This document shows, piece by piece, positions 1 through 64,000 of a stretch of 64,000 nt of DNA; the first letter of the stretch is position 1; every line of letters starts with the position of its first letter. The translations under genes were made by a program, and so were the position numbers. This DNA comes from a virus. The DNA is taken from the IMG/VR virus record IMGVR_UViG_3300047472_000449; one strand, written 5' to 3'. The notes under the pieces are model-generated. The model was not told the DNA's origin. It was given only the letters and a program-made list of their open reading frames with translations, and did no database searches.

Positions 1-118
1 CAAAACCATCAATAAGTGTCAATGTCAGTGACAGCGCTTGTCGCAGTAGAATTGATGGCTTGCGGGAGGGAGTGAGGTGACATACCAACTTAGCGGCCAC
101 CTTTTTAGGCATTTGCGG

Positions 119-361
119 TCAATCTTCGTCCCAGTGGCCGGTCTGACCGACGATGTGCCAATTTCCGCCGTTCGTATACGTCCTGCCGAAGGTGGAGACA
201 TTGAACTGAACACCCACATCGTCTACCAGCGAATAGAGCCCGATGTCTGCATTGATCAGCACTGCCTTGTATGGCGTGGCCAGCGTCAACTGATACTTCC
301 CTTTGGCAGAAGGTGGGTATTTATCGAATACAATTTCAATTTCTGCCAGTCGCAAGCTCAT
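119..361 (-). CDS. hypothetical protein (80 aa)
   Basis: ORF directly downstream of a perfect TTGACA-N17-TATAAT promoter. Confidence 0.65.
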   Translation of the reverse strand: MSLRLAEIEIVFDKYPPSAKGKYQLTLATPYKAVLINADIGLYSLVDDVGVQFNVSTFGRTYTNGGNWHIVGQTGHWDED

Positions 362-397
362 GCTGCTTTACCCTGCCGATCACCATTTAGTGTGATC

Positions 398-436
398 ATT
401 ATAGGGCGAGCAGGCAATATTGTCAATGTCATTTTA
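398..436 (-). promoter_or_regulatory. sigma70 promoter with degenerate palindromic operator
   Basis: TTGACA(426-421)-N17-TATAAT(403-398); GTCAAT GTC ATTTTA at 422-436. Confidence 0.8.
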
Positions 437-476
437 CATTGAGTGTTTTAAGGTTGTACCGGCTCACGCGGGCCAA

Positions 477-1070
477 TTATGCCGCAATGGGCTGGCGCAC
501 GGCGTCGGTGTGTTGAGTGACGTTGACGGCTTTCAGGATCTGATGCGGGAAAAAGGCCCGCATGCTGCCCAAGCCGACATGCTCGTAAAACCAAAGATGC
601 TTAACTTTTTCCATGCGCAGGCGCGCTTGGTTAAAGGGGTTGTGAAGCCACAGCCAAGGCTTGAGCAGGCAGGTACTGGTCTCGCTCTCCTGCACCAGAA
701 CCTCTGTCAGTGGGCGCCCGTAGTTATAGTGCATCTGCCCCAGATCAGCGATGCGCGCTTTGGCTTTGAGGTCGTGGTGATCGGCCATCCAGGCATCCAG
801 AATGCCCTGCCACTGCACCAGCAGCTGCGTAGTGACGTTGGTGGTGCTCAGCTCACTGAGGGCCACCACATGGCGTTCTTCGGAGTGGCCCCAGAGTTCC
901 AGAGTCAACAGGCGGCGCCGGTAACCCAGAACCTTCATTTTGTTGTAGACCACAGTATTTGCTTCAAACGGCAAATGCGGGCACTGGATGGCGATGGCCC
1001 GGTCAAGCAGGACGACCACTTGATGGCTGAGTTGCCAGTTACGCCAGATGCGTGTCAGGGATTTGAACAT
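477..1070 (-). CDS. hypothetical protein (197 aa)
   Basis: long ORF 10 nt downstream of the 1081 gene, operon-like. Confidence 0.7.
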   Translation of the reverse strand: MFKSLTRIWRNWQLSHQVVVLLDRAIAIQCPHLPFEANTVVYNKMKVLGYRRRLLTLELWGHSEERHVVALSELSTTNVTTQLLVQWQGILDAWMADHHDLKAKARIADLGQMHYNYGRPLTEVLVQESETSTCLLKPWLWLHNPFNQARLRMEKVKHLWFYEHVGLGSMRAFFPHQILKAVNVTQHTDAVRQPIAA

Positions 1071-1080
1071 CGTGTTGTCC

Positions 1081-1914
1081 TCAGGAATGACTGACAGGAA
1101 CTACGCTGGCGTTTTCATAGCGACTCGCCAGCGCCGTAGCTGCATTGAACCCGGCTACTACAAACACGGCCTCCGGCTCACCTTTCCGGCGAATCAGCAC
1201 CGCATGCGGCGCACGATGAGAATCCTCGATCCATTGCCCGCCGAACAAATCAGCGGCACGTACATCCCTGTCCTTGTTCACTACCAGCTCTAGGAATTTA
1301 ACGGCCATTTCAACAGGGCTAAGCTTGGAAAGGCTATCGCTATGCCCTTCTGGACGCACTGAGAGTGGTTCGGCCTGGGGGCTTTTCATCAGCGCCTGCT
1401 GATGACCAATAATGTAAGTGTTGATGGCAGCTTGCAGATCCTGATGCTCTGGCAGCAGGCTGTTCAGGACGCGAGAGAGAAGCTCTTGAAGATTCGGCAG
1501 CTCGTAGGCCAGCCTGTCGAGGCGCGGCAATGGCATACGATCAAAAAAATCACGCTGCTGCGCCTCAGTCGGTGGCTTGCCAAATGGCATTAGCTTGGGC
1601 GATGAGCGCATACAGTGATTGATGGCGGCGAAGTACGCATTGGCGAACTTAAACACGTCATCGTGCGAGCGATTTCCATGCAGGTGGTGCTCGACAAACT
1701 CACGGGGGCTCGGTAGAGCCGCAGTTTCGCCTTCAAGGATAGGGCGCATCGTTGATGCCTGCTGCTTGAACAGGTGTGCCATTATCCGGTGCGAATTAAT
1801 GTACGCCACAACCTCTTGCCGGTCTTTGAACTCTTGCATCAGCAGCTCTTCAAGGCTGGGCATTTTGCCCACAATTCCGTCAATTTTCGGCTTGTAAGTG
1901 TAATAGGCGTACAT
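1081..1914 (-). CDS. hypothetical protein, paralog family A
   Basis: start moved to MYAYYTY (GGAG RBS; matches MHPYYTH of paralog 7634); shared C-terminal motif HAVLIRRKGEPEAVFVVAGFNAA. Confidence 0.8.
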   Translation of the reverse strand: MYAYYTYKPKIDGIVGKMPSLEELLMQEFKDRQEVVAYINSHRIMAHLFKQQASTMRPILEGETAALPSPREFVEHHLHGNRSHDDVFKFANAYFAAINHCMRSSPKLMPFGKPPTEAQQRDFFDRMPLPRLDRLAYELPNLQELLSRVLNSLLPEHQDLQAAINTYIIGHQQALMKSPQAEPLSVRPEGHSDSLSKLSPVEMAVKFLELVVNKDRDVRAADLFGGQWIEDSHRAPHAVLIRRKGEPEAVFVVAGFNAATALASRYENASVVPVSHS

Positions 1915-2019
1915 CAATAGCTCCGACTGTGCGGCTTGTTCTGAGGGTTTCATTATACGCCACCCGGCTAAATTGTCAATATGAATTACCATGCGGTGGG
2001 GTGGGCGCCCTCCCCTTGC

Positions 2020-2901
2020 TCAGCCAGAAAACACGATCAGGGTGATGATCATCAGCCCCAGCAACAGGCTGTCACGCAGGTTGTGCGTCTTGTTTTTCTC
2101 GACAATCCACGAATAGCCGTAGCTCACAAAAATGATTCCGACGTTTCTCAGGATGGTGTACGTCTCGATGGCTGAGTGCTTGATGACGTAGCTGCTCAGG
2201 TACAGGGAAATGACAAAACACGCCACGATTTGAGAAATCGGCTTGAGTCGTAAATCGGCTTCTTTGAGGCGTTTATGTTCGCCATTGCTGAGCGCCAACG
2301 TCAGGAAGGTGATGGAGCTGAAGACATTGGCGGCAATCAGGTAATTGATGGCGTTGTATTCTTGCACCATTCTGCCGCCCAGGATGATCGCTATGGAGCC
2401 AAACAGTACGTTGGCGACCAGCAGATCAGCGCGCTTGCAGGTCTTGTTCCTTAGTTTTTTGCTGTAAAACAAAATCGTCAACAGCAACATGCAGCCGACC
2501 ATCGCGTACATGGAATAAGGGCTGTCGTACTGCTCTTTGACGGCGTGTTTGAAGTCAAACAAGTCCGTTAGCAGTGGCGTGAGTATCGGTATGGCTGAGA
2601 TTACGAGGAAGTTCGAGAAATAAAACACCTCCATGTTTTTCTCATTGTGCTTTCGCCCTTCGACTTGAACCATCAGCATGGCCACATTGAAGATCTGGGC
2701 TAAATAAAACCGGTAATCCGATAGAAACGCAAAAGACTCGCTGTCTATTTCATGGCCGTGTGCTGCCAACAAGATGGCTGACGCACACAGGCAAATGATG
2801 ACGGAGCAGGTGTATTTCACACTATAAAATCTGTTCTGTATTTTTTGAATATGAATAGCCAGAATTAGCCCAGCGAAGAGCATTAAATTGACGAGCATCA
2901 T
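2020..2901 (-). CDS. polytopic membrane protein, possibly DMT/EamA-like transporter
   Basis: 293 aa with about 10 hydrophobic segments; AT-rich; family is inference from size and topology. Confidence 0.6.
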   Translation of the reverse strand: MMLVNLMLFAGLILAIHIQKIQNRFYSVKYTCSVIICLCASAILLAAHGHEIDSESFAFLSDYRFYLAQIFNVAMLMVQVEGRKHNEKNMEVFYFSNFLVISAIPILTPLLTDLFDFKHAVKEQYDSPYSMYAMVGCMLLLTILFYSKKLRNKTCKRADLLVANVLFGSIAIILGGRMVQEYNAINYLIAANVFSSITFLTLALSNGEHKRLKEADLRLKPISQIVACFVISLYLSSYVIKHSAIETYTILRNVGIIFVSYGYSWIVEKNKTHNLRDSLLLGLMIITLIVFSG

Positions 2902-3070
2902 CAGCCTGTAGGTTAGAGGAATTCAAGTCTTTGCTTGATTACTTATTATCTCACAAAAGCTTTTGTTCAATTGTCGCTGGAGTGGTTGCGGAAATAGCTC
3001 TTCGTGGTGAGTTACTATCAATTTGAGGTTGCTGATAGATAAAATCTACATAAGTGCTGGCTATGAGCCA

Positions 3071-3098
3071 TTGACACGCATCGACCAATCGCTATGAT
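3071..3098 (+). promoter_or_regulatory. sigma70 promoter of secreted peptide gene 1
   Basis: TTGACA-N16-TATGAT; no upstream operator half-site. Confidence 0.6.
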
Positions 3099-3200
3099 CA
3101 GCACACCAGCCAAGCGCAAACCGGCTGGCCCATTTTCTTAGCAGTTAGCAGGCCCTAAAAACCATGAACACCACTACCTGCTTGAGAAATGGAGATTCAC

Positions 3201-3443
3201 ATGAAATATTCCGTACTGGCTCTGACCCTGGCCCTGTCGATGTCCGCCTCTGCCCTCGCGCTGGCTGAAGAAGCCCCTATCGTCATCAGTGTGGCAGCGA
3301 ACGACGCCAAGCCCGCTGAGGTGGCCTCTCAGGCAACCAATGCGCCTGTTGTGAAGCAGATCACTGCGAAAGCCGAACATCGTTCGCTGTCCGGCGATGC
3401 GACCCGACCAAAAAATCTGAATTGGGATCTGCGCAATCGCTGA
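3201..3443 (+). CDS. secreted peptide 1 of LRNR-tail family (80 aa)
   Basis: GGAG RBS, Sec signal peptide (ALA|EE), ends ATRPKNLNWDLRNR. Confidence 0.85.
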   Translation: MKYSVLALTLALSMSASALALAEEAPIVISVAANDAKPAEVASQATNAPVVKQITAKAEHRSLSGDATRPKNLNWDLRNR

Positions 3444-3461
3444 TCAGCTCCTGCTGATATG

Positions 3462-3493
3462 AAAAAGCCCAAGCAGCGATGCTTGGGCTTTTT
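3462..3493. terminator. bidirectional intrinsic terminator
   Basis: AAAAAGCCCAAGCA-GCGA-TGCTTGGGCTTTTT between convergent genes. Confidence 0.85.
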
Positions 3494-3515
3494 GTTTACG
3501 GTGTATCAATCACTA

Positions 3516-6512
3516 TTAACCGCCACCTTGGCATACGCGGTTGCAGTAGTACGTGCCGGTAGCTTGCTGGTACTTTGGTTGTCCAGAGTAAGCTACGGTT
3601 TCTACGCGGTATGGAACCGCTGGATCGGCTGCCCAGCCACTGCCATTCCATGTGTAGCCAGCCGCGCCACGTTGCTGGTTACGGTAGCAGTAGGCAGTTT
3701 GAGTGAAGACCACGCCTTGGTTGTAGGACGAAGTAGCTGGTGCCCATCCACCACAGCTGTAGAAGTCACCTGCCCAAGCCCACGCTGAGAAATCCATCAG
3801 GTACGTTCTGTAGGTCGGCTGGCTGCCCAGCGTTTGTCCTTCAGCAACGGGGGCACCGACGTTACGATAAGCCCCTGTGTTGGTTTCATACTGACGATCT
3901 TGACGCGTACGGCTTTGGTTGACGTAGCAATAGGCCGTTTGGGTGAACTGCGTGGCAGTGGTGTAATTGCTAGGTGCCGGTGCAAAGGCGCCACAGCTGT
4001 ACAGGCCTGAAGAGTTGGCCCAAGCAGTGTACGTCGGAGTCGTGGCTACCCAGTTTTCTTTAGTGCCGGTTGCAGCACGAGTGCTCGGCTGATTACCCAC
4101 GGTCGTGTTTTCAGCTCTGTAAGGGCTGGCCGAATCCGGTGTCCATGAGCCATTGACCATGTAGTAGCCTGCACGACCACGCTGCATGTTTCTTTGGCAG
4201 TTGCTGGCCGATTGAGTAAATCCAGTACCCATGGTGACCGTGGATGGATCGGGTGACCAGTTGGTGCAGTTGTAAGGGTCACTGCTGAATACCCAGCCGT
4301 TGAAGTCTTCAAGGTAGGCACGGGTGTTGGATTGGCCTGTCGCAGTTTGTGTTTCGGCAACCGGCGACCCGCTATTGCGAATTGCCCCAGTGGTGGTCTC
4401 TGTTTCTCTGTTTTGTCTGCTGCGTGTCTGATCCACACTGCAATTGGTCGCAGTCTGAGTAAACTCTGTGCGTTCCGAGTAGGCGCTTCCCAGCGGTGCC
4501 CAGTTCGAGCAGTTGTACGGCGCTGCTACGTTGGCCCACGCGGTGTAGGCTGGTGTGGTGGCAACCCAAGTTTCCTTCACGCCAGTGGCGGTCTGGGTAT
4601 TGGTTTGACCTGTCAGTGTCTGAGCTTCTCCGGCTACAGTCACAGGTACGGTAGCGCCAGACTTATGATCCACATAGGACTCGGCACGGGTGCGCGTTTG
4701 ATCCTGTTTGCAGTCCGTGGCGGTCTGAGTAAAGCTCTGACCCACAGTGATGGTGGTCGGCGACGGAGACCAGTTCGAACAGGCATACTTGCCGTTGCTG
4801 TTTGTCCATGAACCCAGGGTCACGCTGTAAGTGCGAGTGGCCGACTGAGCGGTCAGGGTTTGGGCTTCAGCAACTACTGCACCTTTGTCACGGATGGCCA
4901 AGGTGGTGGACTCCTGCTCGCGATCCTGACGGTTGCGCGTCTGGTCAGTTTTGCAGTCGGTAGCCGTTTGAGTGAACGAACCTGTCGCCGTTTTGCTGGA
5001 GCCTGCTGGTGACCAGTTGCTGCACGCGTACTGACCGTTGGTGGTTGTCCACGCGGTGTACGTTGGGGTAGTCGCCATCCAGGTTTCTTTGGTGCCGGTC
5101 GCAGTCTGGGTGCTGGTCTGATTGCTCAGGGTTTGGCTTTCAACAGTGTTGCCTGCGGCGACAACAGATCCGGTTTTGTGATCGACATACGACTCAGTGC
5201 GAGCACGTTTTTGATCCTGTTTGCAGTCGGTTGCCGTCTGGGTGAAGCTCTGACCAATGGTGACAGTGGCCGGTGCCGGTGACCAGTTTGAGCAAGCGTA
5301 TTTCGCGCCGTTATCAGCCCAGGCAGCCAAGGTTACTGTGTAGCTGCGTGAGGCCGATTGACCTGTAAGCGTTTGTGCTTCAGCCACCGGAACGCCCTTG
5401 TTGCGGATCTCGCTGGTGTTCTGCTCCATTTCACGATCCTGACGCGTGCGCGCCTGATCGGTGGTGCAGTTGGTCGCGTTCTGCGTGAAAGTGCTGGTAC
5501 TGGTTTTGATCACCGGGTTCGGTGCCCAGTTGGTGCAGGCATTTTGCGCACTGGTATCGACCCAAGCAGTGTAAGTCGGTGTCGTGGCCATCCACTGCTC
5601 AAGCGTACCCGTCGATTCCTTGCTGCTGGCCTGACCGGTCAGCGTGCGGTTCTCGTTGGGCTTGGCTACTGGAACAACCAGATTGCTCTTATTGTCCTTG
5701 TAGGATTCAGCACGAGTACGGGTCTGATCCAGTTTGCAATCAGTGGCGTTCTGGGTGAATTTGATACCCTTGCCGATGGTTTCCACAGCCGGTGACCAGT
5801 TGGTACAGGCATAGCTTTCACCCACAGCTGTCCAGCTACCCAAGGTAACCGAATATGGCCGGGTCGCGGTCTGGCCATTCAGCGTCTGCTGCTCGGTGAT
5901 CGACTCGCCGTTGTTGCGAATTTCGGAGGTGAACTTCTCCTGTTCGCGTTCCTGGCGCTGGCGCTCCTGATCGGTTTTGCAAGTGCTGGAGGTTTGCGTG
6001 AAATTGCTTGTGGTGGAAAAGGTCGAAGGGTTTGGCGACCATGCCGTACAACCGTACAGCGCGTTGGTGTCGATCCAACTGGTGTAGGTCGGTGCAATGC
6101 CCAACCAGTTCTCCAGAATGCCGACCGCATCCCGCGTTGATGAGACGGTAACCTTCTGCTTGATCGTGTATCGAACGCCGTCCTTCACTTCTTCTTTGTT
6201 GATATTGTTCACACGATAATTCTGCGCACCTTTTTCCTGATCCTGAAGGCAGTCGGTCGCAGTTTGTGTGAAAGAAACACCCTTGCCCTGTGAGGACGTG
6301 GAGGGCGACCAGTTTGAACACCCGTACTTGTCGCCCACATCTTCCCACTGATCTTCGTACTTGGTGATCACCGTCCAGTTAGGTGGCAGATCTGACGAAA
6401 TCAGGGTGTAGTTGTAGCGAAATTTACTGGGTGATTCTGTTGCAGTTGCTGCATGGGCTCCCGTGGCGGTAGCGGCCACCAGGAATGCAAGGTGTAACGC
6501 GTGTAACTTCAT
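3516..6512 (-). CDS. secreted Cys/Trp-repeat adhesin-like protein 1 (998 aa)
   Basis: signal peptide MKLHALHLAFLVAATATGAHA; 11 modules with CxNWxP...FTQTATxC...QxRxR; short tip YYCNRVCQGGG. Confidence 0.85.
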   Translation of the reverse strand: MKLHALHLAFLVAATATGAHAATATESPSKFRYNYTLISSDLPPNWTVITKYEDQWEDVGDKYGCSNWSPSTSSQGKGVSFTQTATDCLQDQEKGAQNYRVNNINKEEVKDGVRYTIKQKVTVSSTRDAVGILENWLGIAPTYTSWIDTNALYGCTAWSPNPSTFSTTSNFTQTSSTCKTDQERQRQEREQEKFTSEIRNNGESITEQQTLNGQTATRPYSVTLGSWTAVGESYACTNWSPAVETIGKGIKFTQNATDCKLDQTRTRAESYKDNKSNLVVPVAKPNENRTLTGQASSKESTGTLEQWMATTPTYTAWVDTSAQNACTNWAPNPVIKTSTSTFTQNATNCTTDQARTRQDREMEQNTSEIRNKGVPVAEAQTLTGQSASRSYTVTLAAWADNGAKYACSNWSPAPATVTIGQSFTQTATDCKQDQKRARTESYVDHKTGSVVAAGNTVESQTLSNQTSTQTATGTKETWMATTPTYTAWTTTNGQYACSNWSPAGSSKTATGSFTQTATDCKTDQTRNRQDREQESTTLAIRDKGAVVAEAQTLTAQSATRTYSVTLGSWTNSNGKYACSNWSPSPTTITVGQSFTQTATDCKQDQTRTRAESYVDHKSGATVPVTVAGEAQTLTGQTNTQTATGVKETWVATTPAYTAWANVAAPYNCSNWAPLGSAYSERTEFTQTATNCSVDQTRSRQNRETETTTGAIRNSGSPVAETQTATGQSNTRAYLEDFNGWVFSSDPYNCTNWSPDPSTVTMGTGFTQSASNCQRNMQRGRAGYYMVNGSWTPDSASPYRAENTTVGNQPSTRAATGTKENWVATTPTYTAWANSSGLYSCGAFAPAPSNYTTATQFTQTAYCYVNQSRTRQDRQYETNTGAYRNVGAPVAEGQTLGSQPTYRTYLMDFSAWAWAGDFYSCGGWAPATSSYNQGVVFTQTAYCYRNQQRGAAGYTWNGSGWAADPAVPYRVETVAYSGQPKYQQATGTYYCNRVCQGGG

Positions 6513-6760
6513 AGCGCACCTTATAGGTTTAATGGCTTTTATTATCGCTACAATAATATCACGCAAAGCGAAGGAATTACTGATTAAACGGTTAACTGTT
6601 GATTTATTTTTACGTAAAACACAAAACTTCTTTACGAAATGAACAATAGTCCTTAATGATAATTGATTCGCATCAATTATCTGATTTTTGTCGTCTTGTA
6701 GTAGCGTGACTTTCTGTCATTTTAAGCCGTCTCTTTGATAACAACTCAAAGGAGTGGGTC

Positions 6761-7009
6761 ATGAACTTATGGCTTGTTGTGACGGTGTTAACAGCGGTTT
6801 TGAGGGCGACGAAAATCGAATCCATGGGAATGCGACACATCACGTGGTGCGTGGTTGCCCTGTGCCTTGCATTGTCCGTGGTGACTGCGGTTTTCGCATT
6901 GAACGCAGCCGGTCAGGCATTACTGATACCGGTGACCGTGGGGTTGGCGCTAACCTTGATGCTGATCGGCTACTTGGGCTATCTGTGCGGTGGTCTCAGC
7001 AGGCTCTAG
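6761..7009 (+). CDS. small membrane protein (paralog of 8654..8899)
   Basis: AAGGAG RBS, hydrophobic helices, MNLW start shared with paralog. Confidence 0.75.
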   Translation: MNLWLVVTVLTAVLRATKIESMGMRHITWCVVALCLALSVVTAVFALNAAGQALLIPVTVGLALTLMLIGYLGYLCGGLSRL

Positions 7010-7034
7010 TGGCAGAGCCTGCAAGCGGCACGGA

Positions 7035-7361
7035 TTATTGACCGGCGTGATCGATGTAAAAGGTGATCGGTGAGTGGTCGCTATTGCGGTAGGCATCACA
7101 GATCTGCTTGAGTTGTTCGCCGGAAGGTCTGGAAATGACCGTGCCCAGTCGGTCAATGTCCTGCCAGTCGAACTGCTCCCTGAACCATTGCATCCAGAAC
7201 TCAGGCTCTTCTGCTTTACGACGCGCCAGCATCGAATCAGCTTCAGCATCATCAATGTCATGTTGTGTCTTAAGCAAAGCGCGAAAGTCCGACCAGATGG
7301 CGTCGGCAGTGATTTCAAACACGCTGCCGCAAGGCGATTTCAAACGAAGTTTTTCACTCAT
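7035..7361 (-). CDS. hypothetical protein
   Basis: ATGA overlap with the upstream gene's stop codon. Confidence 0.7.
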   Translation of the reverse strand: MSEKLRLKSPCGSVFEITADAIWSDFRALLKTQHDIDDAEADSMLARRKAEEPEFWMQWFREQFDWQDIDRLGTVISRPSGEQLKQICDAYRNSDHSPITFYIDHAGQ

Positions 7362-7624
7362 GAGGCTTTTTGCTCCTGATCGATATCCAGTAGGTAGGCG
7401 AATTCGCCGGGATAATGAATCGGGCTGAATTCCCATTTCCAGCCTTGCTCTCCAGAATCCTTGCCCCAAGCATTGAGGCGCAGCTTCACAGGCGGTTGAG
7501 TGCCCTGTTCCACTTCAATGGTCAGCGCATTAAACAGTCCGCAGTGCTCATCGCTGATGATGATACCTTGGCGCCCATCGTCATGACGCATGGCGGCGCC
7601 TTTAAGATTTTTTACGTCAGACAT
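7358..7624 (-). CDS. hypothetical protein (88 aa)
   Basis: translationally coupled in operon 8482->7035. Confidence 0.65.
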   Translation of the reverse strand: MSDVKNLKGAAMRHDDGRQGIIISDEHCGLFNALTIEVEQGTQPPVKLRLNAWGKDSGEQGWKWEFSPIHYPGEFAYLLDIDQEQKAS

Positions 7625-7633
7625 ATTGATCCC

Positions 7634-8482
7634 TCACTGTTTGCTGGCGGGAATAATGATGGTGGTGGTGTCGCCTTCCAGGGTTGCTGCCAGATCAGCC
7701 GCTGCCTTGTAGCCAGTGGTGACATAAGCACGATCATCCTTACCTTCACGGCGCACCAGCACCACATGAGGCTCACTGTCGAACTGGTGTCGCAGGGCTA
7801 GACCAAACATGTCTGCGAATATGTCGGCTTTTGCCTCACCAAACTCATCTGCAAAAAACTGGAAAACCAACTCGCGAAAACTGGCGCCATTACTGAAGTC
7901 ACCGGTGAAATTGGGCTCCAGGGTAAATGGATCAAGGGACGGTGAGTCAGTCATGGTTTGAAAGTGGTTGGCAAAATAGTCGCTGACCGCTTGGTGGTTG
8001 GCTGTACTTTCGCCAGACCAGCGTTTTTGCAAAGCTACGGCAATGTCAAAAAGTGAAACCCGCGCCGCGAAACCAGTAACTGGGGGGTTGAAGCTGTAGT
8101 AATCCCGACGAGCATGCCCCGGTGGCCCAAAGGGTTCGGGCTCGGAAGCCATGGCTTTATCCAGCTGCTCAAAATACTGAGTGGTGTATTTGGCCGCATT
8201 GTTGAAGATGAACACGTCACCTTCGGCGTTCGCTTGAATGTAACCCTCGACCAGTTGGAAGGGCGAGAGGTTGCCGTTCTTCGCCAGCCAATTCCCGGCC
8301 CTGGGGCGCAGCATTTTTTCATCCACTTGTGGGTATCGAGCCGAAACACGGTGATCATCGATGTAATCACATACCTTTTGCTGGTCGCCTTCAAAGAACA
8401 GATTGAGCAGGTTTTCAAGACTTGGAACCGGGTCGCTGCCAAGAACCTTCACCATCGGTTGGTGAGTGTAATAAGGGTGCAT
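7634..8482 (-). CDS. hypothetical protein, paralog family A
   Basis: AAGGAG RBS before MHPYYTH; motifs PSLENLL, DPFTLEPN..SFRELV, HVVLVRREGKDDRAYVTTGYKAA. Confidence 0.8.
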   Translation of the reverse strand: MHPYYTHQPMVKVLGSDPVPSLENLLNLFFEGDQQKVCDYIDDHRVSARYPQVDEKMLRPRAGNWLAKNGNLSPFQLVEGYIQANAEGDVFIFNNAAKYTTQYFEQLDKAMASEPEPFGPPGHARRDYYSFNPPVTGFAARVSLFDIAVALQKRWSGESTANHQAVSDYFANHFQTMTDSPSLDPFTLEPNFTGDFSNGASFRELVFQFFADEFGEAKADIFADMFGLALRHQFDSEPHVVLVRREGKDDRAYVTTGYKAAADLAATLEGDTTTIIIPASKQ

Positions 8483-8519
8483 GAAAACTCCTTTCATCGA
8501 CATCGACTGGTATCGTTGA

Positions 8520-8558
8520 ATTATACCCACCAGCCACGTATTTGTCAATATGAATGAC
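8520..8558 (-). promoter_or_regulatory. sigma70 promoter + operator
   Basis: TTGACA-N17-TATAAT; GTCAAT ATG AATGAC at 8544-8558. Confidence 0.85.
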
Positions 8559-8653
8559 TGCACCACCCAAGAATTTGACCATTTAATAATGTGTAGTGTG
8601 ACGAAAGATCGGCATTGTCCGTCTACTGATAAACATGACAAAAAGGGATTTAC

Positions 8654-8899
8654 ATGAATCTTTGGTTTTGGGCAGCTGTTCTGACGACAATTTTTCGCGT
8701 TTTTAAACTTGAGCCCCTTGGGATCAAAGGGCTGTCGTGGCTGGTGATCGCTTTTTGCTTGATCCTGGCCGGTGTCACCGCCCTCTTCTCTTTTGGCATT
8801 CTGGGTCAGATCCTGCTGGTGCCGGTATTTATCGGTCTGATCTACGCGTTGTTTGCAGCGGGCATGATGTTTCGTCTTTTTGGCCGAAACCGCTATTAA
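8654..8899 (+). CDS. small membrane protein (paralog of 6761..7009)
   Basis: hydrophobic helices, MNLW start. Confidence 0.75.
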   Translation: MNLWFWAAVLTTIFRVFKLEPLGIKGLSWLVIAFCLILAGVTALFSFGILGQILLVPVFIGLIYALFAAGMMFRLFGRNRY

Positions 8900-8900
8900 C

Positions 8901-9422
8901 TCAGGGGAATTCGCGAGCTACCTGATGAATTATTGCTTGTGGTTCATCGGCCTTGTACTTCTCCAGAAAGTAATCCCGGAAGTTTTCTGCATTTTTCTCC
9001 CCAATAATCAGGTGCGCCGTGGTGGTCATGACCATTGAGCGTACATTGACGATGTACGGCTCCCAGTCCATTGCGTTCCTGATCGCCTGTTCGTATGCCT
9101 GACGATAGCTGTCAGGGTATTCATGCTTGGTTCTGTACACAGCCTGGATGATCTCTCTGAGGCTGTTTTTACCGTGTTTTTTTACTTCAAGGACATTGGG
9201 CCGCAGATCAAACGGATCGTCCATAGGGCGAGCCCGTAGAAGCCGCTGGTGTTGCTCCAGATAGTCTTTGACGGCGCTGTTCACAAACTCGGCTTTGACG
9301 CGACCGCTGAAAAACACCAACACCATTTTCTTGATGGAGTTTTCGGGGATTGGATGCTTCTTGAACAGGGGTTCATGGGTGTAAAAATCACACAAGGATT
9401 CCCAAGCTTCAATTTTGCTCAT
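8901..9422 (-). CDS. hypothetical protein, distant member of paralog family A
   Basis: DDPFDLRPN...SLREIIQAVY motif. Confidence 0.75.
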   Translation of the reverse strand: MSKIEAWESLCDFYTHEPLFKKHPIPENSIKKMVLVFFSGRVKAEFVNSAVKDYLEQHQRLLRARPMDDPFDLRPNVLEVKKHGKNSLREIIQAVYRTKHEYPDSYRQAYEQAIRNAMDWEPYIVNVRSMVMTTTAHLIIGEKNAENFRDYFLEKYKADEPQAIIHQVAREFP

Positions 9423-9486
9423 GATGATTAATTACTCTTTGTTTATCCTATTTTTAGCAAGGCTGGTGAGCTTTGCTTTTTGTTCA

Positions 9487-9876
9487 TCACTTAGAATTCT
9501 GGCCTGATTTATCAGCAACGCCGATGAGCTTTGCCTTTTGTTCAGCTGTCAAAAGTTTTAATAGTTGCTTATCACTGGAAAAAACTTTCGCTACATTGTC
9601 TTTCTCAGAATCATGCTCAGCTTTTGACACCAAGATGGACATACAATCAAGCCGTGGCGTTCCGCCATCCAAGCATTCTATCAGCGGGGTAAGCACTTTT
9701 TTGTTTAATTCAGATTGCTGGCTTGCCTTCTCAATATCCTTATCAATAGCAATGTTGTTGGTAAGATTAAAGACAGCCAAACACCCTGTTAGGATGAGCA
9801 AGGCCATCGAGAATGTCATTATTAAATCATGATTTATAAATCCATTAGACCGGCTCTTAACGTGCATATGTAGCAT
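9487..9876 (-). CDS. membrane-anchored hypothetical protein
   Basis: N-terminal hydrophobic helix, AT-rich. Confidence 0.6.
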   Translation of the reverse strand: MLHMHVKSRSNGFINHDLIMTFSMALLILTGCLAVFNLTNNIAIDKDIEKASQQSELNKKVLTPLIECLDGGTPRLDCMSILVSKAEHDSEKDNVAKVFSSDKQLLKLLTAEQKAKLIGVADKSGQNSK

Positions 9877-10083
9877 CCTAAAAATAAAACAATGATCACA
9901 TATGCGCGCAACTAATGCGACAATAATTTAGTGGAATTCACAGTCTTGAATTACTTTGAATAGATTCCTAACGCCCCCTCTTCGAGGGAATAAGCCAGCC
10001 GGTGCTTGCGCCTCTTCCCCGCACCTGTGAACGAAAAAAGGAGAGCCGTAGCTCTCCTATTATCCGATCACACTGGTGAGTGG

Positions 10084-10608
10084 TTAGAGCACTGGCAGAA
10101 TGTCTTCAATGGCTTTGATGCGAACCGCAGGAGGGGCTTTTCCAGCTGCATCGGTCTTGCTGAAGCAGGCCGCGACTTCCAGGGCTTCGCCTTGGCCGGT
10201 CACGAGGTACATCCGCTCAGCATCGCCCTCACCCACGATCACCGCATAACGACGATTGTCGATCAGCGCTGCGCCCCAGAGCTTGAAATACTCCTCGGCG
10301 AGTTCGGCGGTTTCTTCCGGACTGAAGAACTTCGCGTACATCTTGGCAACCAGCTCACGCAACGAGGGATCTCTGCCCGACTCGACCTTGCCGACTTGAG
10401 GTTGCAGCAACAGCGGGTCGGTGGTCGGATCGCTGAGCATTTCCATTGTGTGCTGGGCGATGTACTGGTCACGCAGCTTTTCAGCCTCGGGAGCGTCAAA
10501 ATGCTCGGCGTAATAACGGTAAATCACACTGGCCAATGACTGCTCGGAGGTGTTGAACCGGGCAAATTGAGGCTCGATGGTAAAGAATGGTGCGACGGCT
10601 TGCGACAT
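10084..10608 (-). CDS. hypothetical protein, paralog family A
   Basis: DPLLLQP...PSLRELVAKMY and YAVIVGEGDAERMYLVTGQGEA motifs. Confidence 0.8.
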   Translation of the reverse strand: MSQAVAPFFTIEPQFARFNTSEQSLASVIYRYYAEHFDAPEAEKLRDQYIAQHTMEMLSDPTTDPLLLQPQVGKVESGRDPSLRELVAKMYAKFFSPEETAELAEEYFKLWGAALIDNRRYAVIVGEGDAERMYLVTGQGEALEVAACFSKTDAAGKAPPAVRIKAIEDILPVL

Positions 10609-10622
10609 GGTGTTGATCCTTT

Positions 10623-10883
10623 TTACCGTTGGGCAGCAGCGACAGTTGAGGTTTTAGCATCGCTTGGCGGCGGGTACACGCCAAAACGGGTCAGCGACGG
10701 CATCAGGCGATGAGTGACCCAGCGTTGGTGGTCGCGACTCAGGTCATCAAAGCGACCTTCTTGCATGCACTTGTTGATGCGCTGAATGTCCAGCTCGCAA
10801 GGCTCTGCACCGTCGTAATGAGGCATTGGTGAGCCTGCAATGGCGCTGGCCACGTCAGGAGGCAGAAGAGGATTGTCGCGCAT
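10623..10883 (-). CDS. hypothetical protein (86 aa)
   Basis: ORF in co-directional run. Confidence 0.6.
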   Translation of the reverse strand: MRDNPLLPPDVASAIAGSPMPHYDGAEPCELDIQRINKCMQEGRFDDLSRDHQRWVTHRLMPSLTRFGVYPPPSDAKTSTVAAAQR

Positions 10884-10948
10884 GCTGGATGTCCTGCGTC
10901 GTTGTGGTATTAGAGCAGGCCCGACAATAGGGCCTGCTTAACGGTGCG

Positions 10949-11281
10949 TTACTGGGCCTGGGTTTGCGCGGGTTCAGCTTCTGGCGCCAGCTCATCCTCA
11001 ATATCGACGTAGCCGATCCACAGGATTTCGTGAAGGGCGTCCCAGAAGTCTTTGCTGATGGCCAAGTCGCTGGCGCCACCTTCAATAAAGCCCTTCTGGC
11101 GCCAGTCGCTGAGAATGGTGCGTTCATCGGCGTTGATCTTGCGCGGGTCGATGTTCTGGCCGTTCATGATGAGCGACTGGATGTAAGGCATCAGACGCAG
11201 TTCACGTTGGGTGATTTCGTAACCCAGCAATACTCGGGTTTTGGCCTTAATGGCGTCAGTCAATTGTCCGCGTTTTGCCAT
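10949..11281 (-). CDS. phage/plasmid-type hypothetical protein
   Basis: ELRLMPYIQ...IEGGAS...KDFWD motif; perfect promoter at 11320-11348. Confidence 0.75.
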   Translation of the reverse strand: MAKRGQLTDAIKAKTRVLLGYEITQRELRLMPYIQSLIMNGQNIDPRKINADERTILSDWRQKGFIEGGASDLAISKDFWDALHEILWIGYVDIEDELAPEAEPAQTQAQ

Positions 11282-11387
11282 GATCTTCACCTTTCCCAGT
11301 AAATTCTGAATATGGGTCTATTATAGCGCCGCAACCCGTGATTGTCAATCACAGAAACACTTCCTTGGGCTTTTCCTGCCCCAACAA

Positions 11388-11417
11388 AAAATCCCCGGTC
11401 ACAAGACCGGGGATTTT
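11388..11417. terminator. intrinsic terminator after peptide cluster
   Basis: AAAATCCCCGGTC-ACAA-GACCGGGGATTTT. Confidence 0.85.
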
Positions 11418-11433
11418 CGACGCCGAGGCGGTA

Positions 11434-11871
11434 TTAGCGGTTGCGAAGATCAGCTTCCAGGTTTTTGGGCTTGGTCGCATCACTGGCGACTACGCCGCTG
11501 GCAGCATCGGTGGTAACTTTGCCGGACAGTGGGCGTGGAATGTCAGGGGTGCCAGGGGCTTTCACTTCGCCAGTCGGTGCCGGGCCGGTGGGAGTTGGCG
11601 CGGTTTTGCCGGATGCAGCGGCGGTGGCTGCGGACTTGGTTGGAGCAGCTTTCGCGGATGCGGCGGTTTTGACCGGTGCAGCTTTGGCGGTTGCGGCGGC
11701 TTTGGCTGGTGCAGCCTTGGTCGATGCGACTTTTTCGACCGGTGCAGCTTTGGCCGAAATAGCAGTTTCAACCGGTGCGACAGCGGTGGCTTTTTCTTGA
11801 GCCATGGCGTTCACCGACAGGCCGGACAGCGCTACGGCCATCGCGAGGATCAGGGAGTATCGTTGTTTCAT
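11434..11871 (-). CDS. secreted peptide 2 of LRNR-tail family (145 aa, Ala/Lys/Pro/Thr-rich linker)
   Basis: signal peptide AMA|QE; ends ATKPKNLEADLRNR. Confidence 0.85.
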   Translation of the reverse strand: MKQRYSLILAMAVALSGLSVNAMAQEKATAVAPVETAISAKAAPVEKVASTKAAPAKAAATAKAAPVKTAASAKAAPTKSAATAAASGKTAPTPTGPAPTGEVKAPGTPDIPRPLSGKVTTDAASGVVASDATKPKNLEADLRNR

Positions 11872-11956
11872 GTATTTCTCCAGTCAGGTAATCAGGTTTT
11901 GTTGCCTTCGCCCCCGTTCAACGGGGGCGATCAGGCGGGTGGCCGAGGCGGCGGAA

Positions 11957-12175
11957 TTAACGGTTACGCAGTTCCCAGTCCAGGTTTTTCGGACGAGTCG
12001 AGCGAGGCGATTGCGATGGCGAGGTGCTGGTTGCTTTCGGGGTGGCATCAGTGGTCGCTTGCGACGCATCTTTTGCAGTTTGGACAGCGACCGGTTCTTT
12101 CGGTTGATCTGCGGCCACGGCGGCAACGGAGACAGCGGACAGCGACAGCGCCAGAACGAGTGCCAACTTTTTCAT
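11957..12175 (-). CDS. secreted peptide 3 of LRNR-tail family (72 aa)
   Basis: signal peptide; ends STRPKNLDWELRNR. Confidence 0.85.
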   Translation of the reverse strand: MKKLALVLALSLSAVSVAAVAADQPKEPVAVQTAKDASQATTDATPKATSTSPSQSPRSTRPKNLDWELRNR

Positions 12176-12216
12176 GTGTATCTCCAGGGTCAGAACAGTT
12201 TTTTCTTTGATGGTTT

Positions 12217-12255
12217 ATTATGATGCTTCTTTTACTATTTGTCAATAGCATTTAC
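12217..12255 (-). promoter_or_regulatory. sigma70 promoter + operator (peptide 3)
   Basis: TTGACA-N17-CATAAT; GTCAAT AGC ATTTAC at 12241-12255. Confidence 0.8.
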
Positions 12256-12312
12256 TGCTATTTGTCGCTTCGACCTGCTCACACTTTTGTGGGCAGGCCA
12301 AAGGCGATGGGA

Positions 12313-12471
12313 TTAGCGGTTACGCAGTTCCCAGTCCAGATTCGCCGGACGGGTCGCGGTGACCGAAGGGGATTTGGCGGTAACGCCAGCTTTCGGCTGA
12401 TCAGCGGCCATCGAGACAGCGGAAACGGCGGACAGCGACAGAGCCAGAACGAGTGCCAGAGTCGATTTCAT
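12313..12471 (-). CDS. secreted peptide 4 of LRNR-tail family (52 aa; absent from ORF track)
   Basis: manual translation MKSTLALVLALSLSAVSAVSMAADQPKAGVTAKSPSVTATRPANLDWELRNR; GGAG RBS; own promoter 12514-12542. Confidence 0.85.
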   Translation of the reverse strand: MKSTLALVLALSLSAVSAVSMAADQPKAGVTAKSPSVTATRPANLDWELRNR

Positions 12472-12615
12472 GTGAATCTCCATTGCGTGACAGGATGTTT
12501 GCTTTGATGGTTTATTATGGCGATTCTTTTACTAATTGTCAATCTTATTTACATTTGTTTTTTGAGACATTGGCCCGCCTCACTCACTGGTGAGGCAGGC
12601 CAAAGGCCGTGGGGT

Positions 12616-12774
12616 TTAGCGGTTACGCAGTTCCCAGTCCAGGTTCGACGGGCGGGTCGCGGTGACCGAAGGGGACTTGGCGGTAGCGGTGGCCGAGGTT
12701 TTCACAGCTTCACCTGCCATCGCAACGGCGGACAGGGACATTGCCACAACAACAGCCAGTACGGTACGTTTCAT
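12616..12774 (-). CDS. secreted peptide 5 of LRNR-tail family (52 aa; absent from ORF track)
   Basis: manual translation MKRTVLAVVVAMSLSAVAMAGEAVKTSATATAKSPSVTATRPSNLDWELRNR; GGAG RBS; own promoter 12806-12834. Confidence 0.85.
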   Translation of the reverse strand: MKRTVLAVVVAMSLSAVAMAGEAVKTSATATAKSPSVTATRPSNLDWELRNR

Positions 12775-12921
12775 GTGAAGCTCCATTTGCTTGGTTTGTG
12801 GGGTTATTATAAGTATCTATACCATGATTGTCAATCATATTTTCATTATTATTTGAATATTTATCTACCCGCCACTAAAGCAATCCACGGCCACACGTCC
12901 ACCCGACTCCCCCATTGATTG

Positions 12922-13718
12922 AGGTAAGAAATTTGACCACAGGATTACGAGCGCAGCGATTTTTCGCGTCCTGGCGGTAGGGAGTTTGGCGGCAAATCAG
13001 CACTTTTAGTCGCTAAACGACCACTTTTTCAGCTAAACCCCGATGGTCAGTGGCGTCATCACGCAGGTAAGAAATTTCACCAAGATTCGACCATAAGCCA
13101 ATGTTTACAGGGGTTGTACGTGATAGGGGCGTATAGCAAGCCGGTCTAAATCTCCTGATTCATCTCACCCTGGGCGACCTTCATGGTGAGGATCGCCCCC
13201 CTGTAAATGGCATTATTCAGGTAGAAATGCCCAATAACTGCCAGAATATTAGCACTCAGCCATAGGCTTTGGCTTTTCATACAGCGCCAGCACCTGATCG
13301 ATCTCGGAAAACCATGCGTCCATTCGGCAGTAGTCTTTGGACTTGCGCATGTCCTTAACCAGCTCCACCAGCCGTGGATTGGCAGCGGTCAGGTACACAA
13401 CCTCAGTTTTGAGGTTGATAATGGTTTGTTCGTGTTTGTGGGTCAGGGCTCGCCATTTATTCTTCGCGTCGGCTTCCTCGGCAGTTTTCGCTTCATACAC
13501 TGCCTTGGCCTTCATCCAGACCTCAAGCTGATTCGTGAGAGCTTCAGTGCTTTCGGTTCGAATGCCCCGAGCCTTGGTCAGGTAGCATTGGTTGACGTGA
13601 CTCCATTGGGCGTAGGGCTTCGCCGGGTATACGGCTTCGAATTCCTCAAGGTCTTGTTCGGTCATCGGTGGCTCGCTTAAAGATTGAATTGCGTCGAATT
13701 CAGGTATGAAATTTCACC
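12922..13718. repeat. three dispersed copies of 17-bp AGGTA(A/T)GAAATTT(G/C)ACC
   Basis: copies at 12922-12938, 13065-13081, 13702-13718. Confidence 0.7.
13249..13665 (-). CDS. hypothetical protein (138 aa)
   Basis: ORF with plausible RBS; helical composition. Confidence 0.65.
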   Translation of the reverse strand: MTEQDLEEFEAVYPAKPYAQWSHVNQCYLTKARGIRTESTEALTNQLEVWMKAKAVYEAKTAEEADAKNKWRALTHKHEQTIINLKTEVVYLTAANPRLVELVKDMRKSKDYCRMDAWFSEIDQVLALYEKPKPMAEC

Positions 13719-13781
13719 CTGATTTGAAAAATAACTAACTCTCAGCGGCTACCCTTTCCAGCAGCCGCTGAGGATTGGGTG

Positions 13782-14543
13782 TCAGGCGGCGTCTGGCGTC
13801 CAGTTGACCGCCTTGTCGAAGTCCTCTTGACTCATTTGCACGCCGACCCGGCAAACGCGCAGAAAAGCGTTACGAGCTTCCTCGGCGGTGGCGTTCTCGA
13901 TCAAAGTTACGACGGTCTGCGCATTGCGAAAGGCATTGGTGCATTGGTCGTGAAGCTTGATGAACGCTTCGATTTCAGCGCTATCCGCCCCAGCCTTTTC
14001 CCACTCGTTCCAGCGCTGGCGCAGCAGTTGATTGATGGTGTGGTTGCCGCTGTCGCAAAAGGGCAGCAGTGACCAAGCTGGCAACCGAAAGCCGACATCG
14101 GCCTCTTCGGCAGGCACAAACATCATGCGCTGCTCCTTGCTGTCCAGCACCAAACGCTGACCGGCCAGCCATGTCGAGGATTCTTCGGTACTCATGCCTT
14201 CGAACAGCGGCAGACCCGCAAAGTCCCTTACCATCATCCAGGCCAGTGTTGCCATGCGGTTCTGCCCGTCCAGCAGCAGGCCCACAGCGCCACGATCACC
14301 CTCTTTAGGGCCTGTCAGCGGGCCGAGGCGTCCTTTCGAGACCTTGTTCAGATCCGCCTTGTTGCCCGGCTCCCACAGCACAAAGCCGCCGATAGGGAAA
14401 TTCGACAGAATTGAATCGCACAGACTTTCCACGTCGTCCTTGATCCAGACATAGGGCCGTTGCATGGCGGCAGGTTGCATGCGACCTGCCGCACAGTCTT
14501 CGATCATGCTGGACAGGTACGGCGTGCTCTGGCGAATTCGCAT
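13782..14543 (-). CDS. stand-alone DUF262 (GmrS/SspE N-terminal, ParB-like fold) domain protein
   Basis: QRPYVW, FPIGGFVLW and LLDGQNR motifs; no HNH C-terminal domain; exact start uncertain. Confidence 0.8.
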   Translation of the reverse strand: MRIRQSTPYLSSMIEDCAAGRMQPAAMQRPYVWIKDDVESLCDSILSNFPIGGFVLWEPGNKADLNKVSKGRLGPLTGPKEGDRGAVGLLLDGQNRMATLAWMMVRDFAGLPLFEGMSTEESSTWLAGQRLVLDSKEQRMMFVPAEEADVGFRLPAWSLLPFCDSGNHTINQLLRQRWNEWEKAGADSAEIEAFIKLHDQCTNAFRNAQTVVTLIENATAEEARNAFLRVCRVGVQMSQEDFDKAVNWTPDAA

Positions 14544-14584
14544 GGTCAATTCCGAATAGATTCAAAGGAGTGTCAATGAGGGAA

Positions 14585-14623
14585 ATTATAGCCAGACTTA
14601 CCACCAAAGTCAATCACATTGAC
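14585..14623 (-). promoter_or_regulatory. sigma70 promoter + perfect operator
   Basis: TTGACT-N17-TATAAT; GTCAAT CAC ATTGAC at 14609-14623. Confidence 0.85.
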
Positions 14624-14667
14624 TGGGCGCAATAAAGGGCTGATGGTGCTCATCAGCCCTCTGGCGC

Positions 14668-15462
14668 TTACTGGTCAGCTTCTTGCTGAAGCTGCTTGAG
14701 CCAAGTCCGAACGGCCTGTTCATCAATCGTGACGGTGAAACCCTGGTCACGTGGCCGTCCTTCGCGCTCGTTCCTGTCATTGATCGAGTCGATGGCTTCG
14801 AACACTCGGGCCAAATACACGTAGTCAAATTTAGGGTAATTTCGCAGGCTCTGGGCGATTTCGTCGCAGGTGTAGCCGCCTGACCAGCCCTCTTCCTCCA
14901 GCTTTCCGATCACCTCTTGTGTCTGCGCAACCGTCAGCTTTTCGAAGTAAGGAAAGGCATCAAAGTCTTCTTCGTGCTGGCCGTCATCACTGAGGATGGT
15001 GCCTTTGAGGTAAGGGCAGGTAATGGGCTCCGCCGCCACGTTTGCAAAAATGTGTTCTACTTCCGCCGCGTCGCCCACTGGCACCATTGTCCAGTAGGCA
15101 AATTCTTTACCGGCCACGTCTTTTACGACGTTGGGAATCTCGTTGTCCCGAGCGTAGTGCAATTCATCTTCAGCACTGTTTATTATAATGCCTGTGACTG
15201 GGTAATTGCTGCACAGGAAATTATCGCCATTGGATATGTCCAGGACGATTTTAATTTGGTCTGGCATTACCAGCTGTGGGGGTTTGTTGGCAACGACAGC
15301 CTGTGCGGTGTTGAAGTCAGCGGCGCCCACCAGTTTGGCGGTCAGCTCGTTGAGTTTGCGCGACTTGAGCGGCAAGCTCAGTTCTTCGCTCAGGACTTTA
15401 CCCAAGTGGTCGCGCAGGGCCAGCAGGTCGTTTGGGGTGTTGAGGACATTAATCAGGTTCAT
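14668..15462 (-). CDS. acidic hypothetical protein
   Basis: GGAG RBS before MNLINV; promoter/operator at 15646-15684. Confidence 0.7.
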   Translation of the reverse strand: MNLINVLNTPNDLLALRDHLGKVLSEELSLPLKSRKLNELTAKLVGAADFNTAQAVVANKPPQLVMPDQIKIVLDISNGDNFLCSNYPVTGIIINSAEDELHYARDNEIPNVVKDVAGKEFAYWTMVPVGDAAEVEHIFANVAAEPITCPYLKGTILSDDGQHEEDFDAFPYFEKLTVAQTQEVIGKLEEEGWSGGYTCDEIAQSLRNYPKFDYVYLARVFEAIDSINDRNEREGRPRDQGFTVTIDEQAVRTWLKQLQQEADQ

Positions 15463-15729
15463 GCAGCTCTCCAGTACACGCCGTTTCCGGTTCCGCTCGT
15501 TGCCGCCAGCATGATTGAAGAAGCGCATCATGAGGGTGAGGGTGTTGCCTGCGTACTGACCGTTCCCGAGAGGGTGAGCGGGGCCACTTCGCCAAGTGAA
15601 ACACGTCTTCTACAGTGCTTGTCTGCGAATCCGTTGTATGGCGCCATTATGGCGAGGTGACACATAATTGTCAATGTCATTTATTGCAATTCAAGACAGT
15701 GGGGCGCCGTTACTCCTGACTTGATTGCT

Positions 15730-16188
15730 CTAGACGAAAGAGATCACCTCTTCAAAGGTGTCGGTTTTTCTGTCGTGAAACACAATTACTCGACCTTTTG
15801 CCTTCTGCTTGATGAGGAAGACCAGCATGATCAATGCGCCTTCCAGGGCCTGCTGCTCTGTAATTCGATATGCGGCAGCGAGTGCCATCAGCTGCACACC
15901 AACCCACTTTGGGTATGGGTCAAGAGGGGTTTTAACAGCGGAATTTTGCTCCATAAAACCGACCACGACCTCTTCGTAGCGATCATTAACTCGGTCATGA
16001 AGAGCGAAAACTTGTTGTTTGATGTTTCGCAGAAATATCTCATGAAGCAGTCGTACAGCCGCTTGAACGACCGTAGTTTCAGCTGTGTTTAGTGCTGAAG
16101 CACAAAACTCGACATTCACCTCGAAGCTGGAGTTATTTTTGGCTGGTTGCTTCTTAAAAATATTGGGGAATTTCAAGACATTGTTCAT
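15730..16188 (-). CDS. hypothetical protein, possible degenerate RHH-like
   Basis: C-terminal part parallels the adjacent 16199 gene (…GRVIVFHDRKTDTFEEVISF). Confidence 0.6.
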   Translation of the reverse strand: MNNVLKFPNIFKKQPAKNNSSFEVNVEFCASALNTAETTVVQAAVRLLHEIFLRNIKQQVFALHDRVNDRYEEVVVGFMEQNSAVKTPLDPYPKWVGVQLMALAAAYRITEQQALEGALIMLVFLIKQKAKGRVIVFHDRKTDTFEEVISFV

Positions 16189-16198
16189 GGCTTTTACC

Positions 16199-16654
16199 TT
16201 AGAAAAACCGGACAGTTTCAGTTTCTCCGCTGGCCTTATCCACCAAAACAACTTTATGGCCGAGGATAGATTCAGCGTGGATGGTTCGCAGGGTCGAAAC
16301 GGCGCGGCGGAACACGTAAGTTGGATAAATGGAAAGCGCTTCGGCCAGATCCTGAACCTTGCCCAGCGTCTCATCGTTGAATTTGAGCGTCATTTTCCGC
16401 TCATCTTCAAAGCCATCCGTGTAATCAAAATCGAGCAGCGTTTGCTCGCCAGCAGACGTGATCAGGCGAATCTCTTTACCATTCATTGATTCGGCATGAA
16501 GCGCATGCATGATGCTGACGCCACGGCGGTAGATGTCTGTTTGCGTGACATCCAGCAAGGCGGTCAGGTAATCCAGTTGGTCGCGGGTGTGACCATCGAT
16601 CATGATGGTTTTTTTGTACCGCTCACAAGCAGGATAAGGGTTAACACCAAGCAT
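16199..16654 (-). CDS. tandem ribbon-helix-helix-like DNA-binding protein
   Basis: two internal repeats KKTIMIDGHTRDQLDYL..DIYRRGVS / RKMTLKFNDETLGKVQDL..YVFRRAVS; fold is inference. Confidence 0.6.
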   Translation of the reverse strand: MLGVNPYPACERYKKTIMIDGHTRDQLDYLTALLDVTQTDIYRRGVSIMHALHAESMNGKEIRLITSAGEQTLLDFDYTDGFEDERKMTLKFNDETLGKVQDLAEALSIYPTYVFRRAVSTLRTIHAESILGHKVVLVDKASGETETVRFF

Positions 16655-16755
16655 CTTTGTCGTCCGTCCGTAGGTAATGCCGTCATTATGGGGTTTTGGG
16701 CGCAAAATGGAAGTGTGACCATGGAAGTCACCACGCAAGTCACCATGTAAGTCGA

Positions 16756-17268
16756 TTAGCCGTGCGCCAGCATTCCGGGGGTGCTTTGGTCGATGCTCGG
16801 TTTGGTTTGAGCGTGTGCGGACTCGTAGGTGTCGCCAGCCTTGTGCCAATACCGATCAAACTTGGAGTACACCTGTTTCCCATACAGCAACCGGGTATAA
16901 ACACCGGTCGGGTACGCCACCCACTCTTGCGCTGGATAATTGCTGTGGTCGTCCTCAAGCGTCCATGCCTGATCCTGGGTCTTCCAAGTGAAGAACAGGG
17001 TCAGGGTGCCGGGTTTGACCTCAACGATCCGGTGCGCGGTACTGGCGCGACGTGGGATGAGCGACAGCAGGCCGTGCCGATTCAGTTTTTTACCCACACA
17101 CTCGGTATAACCGCCCCACAAGACAAGGCTGAGGTAATGAAACGGGTGCGTATGCTGAAACGGCGTAATGTCGGGGCGCTTGATGCGATGAAAGCGAACG
17201 TGCAGCCGCCTGAAGTTCAGGACGGTGTACCGCTCCAGATAACCCACGAGGTGTTTGTAGGCGCGCAT
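16756..17268 (-). CDS. cupin-like (HxHP) phage/plasmid protein
   Basis: FQHTHPFHYLSLVLWGGYTE ... HRI motif; promoter/operator at 17299-17337. Confidence 0.65.
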   Translation of the reverse strand: MRAYKHLVGYLERYTVLNFRRLHVRFHRIKRPDITPFQHTHPFHYLSLVLWGGYTECVGKKLNRHGLLSLIPRRASTAHRIVEVKPGTLTLFFTWKTQDQAWTLEDDHSNYPAQEWVAYPTGVYTRLLYGKQVYSKFDRYWHKAGDTYESAHAQTKPSIDQSTPGMLAHG

Positions 17269-17338
17269 AGTGGCTTCACGTCAATTTGTTTGACGCTTAT
17301 TATATAATCCACCCACATCTTTGTCAACCCAAATGACA

Positions 17339-17551
17339 TCAGGTCTTCGGGACTGGATCGCAACCGCCGACTGCGGTGAAGACGGTGTTGCCAATCTTCA
17401 GGCTATAGCGCTTTTTCCATTTTCCCAGTGTTTGTTCGCAGCTGTAATTGGTATGAAAATGCCCGGTTAGCGTACTGGAGGTGCCAGGACGCTCAACAGT
17501 CATGTCATTGGTGGAATAAATCACAAGTGTCAGCAGGTATTCCATTAACAA
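17339..17551 (-). CDS. small hypothetical protein
   Basis: ORF with hydrophobic N-terminus and two Cys. Confidence 0.45.
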   Translation of the reverse strand: MLMEYLLTLVIYSTNDMTVERPGTSSTLTGHFHTNYSCEQTLGKWKKRYSLKIGNTVFTAVGGCDPVPKT

Positions 17552-17615
17552 ACCTTATTTTGTTGGATGACGGCGAGACTCAGGCCTCGCCTTGCGAGAA
17601 GGTGCCAGCGGGTGG

Positions 17616-18158
17616 TTACTCCTTGCCAATGAATCCGGCCAGGGTTTCTTCTTCCCTTTCCTTGCGGGCGTCTTTATTTCGCTTGATCAGCAATGCGAGG
17701 GCGCTTTCGAACATGTGCTGATCGGTAATGTCTTCGAAGGTGTAGGATCTGCCTTCCTGTTCAAATTTCACACCCCGCGCATGGTTGGTTTCGACAAGGC
17801 TGATAGCAAATGCATGATGGCCTTGGGTTGCGATGTACTTGGCCGCGAGCAGGTAATTGTTATCAGCGGGTCGATCCGCCAAATCTTCAAACTGGCTTTC
17901 GGTGCCCAGCTCAAAATCAAAGAAGCGATACTTCCAATTGGCGTTATCCAGACGATGGAAATAGCTTTCGATACGCGGCGAGGCAAACTCCAGCACGGCG
18001 CGCTCAGCAAAAGCCTCACTGGTTTTCATCAGGTGGTAGGCGGCACAAAAGGCGCACTTTTCACCGCCCGCCTTCAAATCCCAGGCAGTCGGGTATTCGT
18101 GAACCTCGCTGGCCTCCGCGAAGGTCTCAATGATGACATTGTTGTCGCGAATTTTCAT
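17616..18158 (-). CDS. hypothetical protein
   Basis: GGAG RBS before MKIRDNN. Confidence 0.7.
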   Translation of the reverse strand: MKIRDNNVIIETFAEASEVHEYPTAWDLKAGGEKCAFCAAYHLMKTSEAFAERAVLEFASPRIESYFHRLDNANWKYRFFDFELGTESQFEDLADRPADNNYLLAAKYIATQGHHAFAISLVETNHARGVKFEQEGRSYTFEDITDQHMFESALALLIKRNKDARKEREEETLAGFIGKE

Positions 18159-18221
18159 AGCAAGCTCTCCATGAGGTGGGCGCAACCAGCACTTGAGTAC
18201 GGGCGCCCACCGGCTGTTTGG

Positions 18222-18638
18222 TTATTGATGCGCAGCGACTTCAGGCGCAACAATCGCCTGCCAGTGGGTGAACTCAACAAGGTCAAGAAAAACGTCGTCT
18301 GTATTGCCGTATACCGCAGGCTGAACCTTTTTGCCCTTCAGGACGCCCAGGTGATAAGAGCCCTGATCACCAACCCAGACGACTTCGGCGCCTTGTTCGG
18401 GCAGTCGTTGATCAATCGAGACCAGCGGGAGCTGGTCGATCACCGGTTCGCGCCAGCAGACGTAATCTGTGAAGCTGTGCTCAACCGTAATCGCATTACC
18501 GCCGTACACCACCGGCATGACCCGACACTCTTGCCAGCGAGCAAGATGGTAGCTACCCTCTCTGTCCATCCAGAGCAGGTCTCGGCTTTCTACCGGCAAG
18601 GATTGGCTCACGTTGACCCAGGGTGGATTAATCAGCAT
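18222..18638 (-). CDS. hypothetical protein with internal duplication
   Basis: LPVESRDLLWMDREGSYHL / LPEQGAEVVWVGDQGSYHL; promoter/operator at 18688-18726. Confidence 0.7.
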   Translation of the reverse strand: MLINPPWVNVSQSLPVESRDLLWMDREGSYHLARWQECRVMPVVYGGNAITVEHSFTDYVCWREPVIDQLPLVSIDQRLPEQGAEVVWVGDQGSYHLGVLKGKKVQPAVYGNTDDVFLDLVEFTHWQAIVAPEVAAHQ

Positions 18639-18926
18639 GGCAGCGCTCTCAGTAATCAGTAGTGAGTGGTCGAAAATCTAGTTGGTCAGTATGACAATGG
18701 CGAGCCTCATTGTCAATGGAAATGACGGTGGAGGGAGAGATAGAGCCCCACCGCTGGCCACCTTCAGCGTAAGCTGGAAAAAAAGGACATCGACAGATTT
18801 TCGGCGTGCAAGGCCCTTTGATTTCGCTTGATCCAGCAGTCTATTTGCCAGCAATTCATTGACAAAACACCATTATGTCAATACAATAAACACTACCAGA
18901 TAAGCTCACACTGTATCGAGGGCGCC

Positions 18927-19367
18927 ATGCCGAAAATGATCAAGATTAAAGCAACTCATCTGACCAATATCGCGCTTGATTATCTGGTAGCTCAGATTGA
19001 GGGTGAGTCCGTGCAATTTGATGGGGAGTTCATTCGTTACGCCCCGTCTCAGTTCAGTGATGAGGGTGTTTACAGCCCTTCGACCGATCCTGCTATCGGC
19101 TACCCGATCATCGAGCGCGAAAAAATCCAACTGCGTTTCATCGACAGCCCTGGTCACAAGCTGCATGGCCTCTGTCTGGCGCAGGGTTGCCAGTTTCGCC
19201 CGACCGACACCAGCGTTCAGTGGAAGTCTTTTGGCACCTTCTCCGTGGCTGCCTTGGACAAAGGTTACTTGAGTGGCCCAACCGGTCTTGTCGCCGCCAT
19301 GCGCTACTTCGTTTGCATGCGCCTGGGTGAGATCGTAGAAATTCCGGCCAATCTGAAAGGGCTTTAA
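18927..19367 (+). CDS. DUF2591/NinX-like phage protein
   Basis: LTNIALDYLVA, YSPSTD..GYPIIERE, GPTGLVAAMR..V...LG..VEIP motifs; TTGACA-N17-TACAAT promoter. Confidence 0.75.
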   Translation: MPKMIKIKATHLTNIALDYLVAQIEGESVQFDGEFIRYAPSQFSDEGVYSPSTDPAIGYPIIEREKIQLRFIDSPGHKLHGLCLAQGCQFRPTDTSVQWKSFGTFSVAALDKGYLSGPTGLVAAMRYFVCMRLGEIVEIPANLKGL

Positions 19368-19422
19368 AGCCCTTTTGACATCAAATCCTTTGTGACATGG
19401 ATCTGGTGTCTTGTTGAGCAAT

Positions 19423-19461
19423 GTCATTGCTATTGACATTGATCCACAGGAAAAGTATAAT
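19423..19461 (+). promoter_or_regulatory. sigma70 promoter + operator (plus strand)
   Basis: GTCATT GCT ATTGAC at 19423-19437; TTGACA-N17-TATAAT. Confidence 0.85.
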
Positions 19462-19497
19462 GACCCTATTGATACATAGATCACTCAAGGTGCGACC

Positions 19498-19743
19498 ATG
19501 AGCAAAGACGAAAGCAAAAAACCATCCGGTATCGCTGATGGCATGCGGATTTCTGGCATCCGGAAAGTTCTCAGTGAGCGTATGGTCAATTCCGATGTCA
19601 CTATTTACATCAATGCGGGTGTTTTTCAGGGTCGCATTTGCGAAACTGACGATGAGGATGTACTGGTATTGCATCGCCTCAAGGAAAATATTCGGATGGT
19701 GGTTGATATCAGCCATATTTATGCCGTGGAGTGGGCTCGCTAA
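19498..19743 (+). CDS. small Sm/Hfq-like fold protein (putative)
   Basis: VTIYINAGVFQGRICETDDEDVLVL ... MVVDISHIYAVE resembles Sm1/Sm2 pattern; inference. Confidence 0.55.
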   Translation: MSKDESKKPSGIADGMRISGIRKVLSERMVNSDVTIYINAGVFQGRICETDDEDVLVLHRLKENIRMVVDISHIYAVEWAR

Positions 19744-19848
19744 TACGCGGGTTGCTTCGAAGAAAACGCCACAAGCGGCCTTGATCACTCATTGGCTCTT
19801 GTGGCGTTTTCGTTTGGCATGACTGGCCGACTTGCCTAGAAGATAGGT

Positions 19849-20253
19849 CTATCCCCCTTGTCGGAGGATATTGCCCAATGTTCTTGGTTCATTGACGATC
19901 AGTTGCAGGAGAAAGGCTGCATGTTCCAGGGTCACAGGGTTGCCGCTGGCCAACAATGTGCAAAGACGAGGTGTGTCCACCTCATTACGCTTCAGTCCCA
20001 AGTGCTCAGTCGCTTCGCGGTAACGGGAAGTCATTTCTGCTCGATACTCCATCACCGCACTGTCGCCCGCATCGGCAAACCGCTTGCCGCTTCCATTGAT
20101 GAAAATCGATTCTCCGCAGTCAGGTTCCCGACACTCGATCCCTGACAGACCAGTCACGGTCTTTTCAATGTGTTTGCATCGCACGGTCATTGTCCGCCCG
20201 ATGAAATGCCCGGTATTGCGCGAACCGCAGGCCACACACCGTTGTTTTTTCAT
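19849..20253 (-). CDS. MqsA-like zinc-ribbon antitoxin-type protein (orphan)
   Basis: CVACG ... TVTGLSGIEC..PDCGE zinc ribbon; degenerate C-terminal HTH ending LLQLIVNEP. Confidence 0.65.
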   Translation of the reverse strand: MKKQRCVACGSRNTGHFIGRTMTVRCKHIEKTVTGLSGIECREPDCGESIFINGSGKRFADAGDSAVMEYRAEMTSRYREATEHLGLKRNEVDTPRLCTLLASGNPVTLEHAAFLLQLIVNEPRTLGNILRQGG

Positions 20254-20332
20254 GTTCAACTCTCCATTTCCAGGCTGCCGCCCAATTCGTCTGAATTGGA
20301 AAAACGGCACGCCTAAGCTGAAATGGAACCGC

Positions 20333-20554
20333 CTAGCCCGGCAGTTTGGGTTTCGGGATCTGCTTGAAGTTTTGCTTAGGCTGATCCTTCGAAACACCAT
20401 ACCAGTGACCCTGTGGGTTTTTGGCAATGGCGCGCAGGCTGGCCAGATTGCATTCTTTGCTCATCGCGTTGCGATGACCGCCACTCAGGTATTGCTTTAG
20501 GGCTCGATTAAACCGAATCAAGTCCAGGTTGCTGTGAAAATAAGGGCTTTTCAT
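20333..20554 (-). CDS. small basic hypothetical protein
   Basis: ORF in co-directional run. Confidence 0.5.
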   Translation of the reverse strand: MKSPYFHSNLDLIRFNRALKQYLSGGHRNAMSKECNLASLRAIAKNPQGHWYGVSKDQPKQNFKQIPKPKLPG

Positions 20555-20572
20555 GAAGTGCCTCGGTCTTGA

Positions 20573-20887
20573 TCAGTGCGGCTTGAGCGGCTTCAGGTCA
20601 TACGGCGTTTTAGCGTCAGGTGGCAGGCCACGTGCTTCACGAAACTGATGAGCTTGTGCCTCAGCGCGCATATCGGACAGGATGTCGAATTGTGCGTTGT
20701 ACTCAGGATTGACGCTGTTGGTGGCTCGGTAGGCGGCGTTCACTTTTTTACGCTGGGCTTCGATTTCGAGGTTCATGCGGCAATTCCTGAGTAAATCGTC
20801 ACTGGGTATGGTTGATACTATAACAATCCTACCGAAAATGTCAACATCTTTGACATGCTGGACGATGATTATGTCATTGTCTTCCAT
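20573..20887 (-). CDS. hypothetical protein
   Basis: ORF track; plausible composition. Confidence 0.55.
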   Translation of the reverse strand: MEDNDIIIVQHVKDVDIFGRIVIVSTIPSDDLLRNCRMNLEIEAQRKKVNAAYRATNSVNPEYNAQFDILSDMRAEAQAHQFREARGLPPDAKTPYDLKPLKPH

Positions 20888-20939
20888 GTCAATCTTTGCT
20901 ATAATAGTCCTATTAAAAGCGATTCACAATAGGCTCAAC

Positions 20940-21206
20940 ATGACACTGATGACTGTCTCGAATGATCACTTCAAAACGTTGATGGAAGAGGATTTGGCTT
21001 CCATCAAAGGGCAGAAGGCGTATTGTGAAAACGCTCTCACCAATACTTTGCTCAAGCCTTGGGAAGTCAAGGAATACAGTGGTTTGGTCTCAAGTTACGA
21101 GGCTCAGATTCAGGTGTTGGAGCAGCGCCTGGACAACATGCAGTTCGCCGCAAAGGCGTCGGCAGAGGCGGTGAGTATTTTTGAGCTACCAAGCAGAGAA
21201 AAGTAG
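20940..21206 (+). CDS. hypothetical coiled-coil protein
   Basis: ORF divergent from 20887. Confidence 0.55.
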   Translation: MTLMTVSNDHFKTLMEEDLASIKGQKAYCENALTNTLLKPWEVKEYSGLVSSYEAQIQVLEQRLDNMQFAAKASAEAVSIFELPSREK

Positions 21207-21286
21207 CAGGAATGCCTGACTTTTATTGACATAACAAGCTGACATCGCTATGATAAACGCTTTATTAAATGGCAACTTGGTCTTAA

Positions 21287-21697
21287 ATGGACATTAATTC
21301 GATCACTGCTGTATCCGTGGGCTGTCCTTGCAGTCACAGGCCGCAACCGCAGCCTTACGAGATTTCGCCTTACCTGTGGCTGTTGGGTGCCAAGCACTGC
21401 CTGGATCATTTGCATGATTCTGTCGAGGGGAAACCTGCTGATCAGCTACGTGAAAACGTCCTGAATATTGGTTATCTGCGTCAGGTGCGCGACTACATCG
21501 GCAATCCTTGCCCTGTTACCTCCGAACGCCTGGAAGCGGCCTGGAACAGGCTGACGCACGTGTTTTTCAAAGGCGCAGAGGACGTGGAGAAAGCAGCGCA
21601 GGATCTGCTCCATATCAATCAGGTTCATCCAACTTGCGCGTTGCGCGTGGTGGATCGACGCGGTGTTACGTTCACCCTGTCGATGCCATTTGGTTGA
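21287..21697 (+). CDS. hypothetical protein
   Basis: TTGACA-N17-TATGAT promoter at 21226-21254. Confidence 0.65.
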   Translation: MDINSITAVSVGCPCSHRPQPQPYEISPYLWLLGAKHCLDHLHDSVEGKPADQLRENVLNIGYLRQVRDYIGNPCPVTSERLEAAWNRLTHVFFKGAEDVEKAAQDLLHINQVHPTCALRVVDRRGVTFTLSMPFG

Positions 21698-21731
21698 ACA
21701 CAATCAAACAATCATTCGGGACTGTCAGTCG

Positions 21732-22013
21732 ATGAGACGAATTACCCGCTTGCCTTTTTTCCTGATCATTTTGGGCAGCATTGGTGCTGCCATGGCCTTG
21801 TCTTCGCCCCTGAGTGATTCCTTGTCCGAGACACTGGTGCTGACGCTGCACGGGGCCATCGTAGTGGCCTTGCTGTGGGCTAGTCTTGCACGCCTCAAAG
21901 ACACTGGTTTGCCGGGCGCCAACCTTGTGTTGCTGCTGTTGGTGCCGGTCGGCCCACTCATTCTGGCGGCGATGATGTTCAAAAAAAGCACACACCACCC
22001 GGAGATTTCATGA
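21732..22013 (+). CDS. DUF805-like small membrane protein
   Basis: ARLKDTGLPGANLVLLLLVPVGPLIL motif. Confidence 0.65.
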   Translation: MRRITRLPFFLIILGSIGAAMALSSPLSDSLSETLVLTLHGAIVVALLWASLARLKDTGLPGANLVLLLLVPVGPLILAAMMFKKSTHHPEIS

Positions 22014-22282
22014 TGACTGACGAAGCGCAGAAACCGCTCAAAAAAGAGAACGTCGGCTGATCCTGCTGAGCTATTTGTTTGTGTTTTGCTGTATTTATTT
22101 TGCAGGCAATTATCTTGTCGATAAGTCATCTGAAGCGACCGACAAAATGAAACAGAATGTCGGTGTTGCCGAACAGGTCATCAAGGATACACAAAACCTT
22201 CTTAGCGACACAAAACCATCAACACTGTCGCCACACCACTAATTCTCAACTAATCATCAATTTGATATTCAACGGAGTCACC

Positions 22283-24604
22283 GTGATTTCAGGCCCTATT
22301 CGCAATAAAAAAGACGCCACAACACTTAATCAAAAAAATCTCGTGACTGATGTGACCAACCTCAACGGCACGCGGGTATTTGCCGAGGTGACCCCAGCTG
22401 GCATTTATGATGTGGTCAGGGCGCTGACGTGTTTTGATGGCCCGGTTTCGATTGGTGGTGGACGCTTCAGCATGGGTGGCCAGATCGCCAGTGAGGGCAG
22501 TCTTCATTTGGACATGCGCAACCTTGCGAACATTGATGAACCTAAGTTCAACAACGGTATCCACACCATTTTTGTTCAGGCTGGGGCGACGTGGAAGGAT
22601 GTTCAGCGTCGCATTGATCCGCATGACTTGTCTGTGTCGATTATGCAAACCTATTCCAACTTCACCGTGGGTGGCTCGCTGAGTGTGAATGTGCATGGCC
22701 GATATGTCGGCCAGGGCGCGCTGATTCATTCGGTGCAGTCCATTTTGCTGGTGTTGGCTGACGGCACGCTTAAAACAGCATCACGCACCGAAAATCCCGA
22801 GTTGTTCTTCGGCGCCATTGGTGGTTATGGTGGCATCGGCGTAATCGTTGGGGCTACGTTGATCTTGGCCAAAAATACCAAGGTTGAGCGTTCGTCGAAA
22901 GTCATGCCGCTGGAGGATTACCTGCACTACTTCCAGACCGAAGTGGCCAGTAAAGCCGATCAGGTGGTGTTTCATAACGGCAATCTGTGCCCGCCTCACT
23001 ACTCCACCGTACGAGCCATTTCGTGGAGTCAGACCGACAAGCCAGTCACCCAGCCTGCTCGCCTGTACGAGAAGCGCAAACTGTACCCGCTGCACAAGTA
23101 CGCAATGTGGTCGGTCAGCGAGCTGCCGTTCGGCAAATGGCGTCGTGAGCACATCATTGAGCCGCTGCTGGATCGCAAACCGGCTGTACATTGGCGCAAC
23201 TACGAGGCCGGGTACGACGTGGCTGAACTGGAGCCGGTCACCCGCAGCTACCGAACCTATGTGCTTCAGGAGTACTTTGTGCCGGTCACGCACTGCGCAG
23301 CTTTCGTCAAGCGCATGGGGGACGTGCTCAACCAGCACAACGTCAACGTCATCAACGTGTCTATTCGTCACGCCAAGGCGGATCAGGAGTCGTACCTGTC
23401 CTGGGCGCAGGAAGAGGTGTTTGCCTTTGTCCTGTACTACAAGCAGGGTGTGACACCGGCTGACCAAAAGGCAGTGGGGGTATGGACACGTGAGCTGGTG
23501 CGTCTTGCTTCGCAGTTCGGCGGTTCGTTCTACCTGCCTTATCAGCCGCATGCCACCCGTGAGCAGTTCGATGTGGCCTACCCTCGGGCGGCAAAGTTGT
23601 TTGCTCTCAAAGACCGTCTTGACCCTCATTATCGTTTCCGCAATGTGATTTGGGAGACGTATTACAAAGAATCCTCGGCCACTCAAAGCCGTAATCCGAA
23701 TCACCAACGCATGGAAATCACGGGCATGGAAGGCGAGCTGAGCATTGCAAACTCTGAGTTTCGGGGAGTGATGGCTGACAAGTACTGGCAAGATCAGCTC
23801 TATTTGTTCCTGCAAAACGTGTATGGCCTTTACCCAGCGGCGTCGCTGTTCCAATTGATCGAGCAGCAGTGCGTCGTCTACATGCGTGATGAGGCCATCT
23901 ATCGTTCCACTCAGGAGCGCCTGGGTGAACTGACCAACCCGGTGCGGGCTGCGTTCATGGGCCTTGCGGCGCTGAGCAAGCAGAAGAAAGAAATGGCCGT
24001 CCAAGTGCATTCGTTGACCGGTGGCGGGCGTGCTCGTGCGGTAAACAGCTACGTTGAGATTGGCTCCAAGGGCCGCTACTTCAAGGGCAGTTGCAACACG
24101 AAGGAAGTGGTGCAAGCGCAGTTCGTCGAAGAAAAACCAGTCGGCTACTCGCCGTTGGACATTCTTGAGCGTGGTGCGGTGCCGATTACCGGTCAACAGT
24201 ACCTGCTGGCTGATTACGAGCCGTTGCAAGTGACCGGGCGCGGCCAGATGGACATGGTGACCTGCTTTATCGGCCTACACCATATTGCGCCGGAAAAACT
24301 GGAGGCGTTCGTGCGCTCGATTGCCGACTCGCTGGCCACCGGGGGTGTGTTCATCTTGCGCGAGCACAATGTCGAGACCCCGGAGATGCACCGTTTTGTC
24401 TCGCTGATCCATACCGTGTTCAACATGGGTCTCAAGGAGTCCTGGGACACTGATAGCCGCGAACTGCGCCACTTCCGCAGCCTGAGCTACTGGATCAACT
24501 TGCTCGACAGTGTGGGCCTCACGCTGGAGTCAGGGCCGATCTATCAAAAAGGTGATCCATCCCTTAACGGCCTGATGATGTTCCGTCGCCGTGCTGATGA
24601 CTGA
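22283..24604 (+). CDS. FAD-binding oxidoreductase (VAO/PCMH type) fused to a class I SAM-methyltransferase-like domain
   Basis: GGGRFSMGGQ, VQAGATW, TVGGSLSVNVHG, GGYGGIGVI; C-terminal VTCFIGLHH..GGVFILREH; GTG start with GGAG RBS. Confidence 0.85.
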   Translation: MISGPIRNKKDATTLNQKNLVTDVTNLNGTRVFAEVTPAGIYDVVRALTCFDGPVSIGGGRFSMGGQIASEGSLHLDMRNLANIDEPKFNNGIHTIFVQAGATWKDVQRRIDPHDLSVSIMQTYSNFTVGGSLSVNVHGRYVGQGALIHSVQSILLVLADGTLKTASRTENPELFFGAIGGYGGIGVIVGATLILAKNTKVERSSKVMPLEDYLHYFQTEVASKADQVVFHNGNLCPPHYSTVRAISWSQTDKPVTQPARLYEKRKLYPLHKYAMWSVSELPFGKWRREHIIEPLLDRKPAVHWRNYEAGYDVAELEPVTRSYRTYVLQEYFVPVTHCAAFVKRMGDVLNQHNVNVINVSIRHAKADQESYLSWAQEEVFAFVLYYKQGVTPADQKAVGVWTRELVRLASQFGGSFYLPYQPHATREQFDVAYPRAAKLFALKDRLDPHYRFRNVIWETYYKESSATQSRNPNHQRMEITGMEGELSIANSEFRGVMADKYWQDQLYLFLQNVYGLYPAASLFQLIEQQCVVYMRDEAIYRSTQERLGELTNPVRAAFMGLAALSKQKKEMAVQVHSLTGGGRARAVNSYVEIGSKGRYFKGSCNTKEVVQAQFVEEKPVGYSPLDILERGAVPITGQQYLLADYEPLQVTGRGQMDMVTCFIGLHHIAPEKLEAFVRSIADSLATGGVFILREHNVETPEMHRFVSLIHTVFNMGLKESWDTDSRELRHFRSLSYWINLLDSVGLTLESGPIYQKGDPSLNGLMMFRRRADD

Positions 24605-24609
24605 TCAAC

Positions 24610-25755
24610 ATGAACACGAAAAAGATCACCGGCAGCCTGTTGGCTGCCCTGCTGGCCAGCAGCACCGTGGTGAACACCGCCCAAGCGGATGCCACGGTTA
24701 CTGCGATCATTCTTCCTATGGTGACCGAAATGATGGTTAACGATAAAAACAAAGCGGCTGAAGCGCCTGAGGCGTCAGCAGAGCGAAAGAGCACCCTGAC
24801 CCCACCTGAGCATGTGCGCCGCGAGGATCAAACGCTGCTGACGATCCCAGAGTGGTTCCTGGTACATAGTCCGAAGGAGTACGCCAATTACATCAAGGCC
24901 GAGCGACCTTCGCGCTTCCCGTTCTTTGGTCACATTCGCCAGTTCTGGAGCACCTACGCCGCCGTCCACAAGGCCACCAAGGATCGCTACAGCTTTAATT
25001 TCGAATACCATGCGGTCGTCATGACCATCGGTATCAGCACCACTGTGGAATACGCCATCAAGGGCGCCTATGAGGCAGTGTTCGGCGCCTTGACCGAACG
25101 GCGTGAGCCCAAAGCCTACCGCACTGCCGAAGACGAATACGCAGCAAAAATCGCCCGTGATTACGTGAATTTTATTGTGGTTGATCCCTGGTACAAGTTC
25201 GACTTCATGGCGGCATTCAACGGCCTATGGGATCTGCCAAAAGAAGGCGAACACCGAGTGCGCAAGTGGGAGCGCCGCTTTGCACTCTCCGCTGAATACC
25301 TCGCCAAGTCCGGCTATGCCTGGGTGATCAAAAAGACCACCCAAGCCAGCTTTGATCCGCCCAAACCGGTCACTGCTGTGGTGGCACGTTTCAAAACAAA
25401 GCCTTCGCCTCAGCAGGTGCCCGGTATGACGGTGCTCAAGCAGATCGATGCTCATCGTTATCTGATCACCCTGCCCCGTTACCAAGCTTTTTCAGACAGT
25501 GCTGTTGCTCTGGCTCGGGCTGGCGCCGACTTTGAGGAAATCGCGGGCAACAATGAGTTCATTGTGCTCAGCGTCCTCACCAAAAGCGACTTCGATGAAT
25601 CGAAAATGGGGGCCAGCGTGGTGCTGCGCCAGCCAATTATCACTGTTCCAGGCATGGAACGCGTGGTGTTTCGTGTGCCGATCAGCGAGTTGTCTACGGC
25701 ACTCATCAAGGCCCGCCATGCAGGCTATAACATCGAACACATCTACGATTTCTAA
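24610..25755 (+). CDS. conserved hypothetical partner of the FAD oxidoreductase, signal peptide-like N-terminus
   Basis: 381 aa, 5 nt after upstream stop. Confidence 0.8.
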   Translation: MNTKKITGSLLAALLASSTVVNTAQADATVTAIILPMVTEMMVNDKNKAAEAPEASAERKSTLTPPEHVRREDQTLLTIPEWFLVHSPKEYANYIKAERPSRFPFFGHIRQFWSTYAAVHKATKDRYSFNFEYHAVVMTIGISTTVEYAIKGAYEAVFGALTERREPKAYRTAEDEYAAKIARDYVNFIVVDPWYKFDFMAAFNGLWDLPKEGEHRVRKWERRFALSAEYLAKSGYAWVIKKTTQASFDPPKPVTAVVARFKTKPSPQQVPGMTVLKQIDAHRYLITLPRYQAFSDSAVALARAGADFEEIAGNNEFIVLSVLTKSDFDESKMGASVVLRQPIITVPGMERVVFRVPISELSTALIKARHAGYNIEHIYDF

Positions 25756-25777
25756 GGCGAAATACCTGCAATTCCTT

Positions 25778-25816
25778 GTCAATGGCATTGACTATTGACC
25801 GTCGGGCGGGTATAAT
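25778..25816 (+). promoter_or_regulatory. sigma70 promoter + perfect operator
   Basis: GTCAAT GGC ATTGAC at 25778-25792; TTGACT-N17-TATAAT. Confidence 0.85.
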
Positions 25817-25845
25817 GATCACCTATCAAAGACAAGGAGTTTGCC

Positions 25846-26007
25846 ATGGAAATCGTACTGTACGTCTTGGCCATGTTCGGCGGCTCGCTTCAGTATGAGC
25901 CAGTGTTTTTCTGGTCGGTCATGTCGGCCATTGTGGTCGGCGCCATCGCGGTCTATGTCCTGACCGGGCGCCTGTTGCAAAAAACTCGCAAGTCGAAAGC
26001 GGCGTAA
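25846..26007 (+). CDS. 53-aa membrane peptide (absent from ORF track)
   Basis: AAGGAG RBS; MEIVLYVLAMFGGSLQYEPVFFWSVMSAIVVGAIAVYVLTGRLLQKTRKSKAA. Confidence 0.75.
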   Translation: MEIVLYVLAMFGGSLQYEPVFFWSVMSAIVVGAIAVYVLTGRLLQKTRKSKAA

Positions 26008-26043
26008 GCTCTCGACTTCCTTAATCGGTGTTACCATCACCGT

Positions 26044-26195
26044 AGGGCGGTTACAGGGGTCTGCATCAGGAATGAACAGATCGCGCCCGGCTACTGTGAT
26101 GAGCAGTTCGGCCATGCCGAGGTAACAGCTTCCTGCCCTGCCCCTCACCGGGCAGCAGAACCCTGAAGATGCAAACGTCTTCAGGGTTGTTTTTT
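26044..26195 (+). ncRNA. structured ncRNA candidate, copy 1
   Basis: extended -10 TGtTACCAT 6 nt upstream; conserved core shared with copy 2; terminator AACCCTGAAGA/TCTTCAGGGTT+T-run. Confidence 0.65.
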
Positions 26196-26286
26196 GTCCT
26201 CTGTTTGGGTTTTACCTGAGTATTTAACGACCATTGACCGGTAGACGACCCATCTATTATCTGAAGATTGGTGCTAAGCTACTGAT

Positions 26287-26422
26287 AGGGCGGCTTCAGG
26301 GGGTCGAAAGATCGCGCCCAGCTGCTGTGATAAGCAGTTCGTCAATGACGAGGTGACAGCTTCCTGATCAACCCTAGGCAGGGTGACAGTGCCCCGGAGG
26401 TGGAAACGCCTTCGGGGCTTTT
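26287..26422 (+). ncRNA. structured ncRNA candidate, copy 2
   Basis: extended -10 TGcTAAGCT 6 nt upstream; compensatory stem TCGTC/GACGA vs TCGGC/GCCGA; terminator GCCCCGGAGG/CCTTCGGGGC+TTTT. Confidence 0.65.
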
Positions 26423-26515
26423 AATGCCTTGAATTTGAGTTTTAACGTTGGAGCAGATAGTTAATCCGCTCATTGCCAACTAAAGTCAGATGATCAAAGA
26501 CGCCGTTCCCAGTAG

Positions 26516-26710
26516 GTGATGATTATGGAGAATCAGACATTCAACCAGTGGCTGCATGAGGGTAATCGTTATGAGGCGCTACAGGACGTTTACTTCGAAG
26601 ACCGACTTGGGCCTGGGAATGACTTTTTGAAGTGGGCTCAGGCCATGTACTGCGCCAAGCAGGCGCTGCTCAGTGATGGACAAAAGGCGCCACCATGGCC
26701 ATTCAATTAA
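26516..26710 (+). CDS. small hypothetical protein
   Basis: ORF track. Confidence 0.5.
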   Translation: MMIMENQTFNQWLHEGNRYEALQDVYFEDRLGPGNDFLKWAQAMYCAKQALLSDGQKAPPWPFN

Positions 26711-26756
26711 ATGGCCACAGAACAGCGACAAGGGATAACCAGGACGGCGCCCTCGC

Positions 26757-27251
26757 CTACTTGCGGTCTTCCTGCTGAGAACGCTGGTGAATCAACGCTT
26801 CCAGCTCATTCAGCGTGTTCTCAGCCTCAATCACCAAGGGATGTCGTTCGCGTGGTTCCGGGGCAGGAAACAGCGCAGGGAAGATCTTCGGAAACTTCCA
26901 GACCAGCAGGCCGATACTCACAACCCCGACCGTCGAAGCACTGACCAGCCAGTTGGGGGCGACATCGTTTTGAATTATCCCGAACAGGTGGCCGATGAAA
27001 AACGTCACCAGTCCGATGAGAGTGGCCAGAACGCCACCCCCAATGATCAGGATGGTGACGGTCATGCAGATGAATGCCAGCAATTCTTTAGCGACATCGA
27101 CCGGGTATTTGCTGGAATATTGGCCACAGGTGCCGACAGTGTGGAACTTCTGGCAGTCCTTGCACTTTGGCGTATGAAAGTCCTGTTTCAGGAGGCGCCA
27201 CCGCCGAGCGATTGCGGCATGAACTTTCGGGGTAAATTGGTCGGTATTCAT
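26757..27251 (-). CDS. membrane protein with N-terminal CxxC
   Basis: two TM helices after CKDCQKFH..C. Confidence 0.65.
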   Translation of the reverse strand: MNTDQFTPKVHAAIARRWRLLKQDFHTPKCKDCQKFHTVGTCGQYSSKYPVDVAKELLAFICMTVTILIIGGGVLATLIGLVTFFIGHLFGIIQNDVAPNWLVSASTVGVVSIGLLVWKFPKIFPALFPAPEPRERHPLVIEAENTLNELEALIHQRSQQEDRK

Positions 27252-27354
27252 GTAAACCCTCAGCGTGATCCTTTAATTTAATTATGCAACAAAGCCCGGC
27301 AGATTGCTCTGTCGGGCTTGGTGCTGGTGCAGCCTTTTGAGCTGCATTTGCAGC

Positions 27355-27726
27355 TTATTTGGCAGCAAACTCAGCCAGCGAAGCCTTGGCTGTTTCCATG
27401 GTGTCAAACGGCCCCGACACGTTTTCTTGCTGGGCGATGTTGAATACAAAAAACGGGCCTGTGGTGCATCCGCTCTCCAGTACATCTTCGTCGTTGGTGC
27501 CGTCGATGCACAGTGCTTGAGCCTTGAGGTTGTAGGCAAAGCTGCCATCGTTTGGAATCGCCAGCAGCGAGCAATGCATCTGCCGAAGGGCATCCTGCAC
27601 AGCTTCAAGCGTCTCGTATTGTTCAGGCAAGGCCTTTTGCAGCGTCAGGTTGAACAGTGCGTACGGAGCCCCCGTCCCGGTAATGGTCAACTGTTCGCAG
27701 AAACGATTGCAGTAGATATTGGACAT
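27355..27726 (-). CDS. hypothetical protein
   Basis: operon-like run. Confidence 0.65.
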   Translation of the reverse strand: MSNIYCNRFCEQLTITGTGAPYALFNLTLQKALPEQYETLEAVQDALRQMHCSLLAIPNDGSFAYNLKAQALCIDGTNDEDVLESGCTTGPFFVFNIAQQENVSGPFDTMETAKASLAEFAAK

Positions 27727-27766
27727 GAGAATGCAGGCCTTTGTGAAGAGAGGAATGGGCTACCGA

Positions 27767-28132
27767 TCAGGGTTGGCTGGCGACGGGCATCATGGGTGCA
27801 TTGAAGAACGAGTTCACTTCGGTAAAACCGGCATCCCGGTAACACTGCCACCACGCTTCCACTTCAGCCGTGGCACTTGAGGATTGATCAGTCATGTCTC
27901 GCAGTCCATTGCGCAGATCAATTGCCAGCAAGGCGCAGGCCTTGAAAGCAGCCTCCGGTTTTAGATCATCCTTGGACAGCACCACAAGCGCAGTCTCATG
28001 TCGTGATCGTACATAGTGGAAGGCGCCAGCGGGAAGCTCGCCGCTCATGTACTCTTTATGTGCGGCAGCAAGATTCACATCCAGAATCGGCATGACGCTG
28101 GTAAGGCTGATTTTCAGAGCTTGAATATCCAT
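27767..28132 (-). CDS. hypothetical protein
   Basis: AGGAG RBS; promoter/operator at 28211-28249. Confidence 0.7.
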   Translation of the reverse strand: MDIQALKISLTSVMPILDVNLAAAHKEYMSGELPAGAFHYVRSRHETALVVLSKDDLKPEAAFKACALLAIDLRNGLRDMTDQSSSATAEVEAWWQCYRDAGFTEVNSFFNAPMMPVASQP

Positions 28133-28318
28133 GACCTACTCCTGATAGCCTTCCCGCAAGGCTGGACTGATACCGCACACCGAAATCCGAAGCGCTGATT
28201 TAATGTGTGTAGTTTAACAGCAAGCCAAGCCATTGTCAATGGCAATGACTATTCTGGGCGTATTTGTACAAGGCCCTACAGCGTGATCTGGCGGGCCTTG
28301 TTCGATTTCTGCGCCAGC

Positions 28319-28918
28319 TTAGGCGGCTTTTTGCAGTGCCTCGAAGTCATCATGGGTGATGGTCAGGCGGCGCAGTTCAAAACCGTCATGCTCGACATGC
28401 TTGGCGGTCTTGATCATGAAGTAATCGTCAATCGCTTTGAGGGTCAGCTTGACGCTTGCCGCTTGCTTGTCGGTAGTGCCTTCATGGCGCACCAACACGA
28501 TGTCGATGTATTCGGAACCCGATGCGCTCGGCACAGGCTGGTAATGCAGGACGAAGTTCTCTTGGTCGAAGCGCTCTGGCCATGTTTTGTTGGTCACAGC
28601 GGCGATGCCGAAAGTGTAGCCTTCCGGTGCCTGGATGGTGTCTTTGACGCCTTTGCCAAAGCACAGAGTGTCCACCAGCTTCAATTGCGCTTGATCGACA
28701 ATGACTTGCGAGTCTTGCCATTTCTTCATGCGCGCCTCATCCGCTAGGGTGGCGAGGCGGTAGCCATCGAAGAGCTGATTCATTTCGGCGTCAGAGTAGC
28801 CATCAGCGGTACGGAAACGGTCGAAGGTCTGCGGGTCGAAACGACCCATCAAATTGCAGTCGGCTTCAAATCGTTCGTGAATGGTGCTCATGGCGGGCAT
28901 CCTTTTCAGGTCGGACAT
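28319..28918 (-). CDS. hypothetical protein
   Basis: downstream of promoter/operator 28975-29016. Confidence 0.7.
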   Translation of the reverse strand: MSDLKRMPAMSTIHERFEADCNLMGRFDPQTFDRFRTADGYSDAEMNQLFDGYRLATLADEARMKKWQDSQVIVDQAQLKLVDTLCFGKGVKDTIQAPEGYTFGIAAVTNKTWPERFDQENFVLHYQPVPSASGSEYIDIVLVRHEGTTDKQAASVKLTLKAIDDYFMIKTAKHVEHDGFELRRLTITHDDFEALQKAA

Positions 28919-28974
28919 ATCATGTCCAGGCTGGCGTTCGCGGTGATGGTTATCAACTCGCGGGGAATGGGATA

Positions 28975-29016
28975 ATTATACGCTTCTCGAATGCCATTGT
29001 CAATCATATTGACAAT
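28975..29016 (-). promoter_or_regulatory. sigma70 promoter + extended perfect operator
   Basis: ATTGTCAAT CAT ATTGACAAT at 28996-29016; TTGACA-N17-TATAAT. Confidence 0.9.
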
Positions 29017-29055
29017 AGGCTGGCGCTTTTCTGCGCCAGCCTGACGAGCAAAAAA

Positions 29056-29304
29056 TCAAACCACTCGCATGCTGCTCAGGTCTTCTTCCTCATGGACGCT
29101 AACCGAGTTTTTGTAGTCAAAGAACGCCTTGTGTTTGGTGAAGAATTGCGGCGACATGGTGTTGAAGCCGGTTACTTTGTCACCGCTTTCCCGGTGTGTC
29201 ACACGGGCTTCGATGAACTCACTGTTGCGATGAGTGCGAACCTGATAACCCATGCCTTTCAGCTCTCGGCGGTACTGAGCGAGGGTGATTTCAGTTTTGC
29301 TCAT
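29056..29304 (-). CDS. hypothetical protein (82 aa)
   Basis: own promoter/operator. Confidence 0.7.
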   Translation of the reverse strand: MSKTEITLAQYRRELKGMGYQVRTHRNSEFIEARVTHRESGDKVTGFNTMSPQFFTKHKAFFDYKNSVSVHEEEDLSSMRVV

Positions 29305-29338
29305 GTCGGCAGTCCTGGTCTTCTATTTGAGAGTGATC

Positions 29339-29377
29339 ATTATACCGTCATTGAAATGAATTGTCAATGCCATTGAC
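29339..29377 (-). promoter_or_regulatory. sigma70 promoter + perfect operator
   Basis: GTCAAT GCC ATTGAC at 29363-29377; TTGACA-N17-TATAAT. Confidence 0.9.
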
Positions 29378-29400
29378 GGCAATTTGCCACTATCTCATAA

Positions 29401-29598
29401 ATAAAAAAAGCCCACAATGTGGGCTCGGTGACTGTTGAATAAGTGCAGCGCGGCCAGTCTTTCCGCCTGCACTAGGGCAATTACCGCGATGGCCCCTCGG
29501 GTGAGTATTTTCAACTAATAATGGCTGAATACACTATACGTACGCACTAAATGCGACCGGTGTGACACATCCGGTTAGACACTTAGAATTGCACCCGT
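29401..29598 (-). ncRNA. structured ncRNA candidate (~195 nt)
   Basis: extended -10 TGtTATAGT at 29613-29605, several hairpins, no ORF, terminator AGCCCACA/TGTGGGCT + T7. Confidence 0.45.
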
Positions 29599-29652
29599 CC
29601 TCACACTATAACAATCCTTTAGGATGAACTCCAGACAATTCCATTGTGTCGA

Positions 29653-30150
29653 TTACTTATCGGACAGCCAAGAGAAAAAGCCGTCAATCGTCACTTCATC
29701 ACCCTCAAAATGCCCCAGATCGATGCAGAGCTTTTTCTCGGCGTTTTCCTGGATAGACAGCCAGTGCATAAAGTCTTTTTGTGCTTGCAGGTAATGCGCT
29801 CGCTCGAAAGAGAAAAAGGTTTTGGGCAGGAAGCCGTAGCCGTTTTCCAGCTTGGTTCGCCACTCGACCGAATGCTTCCGGGTCTTGATGTAGATGCCAT
29901 CCCAGATGCTTGCGCAACCCGCGACACCGCAGGAGCAAGAGAATGGTTCAAACAGCGAGAACTGCTGGCGGGTAAAGCCGTCTGGATCATGATTGGCCCA
30001 GTAGTGGGCGATGGAGTAGACATCCACATGGTTCCACTTGATGGCAGTGCCATTGATTTCGAGCGCAACCTTGAGCAGCAACACGTCGGGCATGCTTTCG
30101 ACCGGTTTGAACTCACCGGTAATCTTGATCGTGTCCTGGTTCATGAGCAC
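29653..30150 (-). CDS. hypothetical protein with CxCxxxxC motif
   Basis: FSCSCGVAGCASIWDGI. Confidence 0.7.
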   Translation of the reverse strand: MLMNQDTIKITGEFKPVESMPDVLLLKVALEINGTAIKWNHVDVYSIAHYWANHDPDGFTRQQFSLFEPFSCSCGVAGCASIWDGIYIKTRKHSVEWRTKLENGYGFLPKTFFSFERAHYLQAQKDFMHWLSIQENAEKKLCIDLGHFEGDEVTIDGFFSWLSDK

Positions 30151-30328
30151 CCCTTTGGTCTTTGTCTTAATCTGTTGTGTGGGTGTCGATTATAGGCTGC
30201 TTCGCACCAGCAGAACAGTCTTGACGGTCGAAAATCTGACATTATCACTAAATTAATAATGTTTTTATGATTGACAATAAGTGCTCGCAGCGGTATACTG
30301 GCAACCTTCCCAACACGGCGAGGTTGCC

Positions 30329-30547
30329 ATGCAGCATGAACACGATTGCGATGCTTGCATTCCCCTTGGTGAGTTCAAGGAGTTTGACCTGTATTATCAC
30401 CCAGGCAGACACTGGACGCTGATTGGTCGTTTTGGCCCTGATGGTCAGTACACCAGTGGCCCGCATATCAGTGGCAGTGAGCCGTTGATCGAGGCACGCA
30501 AGCGGGCGGCAGAAAAGGGCTTGATCCAGATCGATCAAACCCAGTAA
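30329..30547 (+). CDS. phage-type hypothetical protein
   Basis: HDCDAC..LG....DLY motif; TTGACA-N17-TATACT promoter at 30271-30299. Confidence 0.7.
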   Translation: MQHEHDCDACIPLGEFKEFDLYYHPGRHWTLIGRFGPDGQYTSGPHISGSEPLIEARKRAAEKGLIQIDQTQ

Positions 30548-30719
30548 CTCCCCCAATCAATATCACCCGCACCGGTTTAAAGCCGACGTGCGGGTTTTTG
30601 CTTTATTGCGCCCCTGAAACCCTGACGCTTAGCCAGCACCTCGTGCCAGCGTATTGCCATTAGACTTTTTCCTCCTATAATTGATTGGTGCGGTAATCAA
30701 TCGTTTCCGGAGGCTTCAT

Positions 30720-31244
30720 ATGCTTAAATATTCCCGTGTCATGGCTGTCCTGGGCCTGCTGGCGCTGTCATCCCATGCCTTTGCGGTCAGCGATGTGGAT
30801 GTGAAGTTCGAAGGCTCCGAGCATTACACCGATGCCGTCCTCTACAGTAATGCATCCGGCAGCAATGTTGATGAGCAAGTGGTGAAGCAGTTTTCAGCCA
30901 CCTTTCAGAAGCTGGGTTCACGCTACCTGAGCGGCGACCAAAAGCTCTACATCGTCATCGAGAATATCGATCTGGCAGGCCGCTTTGATGCGTTCAATCC
31001 CTACGCCAACAGCCCCAGCCGGGTCAGGATCAAAGACCCGGTGAGCTGGCCGCACGTCGCCCTGCGTTATGTGCTGGTGCAGCCAGGGCAGCCTGACGTG
31101 TCCAAAGAAGTGAAGATTGCTGATCAGCAGTATCTGAACCGGGCGGGCGTAAACGCCAGCAGCGATCAGCTCAAGGCGGAAAAGAACATGCTGGGCGATT
31201 GGTTTCGTCGTGAGTTCGGCAACTCATCGGTAACCATGATGTAA
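30720..31244 (+). CDS. DUF3016-like periplasmic protein
   Basis: signal peptide; V.F...E.YTD, IENIDLAGRF, VRI.DPVSWP, EKNMLGDWFRREF motifs. Confidence 0.8.
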   Translation: MLKYSRVMAVLGLLALSSHAFAVSDVDVKFEGSEHYTDAVLYSNASGSNVDEQVVKQFSATFQKLGSRYLSGDQKLYIVIENIDLAGRFDAFNPYANSPSRVRIKDPVSWPHVALRYVLVQPGQPDVSKEVKIADQQYLNRAGVNASSDQLKAEKNMLGDWFRREFGNSSVTMM

Positions 31245-31264
31245 CCCCCGCGCCGATTAAACCA

Positions 31265-31290
31265 AAAAGCCCCTCAATCGAGGGGCTTTT
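31265..31290. terminator. bidirectional intrinsic terminator
   Basis: AAAAGCCCCTC-AATC-GAGGGGCTTTT. Confidence 0.8.
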
Positions 31291-31407
31291 GTTTTCTGTG
31301 ATGGCCACGCCGCTGGCGTGAAGGTGCCAGCCGACGCTTGTTGGGTGCCGAGCTGCTGGTTGATCTCCAGCAATTGCCCACGCTTCTCACCTGACTCGGC
31401 AGAAATC

Positions 31408-31611
31408 TTATGCAGCGGTGCCCGGTACATAGGCAAAGCCAAGCTCTTCACGCTCAGCCTCTTTCCTCAGACGGTACGAGCAGTTCTCCGCGTGCCCTTC
31501 CAGGCGACCGTTAATGGCCGGGGCCGAGCGACGGCATTCGGAGCAGCAGCGGTACGGGTTACCACGCCCCATGCGAGAGGTTTCGTAATCATCAAAGTAA
31601 GTCTGTGACAT
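31408..31611 (-). CDS. small Cys/His hypothetical protein
   Basis: CCSEC...H..NC. Confidence 0.55.
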   Translation of the reverse strand: MSQTYFDDYETSRMGRGNPYRCCSECRRSAPAINGRLEGHAENCSYRLRKEAEREELGFAYVPGTAA

Positions 31612-31648
31612 GGGTGATCCTTATCAGAAAGACGGGAAACGCTGGCGA

Positions 31649-31924
31649 TTACAGGTCTGAGGTGCGCAGGTTCCGCACCAGCAACCAGCACAAGACGACG
31701 CTGACCGGGAACAACAGCAGGGTCTTGAACAGCCAGTCACCGATGCCTCTGTACGGCGAATCAACCAGCGCCACGGGAATACCCCAAGCCTCTGGCAAGG
31801 CGCCAAGGCCCAGTTTGAAAAGGGCCATCACACCCACTGCGATGACAAAGTAAAGCAGCAGCGACTGGAGGGTTTCCAGCTTATCGATGGCTTCAACTTC
31901 GGCGGCGTTTGTATAGGTGTTCAT
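31649..31924 (-). CDS. small membrane protein
   Basis: hydrophobic helices; promoter/operator at 32001-32039. Confidence 0.6.
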   Translation of the reverse strand: MNTYTNAAEVEAIDKLETLQSLLLYFVIAVGVMALFKLGLGALPEAWGIPVALVDSPYRGIGDWLFKTLLLFPVSVVLCWLLVRNLRTSDL

Positions 31925-32045
31925 GCCAGATCCCTCATCGTGAAAACGGTCATCACCCTGCACGGACATTGCTGTCTGATGCGTGCTGCGAATGGTGAGT
32001 AGTATATCGCAACCACCCACGATTGTCAATGTCACTGACGGTCGA

Positions 32046-32825
32046 TTAGGCCGAAGTGGCACTTCCCACGCCAGCAGCTGTCATCTGGAGTACTCGCTTT
32101 GGAATGACCAGCTTTTTGCCGACAGTGAGTGGAATTTCGCCAGTTATCTCGCAACCAAACACCCGCTGGCCCTTGAATGTCGGGTTCCCCATGAACACAA
32201 CATGCCCCAGAATTGCATTATGGGGCGCGAGAATGCAGAGCTGAAGACCATCATCATCAACAAACCGAGGCGGGTTCGATTTAGACGGGTATCGGCCTGT
32301 TCTGCAATACTCAACGTAGGCGGGATCGAAGTTAGGGTGTGTTGCCGCAGTCCAGGCAGAGTACCCCATGTCATCCCAGAGAGTTTTTGAAATTGCAATT
32401 TCATCGCCTTTTTTAAGGCCATGGAAGTGATGATAGAAGTGAGGGTCTACATCATCATCCAACGGATCGTCCCAGCGCTCATCAACGACCTTCCAGATGT
32501 CACCTTCCATAAACAAGGTATGAAACGTAGCATCGGCCCCCTCTCGGTTATCCCCCTTGAGCGCGGAGATTACGCGACCAAGGTAATCTTCAAGGCGCTC
32601 TTCCTTCCCCGATGGATTTGCACACAGAGTGTCGTGTTGTTCAAACTCTGCTGGGTCAGGGAGCACAAGATTGAGAGCATCCTTGAGCACCTCAAACTCT
32701 GGAACATCTGGGAATTTGAGTCGAACGACGCCACTCTGGTCGTCAACGATGGCATAGGTGTACGCGGCTGGGTCGCAGTTAACGCTGACGCGCTGCCCGT
32801 TCGTTGTGACGAAATTTGCAGGCAT
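32046..32825 (-). CDS. acidic hypothetical protein (259 aa)
   Basis: promoter/operator at 32861-32899. Confidence 0.75.
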   Translation of the reverse strand: MPANFVTTNGQRVSVNCDPAAYTYAIVDDQSGVVRLKFPDVPEFEVLKDALNLVLPDPAEFEQHDTLCANPSGKEERLEDYLGRVISALKGDNREGADATFHTLFMEGDIWKVVDERWDDPLDDDVDPHFYHHFHGLKKGDEIAISKTLWDDMGYSAWTAATHPNFDPAYVEYCRTGRYPSKSNPPRFVDDDGLQLCILAPHNAILGHVVFMGNPTFKGQRVFGCEITGEIPLTVGKKLVIPKRVLQMTAAGVGSATSA

Positions 32826-32978
32826 GGCAATTCCCTTGGATGTGTTGTCGAATAGAATAAAGTATAGCTATCATCAATACGAATGTCAATGTGAATGACG
32901 GTAATGCTAGCAGCTATCACACAAGCAATAAAAAGCCAGCGCAAGGCTGGCTTTTGTCAGGAGGCAACTCCCGGCCTG

Positions 32979-33179
32979 TCAGGCCTCGCCAGTCAACTCT
33001 GGGTAAGTGGCGTAGGTCGAGGCGCTGGACTCACCCGTTTTGTCGAGGATATCCGCCACAAAGCCTTCGTCCTCGGCTTTGATCTGGATGCTTCCAGGCT
33101 TGTCCTTGTGGGTGGCGTACAGGTACTGGCCGTCGTCACTCACCGATACTGTCCAGCCCTTCAGGTCGTTTTGACTCAT
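32979..33179 (-). CDS. small acidic protein
   Basis: AGGAG RBS; terminator at 32931-32955. Confidence 0.7.
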   Translation of the reverse strand: MSQNDLKGWTVSVSDDGQYLYATHKDKPGSIQIKAEDEGFVADILDKTGESSASTYATYPELTGEA

Positions 33180-33243
33180 GTCTTGCTCCTCGATTGGATT
33201 CTTTTCCTGCGGGCCTCTGGAGGCCCGCCGACGCTGGGGGAAG

Positions 33244-33759
33244 TTACAGGGGAGTGAGGTCGCGAACCCTGACCACTTCCTTCAGGTTGGTGTAGTTGAC
33301 CAGCTCGACGCGGGCCAGCGCATCGCCTTGGCTGGGCATGTAGATCGAACGATCTTTAACGATTTCATCAAAAGAACGCCCAGCGTCCGCCATGGTTTGC
33401 AGGCGAGGCATTTTTTCCAGCGAAGGATAATCCTCAGATCTGCCGAGGAAGTAGCGGTAACCGTAAACCGTGTGAATCACAACCGTCCATTCACACGACT
33501 CGATGTCGTCGAACGTCGAAGCGGGGATATCCTGGACAAGCCGCTGGGCCTTTTCGAGCGTCAGCTCTGTGATGACCTTCCAGGGTTGAACTTGCTTGCG
33601 GTCAGACAAGCGAAACACCCGCCAATCGCGCTGATTGCCATCAAACTGCATGTGATGACTCAGGTGTTCCATCACGGCCACCTGCTGACCATTGAACAGG
33701 ACTTTGCAGGCCAGAGTGTTGGGTTTGGAGGTGGGCAGGTCTTCGAAGGTATACGGCAT
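33244..33759 (-). CDS. hypothetical protein
   Basis: AAGGAG RBS before MPYTFED. Confidence 0.7.
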   Translation of the reverse strand: MPYTFEDLPTSKPNTLACKVLFNGQQVAVMEHLSHHMQFDGNQRDWRVFRLSDRKQVQPWKVITELTLEKAQRLVQDIPASTFDDIESCEWTVVIHTVYGYRYFLGRSEDYPSLEKMPRLQTMADAGRSFDEIVKDRSIYMPSQGDALARVELVNYTNLKEVVRVRDLTPL

Positions 33760-33793
33760 TACAATCTCCTTGGAGATCATTTTCGATGTGATT

Positions 33794-33832
33794 ATTATAG
33801 CCAGTTAAAGCGCCAGAGTCAACCACATTGAC
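33794..33832 (-). promoter_or_regulatory. sigma70 promoter + operator
   Basis: TTGACT-N17-TATAAT; GTCAAC CAC ATTGAC at 33818-33832. Confidence 0.85.
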
Positions 33833-33914
33833 AGAAAATCACGGTTTAACGTCGCTTTCCATGATTGATTTTGGTAGGATGTGATAATAAATAATAAAAA
33901 GAGGGTAAACCCCC

Positions 33915-34274
33915 ATGGATCTATTTTTCTATGCTGCCATTCGATTTTTAACGCGCTTATACACCTACGATACATCGATGTTCTGGACTGCCGTCGCGGC
34001 GCTATTGATAGGCGGGGGGTCGATTTTGACCCTGATTCTTGTTGTCTGCAAACGTAAGGCCGATCAGCGCAAGTTAGCTGCCTGGGTGCAGGAGAAACAA
34101 ACAAAGGGCCGCAAGAATTTTGAGGCTGATTCTTCTAAATCCAACAACTCTTATCGTTCCAATTGCCAATCAGCGCATTTCCTTGATCTGTTTTCCAGGC
34201 AATGGACTCAAGAGGAACGTGAATCCGTGGCGCTTTCGCCTCAAGCTCGGTCGCGCAATGACGCTAATTCGTAG
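33915..34274 (+). CDS. membrane-anchored hypothetical protein
   Basis: one TM helix, basic tail. Confidence 0.55.
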   Translation: MDLFFYAAIRFLTRLYTYDTSMFWTAVAALLIGGGSILTLILVVCKRKADQRKLAAWVQEKQTKGRKNFEADSSKSNNSYRSNCQSAHFLDLFSRQWTQEERESVALSPQARSRNDANS

Positions 34275-34296
34275 TTAAACACGATTTATCCGTCGA

Positions 34297-34461
34297 TTAC
34301 TTTCGTTGACCATAAGGGCCGCGTAGCTTGTTGTGCTTGGGTGGACGAGCCAGCTCACGCTTTTTCTTCATTTTGGCGTCTTCGATCTGACTCTCTTTAC
34401 GTCGCTCAAGGTAATCCTGCGCTTCCCGTCTACGGCGTTCGTCAAAGCTGTCATGCATCAT
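34297..34461 (-). CDS. 54-aa charged peptide (absent from ORF track)
   Basis: manual translation MMHDSFDERRRREAQDYLERRKESQIEDAKMKKKRELARPPKHNKLRGPYGQRK. Confidence 0.45.
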   Translation of the reverse strand: MMHDSFDERRRREAQDYLERRKESQIEDAKMKKKRELARPPKHNKLRGPYGQRK

Positions 34462-34473
34462 AAACATGGCTCA

Positions 34474-34758
34474 TTACTCCGCAGGGTGAAAGTGGTTCCA
34501 TTCAGCGCGCTCACGGGCTTTATCAGCCAATGCATCCATTTCTGCGCCACAGTCCAGGCATTCTTGCTCGGGGATATCGTGCTTGCAGTAGCGCGGCTCA
34601 TCGGCATCACACAGGGCTTGCCATTCACGATCTTCACGGTCGATGCAAGGCTCGCAATCCTCCGGATCAATGCCGTGCTTGCACTTTGGGCGAGGATTGC
34701 AGGTTTCGCACTCGTTGATGTCCTTGCCGTGGCCGCAGTCGTATTCAGGATCAATCAT
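34474..34758 (-). CDS. acidic protein with three CxH-x6-CxxC repeats
   Basis: CGHGKDINECETC / CKHGIDPEDCEPC / CKHDIPEQECLDC. Confidence 0.75.
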   Translation of the reverse strand: MIDPEYDCGHGKDINECETCNPRPKCKHGIDPEDCEPCIDREDREWQALCDADEPRYCKHDIPEQECLDCGAEMDALADKARERAEWNHFHPAE

Positions 34759-34768
34759 TTACAGACTC

Positions 34769-35167
34769 CTAGTCTCGAATGTCGTTGAGGTCTTTGCCTT
34801 CCAGTTCCCATTCTTCAATGGTTGCAAGGTCGTACCGGTCAATCAGGAAAGCTCGATGTTCCTGATAACGCACCTTCGCGAACTCATCACGCGAAAGGAA
34901 CAGGTGTTTACCCTGCTCGTTCAGAACATGTTCGATGCTTGTTCCCCACGTGTGCTGGACGGGAGAGTCGTGGTACGTTTCGCCCTCGCCCGCAATAATG
35001 GACTCGCCTACTTCGCGGATCACCAGCTCACCGAGAATATCCACGATTTCATACAGGGTATTAGGTTTGAAGGGGTTGTTCTTGAGCGCGGCACCGAGAA
35101 TCAGCCCATCATTCGGGCCAGAGCCCCGATGAATGAAACGTCCTACCGCTTTGGTTGTGCCGGACAT
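34769..35167 (-). CDS. hypothetical protein
   Basis: operon-like spacing. Confidence 0.7.
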   Translation of the reverse strand: MSGTTKAVGRFIHRGSGPNDGLILGAALKNNPFKPNTLYEIVDILGELVIREVGESIIAGEGETYHDSPVQHTWGTSIEHVLNEQGKHLFLSRDEFAKVRYQEHRAFLIDRYDLATIEEWELEGKDLNDIRD

Positions 35168-35175
35168 GTTGAGCC

Positions 35176-35451
35176 TCAGTGAACAATTTTGGGGATGACA
35201 CGAACAATCTCGCCACCAAAGGCGCCGAAGCTTGCAAGGCGTTCACGGTCGTGCTCAAAGGGTGGCTTGAAGAAGTCGGCGTACACGGTGTCTTCATCCA
35301 TTTTCAGCACCATTGTGTCCGGCAGTGGGGCTCGGTTTTCGCGAATGGCGACGACCGTGCCGTTACCTTTGGTGCCGTGACGGCTATGGACTTCTACGTA
35401 ATCGTTGACGCGTATCACGCGGCCATCCATCGATTCAAAGCTGTTAACCAT
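35176..35451 (-). CDS. hypothetical protein
   Basis: operon-like spacing. Confidence 0.7.
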   Translation of the reverse strand: MVNSFESMDGRVIRVNDYVEVHSRHGTKGNGTVVAIRENRAPLPDTMVLKMDEDTVYADFFKPPFEHDRERLASFGAFGGEIVRVIPKIVH

Positions 35452-35529
35452 GTTCTGTCCTGAAAATATCTAGGGCTCTGTGGTGGACTGTAACAGGGTC
35501 GGAGGGCTTGCGCCCTCCTCCGTCGTTGA

Positions 35530-36219
35530 TCAGGCCACCTCAGCCTTTTTGGCGGCATCCAGCTGCGCGATATGGAACTTGATGGCGTTCAGTTGCAGGT
35601 GCAGCACCGACTTCATCAGCTCGTACAACGCGTTTTGTTCAGGGAACAGGCGCTTGGCTTTCTTGAGCATCGGAAAGTAGTACTTTTCAGTTTCTTCCAC
35701 GTACTCACGCAGTTTGGCTTCGCTGAACACGCCCAGCATGGTCGAGAGGTTGTGCAGGCGATCAATCAGCTTCACGATGGAGCAGATGATGCACAGCGCC
35801 ACTTCGTCGATGTATTCCTGCGTGTTCAGTTTCACGCCCCGGCGAATTTTGCTGGAGCGGATGACGTACTCGATCAGCTCAGCGAACTTTTGACGAATTT
35901 CGTCTTCCAGGTGCTGATTGTCTTCGTAGGTGTCATGCAACAACAGCGTACCGATGATCGTAGCGGCGTGCGTCATGTTGGGGGCCTGGGCCTGGGTCGG
36001 CGCAAAACGCATGTTGCGGATCTGGGTCAGCGCAAATCCTACCAGACTCAGCTGGTGGTAAAACTCTGGAGTTACACCGTCCTTGCGAAAGCCGGTGTGG
36101 ATCTCGCTGGCGTAATCGAGGGCGCGTACGCACGTCAGGTACGATTCATCGATCTGAGCCATGCCAAGCAGTTGAGCGCGGATGGTCAGTTTCAGTTTGT
36201 CGAACTCAGTGGTGTTCAT
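35530..36219 (-). CDS. stand-alone RelA/SpoT-type HD hydrolase (small alarmone hydrolase/Mesh1-like)
   Basis: ASEIH.GFRKDGVTPEFYH, LLHDTYED, IVKLIDRLHN motifs; TTGACA-N17-TAGAAT promoter. Confidence 0.85.
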   Translation of the reverse strand: MNTTEFDKLKLTIRAQLLGMAQIDESYLTCVRALDYASEIHTGFRKDGVTPEFYHQLSLVGFALTQIRNMRFAPTQAQAPNMTHAATIIGTLLLHDTYEDNQHLEDEIRQKFAELIEYVIRSSKIRRGVKLNTQEYIDEVALCIICSIVKLIDRLHNLSTMLGVFSEAKLREYVEETEKYYFPMLKKAKRLFPEQNALYELMKSVLHLQLNAIKFHIAQLDAAKKAEVA

Positions 36220-36333
36220 ACGCTTCCCCTTGTTTGAGCCTTCATTCTAACCATTGTCAGCAATATTGTCAATTCTATTCGTCAATAATAACACTGAAAC
36301 AAAATGACCGGCGTAGTTTTCAGCCAATAAAAA

Positions 36334-36351
36334 ACCCCGGCTTTCCGGGGT
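36334..36351 (-). terminator. intrinsic terminator
   Basis: ACCCCGG-CTTT-CCGGGGT flanked by A/T runs. Confidence 0.75.
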
Positions 36352-36367
36352 CTTTTATTATTCGTTG

Positions 36368-37984
36368 TTACATTTTGCAGAGTTGCCAGATGGTGTTTGC
36401 AGAAACCACGGCACCCCGGTAGTAGGTTGCACCACCATAAGTCATCTGTGTATCTTGCCCTTGTCTGGTGTAAACCACAGAGCCGTTCAAATAGACGATG
36501 GTGTGCATGTTGTGATCCATCAACATCTGATACGTCCACTGGGTATTACCGGCGACATATTGGCAGGTGCTTTTTGTTCCTGTTGCTTGCTGCGTCACGT
36601 ACTGATTGGCCAGAGTTTGCGTTTCTGTCCTGTACGGCACAGCAGGGTCAGGCACCCATCCGCCGTTGTAGGTGTACCCTGCTGCGCCACGTTGTTGGTT
36701 GATGTAGCAATAGGCCGCTTGTGTAAACACGGTTCCAGCATTCACGGTTGAAACATCTGGGCTCCACGCCGAACAGCTGTAATAGCCGCTGGAGTTTGCC
36801 CAAGCTGTGAAGTCCATCAGGTAGGTTCTGGTGGTGGGCTGGCTACCAAGTGTCTGGCTTTCAGCGACAGGCACACCCACATTGCGGATGGCACCTGTGT
36901 AGGTTTCAGACTCGCGATCCTGACGGGTGCGGCTCTGATTGACGGAGCAATAGGCTGTTTGATTGAACTGCGTAGCCGTTGTGTAAGCGGCTGGTGACGG
37001 CGAATAAGTGCCGCAGCCGTAAAGTCCTGACGAGTTGGCCCAGGCCGTATAAACCGGCGAGGTCGCGACCCATGTTTCCATCGTGCCGGTGGCATCCTGG
37101 CTATTGCCCTGATTGGTCAGTGTGCGGTTTTCATTAGCTACCCCCACCGACACAACCTGATTGGTCAGGTGGTCTTTGTACGATTCGGCGCGGGTGCGTG
37201 TCTGGTTCAATTGGCAGTCAGTGGCAGTCTGCGTGAACTTCAGTCCTTTGCCGACAGTTTCAACAGCGGGTGACCAGTTGGCGCATTGGTACGCCCCGCC
37301 TACCGCAGTCCAGTCGCCCAGTGTAACCGTGTAGGGTCGGGTGGCGGTCTGACTGTTCAGGGTCTGCTGTTCTGTTACTGATGCGCCATTGTTGCGAATT
37401 TCCGACGTGAATTTCTCCTGTTCGCGCTCCTGGCGCTGGCGCTCCTGATCGGTTTTACAGGTGCTGGATGTCTGAGTGAAATTGGTCGTTGCGGTGTATG
37501 TCGAAGGGTTTGGCGACCATGCTGTACAGCCGTACAGAGGGTTGGTGTCGATCCAGCTGGTATAGGTCGGTGCAATACCCAGCCAGTTTTCTAGAATACC
37601 GACTGCATCGCGTGTCGCTGACACGGTGATGGTGCGTTTAATGGTGTAGCGTGGCCCGTCTTTGACTTCTTGATTATTAATATTGTTGACACGGTAATTC
37701 TGGGCGCCCTTTTCCTGATTTTGTTGGCAGTCAGTGGCGGTTTGAATAAAGGACACGCCCTTGCCCTGAGAGGCAGTGGACGGTGACCAGTTTGAGCAAC
37801 CGTATTCGTCGCCAACATCCTCCCAATTGTCTTCATACTTGGTGATTCCCTTCCAGTTGGGCGGGACTTGTGAGGAAACTAGGGTGTAATTGTAGCGGAA
37901 ATTTCCCTGATGCTCTGTTTCTGCATAAGCGCCTGTGGCTGTAGTAGCCACGAGTAAGGCGAGTGCTAGGGTGATTCTTTTCAT
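36368..37984 (-). CDS. secreted Cys/Trp-repeat adhesin-like protein 2 (538 aa)
   Basis: signal peptide; 5 modules; distinct C-terminal tip domain bounded by two Cys. Confidence 0.85.
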   Translation of the reverse strand: MKRITLALALLVATTATGAYAETEHQGNFRYNYTLVSSQVPPNWKGITKYEDNWEDVGDEYGCSNWSPSTASQGKGVSFIQTATDCQQNQEKGAQNYRVNNINNQEVKDGPRYTIKRTITVSATRDAVGILENWLGIAPTYTSWIDTNPLYGCTAWSPNPSTYTATTNFTQTSSTCKTDQERQRQEREQEKFTSEIRNNGASVTEQQTLNSQTATRPYTVTLGDWTAVGGAYQCANWSPAVETVGKGLKFTQTATDCQLNQTRTRAESYKDHLTNQVVSVGVANENRTLTNQGNSQDATGTMETWVATSPVYTAWANSSGLYGCGTYSPSPAAYTTATQFNQTAYCSVNQSRTRQDRESETYTGAIRNVGVPVAESQTLGSQPTTRTYLMDFTAWANSSGYYSCSAWSPDVSTVNAGTVFTQAAYCYINQQRGAAGYTYNGGWVPDPAVPYRTETQTLANQYVTQQATGTKSTCQYVAGNTQWTYQMLMDHNMHTIVYLNGSVVYTRQGQDTQMTYGGATYYRGAVVSANTIWQLCKM

Positions 37985-38201
37985 GGCTTACCTTTAGTGT
38001 TAAGCAAAACTTTTGGTATACCAATAATATCATGCAAATGTTGTTGATTTAATGCCGATACTGGCTTTCTATTGACTGTTTTTTAAATATCTGCTCGCAA
38101 AGACAAATATCTGAAGATAATCAATAAATTATCGTAAAACGATAATAAATAAATAACTAGAAGTTTTGCTTAATTAATTGGTGCTGCCGATGTTCGTAAT
38201 A

Positions 38202-38227
38202 AAAACCCCCGGTATTCCGGGGGTTTT
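38202..38227 (-). terminator. intrinsic terminator
   Basis: AAAACCCCCGG-TATT-CCGGGGGTTTT. Confidence 0.8.
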
Positions 38228-38240
38228 GATTGAATCACCT

Positions 38241-41200
38241 TTATCCTCTGCACACTTGGTAAAGGTTGGTGGATACCATGGCGCCTCGTTTGTAGACAAC
38301 ACCGTTGTAGGTGTATGAAGTGACTTGGTTGGCGAGCCCGGCCTGAAACTGAACGCCGTCCCACATAACCATGTTGAGCACGGTGACATGATCCATCATC
38401 TGCACAAAACCCCACTTGTTGTTTGCGTCATATCTGCACACAGTCGTTGGTCGAGTGCCGTAAGCCGTGTTGTAGATCGGTTGACCACTGTAGGCAACCG
38501 TTTCCGTTCTGTAAGGCACTGCCGGGTCAGGAACCCATCCGCCATTATAAATATAGCCCGCTGCACCACGCTGCTGATTCCGGTAGCAATAAGCGGTCTG
38601 GGTGAAGGCTACGCCTGAGTCGTAGGTGGATGGATCTGGGCTCCATCCGCTGCACGAATAGTAGTCGCCTGCCCACGCCCACGCGTTAAAGTCCATCAGG
38701 TACGTTCTGTAGGCCGGTTGACCTCCAATCGTTTGGCTTTCCGCTACCGGTGCGCCGACGTTGCGAATAGCACCCGTAGTGGTTTCATACTGACGATCCT
38801 GACGATTGCGGCTCTGGTTCACGTAGCAATAGGCCGTTTGAGTGAACTGCGTTGGTACGGTGTAGGCACTTGGATCGGGTGAATAGGCGCCACAGCTGTA
38901 CAGGCCCGAAGAGTTAGCCCAAGCGGTGTACGTTGGTGTGGTGGCTGCCCACGTTTCCTTGGTTCCAGTGGCTGCACGGGTACTCGACTGAGAGGCGATG
39001 ACGCGACCTTCAGATCTGTAGGTACTCTCTGGGTCTTGCAGGAAGTTACCATTCACCAGGATGTAACCTAGGCGTCCGCGCTGCTGGTTTCTGGAGCAGT
39101 TGGTGGCTGTCTGGGTGAATCCTGTTCCTACTGTGACCGTAGCTGGATCGGGTGACCAGTTGGTGCAGTTGTAGGCATCGCCGTTCCAAGCCCAGGCGTT
39201 GAAATCCTCCAGGTAGGTGCGGGTGTTGGTCTGACCTGCGACCGTTTGTGTCTCGACAACCGGAGAGCCACTGTTGCGAATGGCATTGGTGGTGGTTTCC
39301 GTTTCACGGTTCTGTTTACTGCGCGTTTGATCCGCAGTGCAATTGGTCGCAGTCTGAGTGAATTGGGTTCTCTCAGTGAAGCTGCTTGGCAACGGCGTCC
39401 AGTTCGAGCAGTTATACGGCGCTGCTACGTTGGCCCAAGCGGTGTAGCTCGGCGTGGTAGCAACCCATGTTTCCTTCACGCCAGTGGCGCCTTGGGTACT
39501 GGTTTGGCCGGTCAGTGTTTGCGCTTCGCCAGCCACCGTCACAGGTACGGTCGAACCGGTTTTGTGATCCACATAAGATTCAGCACGCGTGCGCGTTTGA
39601 TCCTGTTTGCAGTCGGTGGCGGTTTGAGTGAAAGCTTGACCCACAGTCACGGTGGTTGGCGAAGGTGACCAGTTCGAGCAGGCGTATTTAGCGCCGTTGT
39701 TCGTCCATGAGCCCAAGGTGACTGTGTAGGTGCGCGTGGCCGACTGAGCGGTCAGGGTTTGCGCTTCGCCCACAACTGAGCCCTTGTCACGGATGGCCAA
39801 GGTGGTGGTTTCCTGCTCGCGATCCTGGCGATTGCGCGTCTGATCGGTTTTGCAGTCGGTGGCGGTTTGAGTGAAAGAACCTGTCGCCGTTTTGCTGGAG
39901 CCTGCTGGTGACCAGTTGCTGCACGCGTACTGACCGTTGGTGGTTGTCCACGCGGTGTACGTTGGGGTGGTTGCCATCCAAGTTTCTTTGGTGCCAGTTG
40001 CGGTCTGGGTGCTGGTCTGATTGCTCAGCGTCTGGCTTTCAACCGTGTTGCCCGCCGCAACCACTGAACCGGTCTTATGATCGACATAGGACTCGGCGCG
40101 AGGGCGTTTTTGATCCTGTTTGCAGTCGGTAGCAGTCTGAGTAAAGCTCTGGCCAATGGTGACGGTAGCAGGTGCCGGTGACCAGTTCACACAAGCGTAT
40201 TTTGCGCCATTGTCCGCCCACGCGCCCAGGGTCACGGTGTAGCTGCGTGAAGCTGATTGACCGGTGAGGGTCTGTGCTTCTGCAACCGGAACGCCCTTGT
40301 TGCGGATCTCGCTGGTGTTCTGCTCCATTTCACGATCCTGACGCGTGCGCGCCTGATCGGTGGTGCAGTTGGTCGCGGTCTGTGTGAAGGTGCTAGTGCT
40401 GGTTTTAATCACCGGGTTCGGTGCCCAGTTGGTGCAAGCATTTTTCGCACTGGTATCGACCCAGGCGGTGTAGGTTGGCGTCGTGGCCATCCACTGCTCA
40501 AGCGTACCGGTCGATTCCTGACTGCTGGCCTGACTGGTCAGCGTGCGGTTCTCGTTGGGTTTTGCCACTTGAACAATCTGATTGGTCTGATGGTCTTTGA
40601 ACGACTCAGCGCGGGAGCGAGTTTGATCCAGTTTGCAGTCGGTAGCGTTCTGGGTGAACTTGATGCCTTTGCCGATGGTGGTCACGGCTGGCGACCAGTT
40701 GGTGCAGGCATAGGTTTCGCCCACCGCTGTCCAGCCACCCAAGGCGACCGAATACGGTCGAGTGGCCGTTTGACCTGTCTTGGTTTGCTGTTCGGTGATC
40801 GGCCCGCCACTGTCACGGATTTCCGACGTGAATTTCTCTTGTTCACGTTCCTGGCGCTGGCGCTCTTGGTCTGTTTTGCAGGTGGTGGAGGTTTGCGTGA
40901 AATTGCTTGTGGTGGTGAAGGTCGAAGGGTTCGGTGACCATGCCGTACAGCCGTACAGCGGGTTAGTGTCGATCCAACTGGTGTAGGTCGGCGTAATGCC
41001 TAGCCAGTTTTCCAGAATGCCAATGGCATCGCGTGTGGAGGAAACAGTGACGGTCTGTTTGATCGTATAGCGAGGCCCGTCTTTAACTTCCTCGTGAGTG
41101 ATGTTGTTGACGCTGTAATTCTGTGCGCCCTTTTCCTGATCCTGATGGCAGTCTGTCGCGGTTTGAATAAAAGCGACACCCTTGCCCTGTGTGGACGTTG

Positions 41201-41411
41201 AGGGTGACCAGTTTGAGCATCCGTATTTATCGCCCACATCCTCCCAGTTATCTTCATATTTTGTCGTCACCGTCCAGTTGGGCGGTAACTCCGAAGAGAC
41301 TAGTGTGTAATTGTAGCGCAGTTTGGAGGGTGATTCGATTGAAGCTGCTGCATGAACACCTGTGGCGGTGGTAGCCATAAGGAGTGCAAGGTGTAACGCG
41401 TGTTTCTTCAT
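38241..41411 (-). CDS. secreted Cys/Trp-repeat adhesin-like protein 3 (1056 aa)
   Basis: signal peptide; 11 modules; tip related to but different from protein 2. Confidence 0.85.
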   Translation of the reverse strand: MKKHALHLALLMATTATGVHAAASIESPSKLRYNYTLVSSELPPNWTVTTKYEDNWEDVGDKYGCSNWSPSTSTQGKGVAFIQTATDCHQDQEKGAQNYSVNNITHEEVKDGPRYTIKQTVTVSSTRDAIGILENWLGITPTYTSWIDTNPLYGCTAWSPNPSTFTTTSNFTQTSTTCKTDQERQRQEREQEKFTSEIRDSGGPITEQQTKTGQTATRPYSVALGGWTAVGETYACTNWSPAVTTIGKGIKFTQNATDCKLDQTRSRAESFKDHQTNQIVQVAKPNENRTLTSQASSQESTGTLEQWMATTPTYTAWVDTSAKNACTNWAPNPVIKTSTSTFTQTATNCTTDQARTRQDREMEQNTSEIRNKGVPVAEAQTLTGQSASRSYTVTLGAWADNGAKYACVNWSPAPATVTIGQSFTQTATDCKQDQKRPRAESYVDHKTGSVVAAGNTVESQTLSNQTSTQTATGTKETWMATTPTYTAWTTTNGQYACSNWSPAGSSKTATGSFTQTATDCKTDQTRNRQDREQETTTLAIRDKGSVVGEAQTLTAQSATRTYTVTLGSWTNNGAKYACSNWSPSPTTVTVGQAFTQTATDCKQDQTRTRAESYVDHKTGSTVPVTVAGEAQTLTGQTSTQGATGVKETWVATTPSYTAWANVAAPYNCSNWTPLPSSFTERTQFTQTATNCTADQTRSKQNRETETTTNAIRNSGSPVVETQTVAGQTNTRTYLEDFNAWAWNGDAYNCTNWSPDPATVTVGTGFTQTATNCSRNQQRGRLGYILVNGNFLQDPESTYRSEGRVIASQSSTRAATGTKETWAATTPTYTAWANSSGLYSCGAYSPDPSAYTVPTQFTQTAYCYVNQSRNRQDRQYETTTGAIRNVGAPVAESQTIGGQPAYRTYLMDFNAWAWAGDYYSCSGWSPDPSTYDSGVAFTQTAYCYRNQQRGAAGYIYNGGWVPDPAVPYRTETVAYSGQPIYNTAYGTRPTTVCRYDANNKWGFVQMMDHVTVLNMVMWDGVQFQAGLANQVTSYTYNGVVYKRGAMVSTNLYQVCRG

Positions 41412-41682
41412 GGCGCACCTTTTGCGGTTAATGATAACTATTAATTCAATAATAATATCATGTAATCATTGGGTTTTCATGAATCAACATCGTTATTTTA
41501 TGCTTGCTGGACAATAACTGCCTTATTTTAATCTCCGCTTAATAATTAGCAGGGCATGTGATTGCGTTCTTTTAAAACTTGTTTGCTGCACATCTGATTA
41601 ACCAGCCAGGAGGCTGAAAGTTCCAGTCGGTGGTTAGTCTCCCTCTACCTTGATAAGCCTGTGGACACTAACTCGCGCCCAT

Positions 41683-41714
41683 AAAAAAGCCCCACTCATC
41701 GGCGGGGCTTTTTT
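41683..41714. terminator. bidirectional intrinsic terminator
   Basis: AAAAAAGCCCC...GGGGCTTTTTT. Confidence 0.75.
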
Positions 41715-41726
41715 GTTTGTTGCGTA

Positions 41727-42272
41727 TTAATGCGTGGCGGCAACATTCGTCGAGTTGACGACTTCCTTGTACGCCACCTCGGTGCGCGACGGAGGCGAGC
41801 TTTGGGTCATCCCACCGCACAGGGAACCGGCTTTTTCCAGTTCTTGCACAGGATGGCGAACATAGGACTCGTAGCGGCTCAGGCATTCAGTCTTGGTGCC
41901 AGCCAGATACAGGCGCTTTTGCTCAAGCTCACGGCTGCTGACACCACGACAGATGAAGTAGAAGCTCTGGTCGCCCTTCTTCACGACCGCCACGCTTGGG
42001 CTTTTGCCGTAGTTCGGCGCTTGACCCAGCACCGTGCAGGGTGCTGTTTCAGCGGTAAAGTCGTAGTCGGCCAGTTTTTTTGGCGAGCCGTCAGCCTTGA
42101 AGTCCGATGGCTTGATCAGGGTGCCCAGGTAGATCTTGCCATCCGCATTGACGGTCTGAGCGGTCGGTGCAGTATCGACGTATTGCGGGATGCCTTCGCG
42201 AGGCCCCGAGGCGCAACCCGAGAGGAAAGCGGCAGCGGCCAGAGCAGCAAACAGAAGACCAGTACGTTTCAT
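41727..42272 (-). CDS. lipoprotein paralog 1
   Basis: lipobox FLSG|C; four further conserved Cys. Confidence 0.85.
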   Translation of the reverse strand: MKRTGLLFAALAAAAFLSGCASGPREGIPQYVDTAPTAQTVNADGKIYLGTLIKPSDFKADGSPKKLADYDFTAETAPCTVLGQAPNYGKSPSVAVVKKGDQSFYFICRGVSSRELEQKRLYLAGTKTECLSRYESYVRHPVQELEKAGSLCGGMTQSSPPSRTEVAYKEVVNSTNVAATH

Positions 42273-42314
42273 TGTCATTTCCTTGCGGGGGTTGTTTTCT
42301 GTGTTTGTAGGAAT

Positions 42315-42353
42315 ATTATAGTGATACTCAGGTCTAATGTCAATACAAATGAC
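42315..42353 (-). promoter_or_regulatory. sigma70 promoter + operator
   Basis: TTGACA-N17-TATAAT; GTCAAT ACA AATGAC at 42339-42353. Confidence 0.85.
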
Positions 42354-42439
42354 GATGGCAGCCAATAATATCACTCGAATTAACTGCGTTTTGATCGCAA
42401 AAAACCCCGCAATTGCGGGGCCTTTTGAGTATCTGCCGA

Positions 42440-42985
42440 TTAGCGCGTGGTGGTGGCGATGTTCGTCGAGCCGACGACTTCCTTGTACGCCACTTCAGTG
42501 CGCGACGGTGGCGAGCTTTGGGTCATGCCGCCGCACAGGGAACCGGCTTTTTCCAGTGCCTGCTCAGGGTGGCGGACGTAAGATTCGTAACGGCTCAGGC
42601 ATTCAGGCTTGGTGCCTGCCATGTAAAGGCGTTTCTGTTCCACATCACGGCTGCTGACGCCACGACAGATGAAGTAGAAGGTCTTGTCGCCCTTCTGCAC
42701 TGCGGCCACACTTGGGCTCTTGCCGTAGTTCGGCGCTTGACCCAGTACGGTGCAAGGTGCGGTTTCGGTGGTGAAGTCGTAGTCGGCCAGCGCTTTGGGC
42801 GAACCGTCAGCCTTGAAGTCCGATGGCTTGATCAGGGTGCCCAGGTAGATCTTGCCGTCTGCATTGACGGTTTGGGCGGTCGGAGCCGCATCGACGTATT
42901 GCGGGATGCCTTCGCGAGGGCCGGAGGCGCAGCCTGCGAGCAGAGAAACAGCCAGAGCAGCGAACAGAAGACAGGTACGTTTCAT
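42440..42985 (-). CDS. lipoprotein paralog 2
   Basis: lipobox LLAG|C; colinear with paralog 1. Confidence 0.85.
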   Translation of the reverse strand: MKRTCLLFAALAVSLLAGCASGPREGIPQYVDAAPTAQTVNADGKIYLGTLIKPSDFKADGSPKALADYDFTTETAPCTVLGQAPNYGKSPSVAAVQKGDKTFYFICRGVSSRDVEQKRLYMAGTKPECLSRYESYVRHPEQALEKAGSLCGGMTQSSPPSRTEVAYKEVVGSTNIATTTR

Positions 42986-43027
42986 GCGTCGTTTCCTTTC
43001 GGGGATGATTGCTGTGTTGTTGTGCCT

Positions 43028-43066
43028 AGTATAGCGATCTGCCATCACGCTGTCAATACCAGTGAC
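43028..43066 (-). promoter_or_regulatory. sigma70 promoter + operator
   Basis: TTGACA-N17-TATACT; GTCAAT ACC AGTGAC at 43052-43066. Confidence 0.8.
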
Positions 43067-43127
43067 AAATTTTTTAGAGGCATGCAACTGCATTACCCCC
43101 TGCTACAGTGGCTTGCGCATTGCGTTG

Positions 43128-43313
43128 TTAGCGCTTGCAGCGGCTCAGCTGAGCCTGCAACTTGCGCATCTGGTGTTGTTGAGTGATGCGCCGCTCAGCC
43201 TTGCTCGGGACATTTTTAGGGACAATGCTGGTCAACCATTGCGTTTTATCAATCGAAGCGACAATGCGGATACAGTTGTTTTGATAGAAATACATGACCT
43301 GCCCCCTTTCCAT
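43128..43313 (-). CDS. small basic hypothetical protein
   Basis: ORF in co-directional run. Confidence 0.4.
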   Translation of the reverse strand: MERGQVMYFYQNNCIRIVASIDKTQWLTSIVPKNVPSKAERRITQQHQMRKLQAQLSRCKR

Positions 43314-43350
43314 GAGTCAGATGCAGCCACCGCGAACGGTGGCTACGGCC

Positions 43351-43578
43351 TTAAACGGTGACGTTATAAGTGCGGTCGCCTGCCGGGATGCCTTGTTCAC
43401 GAAAAACCTGAATGGCAGCCTGCATGTCCTCAGGCGATTCAGCCTGGACGCAGTACCACGGGCCTTCATGGTAATGCGACAGCCCCAGGGTTCTGATGAC
43501 CTTGAGCGCCGCGTCGGTTTGACTCACCAGAAAACGGCGTTTAGCGATTTCAACTTCACGTGCGGTATGCGGATGCAT
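43351..43578 (-). CDS. hypothetical protein
   Basis: start MHPHTAR avoids overlap with upstream ORF. Confidence 0.55.
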   Translation of the reverse strand: MHPHTAREVEIAKRRFLVSQTDAALKVIRTLGLSHYHEGPWYCVQAESPEDMQAAIQVFREQGIPAGDRTYNVTV

Positions 43579-43588
43579 CCAGGAATCC

Positions 43589-43981
43589 TCAGGCAGTTTT
43601 GAGTTGATGAACAACGCCAGTATCTGGGTAAAGTCCATACCCTTCAGCTTGTTCAGCCACGTTCCACAGGTAGTAACCATGTACGATACTTCCGTCTTTG
43701 TTGGTGCAATCCGCTCGCTTGGCGAGCGAAGGGGCCAGCAGCACTCGGCGCCAATCCTTCACCCACTCCCCGTCTTGCAGCACGACAAAATGCTTGCGGT
43801 TGTGGCGAATGTCCAGCGTGCAGAACTCTTGAATCGCCGCGTTCCAGGCGGCATCGTTGCCAATGCCTGCATCGTCCGGGAACTTGACCTTGGTGCTGCG
43901 GATGTCGAACACCGCCGTGCCGGAGACAGGAACGCCCAGTGGTGTTTGATGAATCGTGAATTTGACGTGTGCAGTTCTCAT
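43589..43981 (-). CDS. hypothetical protein
   Basis: operon-like run. Confidence 0.65.
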   Translation of the reverse strand: MRTAHVKFTIHQTPLGVPVSGTAVFDIRSTKVKFPDDAGIGNDAAWNAAIQEFCTLDIRHNRKHFVVLQDGEWVKDWRRVLLAPSLAKRADCTNKDGSIVHGYYLWNVAEQAEGYGLYPDTGVVHQLKTA

Positions 43982-44017
43982 ACGACCATGGGCCTTCCGA
44001 GCAGGGTGCGCCGATCC

Positions 44018-44311
44018 TTAATTGGATTTTTCGGTGCAGCTGTATTTGATGGAACCTTTGGTTTCGCCCAAGGCGAAAATGGTGACGCCGCCGTTGGCTG
44101 TGTAAATGCGCATTTCTTTCTTTGGATCGTTCAGTTCCATGAGATTCTTGATTTCGTCCATGCAGACGGTCATCGAGTTCATGGTGCGACTGTCGATTTG
44201 CGGCGCGCTTTTTGAACTGCCAGCACTGCTGACGTTCACCGGCATTGAGTATTCAGTGGTCAGGGTTGCCGAAGCACTTGGAGGTGGCATGCCGACAGCG
44301 TACATTCGCAA
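44018..44311 (-). CDS. hypothetical protein
   Basis: promoter/operator at 44353-44391. Confidence 0.55.
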   Translation of the reverse strand: MRMYAVGMPPPSASATLTTEYSMPVNVSSAGSSKSAPQIDSRTMNSMTVCMDEIKNLMELNDPKKEMRIYTANGGVTIFALGETKGSIKYSCTEKSN

Positions 44312-44450
44312 ATTCCTAGCAATTGACGAGATAATGCTTTGTTTGAGCCACTATTATATCGACCGACTGCTTATTTGTCAATCACAATTACACAAGCATT
44401 TATTTAACAAAAAAGGGCCGTGAGGCCCTTTCCGTGTGCGATTCCGGTGA

Positions 44451-44780
44451 TCAGTTGTACAGACCTTCATGGCCCGTCACGTACACGCCGGAGTATGTGT
44501 AATCGACGAAATCGCCCTCTTCGTCATCGTCATTCGACAGCGAGACGACTTCGCCGTTTTCGATGCGATAGCACTCGCTCAGGCCTTCGAAGCAGCCGCT
44601 GCCGACAACCTTGTCCATCACATCGTCGATGGTGGGGAACTCAGCCTTGAATTTCTCCCACGTGCCCGCTGCCCGGTAGGCGTAGGTGGCGTAATCATCC
44701 ACGGCAAGGATGCCGCACAGGATTTCATCGCTACCGCGAACCTTGAATTCGATCAGGCTGATGTCGAGATTGTTGGACAT
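44451..44780 (-). CDS. very acidic small protein (paralog of 45608..45970)
   Basis: shared GI.AVDD...E.FK..FPT...Y.[IV]ENG motif. Confidence 0.8.
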   Translation of the reverse strand: MSNNLDISLIEFKVRGSDEILCGILAVDDYATYAYRAAGTWEKFKAEFPTIDDVMDKVVGSGCFEGLSECYRIENGEVVSLSNDDDEEGDFVDYTYSGVYVTGHEGLYN

Positions 44781-44815
44781 GGGTGAAGCTCCGAGCTGCT
44801 GTGTGTATGGTAAAT

Positions 44816-44859
44816 ATTATACATAGCCACGCCAGCAATGTCAATACAAATGACATTGC
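44816..44859 (-). promoter_or_regulatory. sigma70 promoter + extended operator
   Basis: GCAATGTCAAT ACA AATGACATTGC; TTGACA-N17-TATAAT. Confidence 0.85.
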
Positions 44860-44896
44860 AGGCGAATTAAATCAGTGCCAGTTTTCTTGATTTGGG

Positions 44897-45223
44897 TTAG
44901 AGGCTGCGCGGGATACCGGCAGATTCTTCAGCTTGCCCAATCATTTCTTGTGTCACGCTGCGTGCGGCAATCATCATGACGCTGAAGCTGGAAATATCGA
45001 GTGCGCCAATTTCGCCGTTTGCCAGCTTCTCTTCCAGCACATCGGCACCCCGGCGAATGACGTTCACCAGCGGATCGGGTACGTAGTTGTTTTCTGCATC
45101 GAAAACCTCCTGCGTACGGGCCAGTTCGATATAGATACTTTTCATGCCACCGCCAGCCAGTGCCCCGGTGACGTTTACTTCGGCCTTGTAATGGTGTTCG
45201 TGGCGATGATTATTAACTTCCAT
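44897..45223 (-). CDS. hypothetical protein
   Basis: ORF track. Confidence 0.6.
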   Translation of the reverse strand: MEVNNHRHEHHYKAEVNVTGALAGGGMKSIYIELARTQEVFDAENNYVPDPLVNVIRRGADVLEEKLANGEIGALDISSFSVMMIAARSVTQEMIGQAEESAGIPRSL

Positions 45224-45333
45224 GGTAAGCCTTAATTAATGTGATGTATGTTCAGGCGCACCACGGTGCCTTGGCGGGTCTTGGAACCTTGCCAAGGCAA
45301 CCGAGGTTAGGTGTGCCTGGAGTCCTTGGGTCA

Positions 45334-45582
45334 CTACCAGAAGCGCGACGACTGCGGCTTCTGGCAGTCTTTCGGAGGCGCCATTTTGCCGCCATCGTCG
45401 ATTTCGGCGCCGCCTGGGTTCGAAAAGTTGTTGTACAGGTATTCGTCGGCCTGCTCTTGCGAATCAAACGGCCCGTACCACGTGCAGTCGATTTCGTTCC
45501 AGTCATGCTCATCGTTACCCAGCTGCATGTACCACTTGCCATCGGTGGCCAGACCAAAAAAGCACTGTCGAGAAACGCTCAT
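45334..45582 (-). CDS. small acidic phage-type protein
   Basis: YGPFDSQEQADEYL..N..NPGG motif. Confidence 0.7.
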   Translation of the reverse strand: MSVSRQCFFGLATDGKWYMQLGNDEHDWNEIDCTWYGPFDSQEQADEYLYNNFSNPGGAEIDDGGKMAPPKDCQKPQSSRFW

Positions 45583-45607
45583 GATGACAACCCTTCAAAC
45601 CGGTGGG

Positions 45608-45970
45608 TCAATTGGCAACGTCAGTTGCCGTATAGATTTCGCTGCCGGAAACGATGACTTCGGCGTAGGTATTGTTCGGGTCATCGCTCATGATGACTGC
45701 CCCGTTCTCAACGGTGTATTCACCGAACTCACCCATCCCGAACTCCACGTCTTTGAGAATCGACTGGAGGGTTGGGAACTGTTTTTTGAACGCTTCGATG
45801 CTGAGCCAGCCGGTGTTGACGTAGCAGCGGCCATTGTCATCCACCGCAACGATGCCGTATTGAACATCGTTTTTGCCGATGATTTTTTTCTCGATCAGGT
45901 CGATATGAAGTTCGCAGTCTGTGCGCTCATCATCGGTATCACCTTGTTCAAATTCGAGGTCGTCAAGCAT
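45608..45970 (-). CDS. very acidic small protein (paralog of 44451..44780)
   Basis: GGAG RBS; promoter/operator 46008-46046 (GTCAAT ATA AATGAC). Confidence 0.8.
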   Translation of the reverse strand: MLDDLEFEQGDTDDERTDCELHIDLIEKKIIGKNDVQYGIVAVDDNGRCYVNTGWLSIEAFKKQFPTLQSILKDVEFGMGEFGEYTVENGAVIMSDDPNNTYAEVIVSGSEIYTATDVAN

Positions 45971-46057
45971 ACGATGCTCCGGTGTTAATGTGATGGTGTA
46001 GGCTTGTATTATGAACACAAAATCCGATATTGTCAATATAAATGACAATCATCAGGT

Positions 46058-46312
46058 TTAATGGCTTCCGTGCTCGCCTTCTTTTTTGGGTACAAAATAT
46101 TCGTCAGTCTCGAAATCGACGCGAGTGTTGATTGCGTTCAGGATGGCCTCTTCCAGGCTCTGACCCGTCGCGTCACACCAGCCAAAATCGCTCACATACC
46201 AGACCACACGATGCTGTTTGTAAGTGCCGTCCTTATTGAAATCGGTCTTGGCGCTGGCACCATTTTTACGGTCGTTGAGCCAGTCCCAGCACTGTTGCAT
46301 ATTCTCGCTCAT
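46058..46312 (-). CDS. hypothetical protein
   Basis: own promoter/operator. Confidence 0.7.
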   Translation of the reverse strand: MSENMQQCWDWLNDRKNGASAKTDFNKDGTYKQHRVVWYVSDFGWCDATGQSLEEAILNAINTRVDFETDEYFVPKKEGEHGSH

Positions 46313-46344
46313 GGCAGTTTCTTTCTTTGCTTTGGTAGGTGGTC

Positions 46345-46383
46345 AGTATAAACAAAAACACCGCAAAAGTCAATGCTATTGAC
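46345..46383 (-). promoter_or_regulatory. sigma70 promoter + perfect operator
   Basis: TTGACT-N17-TATACT; GTCAAT GCT ATTGAC at 46369-46383. Confidence 0.85.
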
Positions 46384-46434
46384 GATTGCGGTGTCAAATT
46401 CCTGGCCGGTCACCTGCTCGCGCAGGGCGATGGC

Positions 46435-47016
46435 TTAAGGCAGTGTGGGGGTAAACTCGAAGCGGCTGGCGGCTTTGGTGTCGGTGAAACTGTCGGCCAC
46501 TCGCTTACCGGTGAAGGTGCGGTTGACCAGAGAACCAAACACGGTCTGAATCGAGTTGTTGAATTCTTCGACGCTGGCGTTATAGATCTGGATTGCCGCG
46601 CCGACATTTTCTTCCTGCTCGACAATTTCGCGCATCAGGTTGGTCAGGATCTTCGACGCTTCAAGGTTGGGATAGGCTTCAAGTGCCACTCGTAGTCCGC
46701 CCAGCAGCTGTTGGGTGCCCGATTTGGCAGCGGCAAGGCTTGCATGGTCGGCATCGGCAGGCAGGTCGCTGAGCTGGCTGCGCAAGCTGGTGATCGACTT
46801 GAGCAAGCCGCTCTCGTACTCGTAGTAGCTTTTCACGTGCGGCACCAGTTGATCCAGAATATTGGTTTTCTGGCGCTCGTAGGTGATGACGTTGGCCCAC
46901 GCACGGCGAATGCGGTTGGCGTTGGCGATGATGCCGTTATGGATCATGATAACGGCGACACCGATAATAAACACAATGAACAGGCCGATAACAAGCGGCA
47001 CTTGGTATGATTGCAT
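46435..47016 (-). CDS. lemA: LemA family protein
   Basis: N-terminal TM; HNGII..N...AWANV; EAYPNLEAS; YNASVEEFNNSIQTVFGSLV. Confidence 0.85.
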   Translation of the reverse strand: MQSYQVPLVIGLFIVFIIGVAVIMIHNGIIANANRIRRAWANVITYERQKTNILDQLVPHVKSYYEYESGLLKSITSLRSQLSDLPADADHASLAAAKSGTQQLLGGLRVALEAYPNLEASKILTNLMREIVEQEENVGAAIQIYNASVEEFNNSIQTVFGSLVNRTFTGKRVADSFTDTKAASRFEFTPTLP

Positions 47017-47030
47017 GATGGGTCTATTCC

Positions 47031-48083
47031 TTATCCGGTGATTGTTTGGGGTTCGGCAAAGTTGTCGTCGTGTTGCTCGGCCAACGTGTGAATCTGTTGC
47101 AGGGTGTACGTGAGTTTCGGCAAGTCGATTCCGGCTTCCAGCGCGCTGTAGAGCGGTTCAGGCTTAGAAAGCGCCAGCTGATTCGGGAATGGCTCCAGAA
47201 TATCGTCATTGTTGAAGCTCATGCAGAGCTGCCCCAGGTGCGAAAATTCCAGATTCAGATCGCCGTAATGCTTGGCCATTTCCAGCAAGTGCAGAATGGT
47301 GGTCGGTTTCAGGAACTTGACGCATTCCACTTCATTGGCGCCATTGGCGTCAAAGGTGCGGTTGAAGTCTTTGTGCGCAGTGTCCACCCGGTGCTTGAAC
47401 TCTTTCTGCCCATCGTTCTGGACTTTGATGTTCTTGACCCAAGGGAAATCAATCACCACGCAATGCCGGTAAAAGGTGTCATACACGGTACGGGTTTGTG
47501 TGCGCATGCCGCCTTTGCCGTCTGACACAAGGGTCGTTTCAATGCGCTGATTGACGTACTGAAACGTCTGGTACGTGTACGCCAGCGCATGCAGGGGGCC
47601 TTGGTAAACCCCTTGCAGGGCATAGGTGATTTCGCGGCTGTAGTTGCCCCGGTCAAAATCGCCAAAATCGCGCTGAAGCTGGTGCAGGATCTGGTCTTTG
47701 GACAGGGGGATGTTTTTAAGCCCGTAACGCATCAAAGCCGACCTTTGCAGAATACTGCCAGTCAGGTCGGGGATTTGCGCGCTTCGATAGATCATGAAAC
47801 CGAGGGTGCAGATCAGCATGACCGCGCCGAGGATCGCGCTGCCGAACATCAGTGCGGTGAGTTCTGGGCTCAACAGCCGTCCACTGCTGATGTTCATGAT
47901 CAGCGGCACGGTCAGCAGGGCGGAAAACAGGGCGAACAAGGCCGCTGGCGTATTGCTGTACTCCAGCGGCCCTTGGTGATCGCGAAACGATTTCACAACC
48001 GCCAGCAGGTCGGTTTGGGTGCAAGGCTGATCGAGCCGGTTCGTGGCGCTCTTGATCAGCGCGCTCAGGGTTTTGTTGCTCAT
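47031..48083 (-). CDS. DUF3137-like membrane protein (LemA partner)
   Basis: two TM helices, FDRGNYSRE, FNRTFD...E..CVKFLKP motifs; adjacent to lemA. Confidence 0.7.
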   Translation of the reverse strand: MSNKTLSALIKSATNRLDQPCTQTDLLAVVKSFRDHQGPLEYSNTPAALFALFSALLTVPLIMNISSGRLLSPELTALMFGSAILGAVMLICTLGFMIYRSAQIPDLTGSILQRSALMRYGLKNIPLSKDQILHQLQRDFGDFDRGNYSREITYALQGVYQGPLHALAYTYQTFQYVNQRIETTLVSDGKGGMRTQTRTVYDTFYRHCVVIDFPWVKNIKVQNDGQKEFKHRVDTAHKDFNRTFDANGANEVECVKFLKPTTILHLLEMAKHYGDLNLEFSHLGQLCMSFNNDDILEPFPNQLALSKPEPLYSALEAGIDLPKLTYTLQQIHTLAEQHDDNFAEPQTITG

Positions 48084-48100
48084 CAGCCTTCGGTTCCCAA

Positions 48101-48583
48101 TCAGTTGGTGGAGAGCAGGCCGAGACCTTTCATGACGTTCAGCACTTCGCTTTCCGTCCACTTCGGCACGATGTTGTTGCCGCACAGGTTCTGCCACTCA
48201 TCGGCGGTCATCTTCTCGACAATGGGCAGCCAGACCGAGCGGTCGTCTTCACCGCAATGGGTGTAGACAAAAACGCCGTCATCCCATTCCATCGGTGCAT
48301 CATTCACCGCGAAGGCGATGGTTTCCGCCAGAATGAACAGACCGCCGCTCATCCAATCACACGGGATATCAGCGTGCTTGGCGTCCCACGAATCTGCGGG
48401 AAGTTCGTTTTGGTGGCGCACCTCGCCTTTACGCTTTGCTTGCAGCGAGTGCGAGTTCTGGTAAATCCCCTCGGCAATTTTGGCTTCCCAGAGAAACATC
48501 TGACGGGCAATGAAACCAGCGGTAATCGGATCTGCCGAGGTGAAAGTGTTTTTTGGGGTGGCAGCGACGGCGGCTTGGGTCAT
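48101..48583 (-). CDS. hypothetical protein
   Basis: GGAG RBS; promoter/operator 48644-48682. Confidence 0.7.
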   Translation of the reverse strand: MTQAAVAATPKNTFTSADPITAGFIARQMFLWEAKIAEGIYQNSHSLQAKRKGEVRHQNELPADSWDAKHADIPCDWMSGGLFILAETIAFAVNDAPMEWDDGVFVYTHCGEDDRSVWLPIVEKMTADEWQNLCGNNIVPKWTESEVLNVMKGLGLLSTN

Positions 48584-48712
48584 GACAATCTCCAGCAATT
48601 GGCGAGAGAAACCGGATTGACCGGTTTCTGTTCCGAGAAGCATATAATACCCGAATAACGGCTATTTGTCAACAAAAATGACGCTTGCGCCATGGATATT
48701 ATCAATGAATCA

Positions 48713-48958
48713 TTAACGAAGATAAGGGTTTTTCTTGAGGTCGTCCAGCTTGCGAATAGCGCTCTGAAGTTCCCGGCGACCGCTGGAAAACACATCCACA
48801 CCGGTCAGCATTTTGAATGCCGTAGCCACGGCACACAGACGGACGGTCTGTGTGTTATCCAGTGAATAGTCCTCCCACGGTTTAATATCACCAGCATAAA
48901 AGGCTTCGGCCAGATCGGAGAAGGTGCTGGCGTTTTCAAGAATCGTTACGTTGGTCAT
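48713..48958 (-). CDS. hypothetical protein (paralog of 50182..50454)
   Basis: DLAEAF...VRL.A....F..LTGVD motif. Confidence 0.75.
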   Translation of the reverse strand: MTNVTILENASTFSDLAEAFYAGDIKPWEDYSLDNTQTVRLCAVATAFKMLTGVDVFSSGRRELQSAIRKLDDLKKNPYLR

Positions 48959-49083
48959 GTCTATTCTCTATTTGTGCAGCATGTGTTGGCGCGCATTGTA
49001 TTCACTCCGCCTGTTCATGTCTGCTATGCAGCGAAAAGGCCCCGCACGAATTGATTCGGCGAGGCCTGGGGTTGGTTCTGGCC

Positions 49084-49422
49084 TCAGGCAAAGCTGAGGT
49101 AGACCATTGTGGTGTCTTCGAAGACGGACTTCAGCATGTCGTTATAGATGCCTTCAGCCGTCTCGATAACGTCCAGTTGCATTTCACCGCCTTCAGGACG
49201 GTGAACGCGGCTGAAGGTCACGTCATACAGATCGGAATCGTTCAGGATGATCTCAACGCGGTTGATGTCGTTTTTAGCCGCCAGATCCGAAGGAAACTGA
49301 ATGCGCAGGCCCTTTTCGACGGCGATCAGTTGCGAGCCGGTGAACAGGCGCAGGACTTTAACGCCGCCCATTTGGGCTGCAATTTCGTTGGCGATCTGGG
49401 TGTTTTCGTTGGCTTGCGACAT
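49084..49422 (-). CDS. conserved phage/plasmid hypothetical protein
   Basis: IANEIAAQMGG ... DLYDVTF ... GIYNDML...FE..T motif. Confidence 0.8.
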   Translation of the reverse strand: MSQANENTQIANEIAAQMGGVKVLRLFTGSQLIAVEKGLRIQFPSDLAAKNDINRVEIILNDSDLYDVTFSRVHRPEGGEMQLDVIETAEGIYNDMLKSVFEDTTMVYLSFA

Positions 49423-49450
49423 GAGCCGATCCTCTCGTTTCGATGGGTTC

Positions 49451-49490
49451 ATTATAGGCAAGCGAGATCGCAATGTCAATAGTATTGACA
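49451..49490 (-). promoter_or_regulatory. sigma70 promoter + perfect operator
   Basis: TGTCAAT AGT ATTGACA; TTGACA-N17-TATAAT. Confidence 0.9.
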
Positions 49491-49513
49491 CTGTTTTTTG
49501 TGCGATGCCTGCC

Positions 49514-50173
49514 TCAGTCCCTTGCTAGGGCGCTCGGGCTATTCAGTAACCAATAGGACTCTGGGTCTTTTATAAAACCAAGCTTTTCATAAAAACCGTA
49601 CAGTCTTTGGGCTTCTGTTTTGAACAAAGCTTCTTTTTTGCCATTGTCCTGCTCAAGACGCCATGTCCCTTTGAAGGGGTAAGCCTTCAGCAGGGTGAAG
49701 TCGGCCAAATGCCGATAGTGTCCCAACGCTTGCACCAGTTTCGAACCGATCCCCTGGCATTGCCAATTGGGGTGAACCGTGACGTTATCGAGGTACATCA
49801 ACCGATAATCGAAGTCAGATTCGCGCTGGCGAGCCATTGGGGGCAGGTAGCCGAAATGGCTGGCCAAATCCGTAAAAGGCTGTGTGTAGCGGCTGGAGGC
49901 GCTCAGATCCTCATGCAGCCAGCGACCGCCAAACCCAAATGCAAACTCGCACAGCTCATCGTGGTCGATTTCTTGATAGAGCATTTTGCCGACTCGCTTC
50001 ACGCCGCCCTCCGCATACGCCGATGGCAGATCAAACAACACGGCATCCAGATGACCTGCTTCACTGTCATCGACAAAGGCGCGAATGGTGATCTGCTGCT
50101 GATAACACAGCGATGCGCAATCCTCTTGCGAGACATGCTGAGAGAACTTGAGGCGAAGGTCGGCTGTTTTCAT
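49514..50173 (-). CDS. GNAT-family N-acetyltransferase
   Basis: YLDNVTVHPNWQCQGIGSKLV acetyl-CoA motif A; LYGFYEKLGF. Confidence 0.8.
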   Translation of the reverse strand: MKTADLRLKFSQHVSQEDCASLCYQQQITIRAFVDDSEAGHLDAVLFDLPSAYAEGGVKRVGKMLYQEIDHDELCEFAFGFGGRWLHEDLSASSRYTQPFTDLASHFGYLPPMARQRESDFDYRLMYLDNVTVHPNWQCQGIGSKLVQALGHYRHLADFTLLKAYPFKGTWRLEQDNGKKEALFKTEAQRLYGFYEKLGFIKDPESYWLLNSPSALARD

Positions 50174-50181
50174 GGCAAGCG

Positions 50182-50454
50182 TCAGGTCGTTTCTTTGTAC
50201 GGCACATGGTCTTGCAGCATGAGTGTGTCCACCTTCACGATGGCGCGCATAAAATCGATGCGGTCACACGTGAGGGGGTCAACACCCGTCAAGATCTGGA
50301 ACATCGCCGTCAGCGCTTTCAGTCGAACCGCCTCGTTCTGATCCAGCACGGTTTTCATCGGCGGAATATTATCGTCGTGAAAGGCTTCAGCCAGATCATA
50401 CAGGGAGAGGTTGGGAATGTAGGTCGATGGAACGTTGGTGATGTTGTGGCTCAT
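50182..50454 (-). CDS. hypothetical protein (paralog of 48713..48958)
   Basis: shared motif. Confidence 0.75.
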   Translation of the reverse strand: MSHNITNVPSTYIPNLSLYDLAEAFHDDNIPPMKTVLDQNEAVRLKALTAMFQILTGVDPLTCDRIDFMRAIVKVDTLMLQDHVPYKETT

Positions 50455-50540
50455 GATGCGCCCTAGTGTTATCAGTGACTTCAAAACGGCTCAGGCCCTT
50501 TTGATCAGGGCTGTGCTCAGGTGCGCTTGTCGGAGCTTTT

Positions 50541-50723
50541 TTACCAGTAACGGATGTGCTCGCCGGTTTCATCGAGGACTTCGACGCGGCTCAGGCCCTT
50601 CTGGTCAGCAGCGTGCTCGGCGCGGTAAATCCATTCATCATCGCCCGACTGCAAAGCAGCGGCCACGCGCTCGGCTTCTTCCGGGGAGTACGACGAGGGA
50701 ACGGTGTTGATCAGCAGGCCCAT
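50541..50723 (-). CDS. small acidic protein (60 aa)
   Basis: promoter/operator 50754-50792. Confidence 0.7.
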   Translation of the reverse strand: MGLLINTVPSSYSPEEAERVAAALQSGDDEWIYRAEHAADQKGLSRVEVLDETGEHIRYW

Positions 50724-50831
50724 GATCTTTCTCGATGTCTTGAATGTGTGATGATTATATCAGGAGCCCGCTCAATTGTCAATACAGATGACTATTTATG
50801 CGGTTTTCGGCGATGATTTTCCTTCCTATCC

Positions 50832-51284
50832 TCAAAAAGGCTCGAAGATCAGAAAGGTCAAAAACACTGCAAGCATTCCAGTGCCAAAATCATTCTCAAA
50901 ATCGCCCGTGCTTATAGCGCGTGCCAAAATGACCACACTCCAACATGCGCCGATGAGCATCATCCAGATAAAGGAATTTATGATCGTTCGCTTGAATGGC
51001 TGATGAGATTTCGTGTCGTTATTTCTCAGAAAATACAGTATTAGAAAACACATAAATCCTGCACAAGCAAAGATAACGGTCATTACTTTTGCTACGGCCA
51101 TTGAGGTTGAGTAATTTACCACGTATACGACAGTCGCGAGCCATGGTGACAGAGTGTCACTTGGACTGTCACCTCCCGCTGCTTGCAGGATTGGCCAAGC
51201 TTTTATAGCCAAAACAAAAAAAATAGCGATTGTCGCCGTGACGCCAAATGCAAACAGGGTCGCAGACCGGGGTGTGTGATTCAT
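50832..51284 (-). CDS. membrane protein (paralog of 51372..51860)
   Basis: MNHTPRSA start; about 4 TM; AT-rich. Confidence 0.75.
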   Translation of the reverse strand: MNHTPRSATLFAFGVTATIAIFFVLAIKAWPILQAAGGDSPSDTLSPWLATVVYVVNYSTSMAVAKVMTVIFACAGFMCFLILYFLRNNDTKSHQPFKRTIINSFIWMMLIGACWSVVILARAISTGDFENDFGTGMLAVFLTFLIFEPF

Positions 51285-51371
51285 GGATACTCCTTTATTT
51301 GGAATTATAAGGTCGCTTGTCGGAACAACTCATCGCGCCATTGTTAATGTCGATGACTACTTATTCATTTT

Positions 51372-51860
51372 TCAGCGCTGATATTTTTTTGCTGTAAGTT
51401 CGCCCCAGATGCTACCAAAAACCAATGCAAAAAAGCTCACAGCAGCGGCCATCATGCCCATGAAGAAATTGGATTCAAAGTCACCTGCGACGGCAGATCG
51501 AAACGTAATAATCATGCTCCAATAAATCGCAGTGCCCATTATCCAGAAGTAACACTTATTGATCGTTAGCTTAAACTTTTGATCCGCTTGAATATCGTTA
51601 TTTCTCAAAAAATACTGCATGAGTAGACACGTGAAACCAACGACAAAAGCGACAACTGACATTACCTTTGCCACATTCAGTGAGGTTGCATAATTAAGCA
51701 CCACTACAAATGGACTACCGGGTGACAGGATATTACTCATAATGTCGCCTACCACGGGTTGCACGCTCGGCCATATATTGACGGCAATTACTCCGAACAT
51801 GACCATCGTTGCCATGATGCCTACTGAATACAAGATCGCAGACCGTGGGGTGTGATTCAT
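51372..51860 (-). CDS. membrane protein (paralog of 50832..51284)
   Basis: MNHTPRSA start; about 4 TM; AT-rich. Confidence 0.75.
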   Translation of the reverse strand: MNHTPRSAILYSVGIMATMVMFGVIAVNIWPSVQPVVGDIMSNILSPGSPFVVVLNYATSLNVAKVMSVVAFVVGFTCLLMQYFLRNNDIQADQKFKLTINKCYFWIMGTAIYWSMIITFRSAVAGDFESNFFMGMMAAAVSFFALVFGSIWGELTAKKYQR

Positions 51861-51990
51861 GCAGTTACTCCTAGTTAATTTCGATTAATTTGTTCGGCGA
51901 ACAATACTGTTGTACTTGAACACTCAACCATTTCGTCCGTTTAAGCCGCGTAGGCCACAGACAAAGCTTTTTCTTGGCCTGGGTCAGCCT

Positions 51991-52185
51991 TCAACGCTCA
52001 AACGCTCGCCTCTGGCGCCTGAAATCAGCCAAGACTTTCTTTTCCAGTGCCGACTGTCTTTTAAAATCGCCATAGGACTGTACGACATAGGCTGGCATCC
52101 CGTTCTGAGTGATGGTAATTGGCCCCTCACTAAAATCAAGTTTTGAGGCATTCACTTTAAGGTCACTGACGGTCGCAAACGACAT
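51991..52185 (-). CDS. Phd/YefM-family antitoxin-like protein (orphan)
   Basis: TVSDLKVNAS...PITITQNGMPAYVV motif. Confidence 0.7.
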   Translation of the reverse strand: MSFATVSDLKVNASKLDFSEGPITITQNGMPAYVVQSYGDFKRQSALEKKVLADFRRQRRAFER

Positions 52186-52291
52186 ACTGGATACTCATCG
52201 ATAGGATTGTAATTTTAAACTTATGGCTTGGGGGTCGAGGCATCAAAATGCTACAGGGTCGTTGACCCTAAATGGCCAGCCGGTGCTTGTG

Positions 52292-52591
52292 TCAGGCCCT
52301 TCTCCACGATCTTGCAGCGCGAAGCACCTGCAATTGATCCGTATCGACCGATTGCTTGGCTTGACTGATGTCATAGGCGCTCTGCATGCCCATCCAGTCC
52401 TCCGCAGAGCCGCCCAGCACGTGAGCAAGGCGCACCGCCATCTCACTGGAGAGCGCCGCTTTTCCGCTGAGCAAGCGGCTTACGCTGGCGGGAGAGACAT
52501 TCAATGCAACGGCCAGTTGTTGAGCAGAAATATTCATCGGCTCCAGGAAACGGAGGCGCAAGATTCCACCCGGATGACGAGGGCTGATCAT
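52292..52591 (-). CDS. higA: HigA-family XRE-HTH antitoxin (orphan)
   Basis: HPGGIL...LEPMNISAQQLAVALNVSPASVSRLLSGKAALSSEMAVRL...W..MQSAYD. Confidence 0.8.
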   Translation of the reverse strand: MISPRHPGGILRLRFLEPMNISAQQLAVALNVSPASVSRLLSGKAALSSEMAVRLAHVLGGSAEDWMGMQSAYDISQAKQSVDTDQLQVLRAARSWRRA

Positions 52592-52609
52592 GAGAAAGTC
52601 CAGATAATT

Positions 52610-52789
52610 TTAGGGTTGACTGTCGATTTTGGCGACTTGAGAACGCGCCTTGGAGGCCTCAAAAGCATCGTTGAGATGCTTCCTGGTCGCGGCGCGATCA
52701 GACGCGCTGATCCGGATGCCGCCGACACCATTGCCGAGTTCCACCAGCGCCATAATGGCGGGCTGAATAACCTCTTTATGGTTGTCCAT
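52610..52789 (-). CDS. 59-aa hypothetical protein (absent from ORF track)
   Basis: manual translation MDNHKEVIQPAIMALVELGNG...; downstream of promoter 52830-52858. Confidence 0.55.
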   Translation of the reverse strand: MDNHKEVIQPAIMALVELGNGVGGIRISASDRAATRKHLNDAFEASKARSQVAKIDSQP

Positions 52790-52918
52790 GGCAGTATCCC
52801 TGAGAACATGATTCGATTAACAGATCATCATTATGATTGCGCATTGCGCAATTGTCAATATTTAATGATTATTATCTGTGTGCCGAACAAAGCTTTTGCT
52901 CTTCTCAAACAAAGCTTT

Positions 52919-53305
52919 TCAGGCAGCCATTGCGACAGGGAGGCTGAGTGGATCTTGAGTCCAGATGGCGTGACAATTGGCGCACAGCACCCGGCATTTG
53001 GCCAGTTCGGCGTTGATGATCGCCCACGGCCTTCTGAAGATCGACGCCATCTCGTAAGACTTGAGGGCAGGATCAATGTGATCGAACGTCAGCGCGCTGG
53101 CGTGCGCCTTGTAGCCGCAGCACTGGCAGCCCTTGTCGAGCTTGATCTGGCGCAGGTGCTCCCGACGCTCCTCGTAGACTTTCAGTTTTCCGAAGATTGT
53201 CCGGCACTTTTTCGTGCAGCAGGACTGATCGCTTCGCCGGGGCGTGAAGCCATTTCCGCATTGAATGCAGGCGACCTCACAGGCACCCTGCTCCGCAGCT
53301 GTCAT
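52919..53305 (-). CDS. HNH endonuclease-like protein
   Basis: CQCCG...TFDHIDP...KCRVLCANCH; extra N-terminal CxxC...CC..C. Confidence 0.8.
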   Translation of the reverse strand: MTAAEQGACEVACIQCGNGFTPRRSDQSCCTKKCRTIFGKLKVYEERREHLRQIKLDKGCQCCGYKAHASALTFDHIDPALKSYEMASIFRRPWAIINAELAKCRVLCANCHAIWTQDPLSLPVAMAA

Positions 53306-53748
53306 CGGGCCTTACCGGGCTTCAGTCGGTTAACCACCAGCAAAGCTTTTGCCTTGATCAAGCCAAGCTTTGGCAGTTTGCGTGAGGCCGCTCGCCACAG
53401 ATCCAGCGCGAAGCCTTCGCAGTAGAGCTGAGCATGCCAGCAAAGCTTTTTGACGCGGCCCAGCTTGATGTTTTCATGCGCGCAAAACTCTTCGTCGCAG
53501 GCGATGTTGTAGGTGCCATTCCAGTGAGCCTGGATCAGCAATTCCTTGATCTTGGCCAGCACTGGAAAGCGGGCGTTTTCCTTGACGTGTTTGTAGAAAT
53601 TTTCAACGTACAGCTGGAAATGCCAGCCTTTGGTGTCGAAATAGCCCAGCTGTTCCTTGCGCTTGTACTTGGCCACGGTTTCATCGTAGGCGATGGCGTA
53701 CATGGCAACGGTGTGAGCGGCGCGGAGGACGGCAAAGAACGCGAGCAT
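53302..53748 (-). CDS. hypothetical protein
   Basis: ATGA coupling to HNH gene. Confidence 0.65.
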   Translation of the reverse strand: MLAFFAVLRAAHTVAMYAIAYDETVAKYKRKEQLGYFDTKGWHFQLYVENFYKHVKENARFPVLAKIKELLIQAHWNGTYNIACDEEFCAHENIKLGRVKKLCWHAQLYCEGFALDLWRAASRKLPKLGLIKAKALLVVNRLKPGKAR

Positions 53749-53820
53749 GGGTGATTTCCTGTAAAGGGTAATGAAGGGCGAAGGCTGGCGCTCACAATAG
53801 GCGCCAGCTGCACTCAGATC

Positions 53821-54147
53821 TTAGTTGCTGGTCGCCCGGCAGATCACATGCTTGCGGATCGATTCGGGCAGATCCAGCCAGCGGATCTTTTTGCCGGAGG
53901 CATCACGGTTCATGCTTGGGCACTCGCCCCACTGACTGAAGCCTTGCGGGTGCGAAGGGGATTCGCTCATGCACAGGTACTCAACAGCGCGATTACGGGC
54001 CAGTGCTTCGTTGTACAGCGAGCCACCGAAAAACACAGTGTAACGATCAACGGTTTTGCCGCCGTTGTCGTGAACCGACAGAATGTATTCAGGAGCCTGT
54101 TCCATCCAGCGTTGAGTGGCGCGGCGTGGGCGGTAGGTAGTGGACAT
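53821..54147 (-). CDS. conserved phage-type hypothetical protein
   Basis: DNGGKTVDRYTV ... HPQGFSQ ... GKKI.W.DLP motif. Confidence 0.8.
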   Translation of the reverse strand: MSTTYRPRRATQRWMEQAPEYILSVHDNGGKTVDRYTVFFGGSLYNEALARNRAVEYLCMSESPSHPQGFSQWGECPSMNRDASGKKIRWLDLPESIRKHVICRATSN

Positions 54148-54181
54148 GGCGGTGACTCCCGATCATTCATTTGATGGGATA

Positions 54182-54220
54182 ATTATATCGAAGCCCGCCA
54201 TCAATGTCAATGGCATTGAC
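54182..54220 (-). promoter_or_regulatory. sigma70 promoter + perfect operator
   Basis: GTCAAT GGC ATTGAC at 54206-54220; TTGACA-N17-TATAAT. Confidence 0.9.
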
Positions 54221-54234
54221 GATTAAATGCGATA

Positions 54235-54918
54235 TTAACTTGGCTGGAGTTCTATGCGCTCTACCTTGTGGAAAAAGGTTGGCAGTGCCCGCCAGTTAAC
54301 ATTTAGCACGTGTTTCAGGAAAGGTTCGTTATGGCTGAACTGCATGGCCATGCCGGTAAAATAAGCCGAGCAGCGGTGTGTGCTACCCAGCGGGGTGGTG
54401 TAATCGAAGCTCGACCCCTGTGCCCAATCATCAATGGGATTAAACGCCTCAACAATCCCGGCGTTATTCAGGTAATCCACGGTCTGTTGCATCTGTGTGC
54501 GCTTGCCGATGTTGTTCAGGCGCCACAAATGGGTGACACGATCCACGTAGCGCACGTAGGACAGGTGCAAGAGCGACCACTGGCAACCGGACACAGGAAA
54601 GGATTCCGACACAAAATCTTTGCAGAGAATACCAATGTCGTCCCGGTCACGAATGTCACTACGGATATGAGCCAATCCACCCATGTTGCTTAGATGGTCA
54701 TTGGCAAATTCCTGGATGTTTTTGCATCCGTAGGATTCTCGCGGCTGAGTGCCCATGACAAGGTGCTCAAGGTGGCTTTTGACCAAGTTTTCGACCATTT
54801 TTGAGTAATGCTCGATGTCCGAAGGGTGCGTGATCGCACGCTTGGTCACCACACCAATAACGCCATGGTGTTCCACCGGCTCGGGCGCAGAACTTTTTGC
54901 AGTCAAAAGCTTGATCAT
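54235..54918 (-). CDS. hypothetical protein (227 aa)
   Basis: own promoter/operator. Confidence 0.7.
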   Translation of the reverse strand: MIKLLTAKSSAPEPVEHHGVIGVVTKRAITHPSDIEHYSKMVENLVKSHLEHLVMGTQPRESYGCKNIQEFANDHLSNMGGLAHIRSDIRDRDDIGILCKDFVSESFPVSGCQWSLLHLSYVRYVDRVTHLWRLNNIGKRTQMQQTVDYLNNAGIVEAFNPIDDWAQGSSFDYTTPLGSTHRCSAYFTGMAMQFSHNEPFLKHVLNVNWRALPTFFHKVERIELQPS

Positions 54919-54959
54919 GTGTTCTTCCTATAGCCGCGACACGGCCTATTAAGGTGAAC

Positions 54960-54998
54960 AGTTTAGCGATCCCAACAGCAATTGTCAATGGTATTGAC
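54960..54998 (-). promoter_or_regulatory. sigma70 promoter + perfect operator
   Basis: GTCAAT GGT ATTGAC at 54984-54998; TTGACA-N17-TAAACT. Confidence 0.85.
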
Positions 54999-55012
54999 CG
55001 CCATTCAATTCA

Positions 55013-55450
55013 TCAAGGCTCGTTGAGATAGGTCTCACCCGTGTAATGCGCCAAGCTCTCTGGAAAATGCTCGGCAATTGCCGTGGCCTTGCGCAACAAG
55101 ACAGCCATGGCCAATTGAATGACCTTGGCGCCTTCAATGCTGTCTTCATGGTCGCGCAGTGAGCCGCAATGCATGTTGGCAATGCCTTCTTTTGTGGCGT
55201 CCACTTGAAAGATGAATGAGCAAAAATTCCAGTTATCGACGCCGTTGTGCAGAGCAATGGCGGTCAGTTCAATGGCATTCCGCGCACTTGCCGGTTTCAC
55301 CCGGATGCGAAATGGAACGGGGGCGTCCAGGCACTCGCTCTGCAAGTCGAGCAAGTCTTTTTTGCTCAGTGGCTTGACCAGATTAACGTGCTCCAGCGCC
55401 AGCTCGATACCGGGCAGGGCCACCAGAGAGGGTTTGGTGTGTTCGAGCAT
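55013..55450 (-). CDS. hypothetical protein
   Basis: AAGGA RBS. Confidence 0.7.
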   Translation of the reverse strand: MLEHTKPSLVALPGIELALEHVNLVKPLSKKDLLDLQSECLDAPVPFRIRVKPASARNAIELTAIALHNGVDNWNFCSFIFQVDATKEGIANMHCGSLRDHEDSIEGAKVIQLAMAVLLRKATAIAEHFPESLAHYTGETYLNEP

Positions 55451-55560
55451 GACGGCGTTTCCTTGTTCAATTAAGGTTGAATTCGCCGACGCGAAACAAC
55501 ACTCTTGTATTGCGAAAGTCCGCCCGATGGCGGGCCGATCTGATGGTGCAGCGGACGTTT

Positions 55561-55788
55561 TTACGTCGCTGGTCTGTCAGTCAATATCAGTTGGGCGCTC
55601 GCAATCTTGACCAAGCCTTCTGGCCTCTGACAAAGACTGTCGAAGTCACTGCGCTTGGACGACTTAGGGAGACTCTCAGGAGCCCAGCCGCGCCTGCCCC
55701 ATCGCAGTTCAATCGGCTTTTTTTGCAGGCGCTTCAGGATTGCTTTTTCCCCCTCGGTAAGCGGAGCAGCGTCGCCATTGCTGGTCAT
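55561..55788 (-). CDS. small hypothetical protein
   Basis: promoter/operator 55882-55920. Confidence 0.55.
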   Translation of the reverse strand: MTSNGDAAPLTEGEKAILKRLQKKPIELRWGRRGWAPESLPKSSKRSDFDSLCQRPEGLVKIASAQLILTDRPAT

Positions 55789-55945
55789 GATTTTTTTCCT
55801 ATATCGGATTCTTCAGGGGTGAGCCTGATCGATACTGATGGTAGAGAGGGCCTTATTGCCCCATACTTATTTTTCAAATTAAGTATAGCGGCAGCACAGG
55901 CCATTGTCAATATCATTTACATCTGCGACCGCTTCACTCAACAGA

Positions 55946-56341
55946 TCAACCGTGAGCGCGCCGGATGCCGACAATGGCCGGTAGAGGCTCTCCCCGTACC
56001 ATCGCAATGGCTGTCCGGTGATAACCGTCCCACAGGGCTGAGCGGCCCTCGCAGCGCCCCACTATCACCGGGTCATTGAAGCCATCACGCAGCATGCCTT
56101 CATAATTTTCGGCTCGCCGATCACCATCGGCGCGAAACGAGGCAATTTCTTGCTGAAGCCAACCCCCAGCCTCTTCGACGCTGGAGAAAGTGCCCAGCGT
56201 GGTTGGGTTGAGTTCCTGGAAGTTCCAGTCTGCCTCGCGTGCATCGAAAAAGCAGTCTGAACCATCGTCATGATCATGACGGTACAGCGCCGCTTCTGCA
56301 CGCAAGTAGCTGGAGGGCATGGATGACCAATCTATCGGCAT
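55946..56341 (-). CDS. ParB/Srx-like N-terminal domain protein
   Basis: DPVIVG....ALWDGYHRTAIA motif. Confidence 0.7.
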   Translation of the reverse strand: MPIDWSSMPSSYLRAEAALYRHDHDDGSDCFFDAREADWNFQELNPTTLGTFSSVEEAGGWLQQEIASFRADGDRRAENYEGMLRDGFNDPVIVGRCEGRSALWDGYHRTAIAMVRGEPLPAIVGIRRAHG

Positions 56342-56344
56342 GGC

Positions 56345-56608
56345 TTAGGCTTCTTCATCATCAATGAGGCCGTGGCGCACGAAGATTTCGCGAGCCTCGG
56401 GGATGTCGTGCAGGCAATTGCCCTGGGGGTCGCCGCGCTGGAAATACAGCTCGATCAACTCACAGAGGTGAAACGTGGCCTCTTTGGTGGTGGGCCGAGA
56501 GAGCATCTTGTCTGCGATGCTCTCCAGCATCTCACCCGAATCGTGGGGCTCACCGACTGCCAAGGCGCGGAGCGCCCGGTAATCGGCCAGAGCCTGTGGA
56601 TGATTCAT
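56345..56608 (-). CDS. hypothetical protein
   Basis: ATGA coupling to upstream gene. Confidence 0.65.
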   Translation of the reverse strand: MNHPQALADYRALRALAVGEPHDSGEMLESIADKMLSRPTTKEATFHLCELIELYFQRGDPQGNCLHDIPEAREIFVRHGLIDDEEA

Positions 56609-57324
56609 TGCGTCGCCTGTGCGCGAGCCAGGGCATTGAGACAGTGAAGACAAGTCACGTCCTTGGGGTTGATCGTGGTTTTGCGCATGAAGCCGCAGAG
56701 CGCTCCGCTTAGGCCGTCTTTGGCGTACGTGGCCTTTACGTGACCCGGCATATCTTTCTCGGTGCTGATCTCGAAAAGGTGAACCTTGGTTGCACGCTTG
56801 CGAGGCTTTTGGGCTTCAGGCTTTTTGACTTCTGGCTTTTTCGGCGGTGTGTAGATGAAATCGAAGCGGAAGATCTCGAAACCACTGGAGTGGTTGCAGC
56901 AATCGACGATCTTGACCAGCTCCAGATTTTCATCCCGGAAGTACGCTGCCAGAAACTTTTCGATCAGGTGCGGTCTGCCGTGACGCATGCCGCCCGATCC
57001 GATAGGCAGTTGCTCATTGAAGCAGGCGTCGAAGTGATCGCGATCCCAGCCGCCCATGCGATCTGAATAGGCTGTGTGGAATTGCTTGCCCTCCTCCAGC
57101 TTAATGGAGAATGGCTTGGTTTGGCCCCGGTACTTACCGTTGATCCAGCGCACGTAGTCGCTGAAGCTGTAGGGGTAATCGCGCTTGGTGCGCTCAATCT
57201 TGTTGCCCTCAACATCGCGATGTTCAGAGCCAAACCGGCTGCTAAAACCACCGTCATCACCGCCGAAGAAGATATCTCCGTCCACACCAATGTCATTGCC
57301 ATAGTAAATTCGATGGTTGTTCAT
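56605..57324 (-). CDS. phage-type hypothetical protein with C-terminal Cys motif
   Basis: YPYSFSDYV; LCG...VTCLHC; promoter/operator 57357-57395. Confidence 0.75.
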   Translation of the reverse strand: MNNHRIYYGNDIGVDGDIFFGGDDGGFSSRFGSEHRDVEGNKIERTKRDYPYSFSDYVRWINGKYRGQTKPFSIKLEEGKQFHTAYSDRMGGWDRDHFDACFNEQLPIGSGGMRHGRPHLIEKFLAAYFRDENLELVKIVDCCNHSSGFEIFRFDFIYTPPKKPEVKKPEAQKPRKRATKVHLFEISTEKDMPGHVKATYAKDGLSGALCGFMRKTTINPKDVTCLHCLNALARAQATQ

Positions 57325-57356
57325 GCTTGGTGTCCGAACTTGAAGAATAGGACTAA

Positions 57357-57457
57357 ATTATAGGCAGGAGTTACGCAAATGTCAACCATAATGACAGCCT
57401 GTTTGTGCTGACTTTATTGTTTTTTACATTGACATTTCTGTGATTCTTGGTTAAAAT
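57357..57457. promoter_or_regulatory. divergent sigma70 promoters
   Basis: minus: TTGACA-N17-TATAAT with GTCAAC CAT AATGAC; plus: TTGACA(57429)-N17-TAAAAT. Confidence 0.8.
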
Positions 57458-57500
57458 AATCCCATCAAAACGATTGATCCGAATCACTGGGGATGAACAG

Positions 57501-57938
57501 ATGACCACTCAAGCCGAACTGAACTTTGCTCTTCAATCCTCGGAGCATGGCTTCGATGATTACGATGTGGTCGGTCACACCACCCTGCGCCGTGTGTGCG
57601 TGCCGCAAGGCATTCGTAAGGGCGATATCTTCAACGTCTATTTCGGCATCAGCAGCAAGGGTGGCGCTAAGTGGCTGGGCAGCCTGGAAGCGTCGTTGAA
57701 CGCCTGGATTGCTGAAAACATAGGCACCGTGGGTGGCCACTACGTCCTCAACGAGCACACCCTCTGCTACTCCCAAGTTGGGACGAGCTTCTACGGTGTG
57801 TTGGCAGGCAAGCCTCAGCGTGGTGGCCACGACTGGAAAAACGGCCCTATCTCCGTGGTCAGCACTGACACGCTGCGCCCGGCTACCCTGGCTGACTTCG
57901 ATTTCTACCGCGTGTGCCCTAAAGGCCACATTGCCTAA
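57501..57938 (+). CDS. hypothetical protein
   Basis: first gene of plus-strand operon. Confidence 0.7.
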   Translation: MTTQAELNFALQSSEHGFDDYDVVGHTTLRRVCVPQGIRKGDIFNVYFGISSKGGAKWLGSLEASLNAWIAENIGTVGGHYVLNEHTLCYSQVGTSFYGVLAGKPQRGGHDWKNGPISVVSTDTLRPATLADFDFYRVCPKGHIA

Positions 57939-58015
57939 GCGGCCATTGGCCCCGGTTCGACGGGGCCTTGGCCAAAAATACCTCAACCTTCCGCTAAACA
58001 GAAAAGGATCTCGCT

Positions 58016-58237
58016 GTGCCAAAAGTCAATGGAACCAGAAAACAGCGTGCGAAGGAACTACTTGCCACGGCAACCCGTGGTCCGTCGATTAGTCTTACGT
58101 TTGTTGCTGCTGGCCTGTCGGACGAGCAGAAAAAGGTACTGGAGGCCGAGATAGCAGAAGGTTATCGCCTTTGGTCTCAAACTTGGCTGCTGCCTGAACT
58201 GAAGCGTCTGGTGCCCGAGTTGCGCGAAGACAAGTAG
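58016..58237 (+). CDS. hypothetical protein
   Basis: AAAGGA RBS, GTG start. Confidence 0.6.
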   Translation: MPKVNGTRKQRAKELLATATRGPSISLTFVAAGLSDEQKKVLEAEIAEGYRLWSQTWLLPELKRLVPELREDK

Positions 58238-58250
58238 TCGAGGAGATCCG

Positions 58251-58517
58251 GTGAACAGATTTCGCAGTAAGCCGCTTCGCGATCAATATGCAGCGATGAT
58301 CGCTGCCTACCGCAGCCGTCATAACGGCCTGTTCACCGATGCTGGCGAGCCTCACCGTGCGAGTGGACTTGCACTGGCGTTCTGGAACGGATTTAACGGC
58401 GTTTCGATGGGGACAGGCTTCAGCACCAGGGCTGAGCGTAGTTCGCCTGCCTATGCTTGCTGGAGAGCTGGGCAAGACTGCAAAAAATCAATCAGCGTGG
58501 CTCAGGCTACGAGTTAG
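58251..58517 (+). CDS. hypothetical protein
   Basis: GAGGAG RBS. Confidence 0.65.
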   Translation: MNRFRSKPLRDQYAAMIAAYRSRHNGLFTDAGEPHRASGLALAFWNGFNGVSMGTGFSTRAERSSPAYACWRAGQDCKKSISVAQATS

Positions 58518-58542
58518 AAAAATTGCCCTGGAGGGCCTGACG

Positions 58543-58794
58543 ATGCATCAACCCATGCAAGGCGCACACGCGCAACGACCATCTGAGAACGTCAAGCCTG
58601 ATCGTGGTTGGCATCTGCGCATGGCTCGAAGTGTGAGCAAGGCCCATTACTTTGTTGATGGCCGTTCGTTGTGCGGTCGTCAGGTGATCGGCAGCAATGT
58701 AAGGCTCGATGATTCCATGCACCACAACACCCACAACTGCGAAGTGTGCATGAAGCGTCGAGACAAACTGTTTGGCGCCAGCGAGTCGCTTTAA
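58543..58794 (+). CDS. small putative Zn-binding protein
   Basis: KAHYF....SLCG...CEVC. Confidence 0.65.
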   Translation: MHQPMQGAHAQRPSENVKPDRGWHLRMARSVSKAHYFVDGRSLCGRQVIGSNVRLDDSMHHNTHNCEVCMKRRDKLFGASESL

Positions 58795-58861
58795 ACAAGC
58801 GAGCCGATTTGGGATAATCGCTGCCGAATTCGGCACACGGTAAACGAAAGGTAAGAGAGCG

Positions 58862-59065
58862 ATGGCCGAGCAAAACGATTTTCCAGGGAAAAGCAAAGCA
58901 TGGCTCAAAGGCCGTGGGGATGCGATTGTCCATGGTGACGACGTTTGGGACATGGCCAACCCACCCTACTTTGTGGGCTCGCAGGAGGCTTTCGATTGGC
59001 ATTCTGGGGCTGAGGCTGGGCTTGACGAACTCGATGCTGAGCAACGCGCTGAGGGCGCCGAGTAA
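58862..59065 (+). CDS. small acidic protein
   Basis: last in operon; terminator 59103-59129. Confidence 0.6.
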   Translation: MAEQNDFPGKSKAWLKGRGDAIVHGDDVWDMANPPYFVGSQEAFDWHSGAEAGLDELDAEQRAEGAE

Positions 59066-59152
59066 CGTGACCGGTGCTCTGTCGTGCAGTGCGCATAAAA
59101 ACAAAAGCCCTGATCAGTCAGGGCTTTTTTGTGGCGTTTGGAAAGATGGTGA

Positions 59153-59527
59153 TCAGCAGTAATAGCGCTCGTTGGTCGGCACCACTTCCTGCTCGAAATG
59201 CGCCACCATTTTCTGATAGTACTCCGCACGGTGACGTGCTTCTTTCAGAATGTCGGCTCGCATTTTCTCGGTAGCGGCAGGAATGTCTTTCTCAAGGCAG
59301 GCCATTGCGCGGCTGAGGTTTTCGCCTGTCGAGTTGCGGGCCATGGAGACCATCAAGGTATTGGCGTTGGTCTTGAAACCACCACGGTACGTGTACACGC
59401 CGTTTTCCAGCTTCGCCTCGATACGTTCGATGCTGAGTACTGGCCCTGGCTCACCGCGCTTTGCTTCGACCAGCAAAAGCTCAAAGTAAACGTCAGGGTA
59501 CTGTGGGTTGATGGTAATAAGACTCAT
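59153..59527 (-). CDS. hypothetical protein
   Basis: ORF track. Confidence 0.65.
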   Translation of the reverse strand: MSLITINPQYPDVYFELLLVEAKRGEPGPVLSIERIEAKLENGVYTYRGGFKTNANTLMVSMARNSTGENLSRAMACLEKDIPAATEKMRADILKEARHRAEYYQKMVAHFEQEVVPTNERYYC

Positions 59528-59601
59528 GAGGCAATCCTTGACTATTTCTTGAAATTATATACAAAAGCCCACCGCTGAGGGTGGGCCTTTGAGATCTTGG
59601 C

Positions 59602-59982
59602 TTAGCGGAACTCTTCGGCCTTGCGCTCTTGATCTTTGAAGTACCCGGTGACATCGAGTTCTTGATAGGCGTCCGAGCCGTAGCGTGGGTGATCTTCGCG
59701 CCAGTGCGCAAAATCAATCACACCACCCGCCTCCAGGTGAGTACGTACTGTGGCAGCAAGCTTTTCGGCTTTTCCGCTTGCTTCCTCGCGGTTGTCCGGG
59801 AAGTAGGTAAGACCTTCTTCTTCGTCATATTTCACTTCAGAGCCGTCAAAGGAGGCCGCATGAATCCATCGGCGACCATCAGCAGCCTCAAGCTGAACAA
59901 AATAGCGTTCAGAAATGGCGTCCGCGCCATCTTCTGTGATGCCGACTTTGTAAAGATCAGAAACGGCAGCGACTTCGTACAT
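59602..59982 (-). CDS. conserved acidic hypothetical protein
   Basis: HW....PRYGSDAY motif; promoter 60015-60043. Confidence 0.75.
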   Translation of the reverse strand: MYEVAAVSDLYKVGITEDGADAISERYFVQLEAADGRRWIHAASFDGSEVKYDEEEGLTYFPDNREEASGKAEKLAATVRTHLEAGGVIDFAHWREDHPRYGSDAYQELDVTGYFKDQERKAEEFR

Positions 59983-60125
59983 GGCTTTGAATCTCTGTTC
60001 TGTCTGAGGTGTTCAGTATACCCAGGCTCGCAACAGATGTCAATCACACAAACACAAAATGACGGCAGGGCCGTCTCTTTGTGCGTCAGTCATCCAGTGT
60101 GGTTAAGCCAGACAGTGCTGTCTGC

Positions 60126-60725
60126 TTACTGCCCCATTTCCAGCGGGCGGGTCAGGTCTTCAACCATTATCTCCCTGTCTGCGTCATTGCTGATCAGTGT
60201 GTAACGAGGGTACTTATGATTGGTTCCGACCGCGATGGCATCATGCATTAGATAGCCCAGGACAACGTTCATTTGGGCGGTATCGGTGGCATCAAAACCA
60301 GTTTCCTCAATCAATTTACCTACCGCTGGGTTAATCTTGTCGCCTACGATCTGGAAAATCGGGTAGTACTTTCGACCCTTGTAGGTATAAGCTAGGATCT
60401 TGCCAGCAGCCGCCTTCTTGCTCAACGCCTGCTTGGTGATGCCGAGCAGATTGCAAACGGTTTTGGCATCAAAAACAGTGTAGTTATCCCTGATGCGACC
60501 GAACTGCTGCTCTCTGCTTTTGGCGAAAGCTATTGCATTGCGCTCTTGAATACTCGGCATTTTGACGGGATTGAATAGCGTGATCAGTTGAGCAAATTTT
60601 TGCGGCTCAAAATCTTCCATGGCCTTACGCACGACGGCAAGGGGCAGTGTTTCAAGCACCTCTTCCATGCGTGCGGCAAGCTGGGTAGCCACTTCTTTTT
60701 TTGGGTTGTTGAGGATTATTGTCAT
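60126..60725 (-). CDS. HTH protein resembling Xre/MbcA/ParS-type antitoxins of RES toxins (orphan)
   Basis: VCNLLGITKQALSKKAAAGKILA....GRKYYPIFQ motif; no RES gene adjacent. Confidence 0.55.
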   Translation of the reverse strand: MTIILNNPKKEVATQLAARMEEVLETLPLAVVRKAMEDFEPQKFAQLITLFNPVKMPSIQERNAIAFAKSREQQFGRIRDNYTVFDAKTVCNLLGITKQALSKKAAAGKILAYTYKGRKYYPIFQIVGDKINPAVGKLIEETGFDATDTAQMNVVLGYLMHDAIAVGTNHKYPRYTLISNDADREIMVEDLTRPLEMGQ

Positions 60726-60785
60726 GGTGGCCACTCTGGCGGTGTTTTGTAGCAATGGATCAATAGTACTCTACCGCCGAGATCG

Positions 60786-60817
60786 TGTCAACCTGTCAAC
60801 CTGTCAACTTGTCAACC
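60786..60817. repeat. four tandem octamers TGTCAAC(C/T)
   Basis: 60786, 60794, 60802, 60810; the first supplies the -35 of TTGACA-N17-TACTAT. Confidence 0.85.
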
Positions 60818-60834
60818 AAATGTTGTTTCAGTGT

Positions 60835-61290
60835 TTAAGCGCTCGCCTCATGTCCCGTTTGGCCCATTTTACAGATGCGCTTGCAGGCCAGATAGCAACC
60901 TACCGGAATCGAGATGGCCAGAAACAAAAGCGCGAAAGCTGACGTGCCGTGCTCAAATATCTTGCGCGTGCTGCCTAGTCGATGCTCTTGCTGAAGCATG
61001 TACCCTGGCCAAATGGACTCCCCTGCTGTGTCAATCGGCAGGTTTAGAAGCTCGATCTTTGCCATTCCCAGCGTCATAATGAGTGCATGAAGCAAAGAAA
61101 AAAGCACCCCCATGCCGAGTCCCAACGCAAGCCCCATAAGGACGCTTATAGCCATATGGCGAGCACCACCGTTGCGCAAATAGCTGGACAGTGACTCAGA
61201 AATGGTTTTCATGCCTTTTGTGAATGATGCTGTGCTGCAATGAGTATTCATTTGATCACCATGCGTATACGTGAAAGTGCTATTTGCCAT
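60835..61290 (-). CDS. membrane protein
   Basis: two hydrophobic segments; start uncertain. Confidence 0.55.
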   Translation of the reverse strand: MANSTFTYTHGDQMNTHCSTASFTKGMKTISESLSSYLRNGGARHMAISVLMGLALGLGMGVLFSLLHALIMTLGMAKIELLNLPIDTAGESIWPGYMLQQEHRLGSTRKIFEHGTSAFALLFLAISIPVGCYLACKRICKMGQTGHEASA

Positions 61291-61414
61291 CTTAACGATG
61301 GTTTATATAATAATCAATGAATAGGTAGCCACCAATCGTCCGGACTCATTGTGTCTTGTTTTCCAGATGCAAAAAAGGCGCTCTTGGCGCCTCATTTCTT
61401 GTTGGCTTGGAATA

Positions 61415-61885
61415 TCATACCTTGGCGTGCCGGGCCTCGATGGCTTTCTCAAATGCCTCAAACGCCTCTTTGCGGGAGGTGAGGCCTTTATCAATCATCT
61501 CGATGTCGGCATTGAAGATGACGAACCACTCGCCGTTGCAGTTGGCGTCAATGATGCCGCCGAGGAACGGGTCTGGATTGGTGGCAAGATTGGTGCCTGG
61601 GCTTGTCCAGCCATACGGGATAACGAAACTGTCATCGGCCACCACGGCGCTCAGCGCGGCATCGAAAGGCAGCTTCAGTTCCTCGATCAGATGAACAGCT
61701 TCCATGAAGATATATTCCTCCTCGCAGCTGCACTCGAACTCGATGTAATCCTTGTATTCCATGTGCTCGACGCCTTCTGCCAAGTTGCGATTGACTTGGA
61801 ACAGGGCGTCCGCGCTGACGCTGCGCGCAGCTTTTTTGATCGCTTTGATCTTCTGTGCCCAGGTCGGCTCTAGGGTGAATGCCAT
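61415..61885 (-). CDS. acidic hypothetical protein
   Basis: own promoter/operator. Confidence 0.75.
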   Translation of the reverse strand: MAFTLEPTWAQKIKAIKKAARSVSADALFQVNRNLAEGVEHMEYKDYIEFECSCEEEYIFMEAVHLIEELKLPFDAALSAVVADDSFVIPYGWTSPGTNLATNPDPFLGGIIDANCNGEWFVIFNADIEMIDKGLTSRKEAFEAFEKAIEARHAKV

Positions 61886-61929
61886 GGTCAGTGATTCCTG
61901 TCGAGAGAGCGTATTTGCGCGATGAAGTT

Positions 61930-61975
61930 ATTATAGCCAGCACGCCCACCACTGTCAATACAATTGACAGTGGTG
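61930..61975 (-). promoter_or_regulatory. sigma70 promoter + operator within 13-bp perfect inverted repeat
   Basis: CACCACTGTCAAT ACA ATTGACAGTGGTG at 61947-61975; TTGACA-N17-TATAAT. Confidence 0.9.
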
Positions 61976-62008
61976 TAGGACGAAACGGCATCTCGACCTT
62001 CGGTTACT

Positions 62009-62320
62009 TCACGAAGATGTCACGCCTGCCGCCTTGCAAGCTTTTTCCCAGCAACGCTGTGACATGGCACTTTTCCCAGGGTGAAGGCTTTCGGTTGTCC
62101 ATTCGCCGCTTTGGGTGTCCATTGTGGCCTCAGTGCTCAGCCATGCTGGTACGCCTGAGGAGCAGGATGGATGGATAAAACCGCCCTGCTTGATCAGATC
62201 GACTGTTTCACTGAGGGTGTGCGTCCTGTCCTGCCAGCGATAACCTCGCTCAGCGGCATCGCCCGAGGCGGCGCTTTCTTCAGTCACGATCTCATAAGTT
62301 TTGGACAGTAGTAGCGGCAC
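62009..62320 (-). CDS. conserved phage-type hypothetical protein
   Basis: TYEIVTEESAASGDAAERG motif. Confidence 0.75.
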   Translation of the reverse strand: MPLLLSKTYEIVTEESAASGDAAERGYRWQDRTHTLSETVDLIKQGGFIHPSCSSGVPAWLSTEATMDTQSGEWTTESLHPGKSAMSQRCWEKACKAAGVTSS

Positions 62321-62374
62321 AGTCGAATTCCTTGGGTTTAGGGGCGGAGCGCCCTGTCCTGTCGTGTTGAGCTG

Positions 62375-62620
62375 TTACTTGAGAGCCATCAGCTTGGCCA
62401 ACAGATCTTCGTGGTAGCTGGCCATGGTGATTTTTTCGGCTTCGCGACCGGGAATGGTGGCCTTAACGCCGTCTGTAAGCGTAAACGGTGCAGTGAAAAA
62501 CTCAACGCGAGCCGCCACACACATTTCCCGTTCAGCGATTGCCGCAGCCAGATCAGTGACTTCAAGAGTATTGCCAAACAGATCAGTGACGCTCAATTGC
62601 GGTTGGTTGCTGGTGGTCAT
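62375..62620 (-). CDS. hypothetical protein
   Basis: AAAGG RBS. Confidence 0.65.
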   Translation of the reverse strand: MTTSNQPQLSVTDLFGNTLEVTDLAAAIAEREMCVAARVEFFTAPFTLTDGVKATIPGREAEKITMASYHEDLLAKLMALK

Positions 62621-62854
62621 CGCTTTTTCCTTTAACGGGTCATCCAGGACTGGAGAATATACACGGAAATCAAAAAATTCTTAGATCCGGTCAGCTGGCT
62701 TCTTGTGGCTTTGAGCCTTGCGGGCGCTGTTCTGGGAGAGCTGGGCAATGCATGCAAAACATGGTTTCTGATACGGCGAATAGCCAGGATTACGGCAGAT
62801 GTGCAGCTCAGCTTCGTTTTTCATTACCTGTTTCCCTGTAGCGCAGGTGGTGTT

Positions 62855-63022
62855 TTAGTTGCCGTGCTCAGCAATCATCATCGCCTTGAAATCCTCGGCC
62901 TCTTTTTTGGAGGCAAAGTGATAAATCACGGCATCTTCGTTTGGATCAGAGGCGGTGTCCTCGACAATCCAGGGCTTTTTGCGGCTGTGGTTTTTGCGCA
63001 GATCGAAGCGTTCAGTTGCCAT
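62855..63022 (-). CDS. 55-aa hypothetical protein (absent from ORF track)
   Basis: manual translation MATERFDLRKNHSRKKPWIVEDT... Confidence 0.5.
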   Translation of the reverse strand: MATERFDLRKNHSRKKPWIVEDTASDPNEDAVIYHFASKKEAEDFKAMMIAEHGN

Positions 63023-63058
63023 GGCAAGATCCTTGTTTGGAGGGTGTGTGGAGCTGAA

Positions 63059-63460
63059 TTAGACGCTGATGCCACGGGCCTTGAGGCTGTCCAGTGTCGG
63101 ATGGTAGTCGGCCTGAAAGATCTCGCCGCCGTCGCTTTCGATCACGTTCACGTGGCCTGCCTCGACATTGATCATCAGGTCGTAGGAGAAGCGTTCGCCG
63201 GGGTTATTGATCTCACGCACCTTGCCGTTCCAGTCCACGAAATAGCCTTGGCCCTGATAGGCGCCAGCAGCACGGCATTTGTTCCAGTCGTCGGCGGTCA
63301 GTACGAAATTGCGCGTCGGTGTCCAGTTCGGACTGCGCAACAGAGTGATCACTTGGGCGGCGGCTTCCGAGGTGCTGAACGGGCCGAAGTTTTCACTGTC
63401 ACTGATGACGGAGGTGCCTTGAACGGACAAATTGCTGAAGCTGCGAAATGCATGGTTCAT
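63059..63460 (-). CDS. hypothetical protein
   Basis: promoter/operator 63493-63531 (GTCAAT CAC ATTGTC). Confidence 0.7.
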   Translation of the reverse strand: MNHAFRSFSNLSVQGTSVISDSENFGPFSTSEAAAQVITLLRSPNWTPTRNFVLTADDWNKCRAAGAYQGQGYFVDWNGKVREINNPGERFSYDLMINVEAGHVNVIESDGGEIFQADYHPTLDSLKARGISV

Positions 63461-63535
63461 GACGACAATTCCAATCAGTGACTTGAGGGTTCAGTATACC
63501 CATCAAGTCACCGACTGTCAATCACATTGTCAGAA

Positions 63536-64000: not shown

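Follow-up and report, generated by a model that had tools for sequence, protein, structure and literature searches.

An inverted repeat over the -35 element of about thirty near-consensus promoters on a megaplasmid-like element, a predicted repressor operator

The window, that is the whole stretch of DNA analysed, is 64 kb of an uncultivated soil megaplasmid-like element of ~1.1 Mb. It contains 48 predicted promoters, all intergenic and ~32 nt ahead of a start codon, most of which carry a palindrome over the -35. The sites and associated genes are as follows (the outer arm is the hexamer at -45 to -40).

18-32, minus strand: GTCAATNNNATTGAC match, palindrome with 1 mismatch at the window edge; -10 beyond the window start
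398-436, minus strand: promoter 12/12, outer arm TAAAAT (3 mismatches); gene 119-361; site 422 of the initial annotation
1952-1989, minus strand: promoter 12/12, 16-bp spacer, outer arm GTAATT (1 mismatch); gene 1081-1914
8520-8558, minus strand: promoter 12/12, outer arm GTCATT; gene 7634-8482
12217-12255, minus strand: promoter 11/12, outer arm GTAAAT (1 mismatch); secreted-peptide gene 11957-12175
12514-12552, minus strand: promoter 11/12, outer arm GTAAAT (1 mismatch); secreted-peptide gene 12313-12471
12806-12844, minus strand: promoter 12/12, outer arm GAAAAT (2 mismatches); secreted-peptide gene 12616-12774
14585-14623, minus strand: promoter 11/12, perfect palindrome; gene 13782-14543 (GmrSD_N/DUF262)
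15646-15684, minus strand: promoter 11/12, outer arm ATAAAT (2 mismatches); gene 14668-15462, leader 177 nt
17280-17294, minus strand: further palindrome with 1 mismatch, covering the start site predicted for the 17327 promoter and its 5'UTR; sole convincing site not on a -35
17299-17337, minus strand: promoter 12/12, outer arm GTCATT; gene 16756-17268
18688-18726, minus strand: promoter 10/12, outer arm GTCATT; gene 18222-18638
19423-19461, plus strand: promoter 12/12, outer arm GTCATT; gene 19498-19743
20817-20854, minus strand: promoter 11/12, 16-bp spacer, outer arm GTCAAA (1 mismatch); gene 20573-20776
25778-25816, plus strand: promoter 11/12, perfect palindrome; gene 25846-26007
28211-28249, minus strand: promoter 10/12, outer arm GTCATT; gene 27767-28132
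28975-29013, minus strand: promoter 12/12, perfect palindrome; gene 28319-28891, which has relatives at 62-86% protein identity
29339-29377, minus strand: promoter 12/12, perfect palindrome; gene 29056-29304
30261-30299, plus strand: promoter 11/12, outer arm GTTTTT (2 mismatches); gene 30329-30547
32001-32039, minus strand: promoter 11/12, outer arm GTCAGT (1 mismatch); gene 31649-31924
32861-32899, minus strand: promoter 11/12, outer arm GTCATT; gene 32046-32825
33794-33832, minus strand: promoter 11/12, outer arm GTCAAT; gene 33244-33759
42315-42353, minus strand: promoter 12/12, outer arm GTCATT; lipoprotein-like gene 41727-42272
43028-43066, minus strand: promoter 11/12, outer arm GTCACT (1 mismatch); gene 42440-42985, paralogue of 41727-42272
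44353-44391, minus strand: promoter 12/12, outer arm GTAATT (1 mismatch); gene 44018-44305
44816-44854, minus strand: promoter 12/12, outer arm GTCATT; gene 44451-44780
46008-46046, minus strand: promoter 11/12, outer arm GTCATT; gene 45608-45970
46345-46383, minus strand: promoter 10/12, perfect palindrome; gene 46058-46300
48644-48682, minus strand: promoter 11/12, outer arm GTCATT; gene 48101-48583
49451-49489, minus strand: promoter 12/12, perfect palindrome; gene 49084-49422
50754-50792, minus strand: promoter 12/12, outer arm GTCATC (1 mismatch); gene 50541-50723
54182-54220, minus strand: promoter 12/12, perfect palindrome; gene 53821-54147
54960-54998, minus strand: promoter 10/12, perfect palindrome; gene 54235-54918
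55882-55920, minus strand: promoter 11/12, outer arm GTAAAT (1 mismatch); gene 55561-55788
57357-57395, minus strand: promoter 12/12, outer arm GTCATT, back to back with the 57419 promoter; gene 56605-57324
57419-57457, plus strand: promoter 11/12, outer arm GTTTTT (2 mismatches); gene 57501-57938
60129-60725, minus strand: gene for a protein of 199 aa whose winged HTH, of excisionase type, scores below threshold; a weak candidate reader of TTGACA-containing sites
60763-60816, minus strand: promoter TTGACA-N17-TACTAT, the -35 being the last of four tandem GTTGACA with an 8-bp period; no inverted arm
61930-61968, minus strand: promoter 12/12, perfect palindrome; gene 61415-61885
63493-63531, minus strand: promoter 11/12, outer arm GACAAT (1 mismatch); gene 63059-63460

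The promoters are of exceptional quality and density. Within one mismatch of TTGACA-N17-TATAAT there are 36, where 0.11 would be expected, and 15 are perfect, which agrees with the near-perfect promoters reported in the initial annotation. Of the 48, 44 have TTGACA itself as the -35, and the -10 and spacer are near-ideal; judged by sequence, the target promoters are predicted to be intrinsically strong, as in a global regulon. The related plasmid pMPPla107 (972 kb) has 11 promoters with at most one mismatch and none that is perfect, so that the density of near-consensus promoters in the window is ~50 times higher; palindromes are almost absent from pMPPla107, and the palindrome-promoter system was not found in this plasmid, the closest one compared.

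All good sites share the transcribed-strand form (T)GTCAWT-N3-ATTGACA-N17-TATAAT. Its 15-bp dyad, GTCAWT-N3-ATTGAC, has its centre near -38; the promoter-proximal arm consists of the -35 hexamer and the A before it (-36), and the outer arm is an exact inverted copy of this ATTGAC (the extended -35) across an invariant gap of 3 bp. The half-site centres are 9 bp apart, the usual distance for HTH dimers. GTCAWT with at most one mismatch lies exactly at -45 to -40 in 31 of the 48 predicted promoters, mirroring ATTGAC at -36 to -31 (binomial P ~1e-52 for a chance rate of 0.8% per hexamer). The same dyad thus recurs at a fixed place in the core promoter of many transcription units, an arrangement characteristic of a global regulon.

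The palindrome described in the initial annotation is real and enriched over shuffled sequence: GTCAATNNNATTGAC at up to two mismatches has 38 matches in the window, against a mean of 2.69 and a largest value of 6 in shuffles. Of the 34 sites listed originally, 33 are among these matches; the exception is site 422, a perfect 12/12 promoter with three mismatches in its outer arm (TAAAAT). The eight perfect 6+6 palindromes counted there are in fact nine (14609, 25778, 28999, 29363, 46369, 49475, 54206, 54984 and 61954), and two sites had been missed: 20840, a promoter with two mismatches, and 17280, with one mismatch, which coincides with no -35 but covers the start site belonging to promoter 17327. 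The matches at 18877, 28427 and 40247 are at chance level. With the exception of 17280, the convincing palindromes in the window all coincide with a -35.

The outer arm behaves as a separate element. It is absent from 17 of the 48 promoters, whose core quality equals that of the others, and perfect arms are most frequent at perfect 12/12 promoters. Because A at -36 is equally frequent with the outer arm (26 of 31) and without it (14 of 17), it is not evidence for the dyad; together with W-29/T-28 it extends the -35 irrespective of the arm. Within the outer arm, conservation is strong (0.8-1.0 bits) at the positions that mirror T-34, A-32, C-31 and A-36 and weakest at those mirroring T-35 and G-33 (0.41 and 0.44 bits), a pattern that departs from the demands of sigma-4, with conservation lowest where sigma region 4 is most demanding. 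Information is limited to -45 to -40, the positions from -46 to -75 giving only weak signals (at most 0.36 bit), and degenerate arms such as GTAAAT, GTAATT and GTTTTT are A/T-rich and retain GT. A back-to-back divergent promoter is ruled out: on the other strand, 16-18 bp behind the outer arm, the best -10 match is 4/6 (6 of 31 sites, ~2 expected) and 5/6 or 6/6 occurs at none of the 31, which extends to all of them what had been noted earlier for two. Pairwise identity among 35 sites is 0.30 in the spacers and 0.26 from -75 to -49, against 0.25 expected; spacers and flanks being unrelated, the motif has been kept by selection and not by copying. The earlier view that ordinary promoter function does not account for the outer arm is therefore upheld by its fixed 3-bp spacing as an inverted copy, the lack of a -10 partner, the random-level identity around it, and its misfit to an UP element (see below).

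The most economical reading is a dyad-symmetric DNA-binding protein that occludes the -35, and on balance the dyad is predicted to be the operator, centred at -38, of a dimeric repressor encoded by the element. We infer that a protein binds the dyad, that it is a dimer, that the element encodes it and that its effect is repressive. The protein, encoded elsewhere on the ~1.1-Mb megaplasmid-like element, would recognise the dyad and cover approximately -46 to -30, on bases that sigma-70 region 4 must read; since the two would use the same bases, the dimer would shut off the ~30 near-consensus promoters in the window, and many more promoters on the replicon are probably repressed likewise. Wherever the repressor is absent, as in a cell that has newly received the element, or is inactivated by a signal, all these promoters would fire near-maximally. 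The palindrome at 17280-17294 has the position that would be expected of an auxiliary operator. That so many strong promoters in 64 kb imply a need for control is an argument for repression. The sequence GTCAWT-N3-ATTGAC does not look like a host box, although the genomes sampled may not include the host's: among 401 genomes sampled from a single gammaproteobacterial order none has more than two composite sites, versus 30 in the window, and five large genomes have 3-5 copies of the bare palindrome per ~7 Mb, versus 17 in the 64 kb.

Alternatively, GTCAWT at -45 to -40 might raise promoter strength as a contact for RNA polymerase itself (through sigma or the alpha C-terminal domain) or for some abundant host factor, its look of an inverted repeat being incidental. 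The arm is found almost exclusively at promoters and at one constant distance, and because the palindrome, 17280 aside, never lies away from a -35, such a promoter-intrinsic role keeps some probability. The frequency of perfect arms at 12/12 promoters also fits, the A/T-rich degenerate arms that keep GT could suit contact with the polymerase or a host factor, and A-36 and W-29/T-28, present with or without the arm, show that these promoters have extended features specific to the element. We nevertheless think this unlikely. It leaves to unexplained coincidence that ATTGAC and the arm are exact reverse complements; a 12/12 core leaves little to stimulate; 17 promoters of equal quality do without the arm; and the composite site is not in excess in the 401 genomes. 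UP elements are A/T-rich tracts at -40 to -60, with a proximal consensus AAAAAARNR at -46 to -38. An UP element as the alpha-CTD site was rejected on the E. coli consensus, since the arm misfits its A-tract, with G-45 and C-43 conserved and the signal stopping at -46.

The proposal of one dimeric repressor made in the initial annotation stands as regards the dyad-binding protein and its plasmid analogues; the repressor itself was not found in the window, as none of the 105 window proteins scanned is identifiable as one that binds the dyad. The only clear HTH among them is the HigA antitoxin, whose own promoter has a different palindrome, and the window showed neither a KorA-type nor a KorB-type protein. 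One candidate for the master regulator is the winged-HTH protein of 199 aa (60129-60725), which would have to read its own array of four GGTTGACA copies in direct orientation as well as the inverted repeats of the regulon, as the HTH repressor ArdK does with both kinds of repeat (PMC9723621). Four GTTGACA units stand in tandem in its promoter, the last of them providing the -35, and a 40%-identity homologue on Pseudomonas avellanae p1NCPPB4222 also has three to four copies of GGTTGACA upstream; as homologue and array are kept together, this unit, in which the -35 hexamer is embedded, is very probably the sequence that the family recognises. There is weak evidence for HTH_17 (E 0.014), atlas leads to HTH_17, Rv2175c_wHTH and Xre-MbcA-ParS, and a beta-alpha-alpha-beta-beta element in a structure model that is poor (pLDDT 50). 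Such a master role is nonetheless very doubtful. p1NCPPB4222 carries both homologue and array, yet lacks a palindrome regulon (four matches, all intragenic, the two inspected having no -10), and because the homologue's gene adjoins a RES toxin gene, the family looks like an autoregulated antitoxin. In the repeat unit GG precedes TTGACA, whereas regulon sites have nA there, and the 8-bp direct spacing is unlike the geometry of the palindrome.

Class II activators such as CRP and FNR bind dyads centred near -41.5 that replace a poor -35. The symmetry of the dyad and its fixed position near -40 resemble this geometry, and an element-encoded activator, anti-silencer or promoter-marking dimer could recruit or license RNA polymerase there, but we regard this as quite improbable: the dyad is centred at -38, activation is not needed where 44 of 48 promoters have a perfect TTGACA and the -10 and spacer are near-ideal, and the proximal half-site consists of bases that sigma-4 reads, making joint occupancy unlikely. 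That the arm has no function and was carried along with a promoter cassette spread by duplication is scarcely credible and is refuted for most sites, since spacers and upstream regions have random-level identity while motif positions hold 0.8-1.0 bits, even though sites 12241, 12538 and 12830 precede tandem paralogous peptide genes and sites 42339 and 43052 paralogous lipoprotein-like genes.

If the operator reading is correct, one regulator that uses the -35 hexamer as a half-site might control well over 100 perfect or near-perfect sigma-70 promoters of the 1.1-Mb megaplasmid, a tentative extension that would sooner fail than hold. If it were true, a mirrored -35 gained three bases upstream would suffice to bring any consensus promoter into the regulon, no single-operator regulon known from a mobile element would be larger, and giant plasmids would have a general means to hold cargo silent and then release it all at once. 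The suggestion that the controlled genes serve entry, host takeover or anti-defence has no support, as no ArdA/ArdC/SSB/PsiB-type family is among the matches listed for the 105 window proteins (Pfam, PHROGs, NCBIfam); nothing marks the genes as such, so that any use of the operator to pick out anti-defence genes is speculative.

Several plasmid repressors, among them KorA/KorB, ArdK and Reg576, have repeat operators on or next to core promoters (PMC11790492, PMC9723621, PMC6294495). On the IncP-1 plasmids RK2/RP4, much of the replicon is silenced coordinately by plasmid-encoded repressors, whose short palindromes overlap or adjoin the core elements of numerous strong promoters; the KorA operator OA lies over the -10, and KorB has a palindromic OB, of which the proximal class lies a few bp upstream of the -35 (PMC11790492). 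The window's dyad is likewise a palindrome at the core of many strong promoters, but its sequence is unrelated to the IncP-1 operators and its proximal half-site is the -35 hexamer itself. RK2 carries about a dozen OB and seven OA sites, compared with ~31 sites in 64 kb here. KorB is a CTP-dependent sliding clamp, of which there is no sign in the window's system.

ArdK (IncW R388 and IncN pKM101, KorA family) is one HTH repressor that acts on several promoters with a shared repeat, reads direct and inverted repeats and controls five genes (PMC9723621). The shared repeat in the promoter region of several promoters is common to both systems, whereas the native ArdK sites are direct repeats at stability and establishment genes and the window has an inverted dyad on a roughly tenfold larger scale. 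Reg576 of Bacillus pumilus p576, a ribbon-helix-helix protein, represses strong promoters by itself, with transient derepression proposed after transfer (PMC6294495). Unlike the window's system, it has four promoters, an operator of two TTATCCC heptamers to which two dimers bind and a Gram-positive host, and its set includes ardC, while no anti-restriction gene was recognised in the window.

Phage P1 has C1 operators at which one repressor acts on tens of sites spread over the genome. Mycobacteriophage L5-type stoperators number ~30, one of them overlapping the -35 of the early promoter (PMC9283540). These dispersed sites and those of the window are alike in occurring by the tens over a whole genome or stretch; the L5 and P1 sites are asymmetric and monomer-bound, whereas the window's are symmetric, and most L5 stoperators block elongation inside transcription units, whereas the window's sites sit on promoters. 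Most likely, about thirty near-perfect promoters share a putative repressor docking site through which dozens of mostly uncharacterised genes are switched as a group; control of this kind is known from plasmids, but the scale here would be unusually large.

An independent promoter scan (at least five of six matches in the -35 hexamer, at least 10 of 12 matches in total, and a spacer of 16-18 bp) identified 48 promoters in the window. Of these, 38 are on the minus strand and 10 on the plus strand; 87 of the 108 called genes are minus-strand genes. All 48 predicted promoters are intergenic, with a median of 32 nt from the predicted start site to the following start codon in the same orientation, and 44 of them have a perfect TTGACA as the -35 element. 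TTGACA-N17-TATAAT with no more than one mismatch is found at 36 sites, 15 of them perfect, versus 0.11 expected; consensus-grade promoters occur once per 1.3-1.8 kb. The palindrome GTCAATNNNATTGAC matches at 38 sites with up to two mismatches, versus a mean of 2.69 and a maximum of six in shuffled sequences, which bears out the observation made in the initial annotation. Nearly all good palindrome sites face the minus strand, and when aligned on the transcribed strand they read (T)GTCAWT-N3-ATTGACA(W)T-N17-TATAAT; the start region that follows is poor in G and has C at -1. The outer arm of the dyad, GTCAWT, is present with at most one mismatch exactly at positions -45 to -40 in 31 of the 48 promoters (21 exact), given a chance rate of 0.8% per hexamer (binomial P ~1e-52); the dyad is common to about two thirds of the window's promoters. 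From -3 to +12, the promoters with the arm (regulon promoters) are strongly depleted in G, with C at -3 and -1, A or C at +1, T at +2 and an A/C-rich sequence thereafter, and their leaders are short (median 32 nt).

The information content of the arm from -45 to -40 is 0.81, 1.02, 0.44, 0.91, 0.41 and 1.04 bits; almost none is left at -39 and -38, and -37 has 0.22 bit. Compared in pairs, the 35 sites whose arm has no more than two mismatches show identities of 0.30 (spacer) and 0.26 (-75 to -49), close to the 0.25 expected from composition; these near-random values rule out a copying artefact as the origin of the arm and indicate that the shared motif positions are held by selection. The A at -36 is equally frequent in promoters with the arm (26 of 31) and without it (14 of 17); it therefore does not argue for the dyad, and is either a promoter feature or a proximal half-site that was retained. 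A-48 and T-28 were rejected as an extension of the dyad because they too have similar frequencies in armless promoters. When both arms were scored with a matrix derived from the outer arms only, the sole convincing palindrome outside a -35 element was at 17280-17294, over the predicted start site and 5' untranslated region of the minus-strand promoter at 17299-17337; this placement, a single case, is where an auxiliary operator might be expected.

The most economical reading, and on balance a fairly probable one, is that the dyad is the operator of a predicted dimeric repressor encoded by the element itself. The dimer would recognize AWTGAC as its half-site, and would be centred at -38, where its target bases are also those of sigma region 4, so that the two would compete. 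This reading is favoured by the dyad itself, by the fact that a single replicon with dozens of consensus promoters needs to hold them in check, and by direct precedents: KorA/KorB of RK2, in which OB represses from a few bp upstream of the -35 element and OA overlaps the -10 element (PMC11790492), ArdK of R388, which acts on five promoters, and Reg576 of p576, which acts on four (PMC9723621, PMC6294495). The main rival, that the arm is a stimulatory element intrinsic to the promoter, would account for the near absence of palindromes away from promoters and for the degenerate arms (GTAAAT, GTAATT, GTTTTT), which retain GT and remain A/T-rich, but the exact inverted symmetry of the arm speaks against it and it is considered unlikely.

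Other explanations do not fit the arm. The E. coli proximal UP-element consensus is an A-tract, which does not fit an arm with conserved G-45 and C-43; upstream of -46 the signals are weak (no more than 0.36 bit). Sigma region 4 most needs T-35 and G-33, the mirrors of which are the two weakest arm positions, while the strong positions mirror A-36, T-34, A-32 and C-31. A class II activator site is at odds with a dyad centre at -38 and a -35 element that is already perfect in 44 of 48 promoters. The arm is not a divergent -35 element, for the best -10 match at 16-18 bp on the opposite strand never exceeds four of six at any site, which extends to all sites the missing -10 noted in the initial annotation.

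A search of the 105 window proteins for DNA-binding families (Pfam, PHROGs, NCBIfam) gave one clear helix-turn-helix (HTH) protein among the matches listed, an Xre-type antitoxin of the HigA family (52292-52591; TIGR02607, E 8e-21). Its promoter, which scores 11 of 12, is without the outer arm; the spacer contains another palindrome, ATTGCGCAAT(GCGCAAT). HigA was rejected as the global regulator because it is an antitoxin with its own ATTGCGCAAT palindrome; it is a local toxin-antitoxin regulator. The 99-aa HigA-family orf sits behind a 59-aa orf (52610-52789) with which it shares a promoter (locus 52292-52868), and the two probably form a toxin-antitoxin pair under separate control. Upstream lies an HNH-like gene (52919-53305). 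At relaxed Pfam thresholds (E up to 1), no DNA-binding domain was found in the products of the first genes behind perfect operators or of the plus-strand genes, and none of the small basic proteins of the window looks HTH-like on inspection by eye.

A weak candidate for the reader of the dyads is a 199-aa winged-HTH protein (P0007; 60129-60725, minus strand). It has a sub-threshold match to HTH_17 (excisionase-type, E 0.014), its neighbours in the protein atlas have HTH_17, Rv2175c_wHTH or Xre-MbcA-ParS domains, and its AlphaFold model contains a beta-alpha-alpha-beta-beta element, with a pLDDT of 50 that is too poor for a fold search. Upstream of its gene, GTTGACA is repeated four times in tandem with a period of 8 bp, and the last repeat provides the -35 element of the promoter. 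Its only homologue in the plasmid database (40% identity) is encoded by p1NCPPB4222 of Pseudomonas avellanae, and tandem GGTTGACA units, in an array that includes the -35 hexamer, are found upstream of both 199-207-aa winged-HTH genes: four copies at 60763-60816 of the window and three to four at 3815-3870 of the P. avellanae locus (L211, own numbering). An array kept at 40% protein identity is a good phylogenetic footprint, by which the family very probably binds the GGTTGACA unit to regulate itself. The P. avellanae gene adjoins a RES toxin gene, and p1NCPPB4222 has no palindrome regulon, only four matches that are all within genes (the two inspected are in paralogous DUF932 coding sequences and lack a -10 element); the family thus looks like autoregulated antitoxin-type proteins. 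Although ArdK provides a precedent for one HTH repressor that reads both direct and inverted repeats (PMC9723621), a plasmid with the homologue and the array but no regulon makes it doubtful that the 199-aa protein reads the dyads.

A phage origin of the element that would encode the repressor was rejected, megablast and tblastn searches of phage collections having found no match to the window. Megablast against plasmids found no close relative, although relatives with 62-86% protein identity are on record. A 1056-aa orf (38241-41411) matches Pseudomonas megaplasmids, the best being the 972-kb pMPPla107 (45% identity), whose family has been described (PMC6482414). The contig on which P0007 is recorded measures 1,136,521 bp, so that the element rivals or exceeds pMPPla107 in size. 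Several metagenome runs from rhizosphere and soil contain near-identical DNA; for 27000-37000, contigs from four runs (rhizosphere, soil and coded-organism) contain 90-99% identical copies with patchy coverage, some from a metatranscriptome library, whose RNA contigs are uninformative on transcription starts and may reflect DNA carry-over. The megaplasmid relatives, the contig size and the soil and rhizosphere copies mark the element as an uncultivated replicon of the megaplasmid type, with a distant relationship to the pMPPla107 family. With five weak palindrome matches and 11 near-consensus promoters, none perfect, pMPPla107 lacks the system, which belongs to the lineage of the window and is not a family trait.

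The composite site (up to two mismatches) occurs 30 times in the window, whereas no genome in a sample of 401 from one gammaproteobacterial order has more than two. The exact bare palindrome occurs 17 times in these 64 kb versus three to five times per ~7-Mb genome in five large genomes, near control counts. The initial annotation named a host regulator box as a possible refutation; the site was not in excess in the genomes searched, which may not include the true host. Motif scans of viral, genome and metagenome contigs gave scattered single matches in unrelated organisms and no second multi-site replicon among the matches listed; no related loci were found in viral contigs, and a literature search for the operator motif string returned only noise.

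The initial annotation's proposal that the regulon consists of entry, host-takeover or anti-defence genes finds no support. The recognizable products are a GmrSD_N/DUF262 protein, LemA, DUF3016, a GNAT acetyltransferase, an HD/SpoT-like hydrolase, HNH endonucleases, NinX, a secreted-peptide family and paralogous lipoprotein-like proteins. The operator as yet does not identify anti-defence genes. Neither Rfam families nor tRNAs were found in the window. Terminator-like hairpins are not enriched (22 versus 22.2 expected), and many units therefore probably read through into the next. Individual features are as follows:

3201-3443, 11434-11871, 11957-12175, 12313-12471 and 12616-12774: family of five signal-peptide proteins, 52-145 aa
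41727-42272 and 42440-42985: tandem pair of 181-aa lipoprotein-like paralogues, very similar to each other and each preceded by a regulon promoter of its own
18849-18895, plus strand: promoter TTGACA-N17-TACAAT with an inverted TGTCAA in the spacer
22157-24604, plus strand: 815-aa orf, FAD-linked oxidase (FAD_binding_4, ALO) fused to a methyltransferase domain, without a regulon promoter

The signal-peptide proteins have low-complexity linkers and a common C-terminus, ...NL(D/E/N)W(E/D)LRNR, and for three of the five, the gene has a near-consensus promoter to itself, with GTAAAT or GAAAAT as the arm. At 18849-18895, upstream of a NinX-like gene, 11 bp separate the two TTGACA boxes, which point towards each other, an arrangement unlike that of the regulon dyad.

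Giant plasmids impose a large fitness cost, and the control of their hundreds of genes annotated without function is little understood. The density of promoters and the presence of the dyad on about two thirds of them suggest that one protein switches the whole replicon on and off. Should this be confirmed, the operator would delimit a set of co-regulated genes on an uncultivated element of 1.1 Mb, could be used to isolate the regulator, and would provide a source of promoters that are very strong and presumably tightly repressible. Plasmids and prophages are well known to carry regulons under a single repressor, and the kind of regulon predicted here is not new; the novelty lies in the operator sequence, in its mirrored -35 design, in the near-perfect promoters and in the scale of about 31 sites in 64 kb.

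Follow-up and report, generated by a model that had tools for sequence, protein, structure and literature searches.

Why would a giant, almost wholly uncharacterised replicon devote six genes to one peptide of 13-21 residues? Envelope proteases, sensors and export machines are known to be controlled by short docking peptides at the C-termini of exported proteins, and mobile elements have supplied few known examples. Here we analyse the genes of one family, named LRNR after the residues with which its proteins end. Five of them lie in a 64,000-nucleotide stretch of DNA from a metagenomic contig catalogued as viral (hereafter the window, meaning that whole stretch), and a sixth lies upstream of it. 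We designate them copies A to F.

Results

Genes for predicted exported peptides with a common C-terminal tail

The window holds five ORFs encoding proteins of 52-145 aa, every one of which ends in LRNR followed by a stop codon (Table 1); these are the five genes called by a first-pass annotation, and all were located. Beyond the family, LRNR-stop occurs in the window in one frame, which is unrelated. The same terminus is present in all 20-plus family members. In the five window copies and copy A it concludes the consensus tail T[RK]PxNL[DEN][WAL][DE]LRNR, with the stop codon directly after it. The tail motif first described for these genes holds at its LRNR end and needed widening at the Trp position, which can be W, A or L.

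All six copies open with a canonical Sec/AxA signal peptide and close with the tail, and a disordered Ala/Thr/Pro/Lys linker of differing length connects the two. Our own rule-based scan recovered an AxA site and an n/h/c signal peptide in every member, in agreement with the Sec-type signal peptides assigned earlier. Without the predicted signal peptide the proteins range from 30 to ~121 aa, and in this mature form they are hydrophilic, with a basic pI of 8.5-10. Linker length varies through indels and a 33-nt tandem repeat, the tail always remaining at the extreme end; in copy C this repeat (x3.3) encodes AKAAP-type units. The tail had been described as the only part in common, but homology also covers the signal peptides, which are 49-64% identical in the aligned columns, and at the C-terminus the conserved block is longer, reaching ~21 aa, [ST]LSG..[AS]T[RK]PxNL.W.LRNR. 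Copy F differs from the upstream copy A at 6 of 159 nt, and copy D has orthologs (P0001-P0005). Together, the sequences support the view that the LRNR ORFs are real paralogous genes for predicted Sec-type exported peptides, and we infer that the products are exported and their signal peptides cleaved.

AlphaFold2 models, obtained in two runs from shallow alignments of 12-18 sequences, predict a disordered chain that ends in a short helix. In copy B, residues 3-13 form a signal-peptide helix and residues 73-79 the tail helix (pLDDT ~85), with low pLDDT in between; in copy E the tail helix spans residues 45-50 (pLDDT ~80).

Table 1. Positions of the LRNR genes and associated features (window coordinates, except copy A)
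Feature	Position	Strand	Description
Copy A	L018:9898-10056		sixth copy, 24.6 kb upstream
Copy B promoter-like site	3071..3098	+	TTGACA-16-TATGAT, 11/12 consensus positions
Copy B	3201-3443	+	80 aa; signal peptide (ALA|EE), disordered linker, tail ...RSLSGDATRPKNLNWDLRNR
Terminator	3461..3494		hairpin + U-run between copy B and the convergent 998-aa gene; -33.1 kcal/mol, z -6.0
Cys/Trp-repeat gene	3516-6512	-	998 aa, secreted; convergent with copy B
Intrinsic terminator	11385..11433	-	end of the four-gene array; 14-bp stem + U6, z -6.1
Copy C	11434-11871	-	145 aa, long-linker member; tail ATKPKNLEADLRNR
Copy D	11957-12175	-	72 aa; tail STRPKNLDWELRNR
Tandem cassette repeat	12097..12787	-	promoter, RBS, ORF, hairpin; period 303 bp, 76-80% matches
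Copy D promoter-like site	12217..12245	-	TTGACA-17-CATAAT
Copy E	12313-12471	-	52 aa, mature ~30 aa; tail ATRPANLDWELRNR
Copy E promoter-like site	12514..12542	-	ATTGACAAT at -35
Copy F	12616-12774	-	52 aa; tail ATRPSNLDWELRNR
Copy F promoter-like site	12806..12834	-	perfect TTGACA-17-TATAAT; ATTGACAAT at -35

Self-contained cassettes in unrelated neighbourhoods

All five window ORFs have an AATGGAG-type RBS 6-7 nt upstream of an ATG-AAA start and a strong hairpin 3' of the stop. Three genes had been credited with promoters of their own, but promoter-like sites precede four of the five; copy C has none and follows the copy D gene. The peptide genes belong to a set of promoters found replicon-wide. 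Judging from the 303-bp repeat, copies D, E and F arose by tandem duplication of an entire cassette. No RNA family was detected with Rfam in window positions 1-14000 (E up to 0.1). Both in this replicon and in the element that carries a relative on a low-GC contig (P0010), the LRNR gene is a self-contained promoter-to-terminator unit, and the neighbourhoods are unrelated. This autonomy favours a target encoded elsewhere than next door.

A replicon that resembles the pMPPla107 megaplasmid in size and GC

The window sits on a 1,136,430-bp JGI contig that encodes the copy D protein and has a GC content of 52.7%. Both values match those of the pMPPla107-family Pseudomonas megaplasmids, which are ~1 Mb in size with a GC of ~53-55% (Table 1 of PMC6482414). 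Members of that family carry mostly hypothetical genes and common syntenic core genes. Among the proteins compared, those of a Cys/Trp-repeat family were the only ones with counterparts on pMPPla107; two other window proteins had no match there, and no LRNR genes were found on pMPPla107. Capsid, terminase and portal families and tRNAs are missing from the window, and with a contig of 1.14 Mb we dropped the identification of the replicon as a phage. The element is more likely a megaplasmid-like replicon.

A very rare family

An exhaustive HMM scan of 1.84 billion proteins returned five clusters, and the family is very rare, the known members coming from a handful of contigs, all metagenomic. 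No match above threshold came from Pfam, NCBIfam, PHROGs and PADLOC, the sub-threshold ones reflecting signal peptide or composition. No relatives were found among PLSDB plasmids, INPHARED phages or complete E. coli genomes (DNA searches and tblastn, E up to 10). Motif scans of IMG/VR, JGI metagenome contigs and 185,579 species genomes yielded no relative either, which excludes a conserved host protein with the exact sequence NL[DN]W[ED]LRNR; the one motif locus that was confirmed belongs to an archaeal MAG, where no ORF corresponds to it, and it is a chance match. Longer or fused forms were not found, in a search in which a 9-aa match cannot reach significance, and a full-text literature search for the tail motif returned nothing relevant. 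In the ESM-Atlas, the clusters closest to the family contain small secreted proteins from Pseudomonadota (scores <0.9), which we take as a lead only. The HMM and tblastn checks thus made no assignment to a known family and support the initial impression that the LRNR family matches no described one.

Purifying selection is concentrated on the tail

Orthologs have a pN/pS of 0.13 for the tail, against 0.42 for the linker and 0.44 for the signal peptide. Among the window paralogs the tail has a pS of 0.57 and a pN of 0.15, which bears out the first-pass reading of synonymous differences as a sign of selection on the peptide. The tail is near-invariant over the six paralogs and the low-GC element. 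On its 25% GC contig the relative P0010 keeps 19 of the 21 C-terminal residues, while third codon positions differ in 16 of the 21 codons. Its GC3 of 17.5% indicates long residence of the gene in a low-GC genome. That contig has no second gene in common with the ~88 kb of this replicon compared, and it carries a phage-like RNA ligase. At the codon level, these comparisons show that purifying selection is concentrated on the C-terminal tail. The proposal that the proteins function through their free C-terminal peptide is consistent with the stop directly after the tail, with its low pN/pS and with its survival at 25% GC.

Discussion

Our preferred reading, to which we give a probability of about 45%, is that the LRNR family consists of periplasmic docking peptides, made at high dose and with a variable linker, that act on an envelope target. 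The genes would encode Sec-exported, intrinsically disordered mini-proteins, each expressed from a strong promoter-RBS-ORF-hairpin cassette of the ~1.14-Mb replicon. Their working part would be the C-terminal 13-21 residues, whose end is a short helix (NL-x-x-x-LRNR) bearing a free carboxylate, and the variable linker would be a mere flexible spacer. We infer that the tail docks, and it may do so on a conserved component of the Gram-negative envelope, probably host-borne rather than plasmid-borne. Six copies with near-consensus promoters would provide a high, stoichiometric dose, and with such a dose the likely effect is that the target is occupied, whether blocked, titrated or activated. Envelope function would thereby be altered to the element's benefit. 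The peptide is a ready affinity probe, and its binding partner would reveal an envelope component manipulated by very large plasmids, giving a first functional foothold in a class of ~1-Mb replicons whose genes are mostly uncharacterised.

The partner might instead be encoded by the replicon itself. Copies A and B lie tail-to-tail with genes for secreted Cys/Trp-repeat proteins, an arrangement that we treat as a lead only. The tail could dock on these TSP1-like proteins as a cap, adaptor or assembly inhibitor, the two forming one functional pair. A single terminator separates copy B from the 998-aa repeat gene with which it converges, the copy B ortholog on L009 has the same neighbour, and copy A is convergent with the last of three repeat genes in tandem. 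Both protein types are predicted to be Sec-exported, and by our estimate the adjacency of two of the three peptide loci to a repeat locus has a probability of ~0.01 under random placement, a count that segmental duplication of a peptide/repeat pair would inflate. Against this, pMPPla107 has seven places matching the repeat family and zero LRNR genes, the 31 kb read around the low-GC relative encode no Cys/Trp-repeat protein, the four-gene array is not adjacent to the R538/R1056 pair, and the tail HMM finds no significant match in the repeat proteins (E of 3.5 or worse). We consider such a pairing unlikely. A complex prediction that paired mature copy B with residues 22-538 of the 538-aa repeat protein gave no answer (score 0.00, without control runs) and weighs neither way. 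The tail as a piece or mimic of the repeat module was also considered, TATRP and ..RNR occurring in both, and homology was rejected with the tail HMM at background level. No small convergent ORF follows the pMPPla107 repeat gene, and a 52-aa gene adjoining a repeat gene on a P. syringae pv. actinidiae contig is unrelated to the LRNR family. The position of two copies next to plasmid-encoded secreted repeat genes is in itself a hint of a plasmid-borne rather than host-borne partner.

A protective role seems to us a little more doubtful still. The proteins would be general disordered protectants of the periplasm, basic chaperones or stress buffers like the enterobacterial acid-shock protein Asr, and the polar RNR would shield them from C-terminus-directed proteases; the tail-specific protease Prc prefers non-polar C-termini. 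Asr is likewise a signal peptide followed by a disordered, Ala/Thr/Pro/Lys-rich basic periplasmic chain, and the basic, hydrophilic character of the mature LRNR peptides would suit this role. The NCBIfam Asr model (NF033636) is the best library match, to four of the five proteins over signal peptide and linker (best E 1.6e-4, 22.4 bits), but its scores of 12-22 bits are composition-driven, fall far under the 50-bit cut-off and leave the LRNR tail uncovered. Asr contains His/Lys repeats and lacks a conserved motif at its C-terminus, whereas the strongest constraint on the LRNR proteins falls on a specific sequence of 13-21 aa rather than on composition, and a stability cap would not require nine near-invariant residues across 25% to 59% GC. 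We regard as quite improbable that the tail is an address, not an effector, and serves as a tag for sorting or handling that is recognised by machinery for secretion, outer-membrane vesicles or modification, possibly a RiPP-type enzyme. Exported proteins that vary except at a conserved extreme C-terminus are what one would expect with a tag, but this one is confined to one small family, no larger cargo ends in it in the window and the loci read, and with a mature peptide of 30 aa there would be hardly any cargo for a tag to address. Unlike in PEP-CTERM, GlyGly-CTERM or LPXTG proteins, no transmembrane segment or basic cluster follows the motif. Exosortase, rhombosortase and sortase families are missing from the window, no peptidase gene was found nearby by Pfam, and RiPP-modifying enzymes (radical SAM, YcaO, lanthipeptide synthetase) are absent from the neighbours and the 81 window ORFs (Pfam). 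Sec signal peptides are atypical as RiPP leaders.

The first-pass annotation, whose interpretation is partly supported overall, had compared the peptides with MucE and with Phr/AimP signals. MucE of Pseudomonas, which like OMP C-termini activates the PDZ proteases AlgW/DegS, is a small Sec-exported protein that works through free C-terminal residues, as proposed for the LRNR proteins, and host ranges probably overlap, the replicon being putatively of Pseudomonas type. The comparison is weakened because MucE and OMP signals end in a hydrophobic/aromatic residue-x-hydrophobic residue pattern (WVF, YxF) suited to the PDZ pocket, whereas the LRNR family ends polar and basic; its 13-21-aa block is predicted to be helical and has no sequence similarity to MucE. 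The analogy with Phr of Bacillus and AimP of arbitrium phages has also lost ground. Those systems share with the LRNR family 40-60-aa pre-pro-peptides, a conserved and presumably active C-terminus and a mobile element, and LRNR pro-peptides of 52-56 aa, which start with a signal peptide and have their conserved residues at the very end, fit the pattern. In that case a C-terminal fragment would be clipped off in the periplasm, diffuse, enter cells via porins and be read by a receptor of the replicon; a tetra- or pentapeptide is near the porin size limit (LRNR is ~557 Da by our calculation), and the genes' membership of the replicon-wide promoter set also speaks for this reading. Phr and AimP are, however, lineage-specific Gram-positive peptides with an adjacent RRNPP receptor gene, while here an outer membrane is in the way. 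Pfam finds no TPR/RRNPP-type gene among the 81 window ORFs, nor such a domain in the neighbours of all six copies and P0010. Private peptide signals diversify, but a tail near-invariant in six paralogs and an unrelated element offers no private channel, its conserved block is longer than a 5-10-aa signal, and no processing site is evident. We therefore hold a Phr/AimP-like signal to be very improbable, and a version in which the tail or a clipped fragment serves giant plasmid-like replicons of Gram-negatives, being made in the periplasm, exchanged via porins or lysis and sensed by the global repressor circuit of the replicon, a longer shot again. If true, it would be the first Phr/arbitrium-like communication in diderms, and common to unrelated elements. 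A protein with faint TPR similarity lies ~7 kb away, without any link to the peptide genes. The readings as MucE/PDZ, Phr/AimP, RiPP and sorting tag all conflict with one or more of the features that define those systems.

As units of gene organisation, the docking-peptide genes that we favour recall those of T4 Spackle, Cor and PagK, small periplasmic proteins with which mobile elements exclude competitors or take over the host. In both cases autonomous 'moron'-style cassettes on mobile DNA, strongly expressed or, for LRNR, predicted to be so, encode small exported products. Spackle, Cor and PagK are folded or lipidated, whereas the LRNR proteins are predicted to be disordered with a terminal motif, and the weak matches between them (E 0.004-0.3) fall within the signal peptide only.

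LRNR genes and their cassettes

The five ORFs ending in LRNR-stop that the first-pass annotation had described are present, and their coordinates and lengths agree with it (table). In all five copies (B to F) the C-terminus reads T[RK]PxNL[DEN][WA][DE]LRNR, directly followed by the stop codon; when all six frames were scanned with a regular expression, LRNR-stop turned up elsewhere in the window in one unrelated frame only. The tail is not all that they share, as had been claimed: the signal peptides are homologous too, and the conserved C-terminal block spans about 21 aa. As called by a sequence-rule scan rather than by SignalP, the N-termini fit the Sec pattern, with Lys/Arg followed by a hydrophobic core of 12-17 residues, an AxA site and an acidic residue. 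The predicted mature peptides (30, 32, 51, 58 and ~121 aa) are basic and hydrophilic. The linker of copy C contains a 33-nt (11-codon) tandem repeat in 3.3 copies that encodes AKAAP-type units. Ortholog linkers vary through indels and this 33-nt repeat, so linker length evolves by repeat slippage.

Each LRNR gene has a ribosome-binding site (AATGGAG or CTGGAG) 6-7 nt 5' of ATG-AAA, and a strong hairpin (z -3.7 to -6.5) lies 3' of every copy in the window, with U-runs on the two hairpins that follow copy B and the four-gene array (copies C to F). Four of the five genes have an upstream promoter-like site that matches 11-12 of the 12 consensus positions; the exception, copy C, lacks such a site and is located behind copy D. 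A tandem cassette repeat with a period of 303 bp comprises copies D, E and F. The motif ATTGACAAT, a -35 hexamer inside a short palindrome, occurs 19 times in the window, mostly on the minus strand, against 0.73 expected, consistent with a set of promoters/operators spread over the replicon.

Coordinates of features in the window and on locus L018, upstream of it
Feature	Coordinates	Strand	Remarks
LRNR copy B	3201-3443	+	80 aa; ends in LRNR-stop
LRNR copy C	11434-11871	-	145 aa; ends in LRNR-stop
Tandem repeat in copy C linker	11620-11754
LRNR copy D	11957-12175	-	72 aa; ends in LRNR-stop
LRNR copy E	12313-12471	-	52 aa; ends in LRNR-stop
LRNR copy F	12616-12774	-	52 aa; ends in LRNR-stop
ATTGACAAT, example sites	419-427, 1972-1980, 11341-11349, 12535-12543, 12827-12835	mostly -	n=19 in window
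Cys/Trp-repeat protein genes	3516-6512, 36368-37984, 38241-41411	-	alternating ~85-aa modules
Cys/Trp-repeat protein genes	L018 6001-9746		alternating ~85-aa modules
MNLW... genes	6761-7009, 8654-8899	+	81-82 aa
Paralogous cytoplasmic genes	7634-8641 and 1081-1992
Paralogous cytoplasmic genes	8901-9422 and 10084-10608
Lipoprotein genes	41727-42272, 42440-42985	-	181 aa; lipoboxes LSGC/LAGC

Selection on the C-terminal block

Over the 13 codons of the tail, the five paralogs in the window give a pS of 0.57 and a pN of 0.15. For orthologs from four related contigs, pN/pS comes to 0.13 over the tail, compared with 0.42 for the linker and 0.44 for the signal peptide. An exhaustive HMM scan also found a 56-aa relative, P0010, on a 131.7-kb contig of 25% GC. 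Its C-terminal 21 residues are identical at 19 positions to those of a 59% GC member, with 16 of the 21 third codon positions differing, and its GC3 of 17.5% indicates a gene fully adapted to its genome. The form of the cassette is kept as well (TTGACA-17-TATAAT, the AATGGAG ribosome-binding site and a terminator), and comparison of the P0010 contig with ~88 kb of the present replicon by tblastx and phmmer revealed nothing else in common. The P0010 comparison is the strongest evidence that conservation of the tail is meaningful; together with the paralog and ortholog values, it gives good support to the reading that selection acts on the peptide and, more precisely, on the C-terminal block.

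The P0010 contig (Logan SRR25078857, 131,678 bp) is a second large dark-matter element. Besides the LRNR cassette it carries a run of paralogous ~260-aa genes, a phage-like RNA ligase that is 35-37% identical to genes of jumbo phages, an ADP-ribosylglycohydrolase gene and a SocA/Panacea-domain gene.

AlphaFold2 models of copies B and E (from 12 and 18 input sequences, respectively) agree on a helix for the signal peptide, disorder through the middle of the chain (pLDDT <50) and a short helix at the C-terminus (residues 73-79 in copy B and 45-50 in copy E; pLDDT ~80-85). In the tail, N, L, L, R, N and R are invariant, and the Trp position can hold W, A or L. The second Leu comes four positions after the first and the last Arg three further on, so that these side chains may share one helical face.

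A putative docking peptide

The first-pass annotation recognised no described family, and the comparisons bear this out. It had likened the tail to MucE, but the hydrophobic C-terminus that defines MucE/PDZ signalling is missing here. Its analogy with Phr/AimP breaks down on both the adjacent receptor gene and the diversification of the peptide, and we consider a peptide signal in diderms very improbable. Asr identity was rejected (22 bits vs a 50-bit cut-off), as were a sorting tag (the transmembrane segment is missing, as are a cognate enzyme and cargo in the window) and a RiPP precursor (likewise no cognate enzyme in the window). As each of these systems has at least one defining feature that is lacking here, the LRNR genes constitute a new family, to be placed in the broad class of exported proteins acting through a C-terminal peptide.

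The anatomy is tripartite, with a predicted export signal, a spacer that can evolve and an ultra-conserved terminus whose carboxylate is free, and multi-copy genes with strong promoters would provide a high dosage of peptide. This combination leads us to propose, tentatively (probability roughly 0.45), that the tail docks onto an envelope partner and occupies it. The partner could alternatively be encoded on the replicon itself, in the form of the Cys/Trp-repeat proteins: copy B, and copy A on L018, each stand tail-to-tail with a Cys/Trp-repeat gene. This association is however missing from both the Pseudomonas megaplasmid pMPPla107 and the 31 kb analysed around P0010 in the low-GC element, and the tail HMM has no similarity to the repeat modules. 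Since the cassette is free-standing in two genomic contexts unrelated to each other, we favour a conserved host component as the probable docking target.

The Cys/Trp-repeat proteins are large and predicted to be Sec-exported, with a module that reads W...C-x2-WSP...FTQT..C..Q-x-R-x-R and a faint Pfam match to TSP1_2. More than 145 relatives, all annotated as hypothetical, were found in carriers that include 0.88-1.14 Mb contigs, Pseudomonas assemblies, one Hafnia MAG and 300-370-kb Vibrio plasmids.

Distribution and replicon

Seven LRNR clusters came out of a word-indexed search covering 5.8 billion proteins, and five out of an exhaustive profile scan over 1.84 billion representatives; searches of plasmids, phages, E. 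coli, IMG/VR, JGI contigs and species genomes gave no further member. The four-gene array is kept in four related contigs. LRNR genes are rare and undescribed, and because of this rarity their general importance is uncertain.

The 72-aa protein of copy D is encoded on JGI contig Ga0495643_0000001 (1,136,430 bp), a 4.2-kb stretch of which is 100% identical to the window, placing the latter at ~812,394-876,393. The same genes occur on contigs >1.13 Mb from three samples. This replicon of ~1.14 Mb and 52.7% GC consists almost wholly of ORFans; in the window we found no tRNA, nothing from the phage hallmark families and hardly any Pfam matches. It resembles pMPPla107 in size and GC (971,889 bp, 52.84%; PMC6482414), and the Cys/Trp-repeat gene family, matched at seven places on pMPPla107, is the sole thing found in common. 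pMPPla107 has no LRNR gene and no match to two other window proteins, the latter leaving membership of its megaplasmid family plausible but unproven.

Between the LRNR loci, two paralogous proteins starting MNLW..., three-transmembrane in appearance, are each encoded between paralogous cytoplasmic genes, which suggests the duplication of a multi-gene block. The signal-peptide scan also picked out two tandem lipoprotein genes adjoining the repeat-protein genes.

Follow-up and report, generated by a model that had tools for sequence, protein, structure and literature searches.

Within the 64,000-nt stretch of DNA analysed here (the window), two paralogous units, copy 1 (c1) and copy 2 (c2), lie head to tail approximately 90 nt apart, forming a repeat unit of ~243 bp (Table 1). 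The two units can be aligned over their full length, with 88% identity in a 58-nt core. Each of the sequence elements listed for this pair in the original prediction was found again: the GGGCG/CGCCC stem in both copies; a nested loop that reads GUC-GAAA-GAU in c2 and GUC-(17 nt)-GAU in c1; complementary CUGU and ACAG segments in both copies, as read from the sequence; UCGGC-CAU-GCCGA in one copy and UCGUC-AAU-GACGA in the other, a compensatory change from G-C to U-A; the segments CAGGGG and UUCCUG; and a further hairpin that occupies the same position in c1 and c2 but differs in sequence. Neither sequence comparison nor a search with a covariance model (CM) built from c1 and c2 gave any further copies in the 64-kb window, and ARAGORN found no tRNA or tmRNA. 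A dispersed repeat or MITE is ruled out, as copies exist at syntenic positions only. Judging from the sequences, the tandem observation is more than chance, for the element recurs in eight related loci.

Table 1. Features of the c1/c2 region and of the corresponding position in related loci. Coordinates are those of the window unless a locus is named; CM, covariance model.
Feature	Position	Strand	Details
Near-consensus promoter	25788-25816	+	TTGACT-17-TATAAT in palindrome GTCAATGGCATTGAC
53-aa hydrophobic ORF	25846-26007	+	Upstream of c1
Extended -10 promoter of c1 (predicted)	26029..26037	+	TGtTACCAT; TG 26029-30, TACCAT 26032-37; recognisable -35 absent
sRNA copy 1 (c1)	26044..26196	+	~150 nt; CM match 139.9 bits
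c1 helix P1	26045-49/26084-88		
c1 helix P2	26059-63/26077-81		Bears 17-nt insert, apical loop displaying CAGGAA
c1 helix P3	26089-92/26127-30		
c1 helix P3a	26093-97/26103-07		
c1 helix P3b	26108-12/26116-20		
c1 helix P5	26133-38/26150-55		
c1 terminator	26159-26188	+	Hairpin and U-run
Extended -10 promoter of c2 (predicted)	26272..26280	+	TGcTAAGCT; TG 26272-73, TAAGCT 26275-80
sRNA copy 2 (c2)	26287..26424	+	~136 nt; CM match 121.7 bits
c2 helix P1	26288-92/26315-19		
c2 helix P2	26303-05/26310-12		GAAA loop
c2 helix P3	26320-23/26358-61		
c2 helix P3a	26324-28/26334-38		
c2 helix P3b	26339-43/26347-51		
c2 helix P5	26364-75/26380-89		
c2 terminator	26391-26418	+	Hairpin and U-run
Promoter-like site of the 61-aa gene	~26459-26487	+	Conserved T(A/G)GT(C/T)A-17-TA(A/G)AGT
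61-aa gene	26525..26710	+	Always ~100 nt downstream of c2-type copy
158-aa gene	L026 6230-6706		No assigned family; between small ORF and single sRNA copy
Remnant of 158-aa gene	L029 2204-2350		

The public sequencing runs that contain the stretch are rhizosphere metagenomes, and the contig on which a neighbouring 381-aa protein is recorded measures 1.14 Mb. Pfam and PHROG match hardly any of the larger ORFs in the window; the very few ORFs with a Pfam match include a GmrSD_N-domain protein (13782-14549, minus strand) and an HD_4-domain protein (35530-36219, minus strand). Positions 22157-25755 encode a fusion of FAD_binding_4 and methyltransferase domains (815 aa), followed by the 381-aa protein, which belongs to no known family. 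Homologues of the latter number more than 500 and come from Pseudomonas, Burkholderiales, Xanthomonadales and other groups, and the FAD-binding gene adjoins the 381-aa gene in all three other contexts examined. No terminator is present between the 53-aa ORF and c1, and the terminator of c1 therefore probably also ends the mRNA of the ORF. In a single-organism run (X9), a contig that starts at 25822, close to the predicted transcription start of the 53-aa ORF, matches the window up to 25967 and then continues into unlike sequence, so that it holds the 5' part of the ORF. Homologues of the 61-aa gene with 74–82% nucleotide identity are found on large P. aeruginosa plasmids (p382, Rms163 and others), where they lie amid long runs of small hypothetical genes, without the sRNA.

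Homologues of the 53-aa ORF led to eight syntenic metagenome loci (L026-L033) that are 84–93% identical to the window, and the CM finds the RNA in all eight, with scores of 108–135 bits. Orthologues of c2 are present throughout (L026-L033), and a c1 orthologue (135.3 bits) is present in L030-L033. Four loci (L030-L033) thus have both copies and four (L026-L028 and L029) have a single c2-type copy; at the position that c1 takes in the window, L026-L028 carry a gene for a 158-aa protein, and L029 retains a remnant of that gene. In all, the family set comprises seven distinct sequences, plus one strain variant that is known from its substitutions only (run X6). By pairwise distance, the single-copy form is intermediate between c1 and c2, consistent with a duplication in the lineage of the window. 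The single-copy form of the relatives probably represents the older state, with the gene having been duplicated, presumably recently, in the window's lineage. In another run (X5), positions 26216-26417, which comprise almost the entire c2 together with its promoter, are identical to the window, and the next 223 nt contain 14 substitutions; this contrast (26216-26640) points either to a boundary of recombination or to selection acting on the RNA.

Searches of wider scope returned no additional members. Distant blastn against phage and plasmid collections gave no match to the RNA; the only match, on P. aeruginosa plasmids, was to the 61-aa gene. Three P. aeruginosa plasmids searched with the CM yielded two weak matches, both across coding junctions. 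Four patterns run against a viral contig collection gave chance matches only. One pattern run against a genome contig collection gave four chance matches, a scan that says little because its pattern misses five of the seven family sequences. With a pattern that fits all seven, metagenome contigs returned 30 GC-rich chance matches (CM scores of at most 17.7 bits), and among the Gammaproteobacteria genomes searched, from a sample of 401, the pattern was absent. No such RNA lies within 10 kb of the more distantly related FAD/381-aa gene pairs in L022-L025. Because the pattern scans yield chance matches only, the family is known solely from one replicon lineage.

As originally predicted, AGGGCGG follows an extended -10 element by exactly 6 nt in each copy, starting at 26044 in c1 and at 26287 in c2, and both copies end in a hairpin and U-run. 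Across five distinct upstream sequences of the sRNA, the signature TGnTAnnnT, 6 nt, AGGGCGG is invariant, with variation in the spacer and at the inner positions of the -10. Terminator-like sites number seven in the 1.2-kb region versus 1.1 expected from shuffled sequences. The conservation of this signature supports the view that each copy is equipped with its own putative promoter and terminator. Each copy would most likely be transcribed from its own extended -10 sigma70 promoter, starting at or next to AGGGCGG, and transcription would end at the intrinsic terminators to give RNAs of ~150 and ~136 nt.

The products would be RNAs rather than peptides, insofar as comparison of the sequences can tell. 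Within the core, 1-nt indels and a difference of 13 nt in length (17-nt insert versus GAAA loop) exclude a conserved reading frame, and no conserved ORF was found on either strand of the sRNA genes. A mini-ORF, AUG-CCG-AGG-UAA, loses its stop codon in L026 and is thus unconserved. Relative to L030, the c1 core is 96.5% and the c2 core 90.3% identical, as compared to 91–97% for the flanking protein genes and 86–87% for the spacers. The RNA genes are therefore conserved on par with, and not above, the flanking protein genes, and above the spacers.

RNAalifold returned the same core from two sequences and from seven. In this predicted core, P1 (GGGCG/CGCCC) encloses a 5' internal loop of 9–10 nt together with P2, and is followed by a three-way junction formed by P3 (GGCU/AGCU), P3a (loop GAURA) and P3b (loop CAU or AAU); 3' of the junction come the variable hairpin P5 and then the terminator with its U tail. 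The internal loop of the P1/P2 hairpin is asymmetric, with the sequence GUUACAGGG(G). We propose that the full RNAs would adopt this fold, i.e., a P1/P2 hairpin with an internal loop, a three-way junction, P5, and a terminator with a U tail. In the alignment of the seven sequences, 98.1% of cells are paired under this fold, which was derived from the same sequences, compared with 34–48% when partners are slid. Six pairs change on both sides in the seven-sequence alignment (one in P3b, two in P5, and three, all compensatory, in the terminator stems), and all nine one-sided changes are compatible with pairing. The strain variant in run X6 carries G105A and C132U in the c2 terminator, converting the outermost pair from G-C to A-U, as well as A50G and G60A, which maintain pairing in P3a. 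P1 and the putative seed show zero variation across the seven sequences.

The covariation that had been claimed for this RNA is thus real in P3b, P5 and the terminators, but the CUGU/ACAG stem proposed with it is less favoured than the junction. RNAalifold selects the three-way junction, and P3 and P3a together contain five compatible one-sided changes, versus one for the alternative CUGU/ACAG stem; these changes favour the P3/P3a/P3b model. Covariation comes from few events, since the family is known from close relatives only (4–24% divergence). For the proposed pseudoknot between CAGGGG and UUCCUG, four base pairs are invariant, without covariation, and the fifth, G15-U88, is broken in three of the seven sequences. 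A GAAA tetraloop is retained by P2 of the c2 type and by the terminator hairpin of seven of eight sequences, and conservation is higher in loops and junctions than in the P5 and terminator stems. The core alone has ordinary stability (z = -0.17 and -1.55); the values for the full RNAs (z = -3.3 and -4.0) are mainly due to the terminators. In the predicted fold, the RNA is almost wholly base-paired and a long single-stranded seed is absent.

A search of the whole window with Rfam 15 gave zero matches at the gathering score, and relaxing the threshold to E<=10 for positions 25900-26550 gave only four noise matches (E 4–7, 10–16 bits), in line with the earlier suggestion of an unrecognised ncRNA family. 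For CUGUGAUGAG, a hammerhead reading was rejected (the core would require C3 and G8, c2 has GAUAA, and no model matched), as was a C/D-box or k-turn reading (c2 has GAUAA, and again no model matched). The features by which sibling sRNAs are recognised, a class defined by function and not by homology, are found at the level of sequence: a predicted promoter for each copy, a Rho-independent terminator, and paralogous copies. We consider it rather likely that c1 and c2 are sibling sRNA genes on a very large uncultured rhizosphere replicon and belong to a family that had not been described before, and we infer that they are transcribed. The RNAs would then probably be riboregulators that act in trans. 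Candidate segments for target pairing are the conserved, unpaired GUUACAGGGG or CUUCCUG; otherwise the RNAs might act by binding protein. Motif searches with the complements of GUUACAGGGG and ACAGCUUCCUG were at chance level and gave no target within the window.

The main rival to a trans-acting regulatory role, which we favour, is a role that depends on the fold itself, through binding of a protein or ligand. The RNAs would then be structured decoys, sponges or scaffolds without a seed, and the junction and the loops GAURA, CAU/AAU and GGURAC would form the functional surface. We regard this as unlikely, but as deserving serious consideration: helices take up nearly all nucleotides, the P5 and terminator stems are less conserved than the loops and junctions, the GAAA tetraloops are kept, and c1 bears a CsrB-like hairpin loop, CAGGAA. 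Rsm-type regulators are, moreover, encoded by large Pseudomonas plasmids, as has been reported (PMC9928087). However, each RNA contains only one or two GGA motifs, which also speaks against the protein sponge envisaged originally; the CAGGAA loop is specific to c1 and missing from every c2-type copy; and a motif scan of the window found neither a CsrA-like nor an Hfq-like gene. Nor is there a linked partner protein, as the neighbours change among loci (the 158-aa gene in place of c1) and the 61-aa gene is found elsewhere with no such RNA beside it.

A more far-reaching proposal of this kind, for which we see little chance, is that c1 and c2 represent a new class of structured RNA in which the pseudoknot docks the 5' internal-loop hairpin on the three-way junction. 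Such an RNA would bind a protein of the host or replicon, or a small molecule; its promoters would escape a replicon-wide repressor, and a megabase-scale mobile replicon would by this means interfere with host regulation.

It is similarly improbable that the RNA acts in cis, either on the upstream gene, as its 3'-UTR or terminator module, or on the 61-aa gene, as its leader or attenuator. Several aspects of the layout are compatible with such an element: (i) At each locus, the RNA lies directly 3' of a plus-strand gene, which is the small ORF or, in L026, the 158-aa gene. (ii) With no terminator before the RNA, the terminator of the RNA probably also ends the upstream mRNA. (iii) The distance of ~100 nt between the c2-type copy and the 61-aa gene is constant. 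Against these stand the conserved promoter signature immediately 5' of each copy and the variation of the upstream gene among loci. In addition, c1 is followed by c2 and not by a gene, and the 61-aa gene has a conserved promoter-like site of its own. By inspection, no convincing antiterminator pairing stands out, and no riboswitch model was matched.

An RNA antitoxin, either of type I against the 53-aa hydrophobic peptide or a ToxI-like decoy of type III, appears very unlikely, although the ORF directly upstream is small and hydrophobic and has a very strong promoter. The longest complementarity of the sRNAs to the mRNA of this ORF is 8 nt with Watson-Crick pairs and 10 nt when G-U pairs are allowed, which is chance level (80–293 of 300 shuffles do equally well), and no antisense peptide ORF is conserved at the sRNA genes. 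The 158-aa gene separates the ORF from the RNA in L026, and in the X9 contig described above the 5' part of the ORF runs on into unlike sequence. As for the ToxI-type decoy put forward originally, there is no Rfam match to ToxI, the neighbours have no toxin-like Pfam domain, no nearby toxin gene of the ToxN type was found, and an array of short repeats (34–45 nt) is absent.

HDV-like ribozymes are defined in part by a G·U wobble that closes P1 at the cleavage site. That c1 and c2 are ribozymes of this type, cutting the upstream mRNA at A/GGGCGG, is scarcely credible: the order of the strands does fit the connectivity noted originally (in HDV nomenclature, P1 GGGCG/CGCCC, P2 CAGGGG/UUCCUG, P3 GUC/GAU and the junction domain as P4, in nested double pseudoknot order), and the small-ORF mRNA probably continues into c1, but membership fails on every feature examined, in that HDV-type Rfam models give no match even at E<=10, P1 has the Watson-Crick pair G2-C45 and not G·U at its base in all seven sequences, L3 (GAAA in the c2 type, a 17-nt hairpin in c1) cannot pair with J1/4 (GG or AG) to make P1.1, L026 has U in place of C86, the sole candidate for the J4/2 catalytic cytosine, three of seven sequences break the P2 pair G15-U88, and the promoter ends 6 nt 5' of the supposed cleavage site.

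Thus, c1 and c2 are most likely genuine sibling sRNA genes, as far as sequence comparison can indicate, and belong to a new and narrowly distributed family that matches no described one. On present evidence they are another candidate for the lineage-restricted sRNA families that are common in bacterial and plasmid genomes. If transcribed, they would be the first riboregulators described for a rhizosphere replicon that is of megabase scale and almost wholly uncharacterised, and would offer a small, tractable entry to how giant elements communicate with their hosts. Through the recent duplication there is also a natural pair in which the divergence of sibling sRNAs can be followed, with a single copy in some relatives and two diverging copies in others.

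Several known systems resemble c1 and c2 in part. As in HDV-like ribozymes, the order of complementary segments can be drawn as a nested double pseudoknot, but the G·U wobble, P1.1, the invariant catalytic C and the Rfam models set the two apart. In ToxI and pseudo-ToxI, as in c1 and c2, a structured RNA is repeated in tandem on a mobile element; their units measure 34–45 nt, however, in contrast to the two ~243-bp units here, each with its own predicted promoter and terminator, and they are followed by an endoribonuclease toxin gene, of which there is none after c1/c2, and no Rfam match to them was obtained. sRNAs of the DapZ/MicL type are derived from 3'-UTRs, being expressed from an internal promoter after the stop codon of a same-strand gene with which they share a terminator. 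The genes described here likewise lie just past a same-strand stop codon, with a promoter at the end of the gene, but the upstream gene of this family varies by locus and c2 comes after another sRNA. The closest parallels in organisation are PrrF1/PrrF2 of P. aeruginosa, OmrA/OmrB and AbcR1/AbcR2, although these have no sequence or model similarity to c1/c2, as Rfam holds these families and gave no match. Compared with them, c1 and c2 are more fully structured, lack an obvious seed, and are located on a giant accessory replicon instead of a chromosome. Tandem sibling sRNAs with a promoter and terminator each are an established arrangement, and PrrF, Omr and AbcR share with c1 and c2 the head-to-tail order of paralogues, a similar size (~100–150 nt) and a recent, lineage-specific duplication (PMC4211561).
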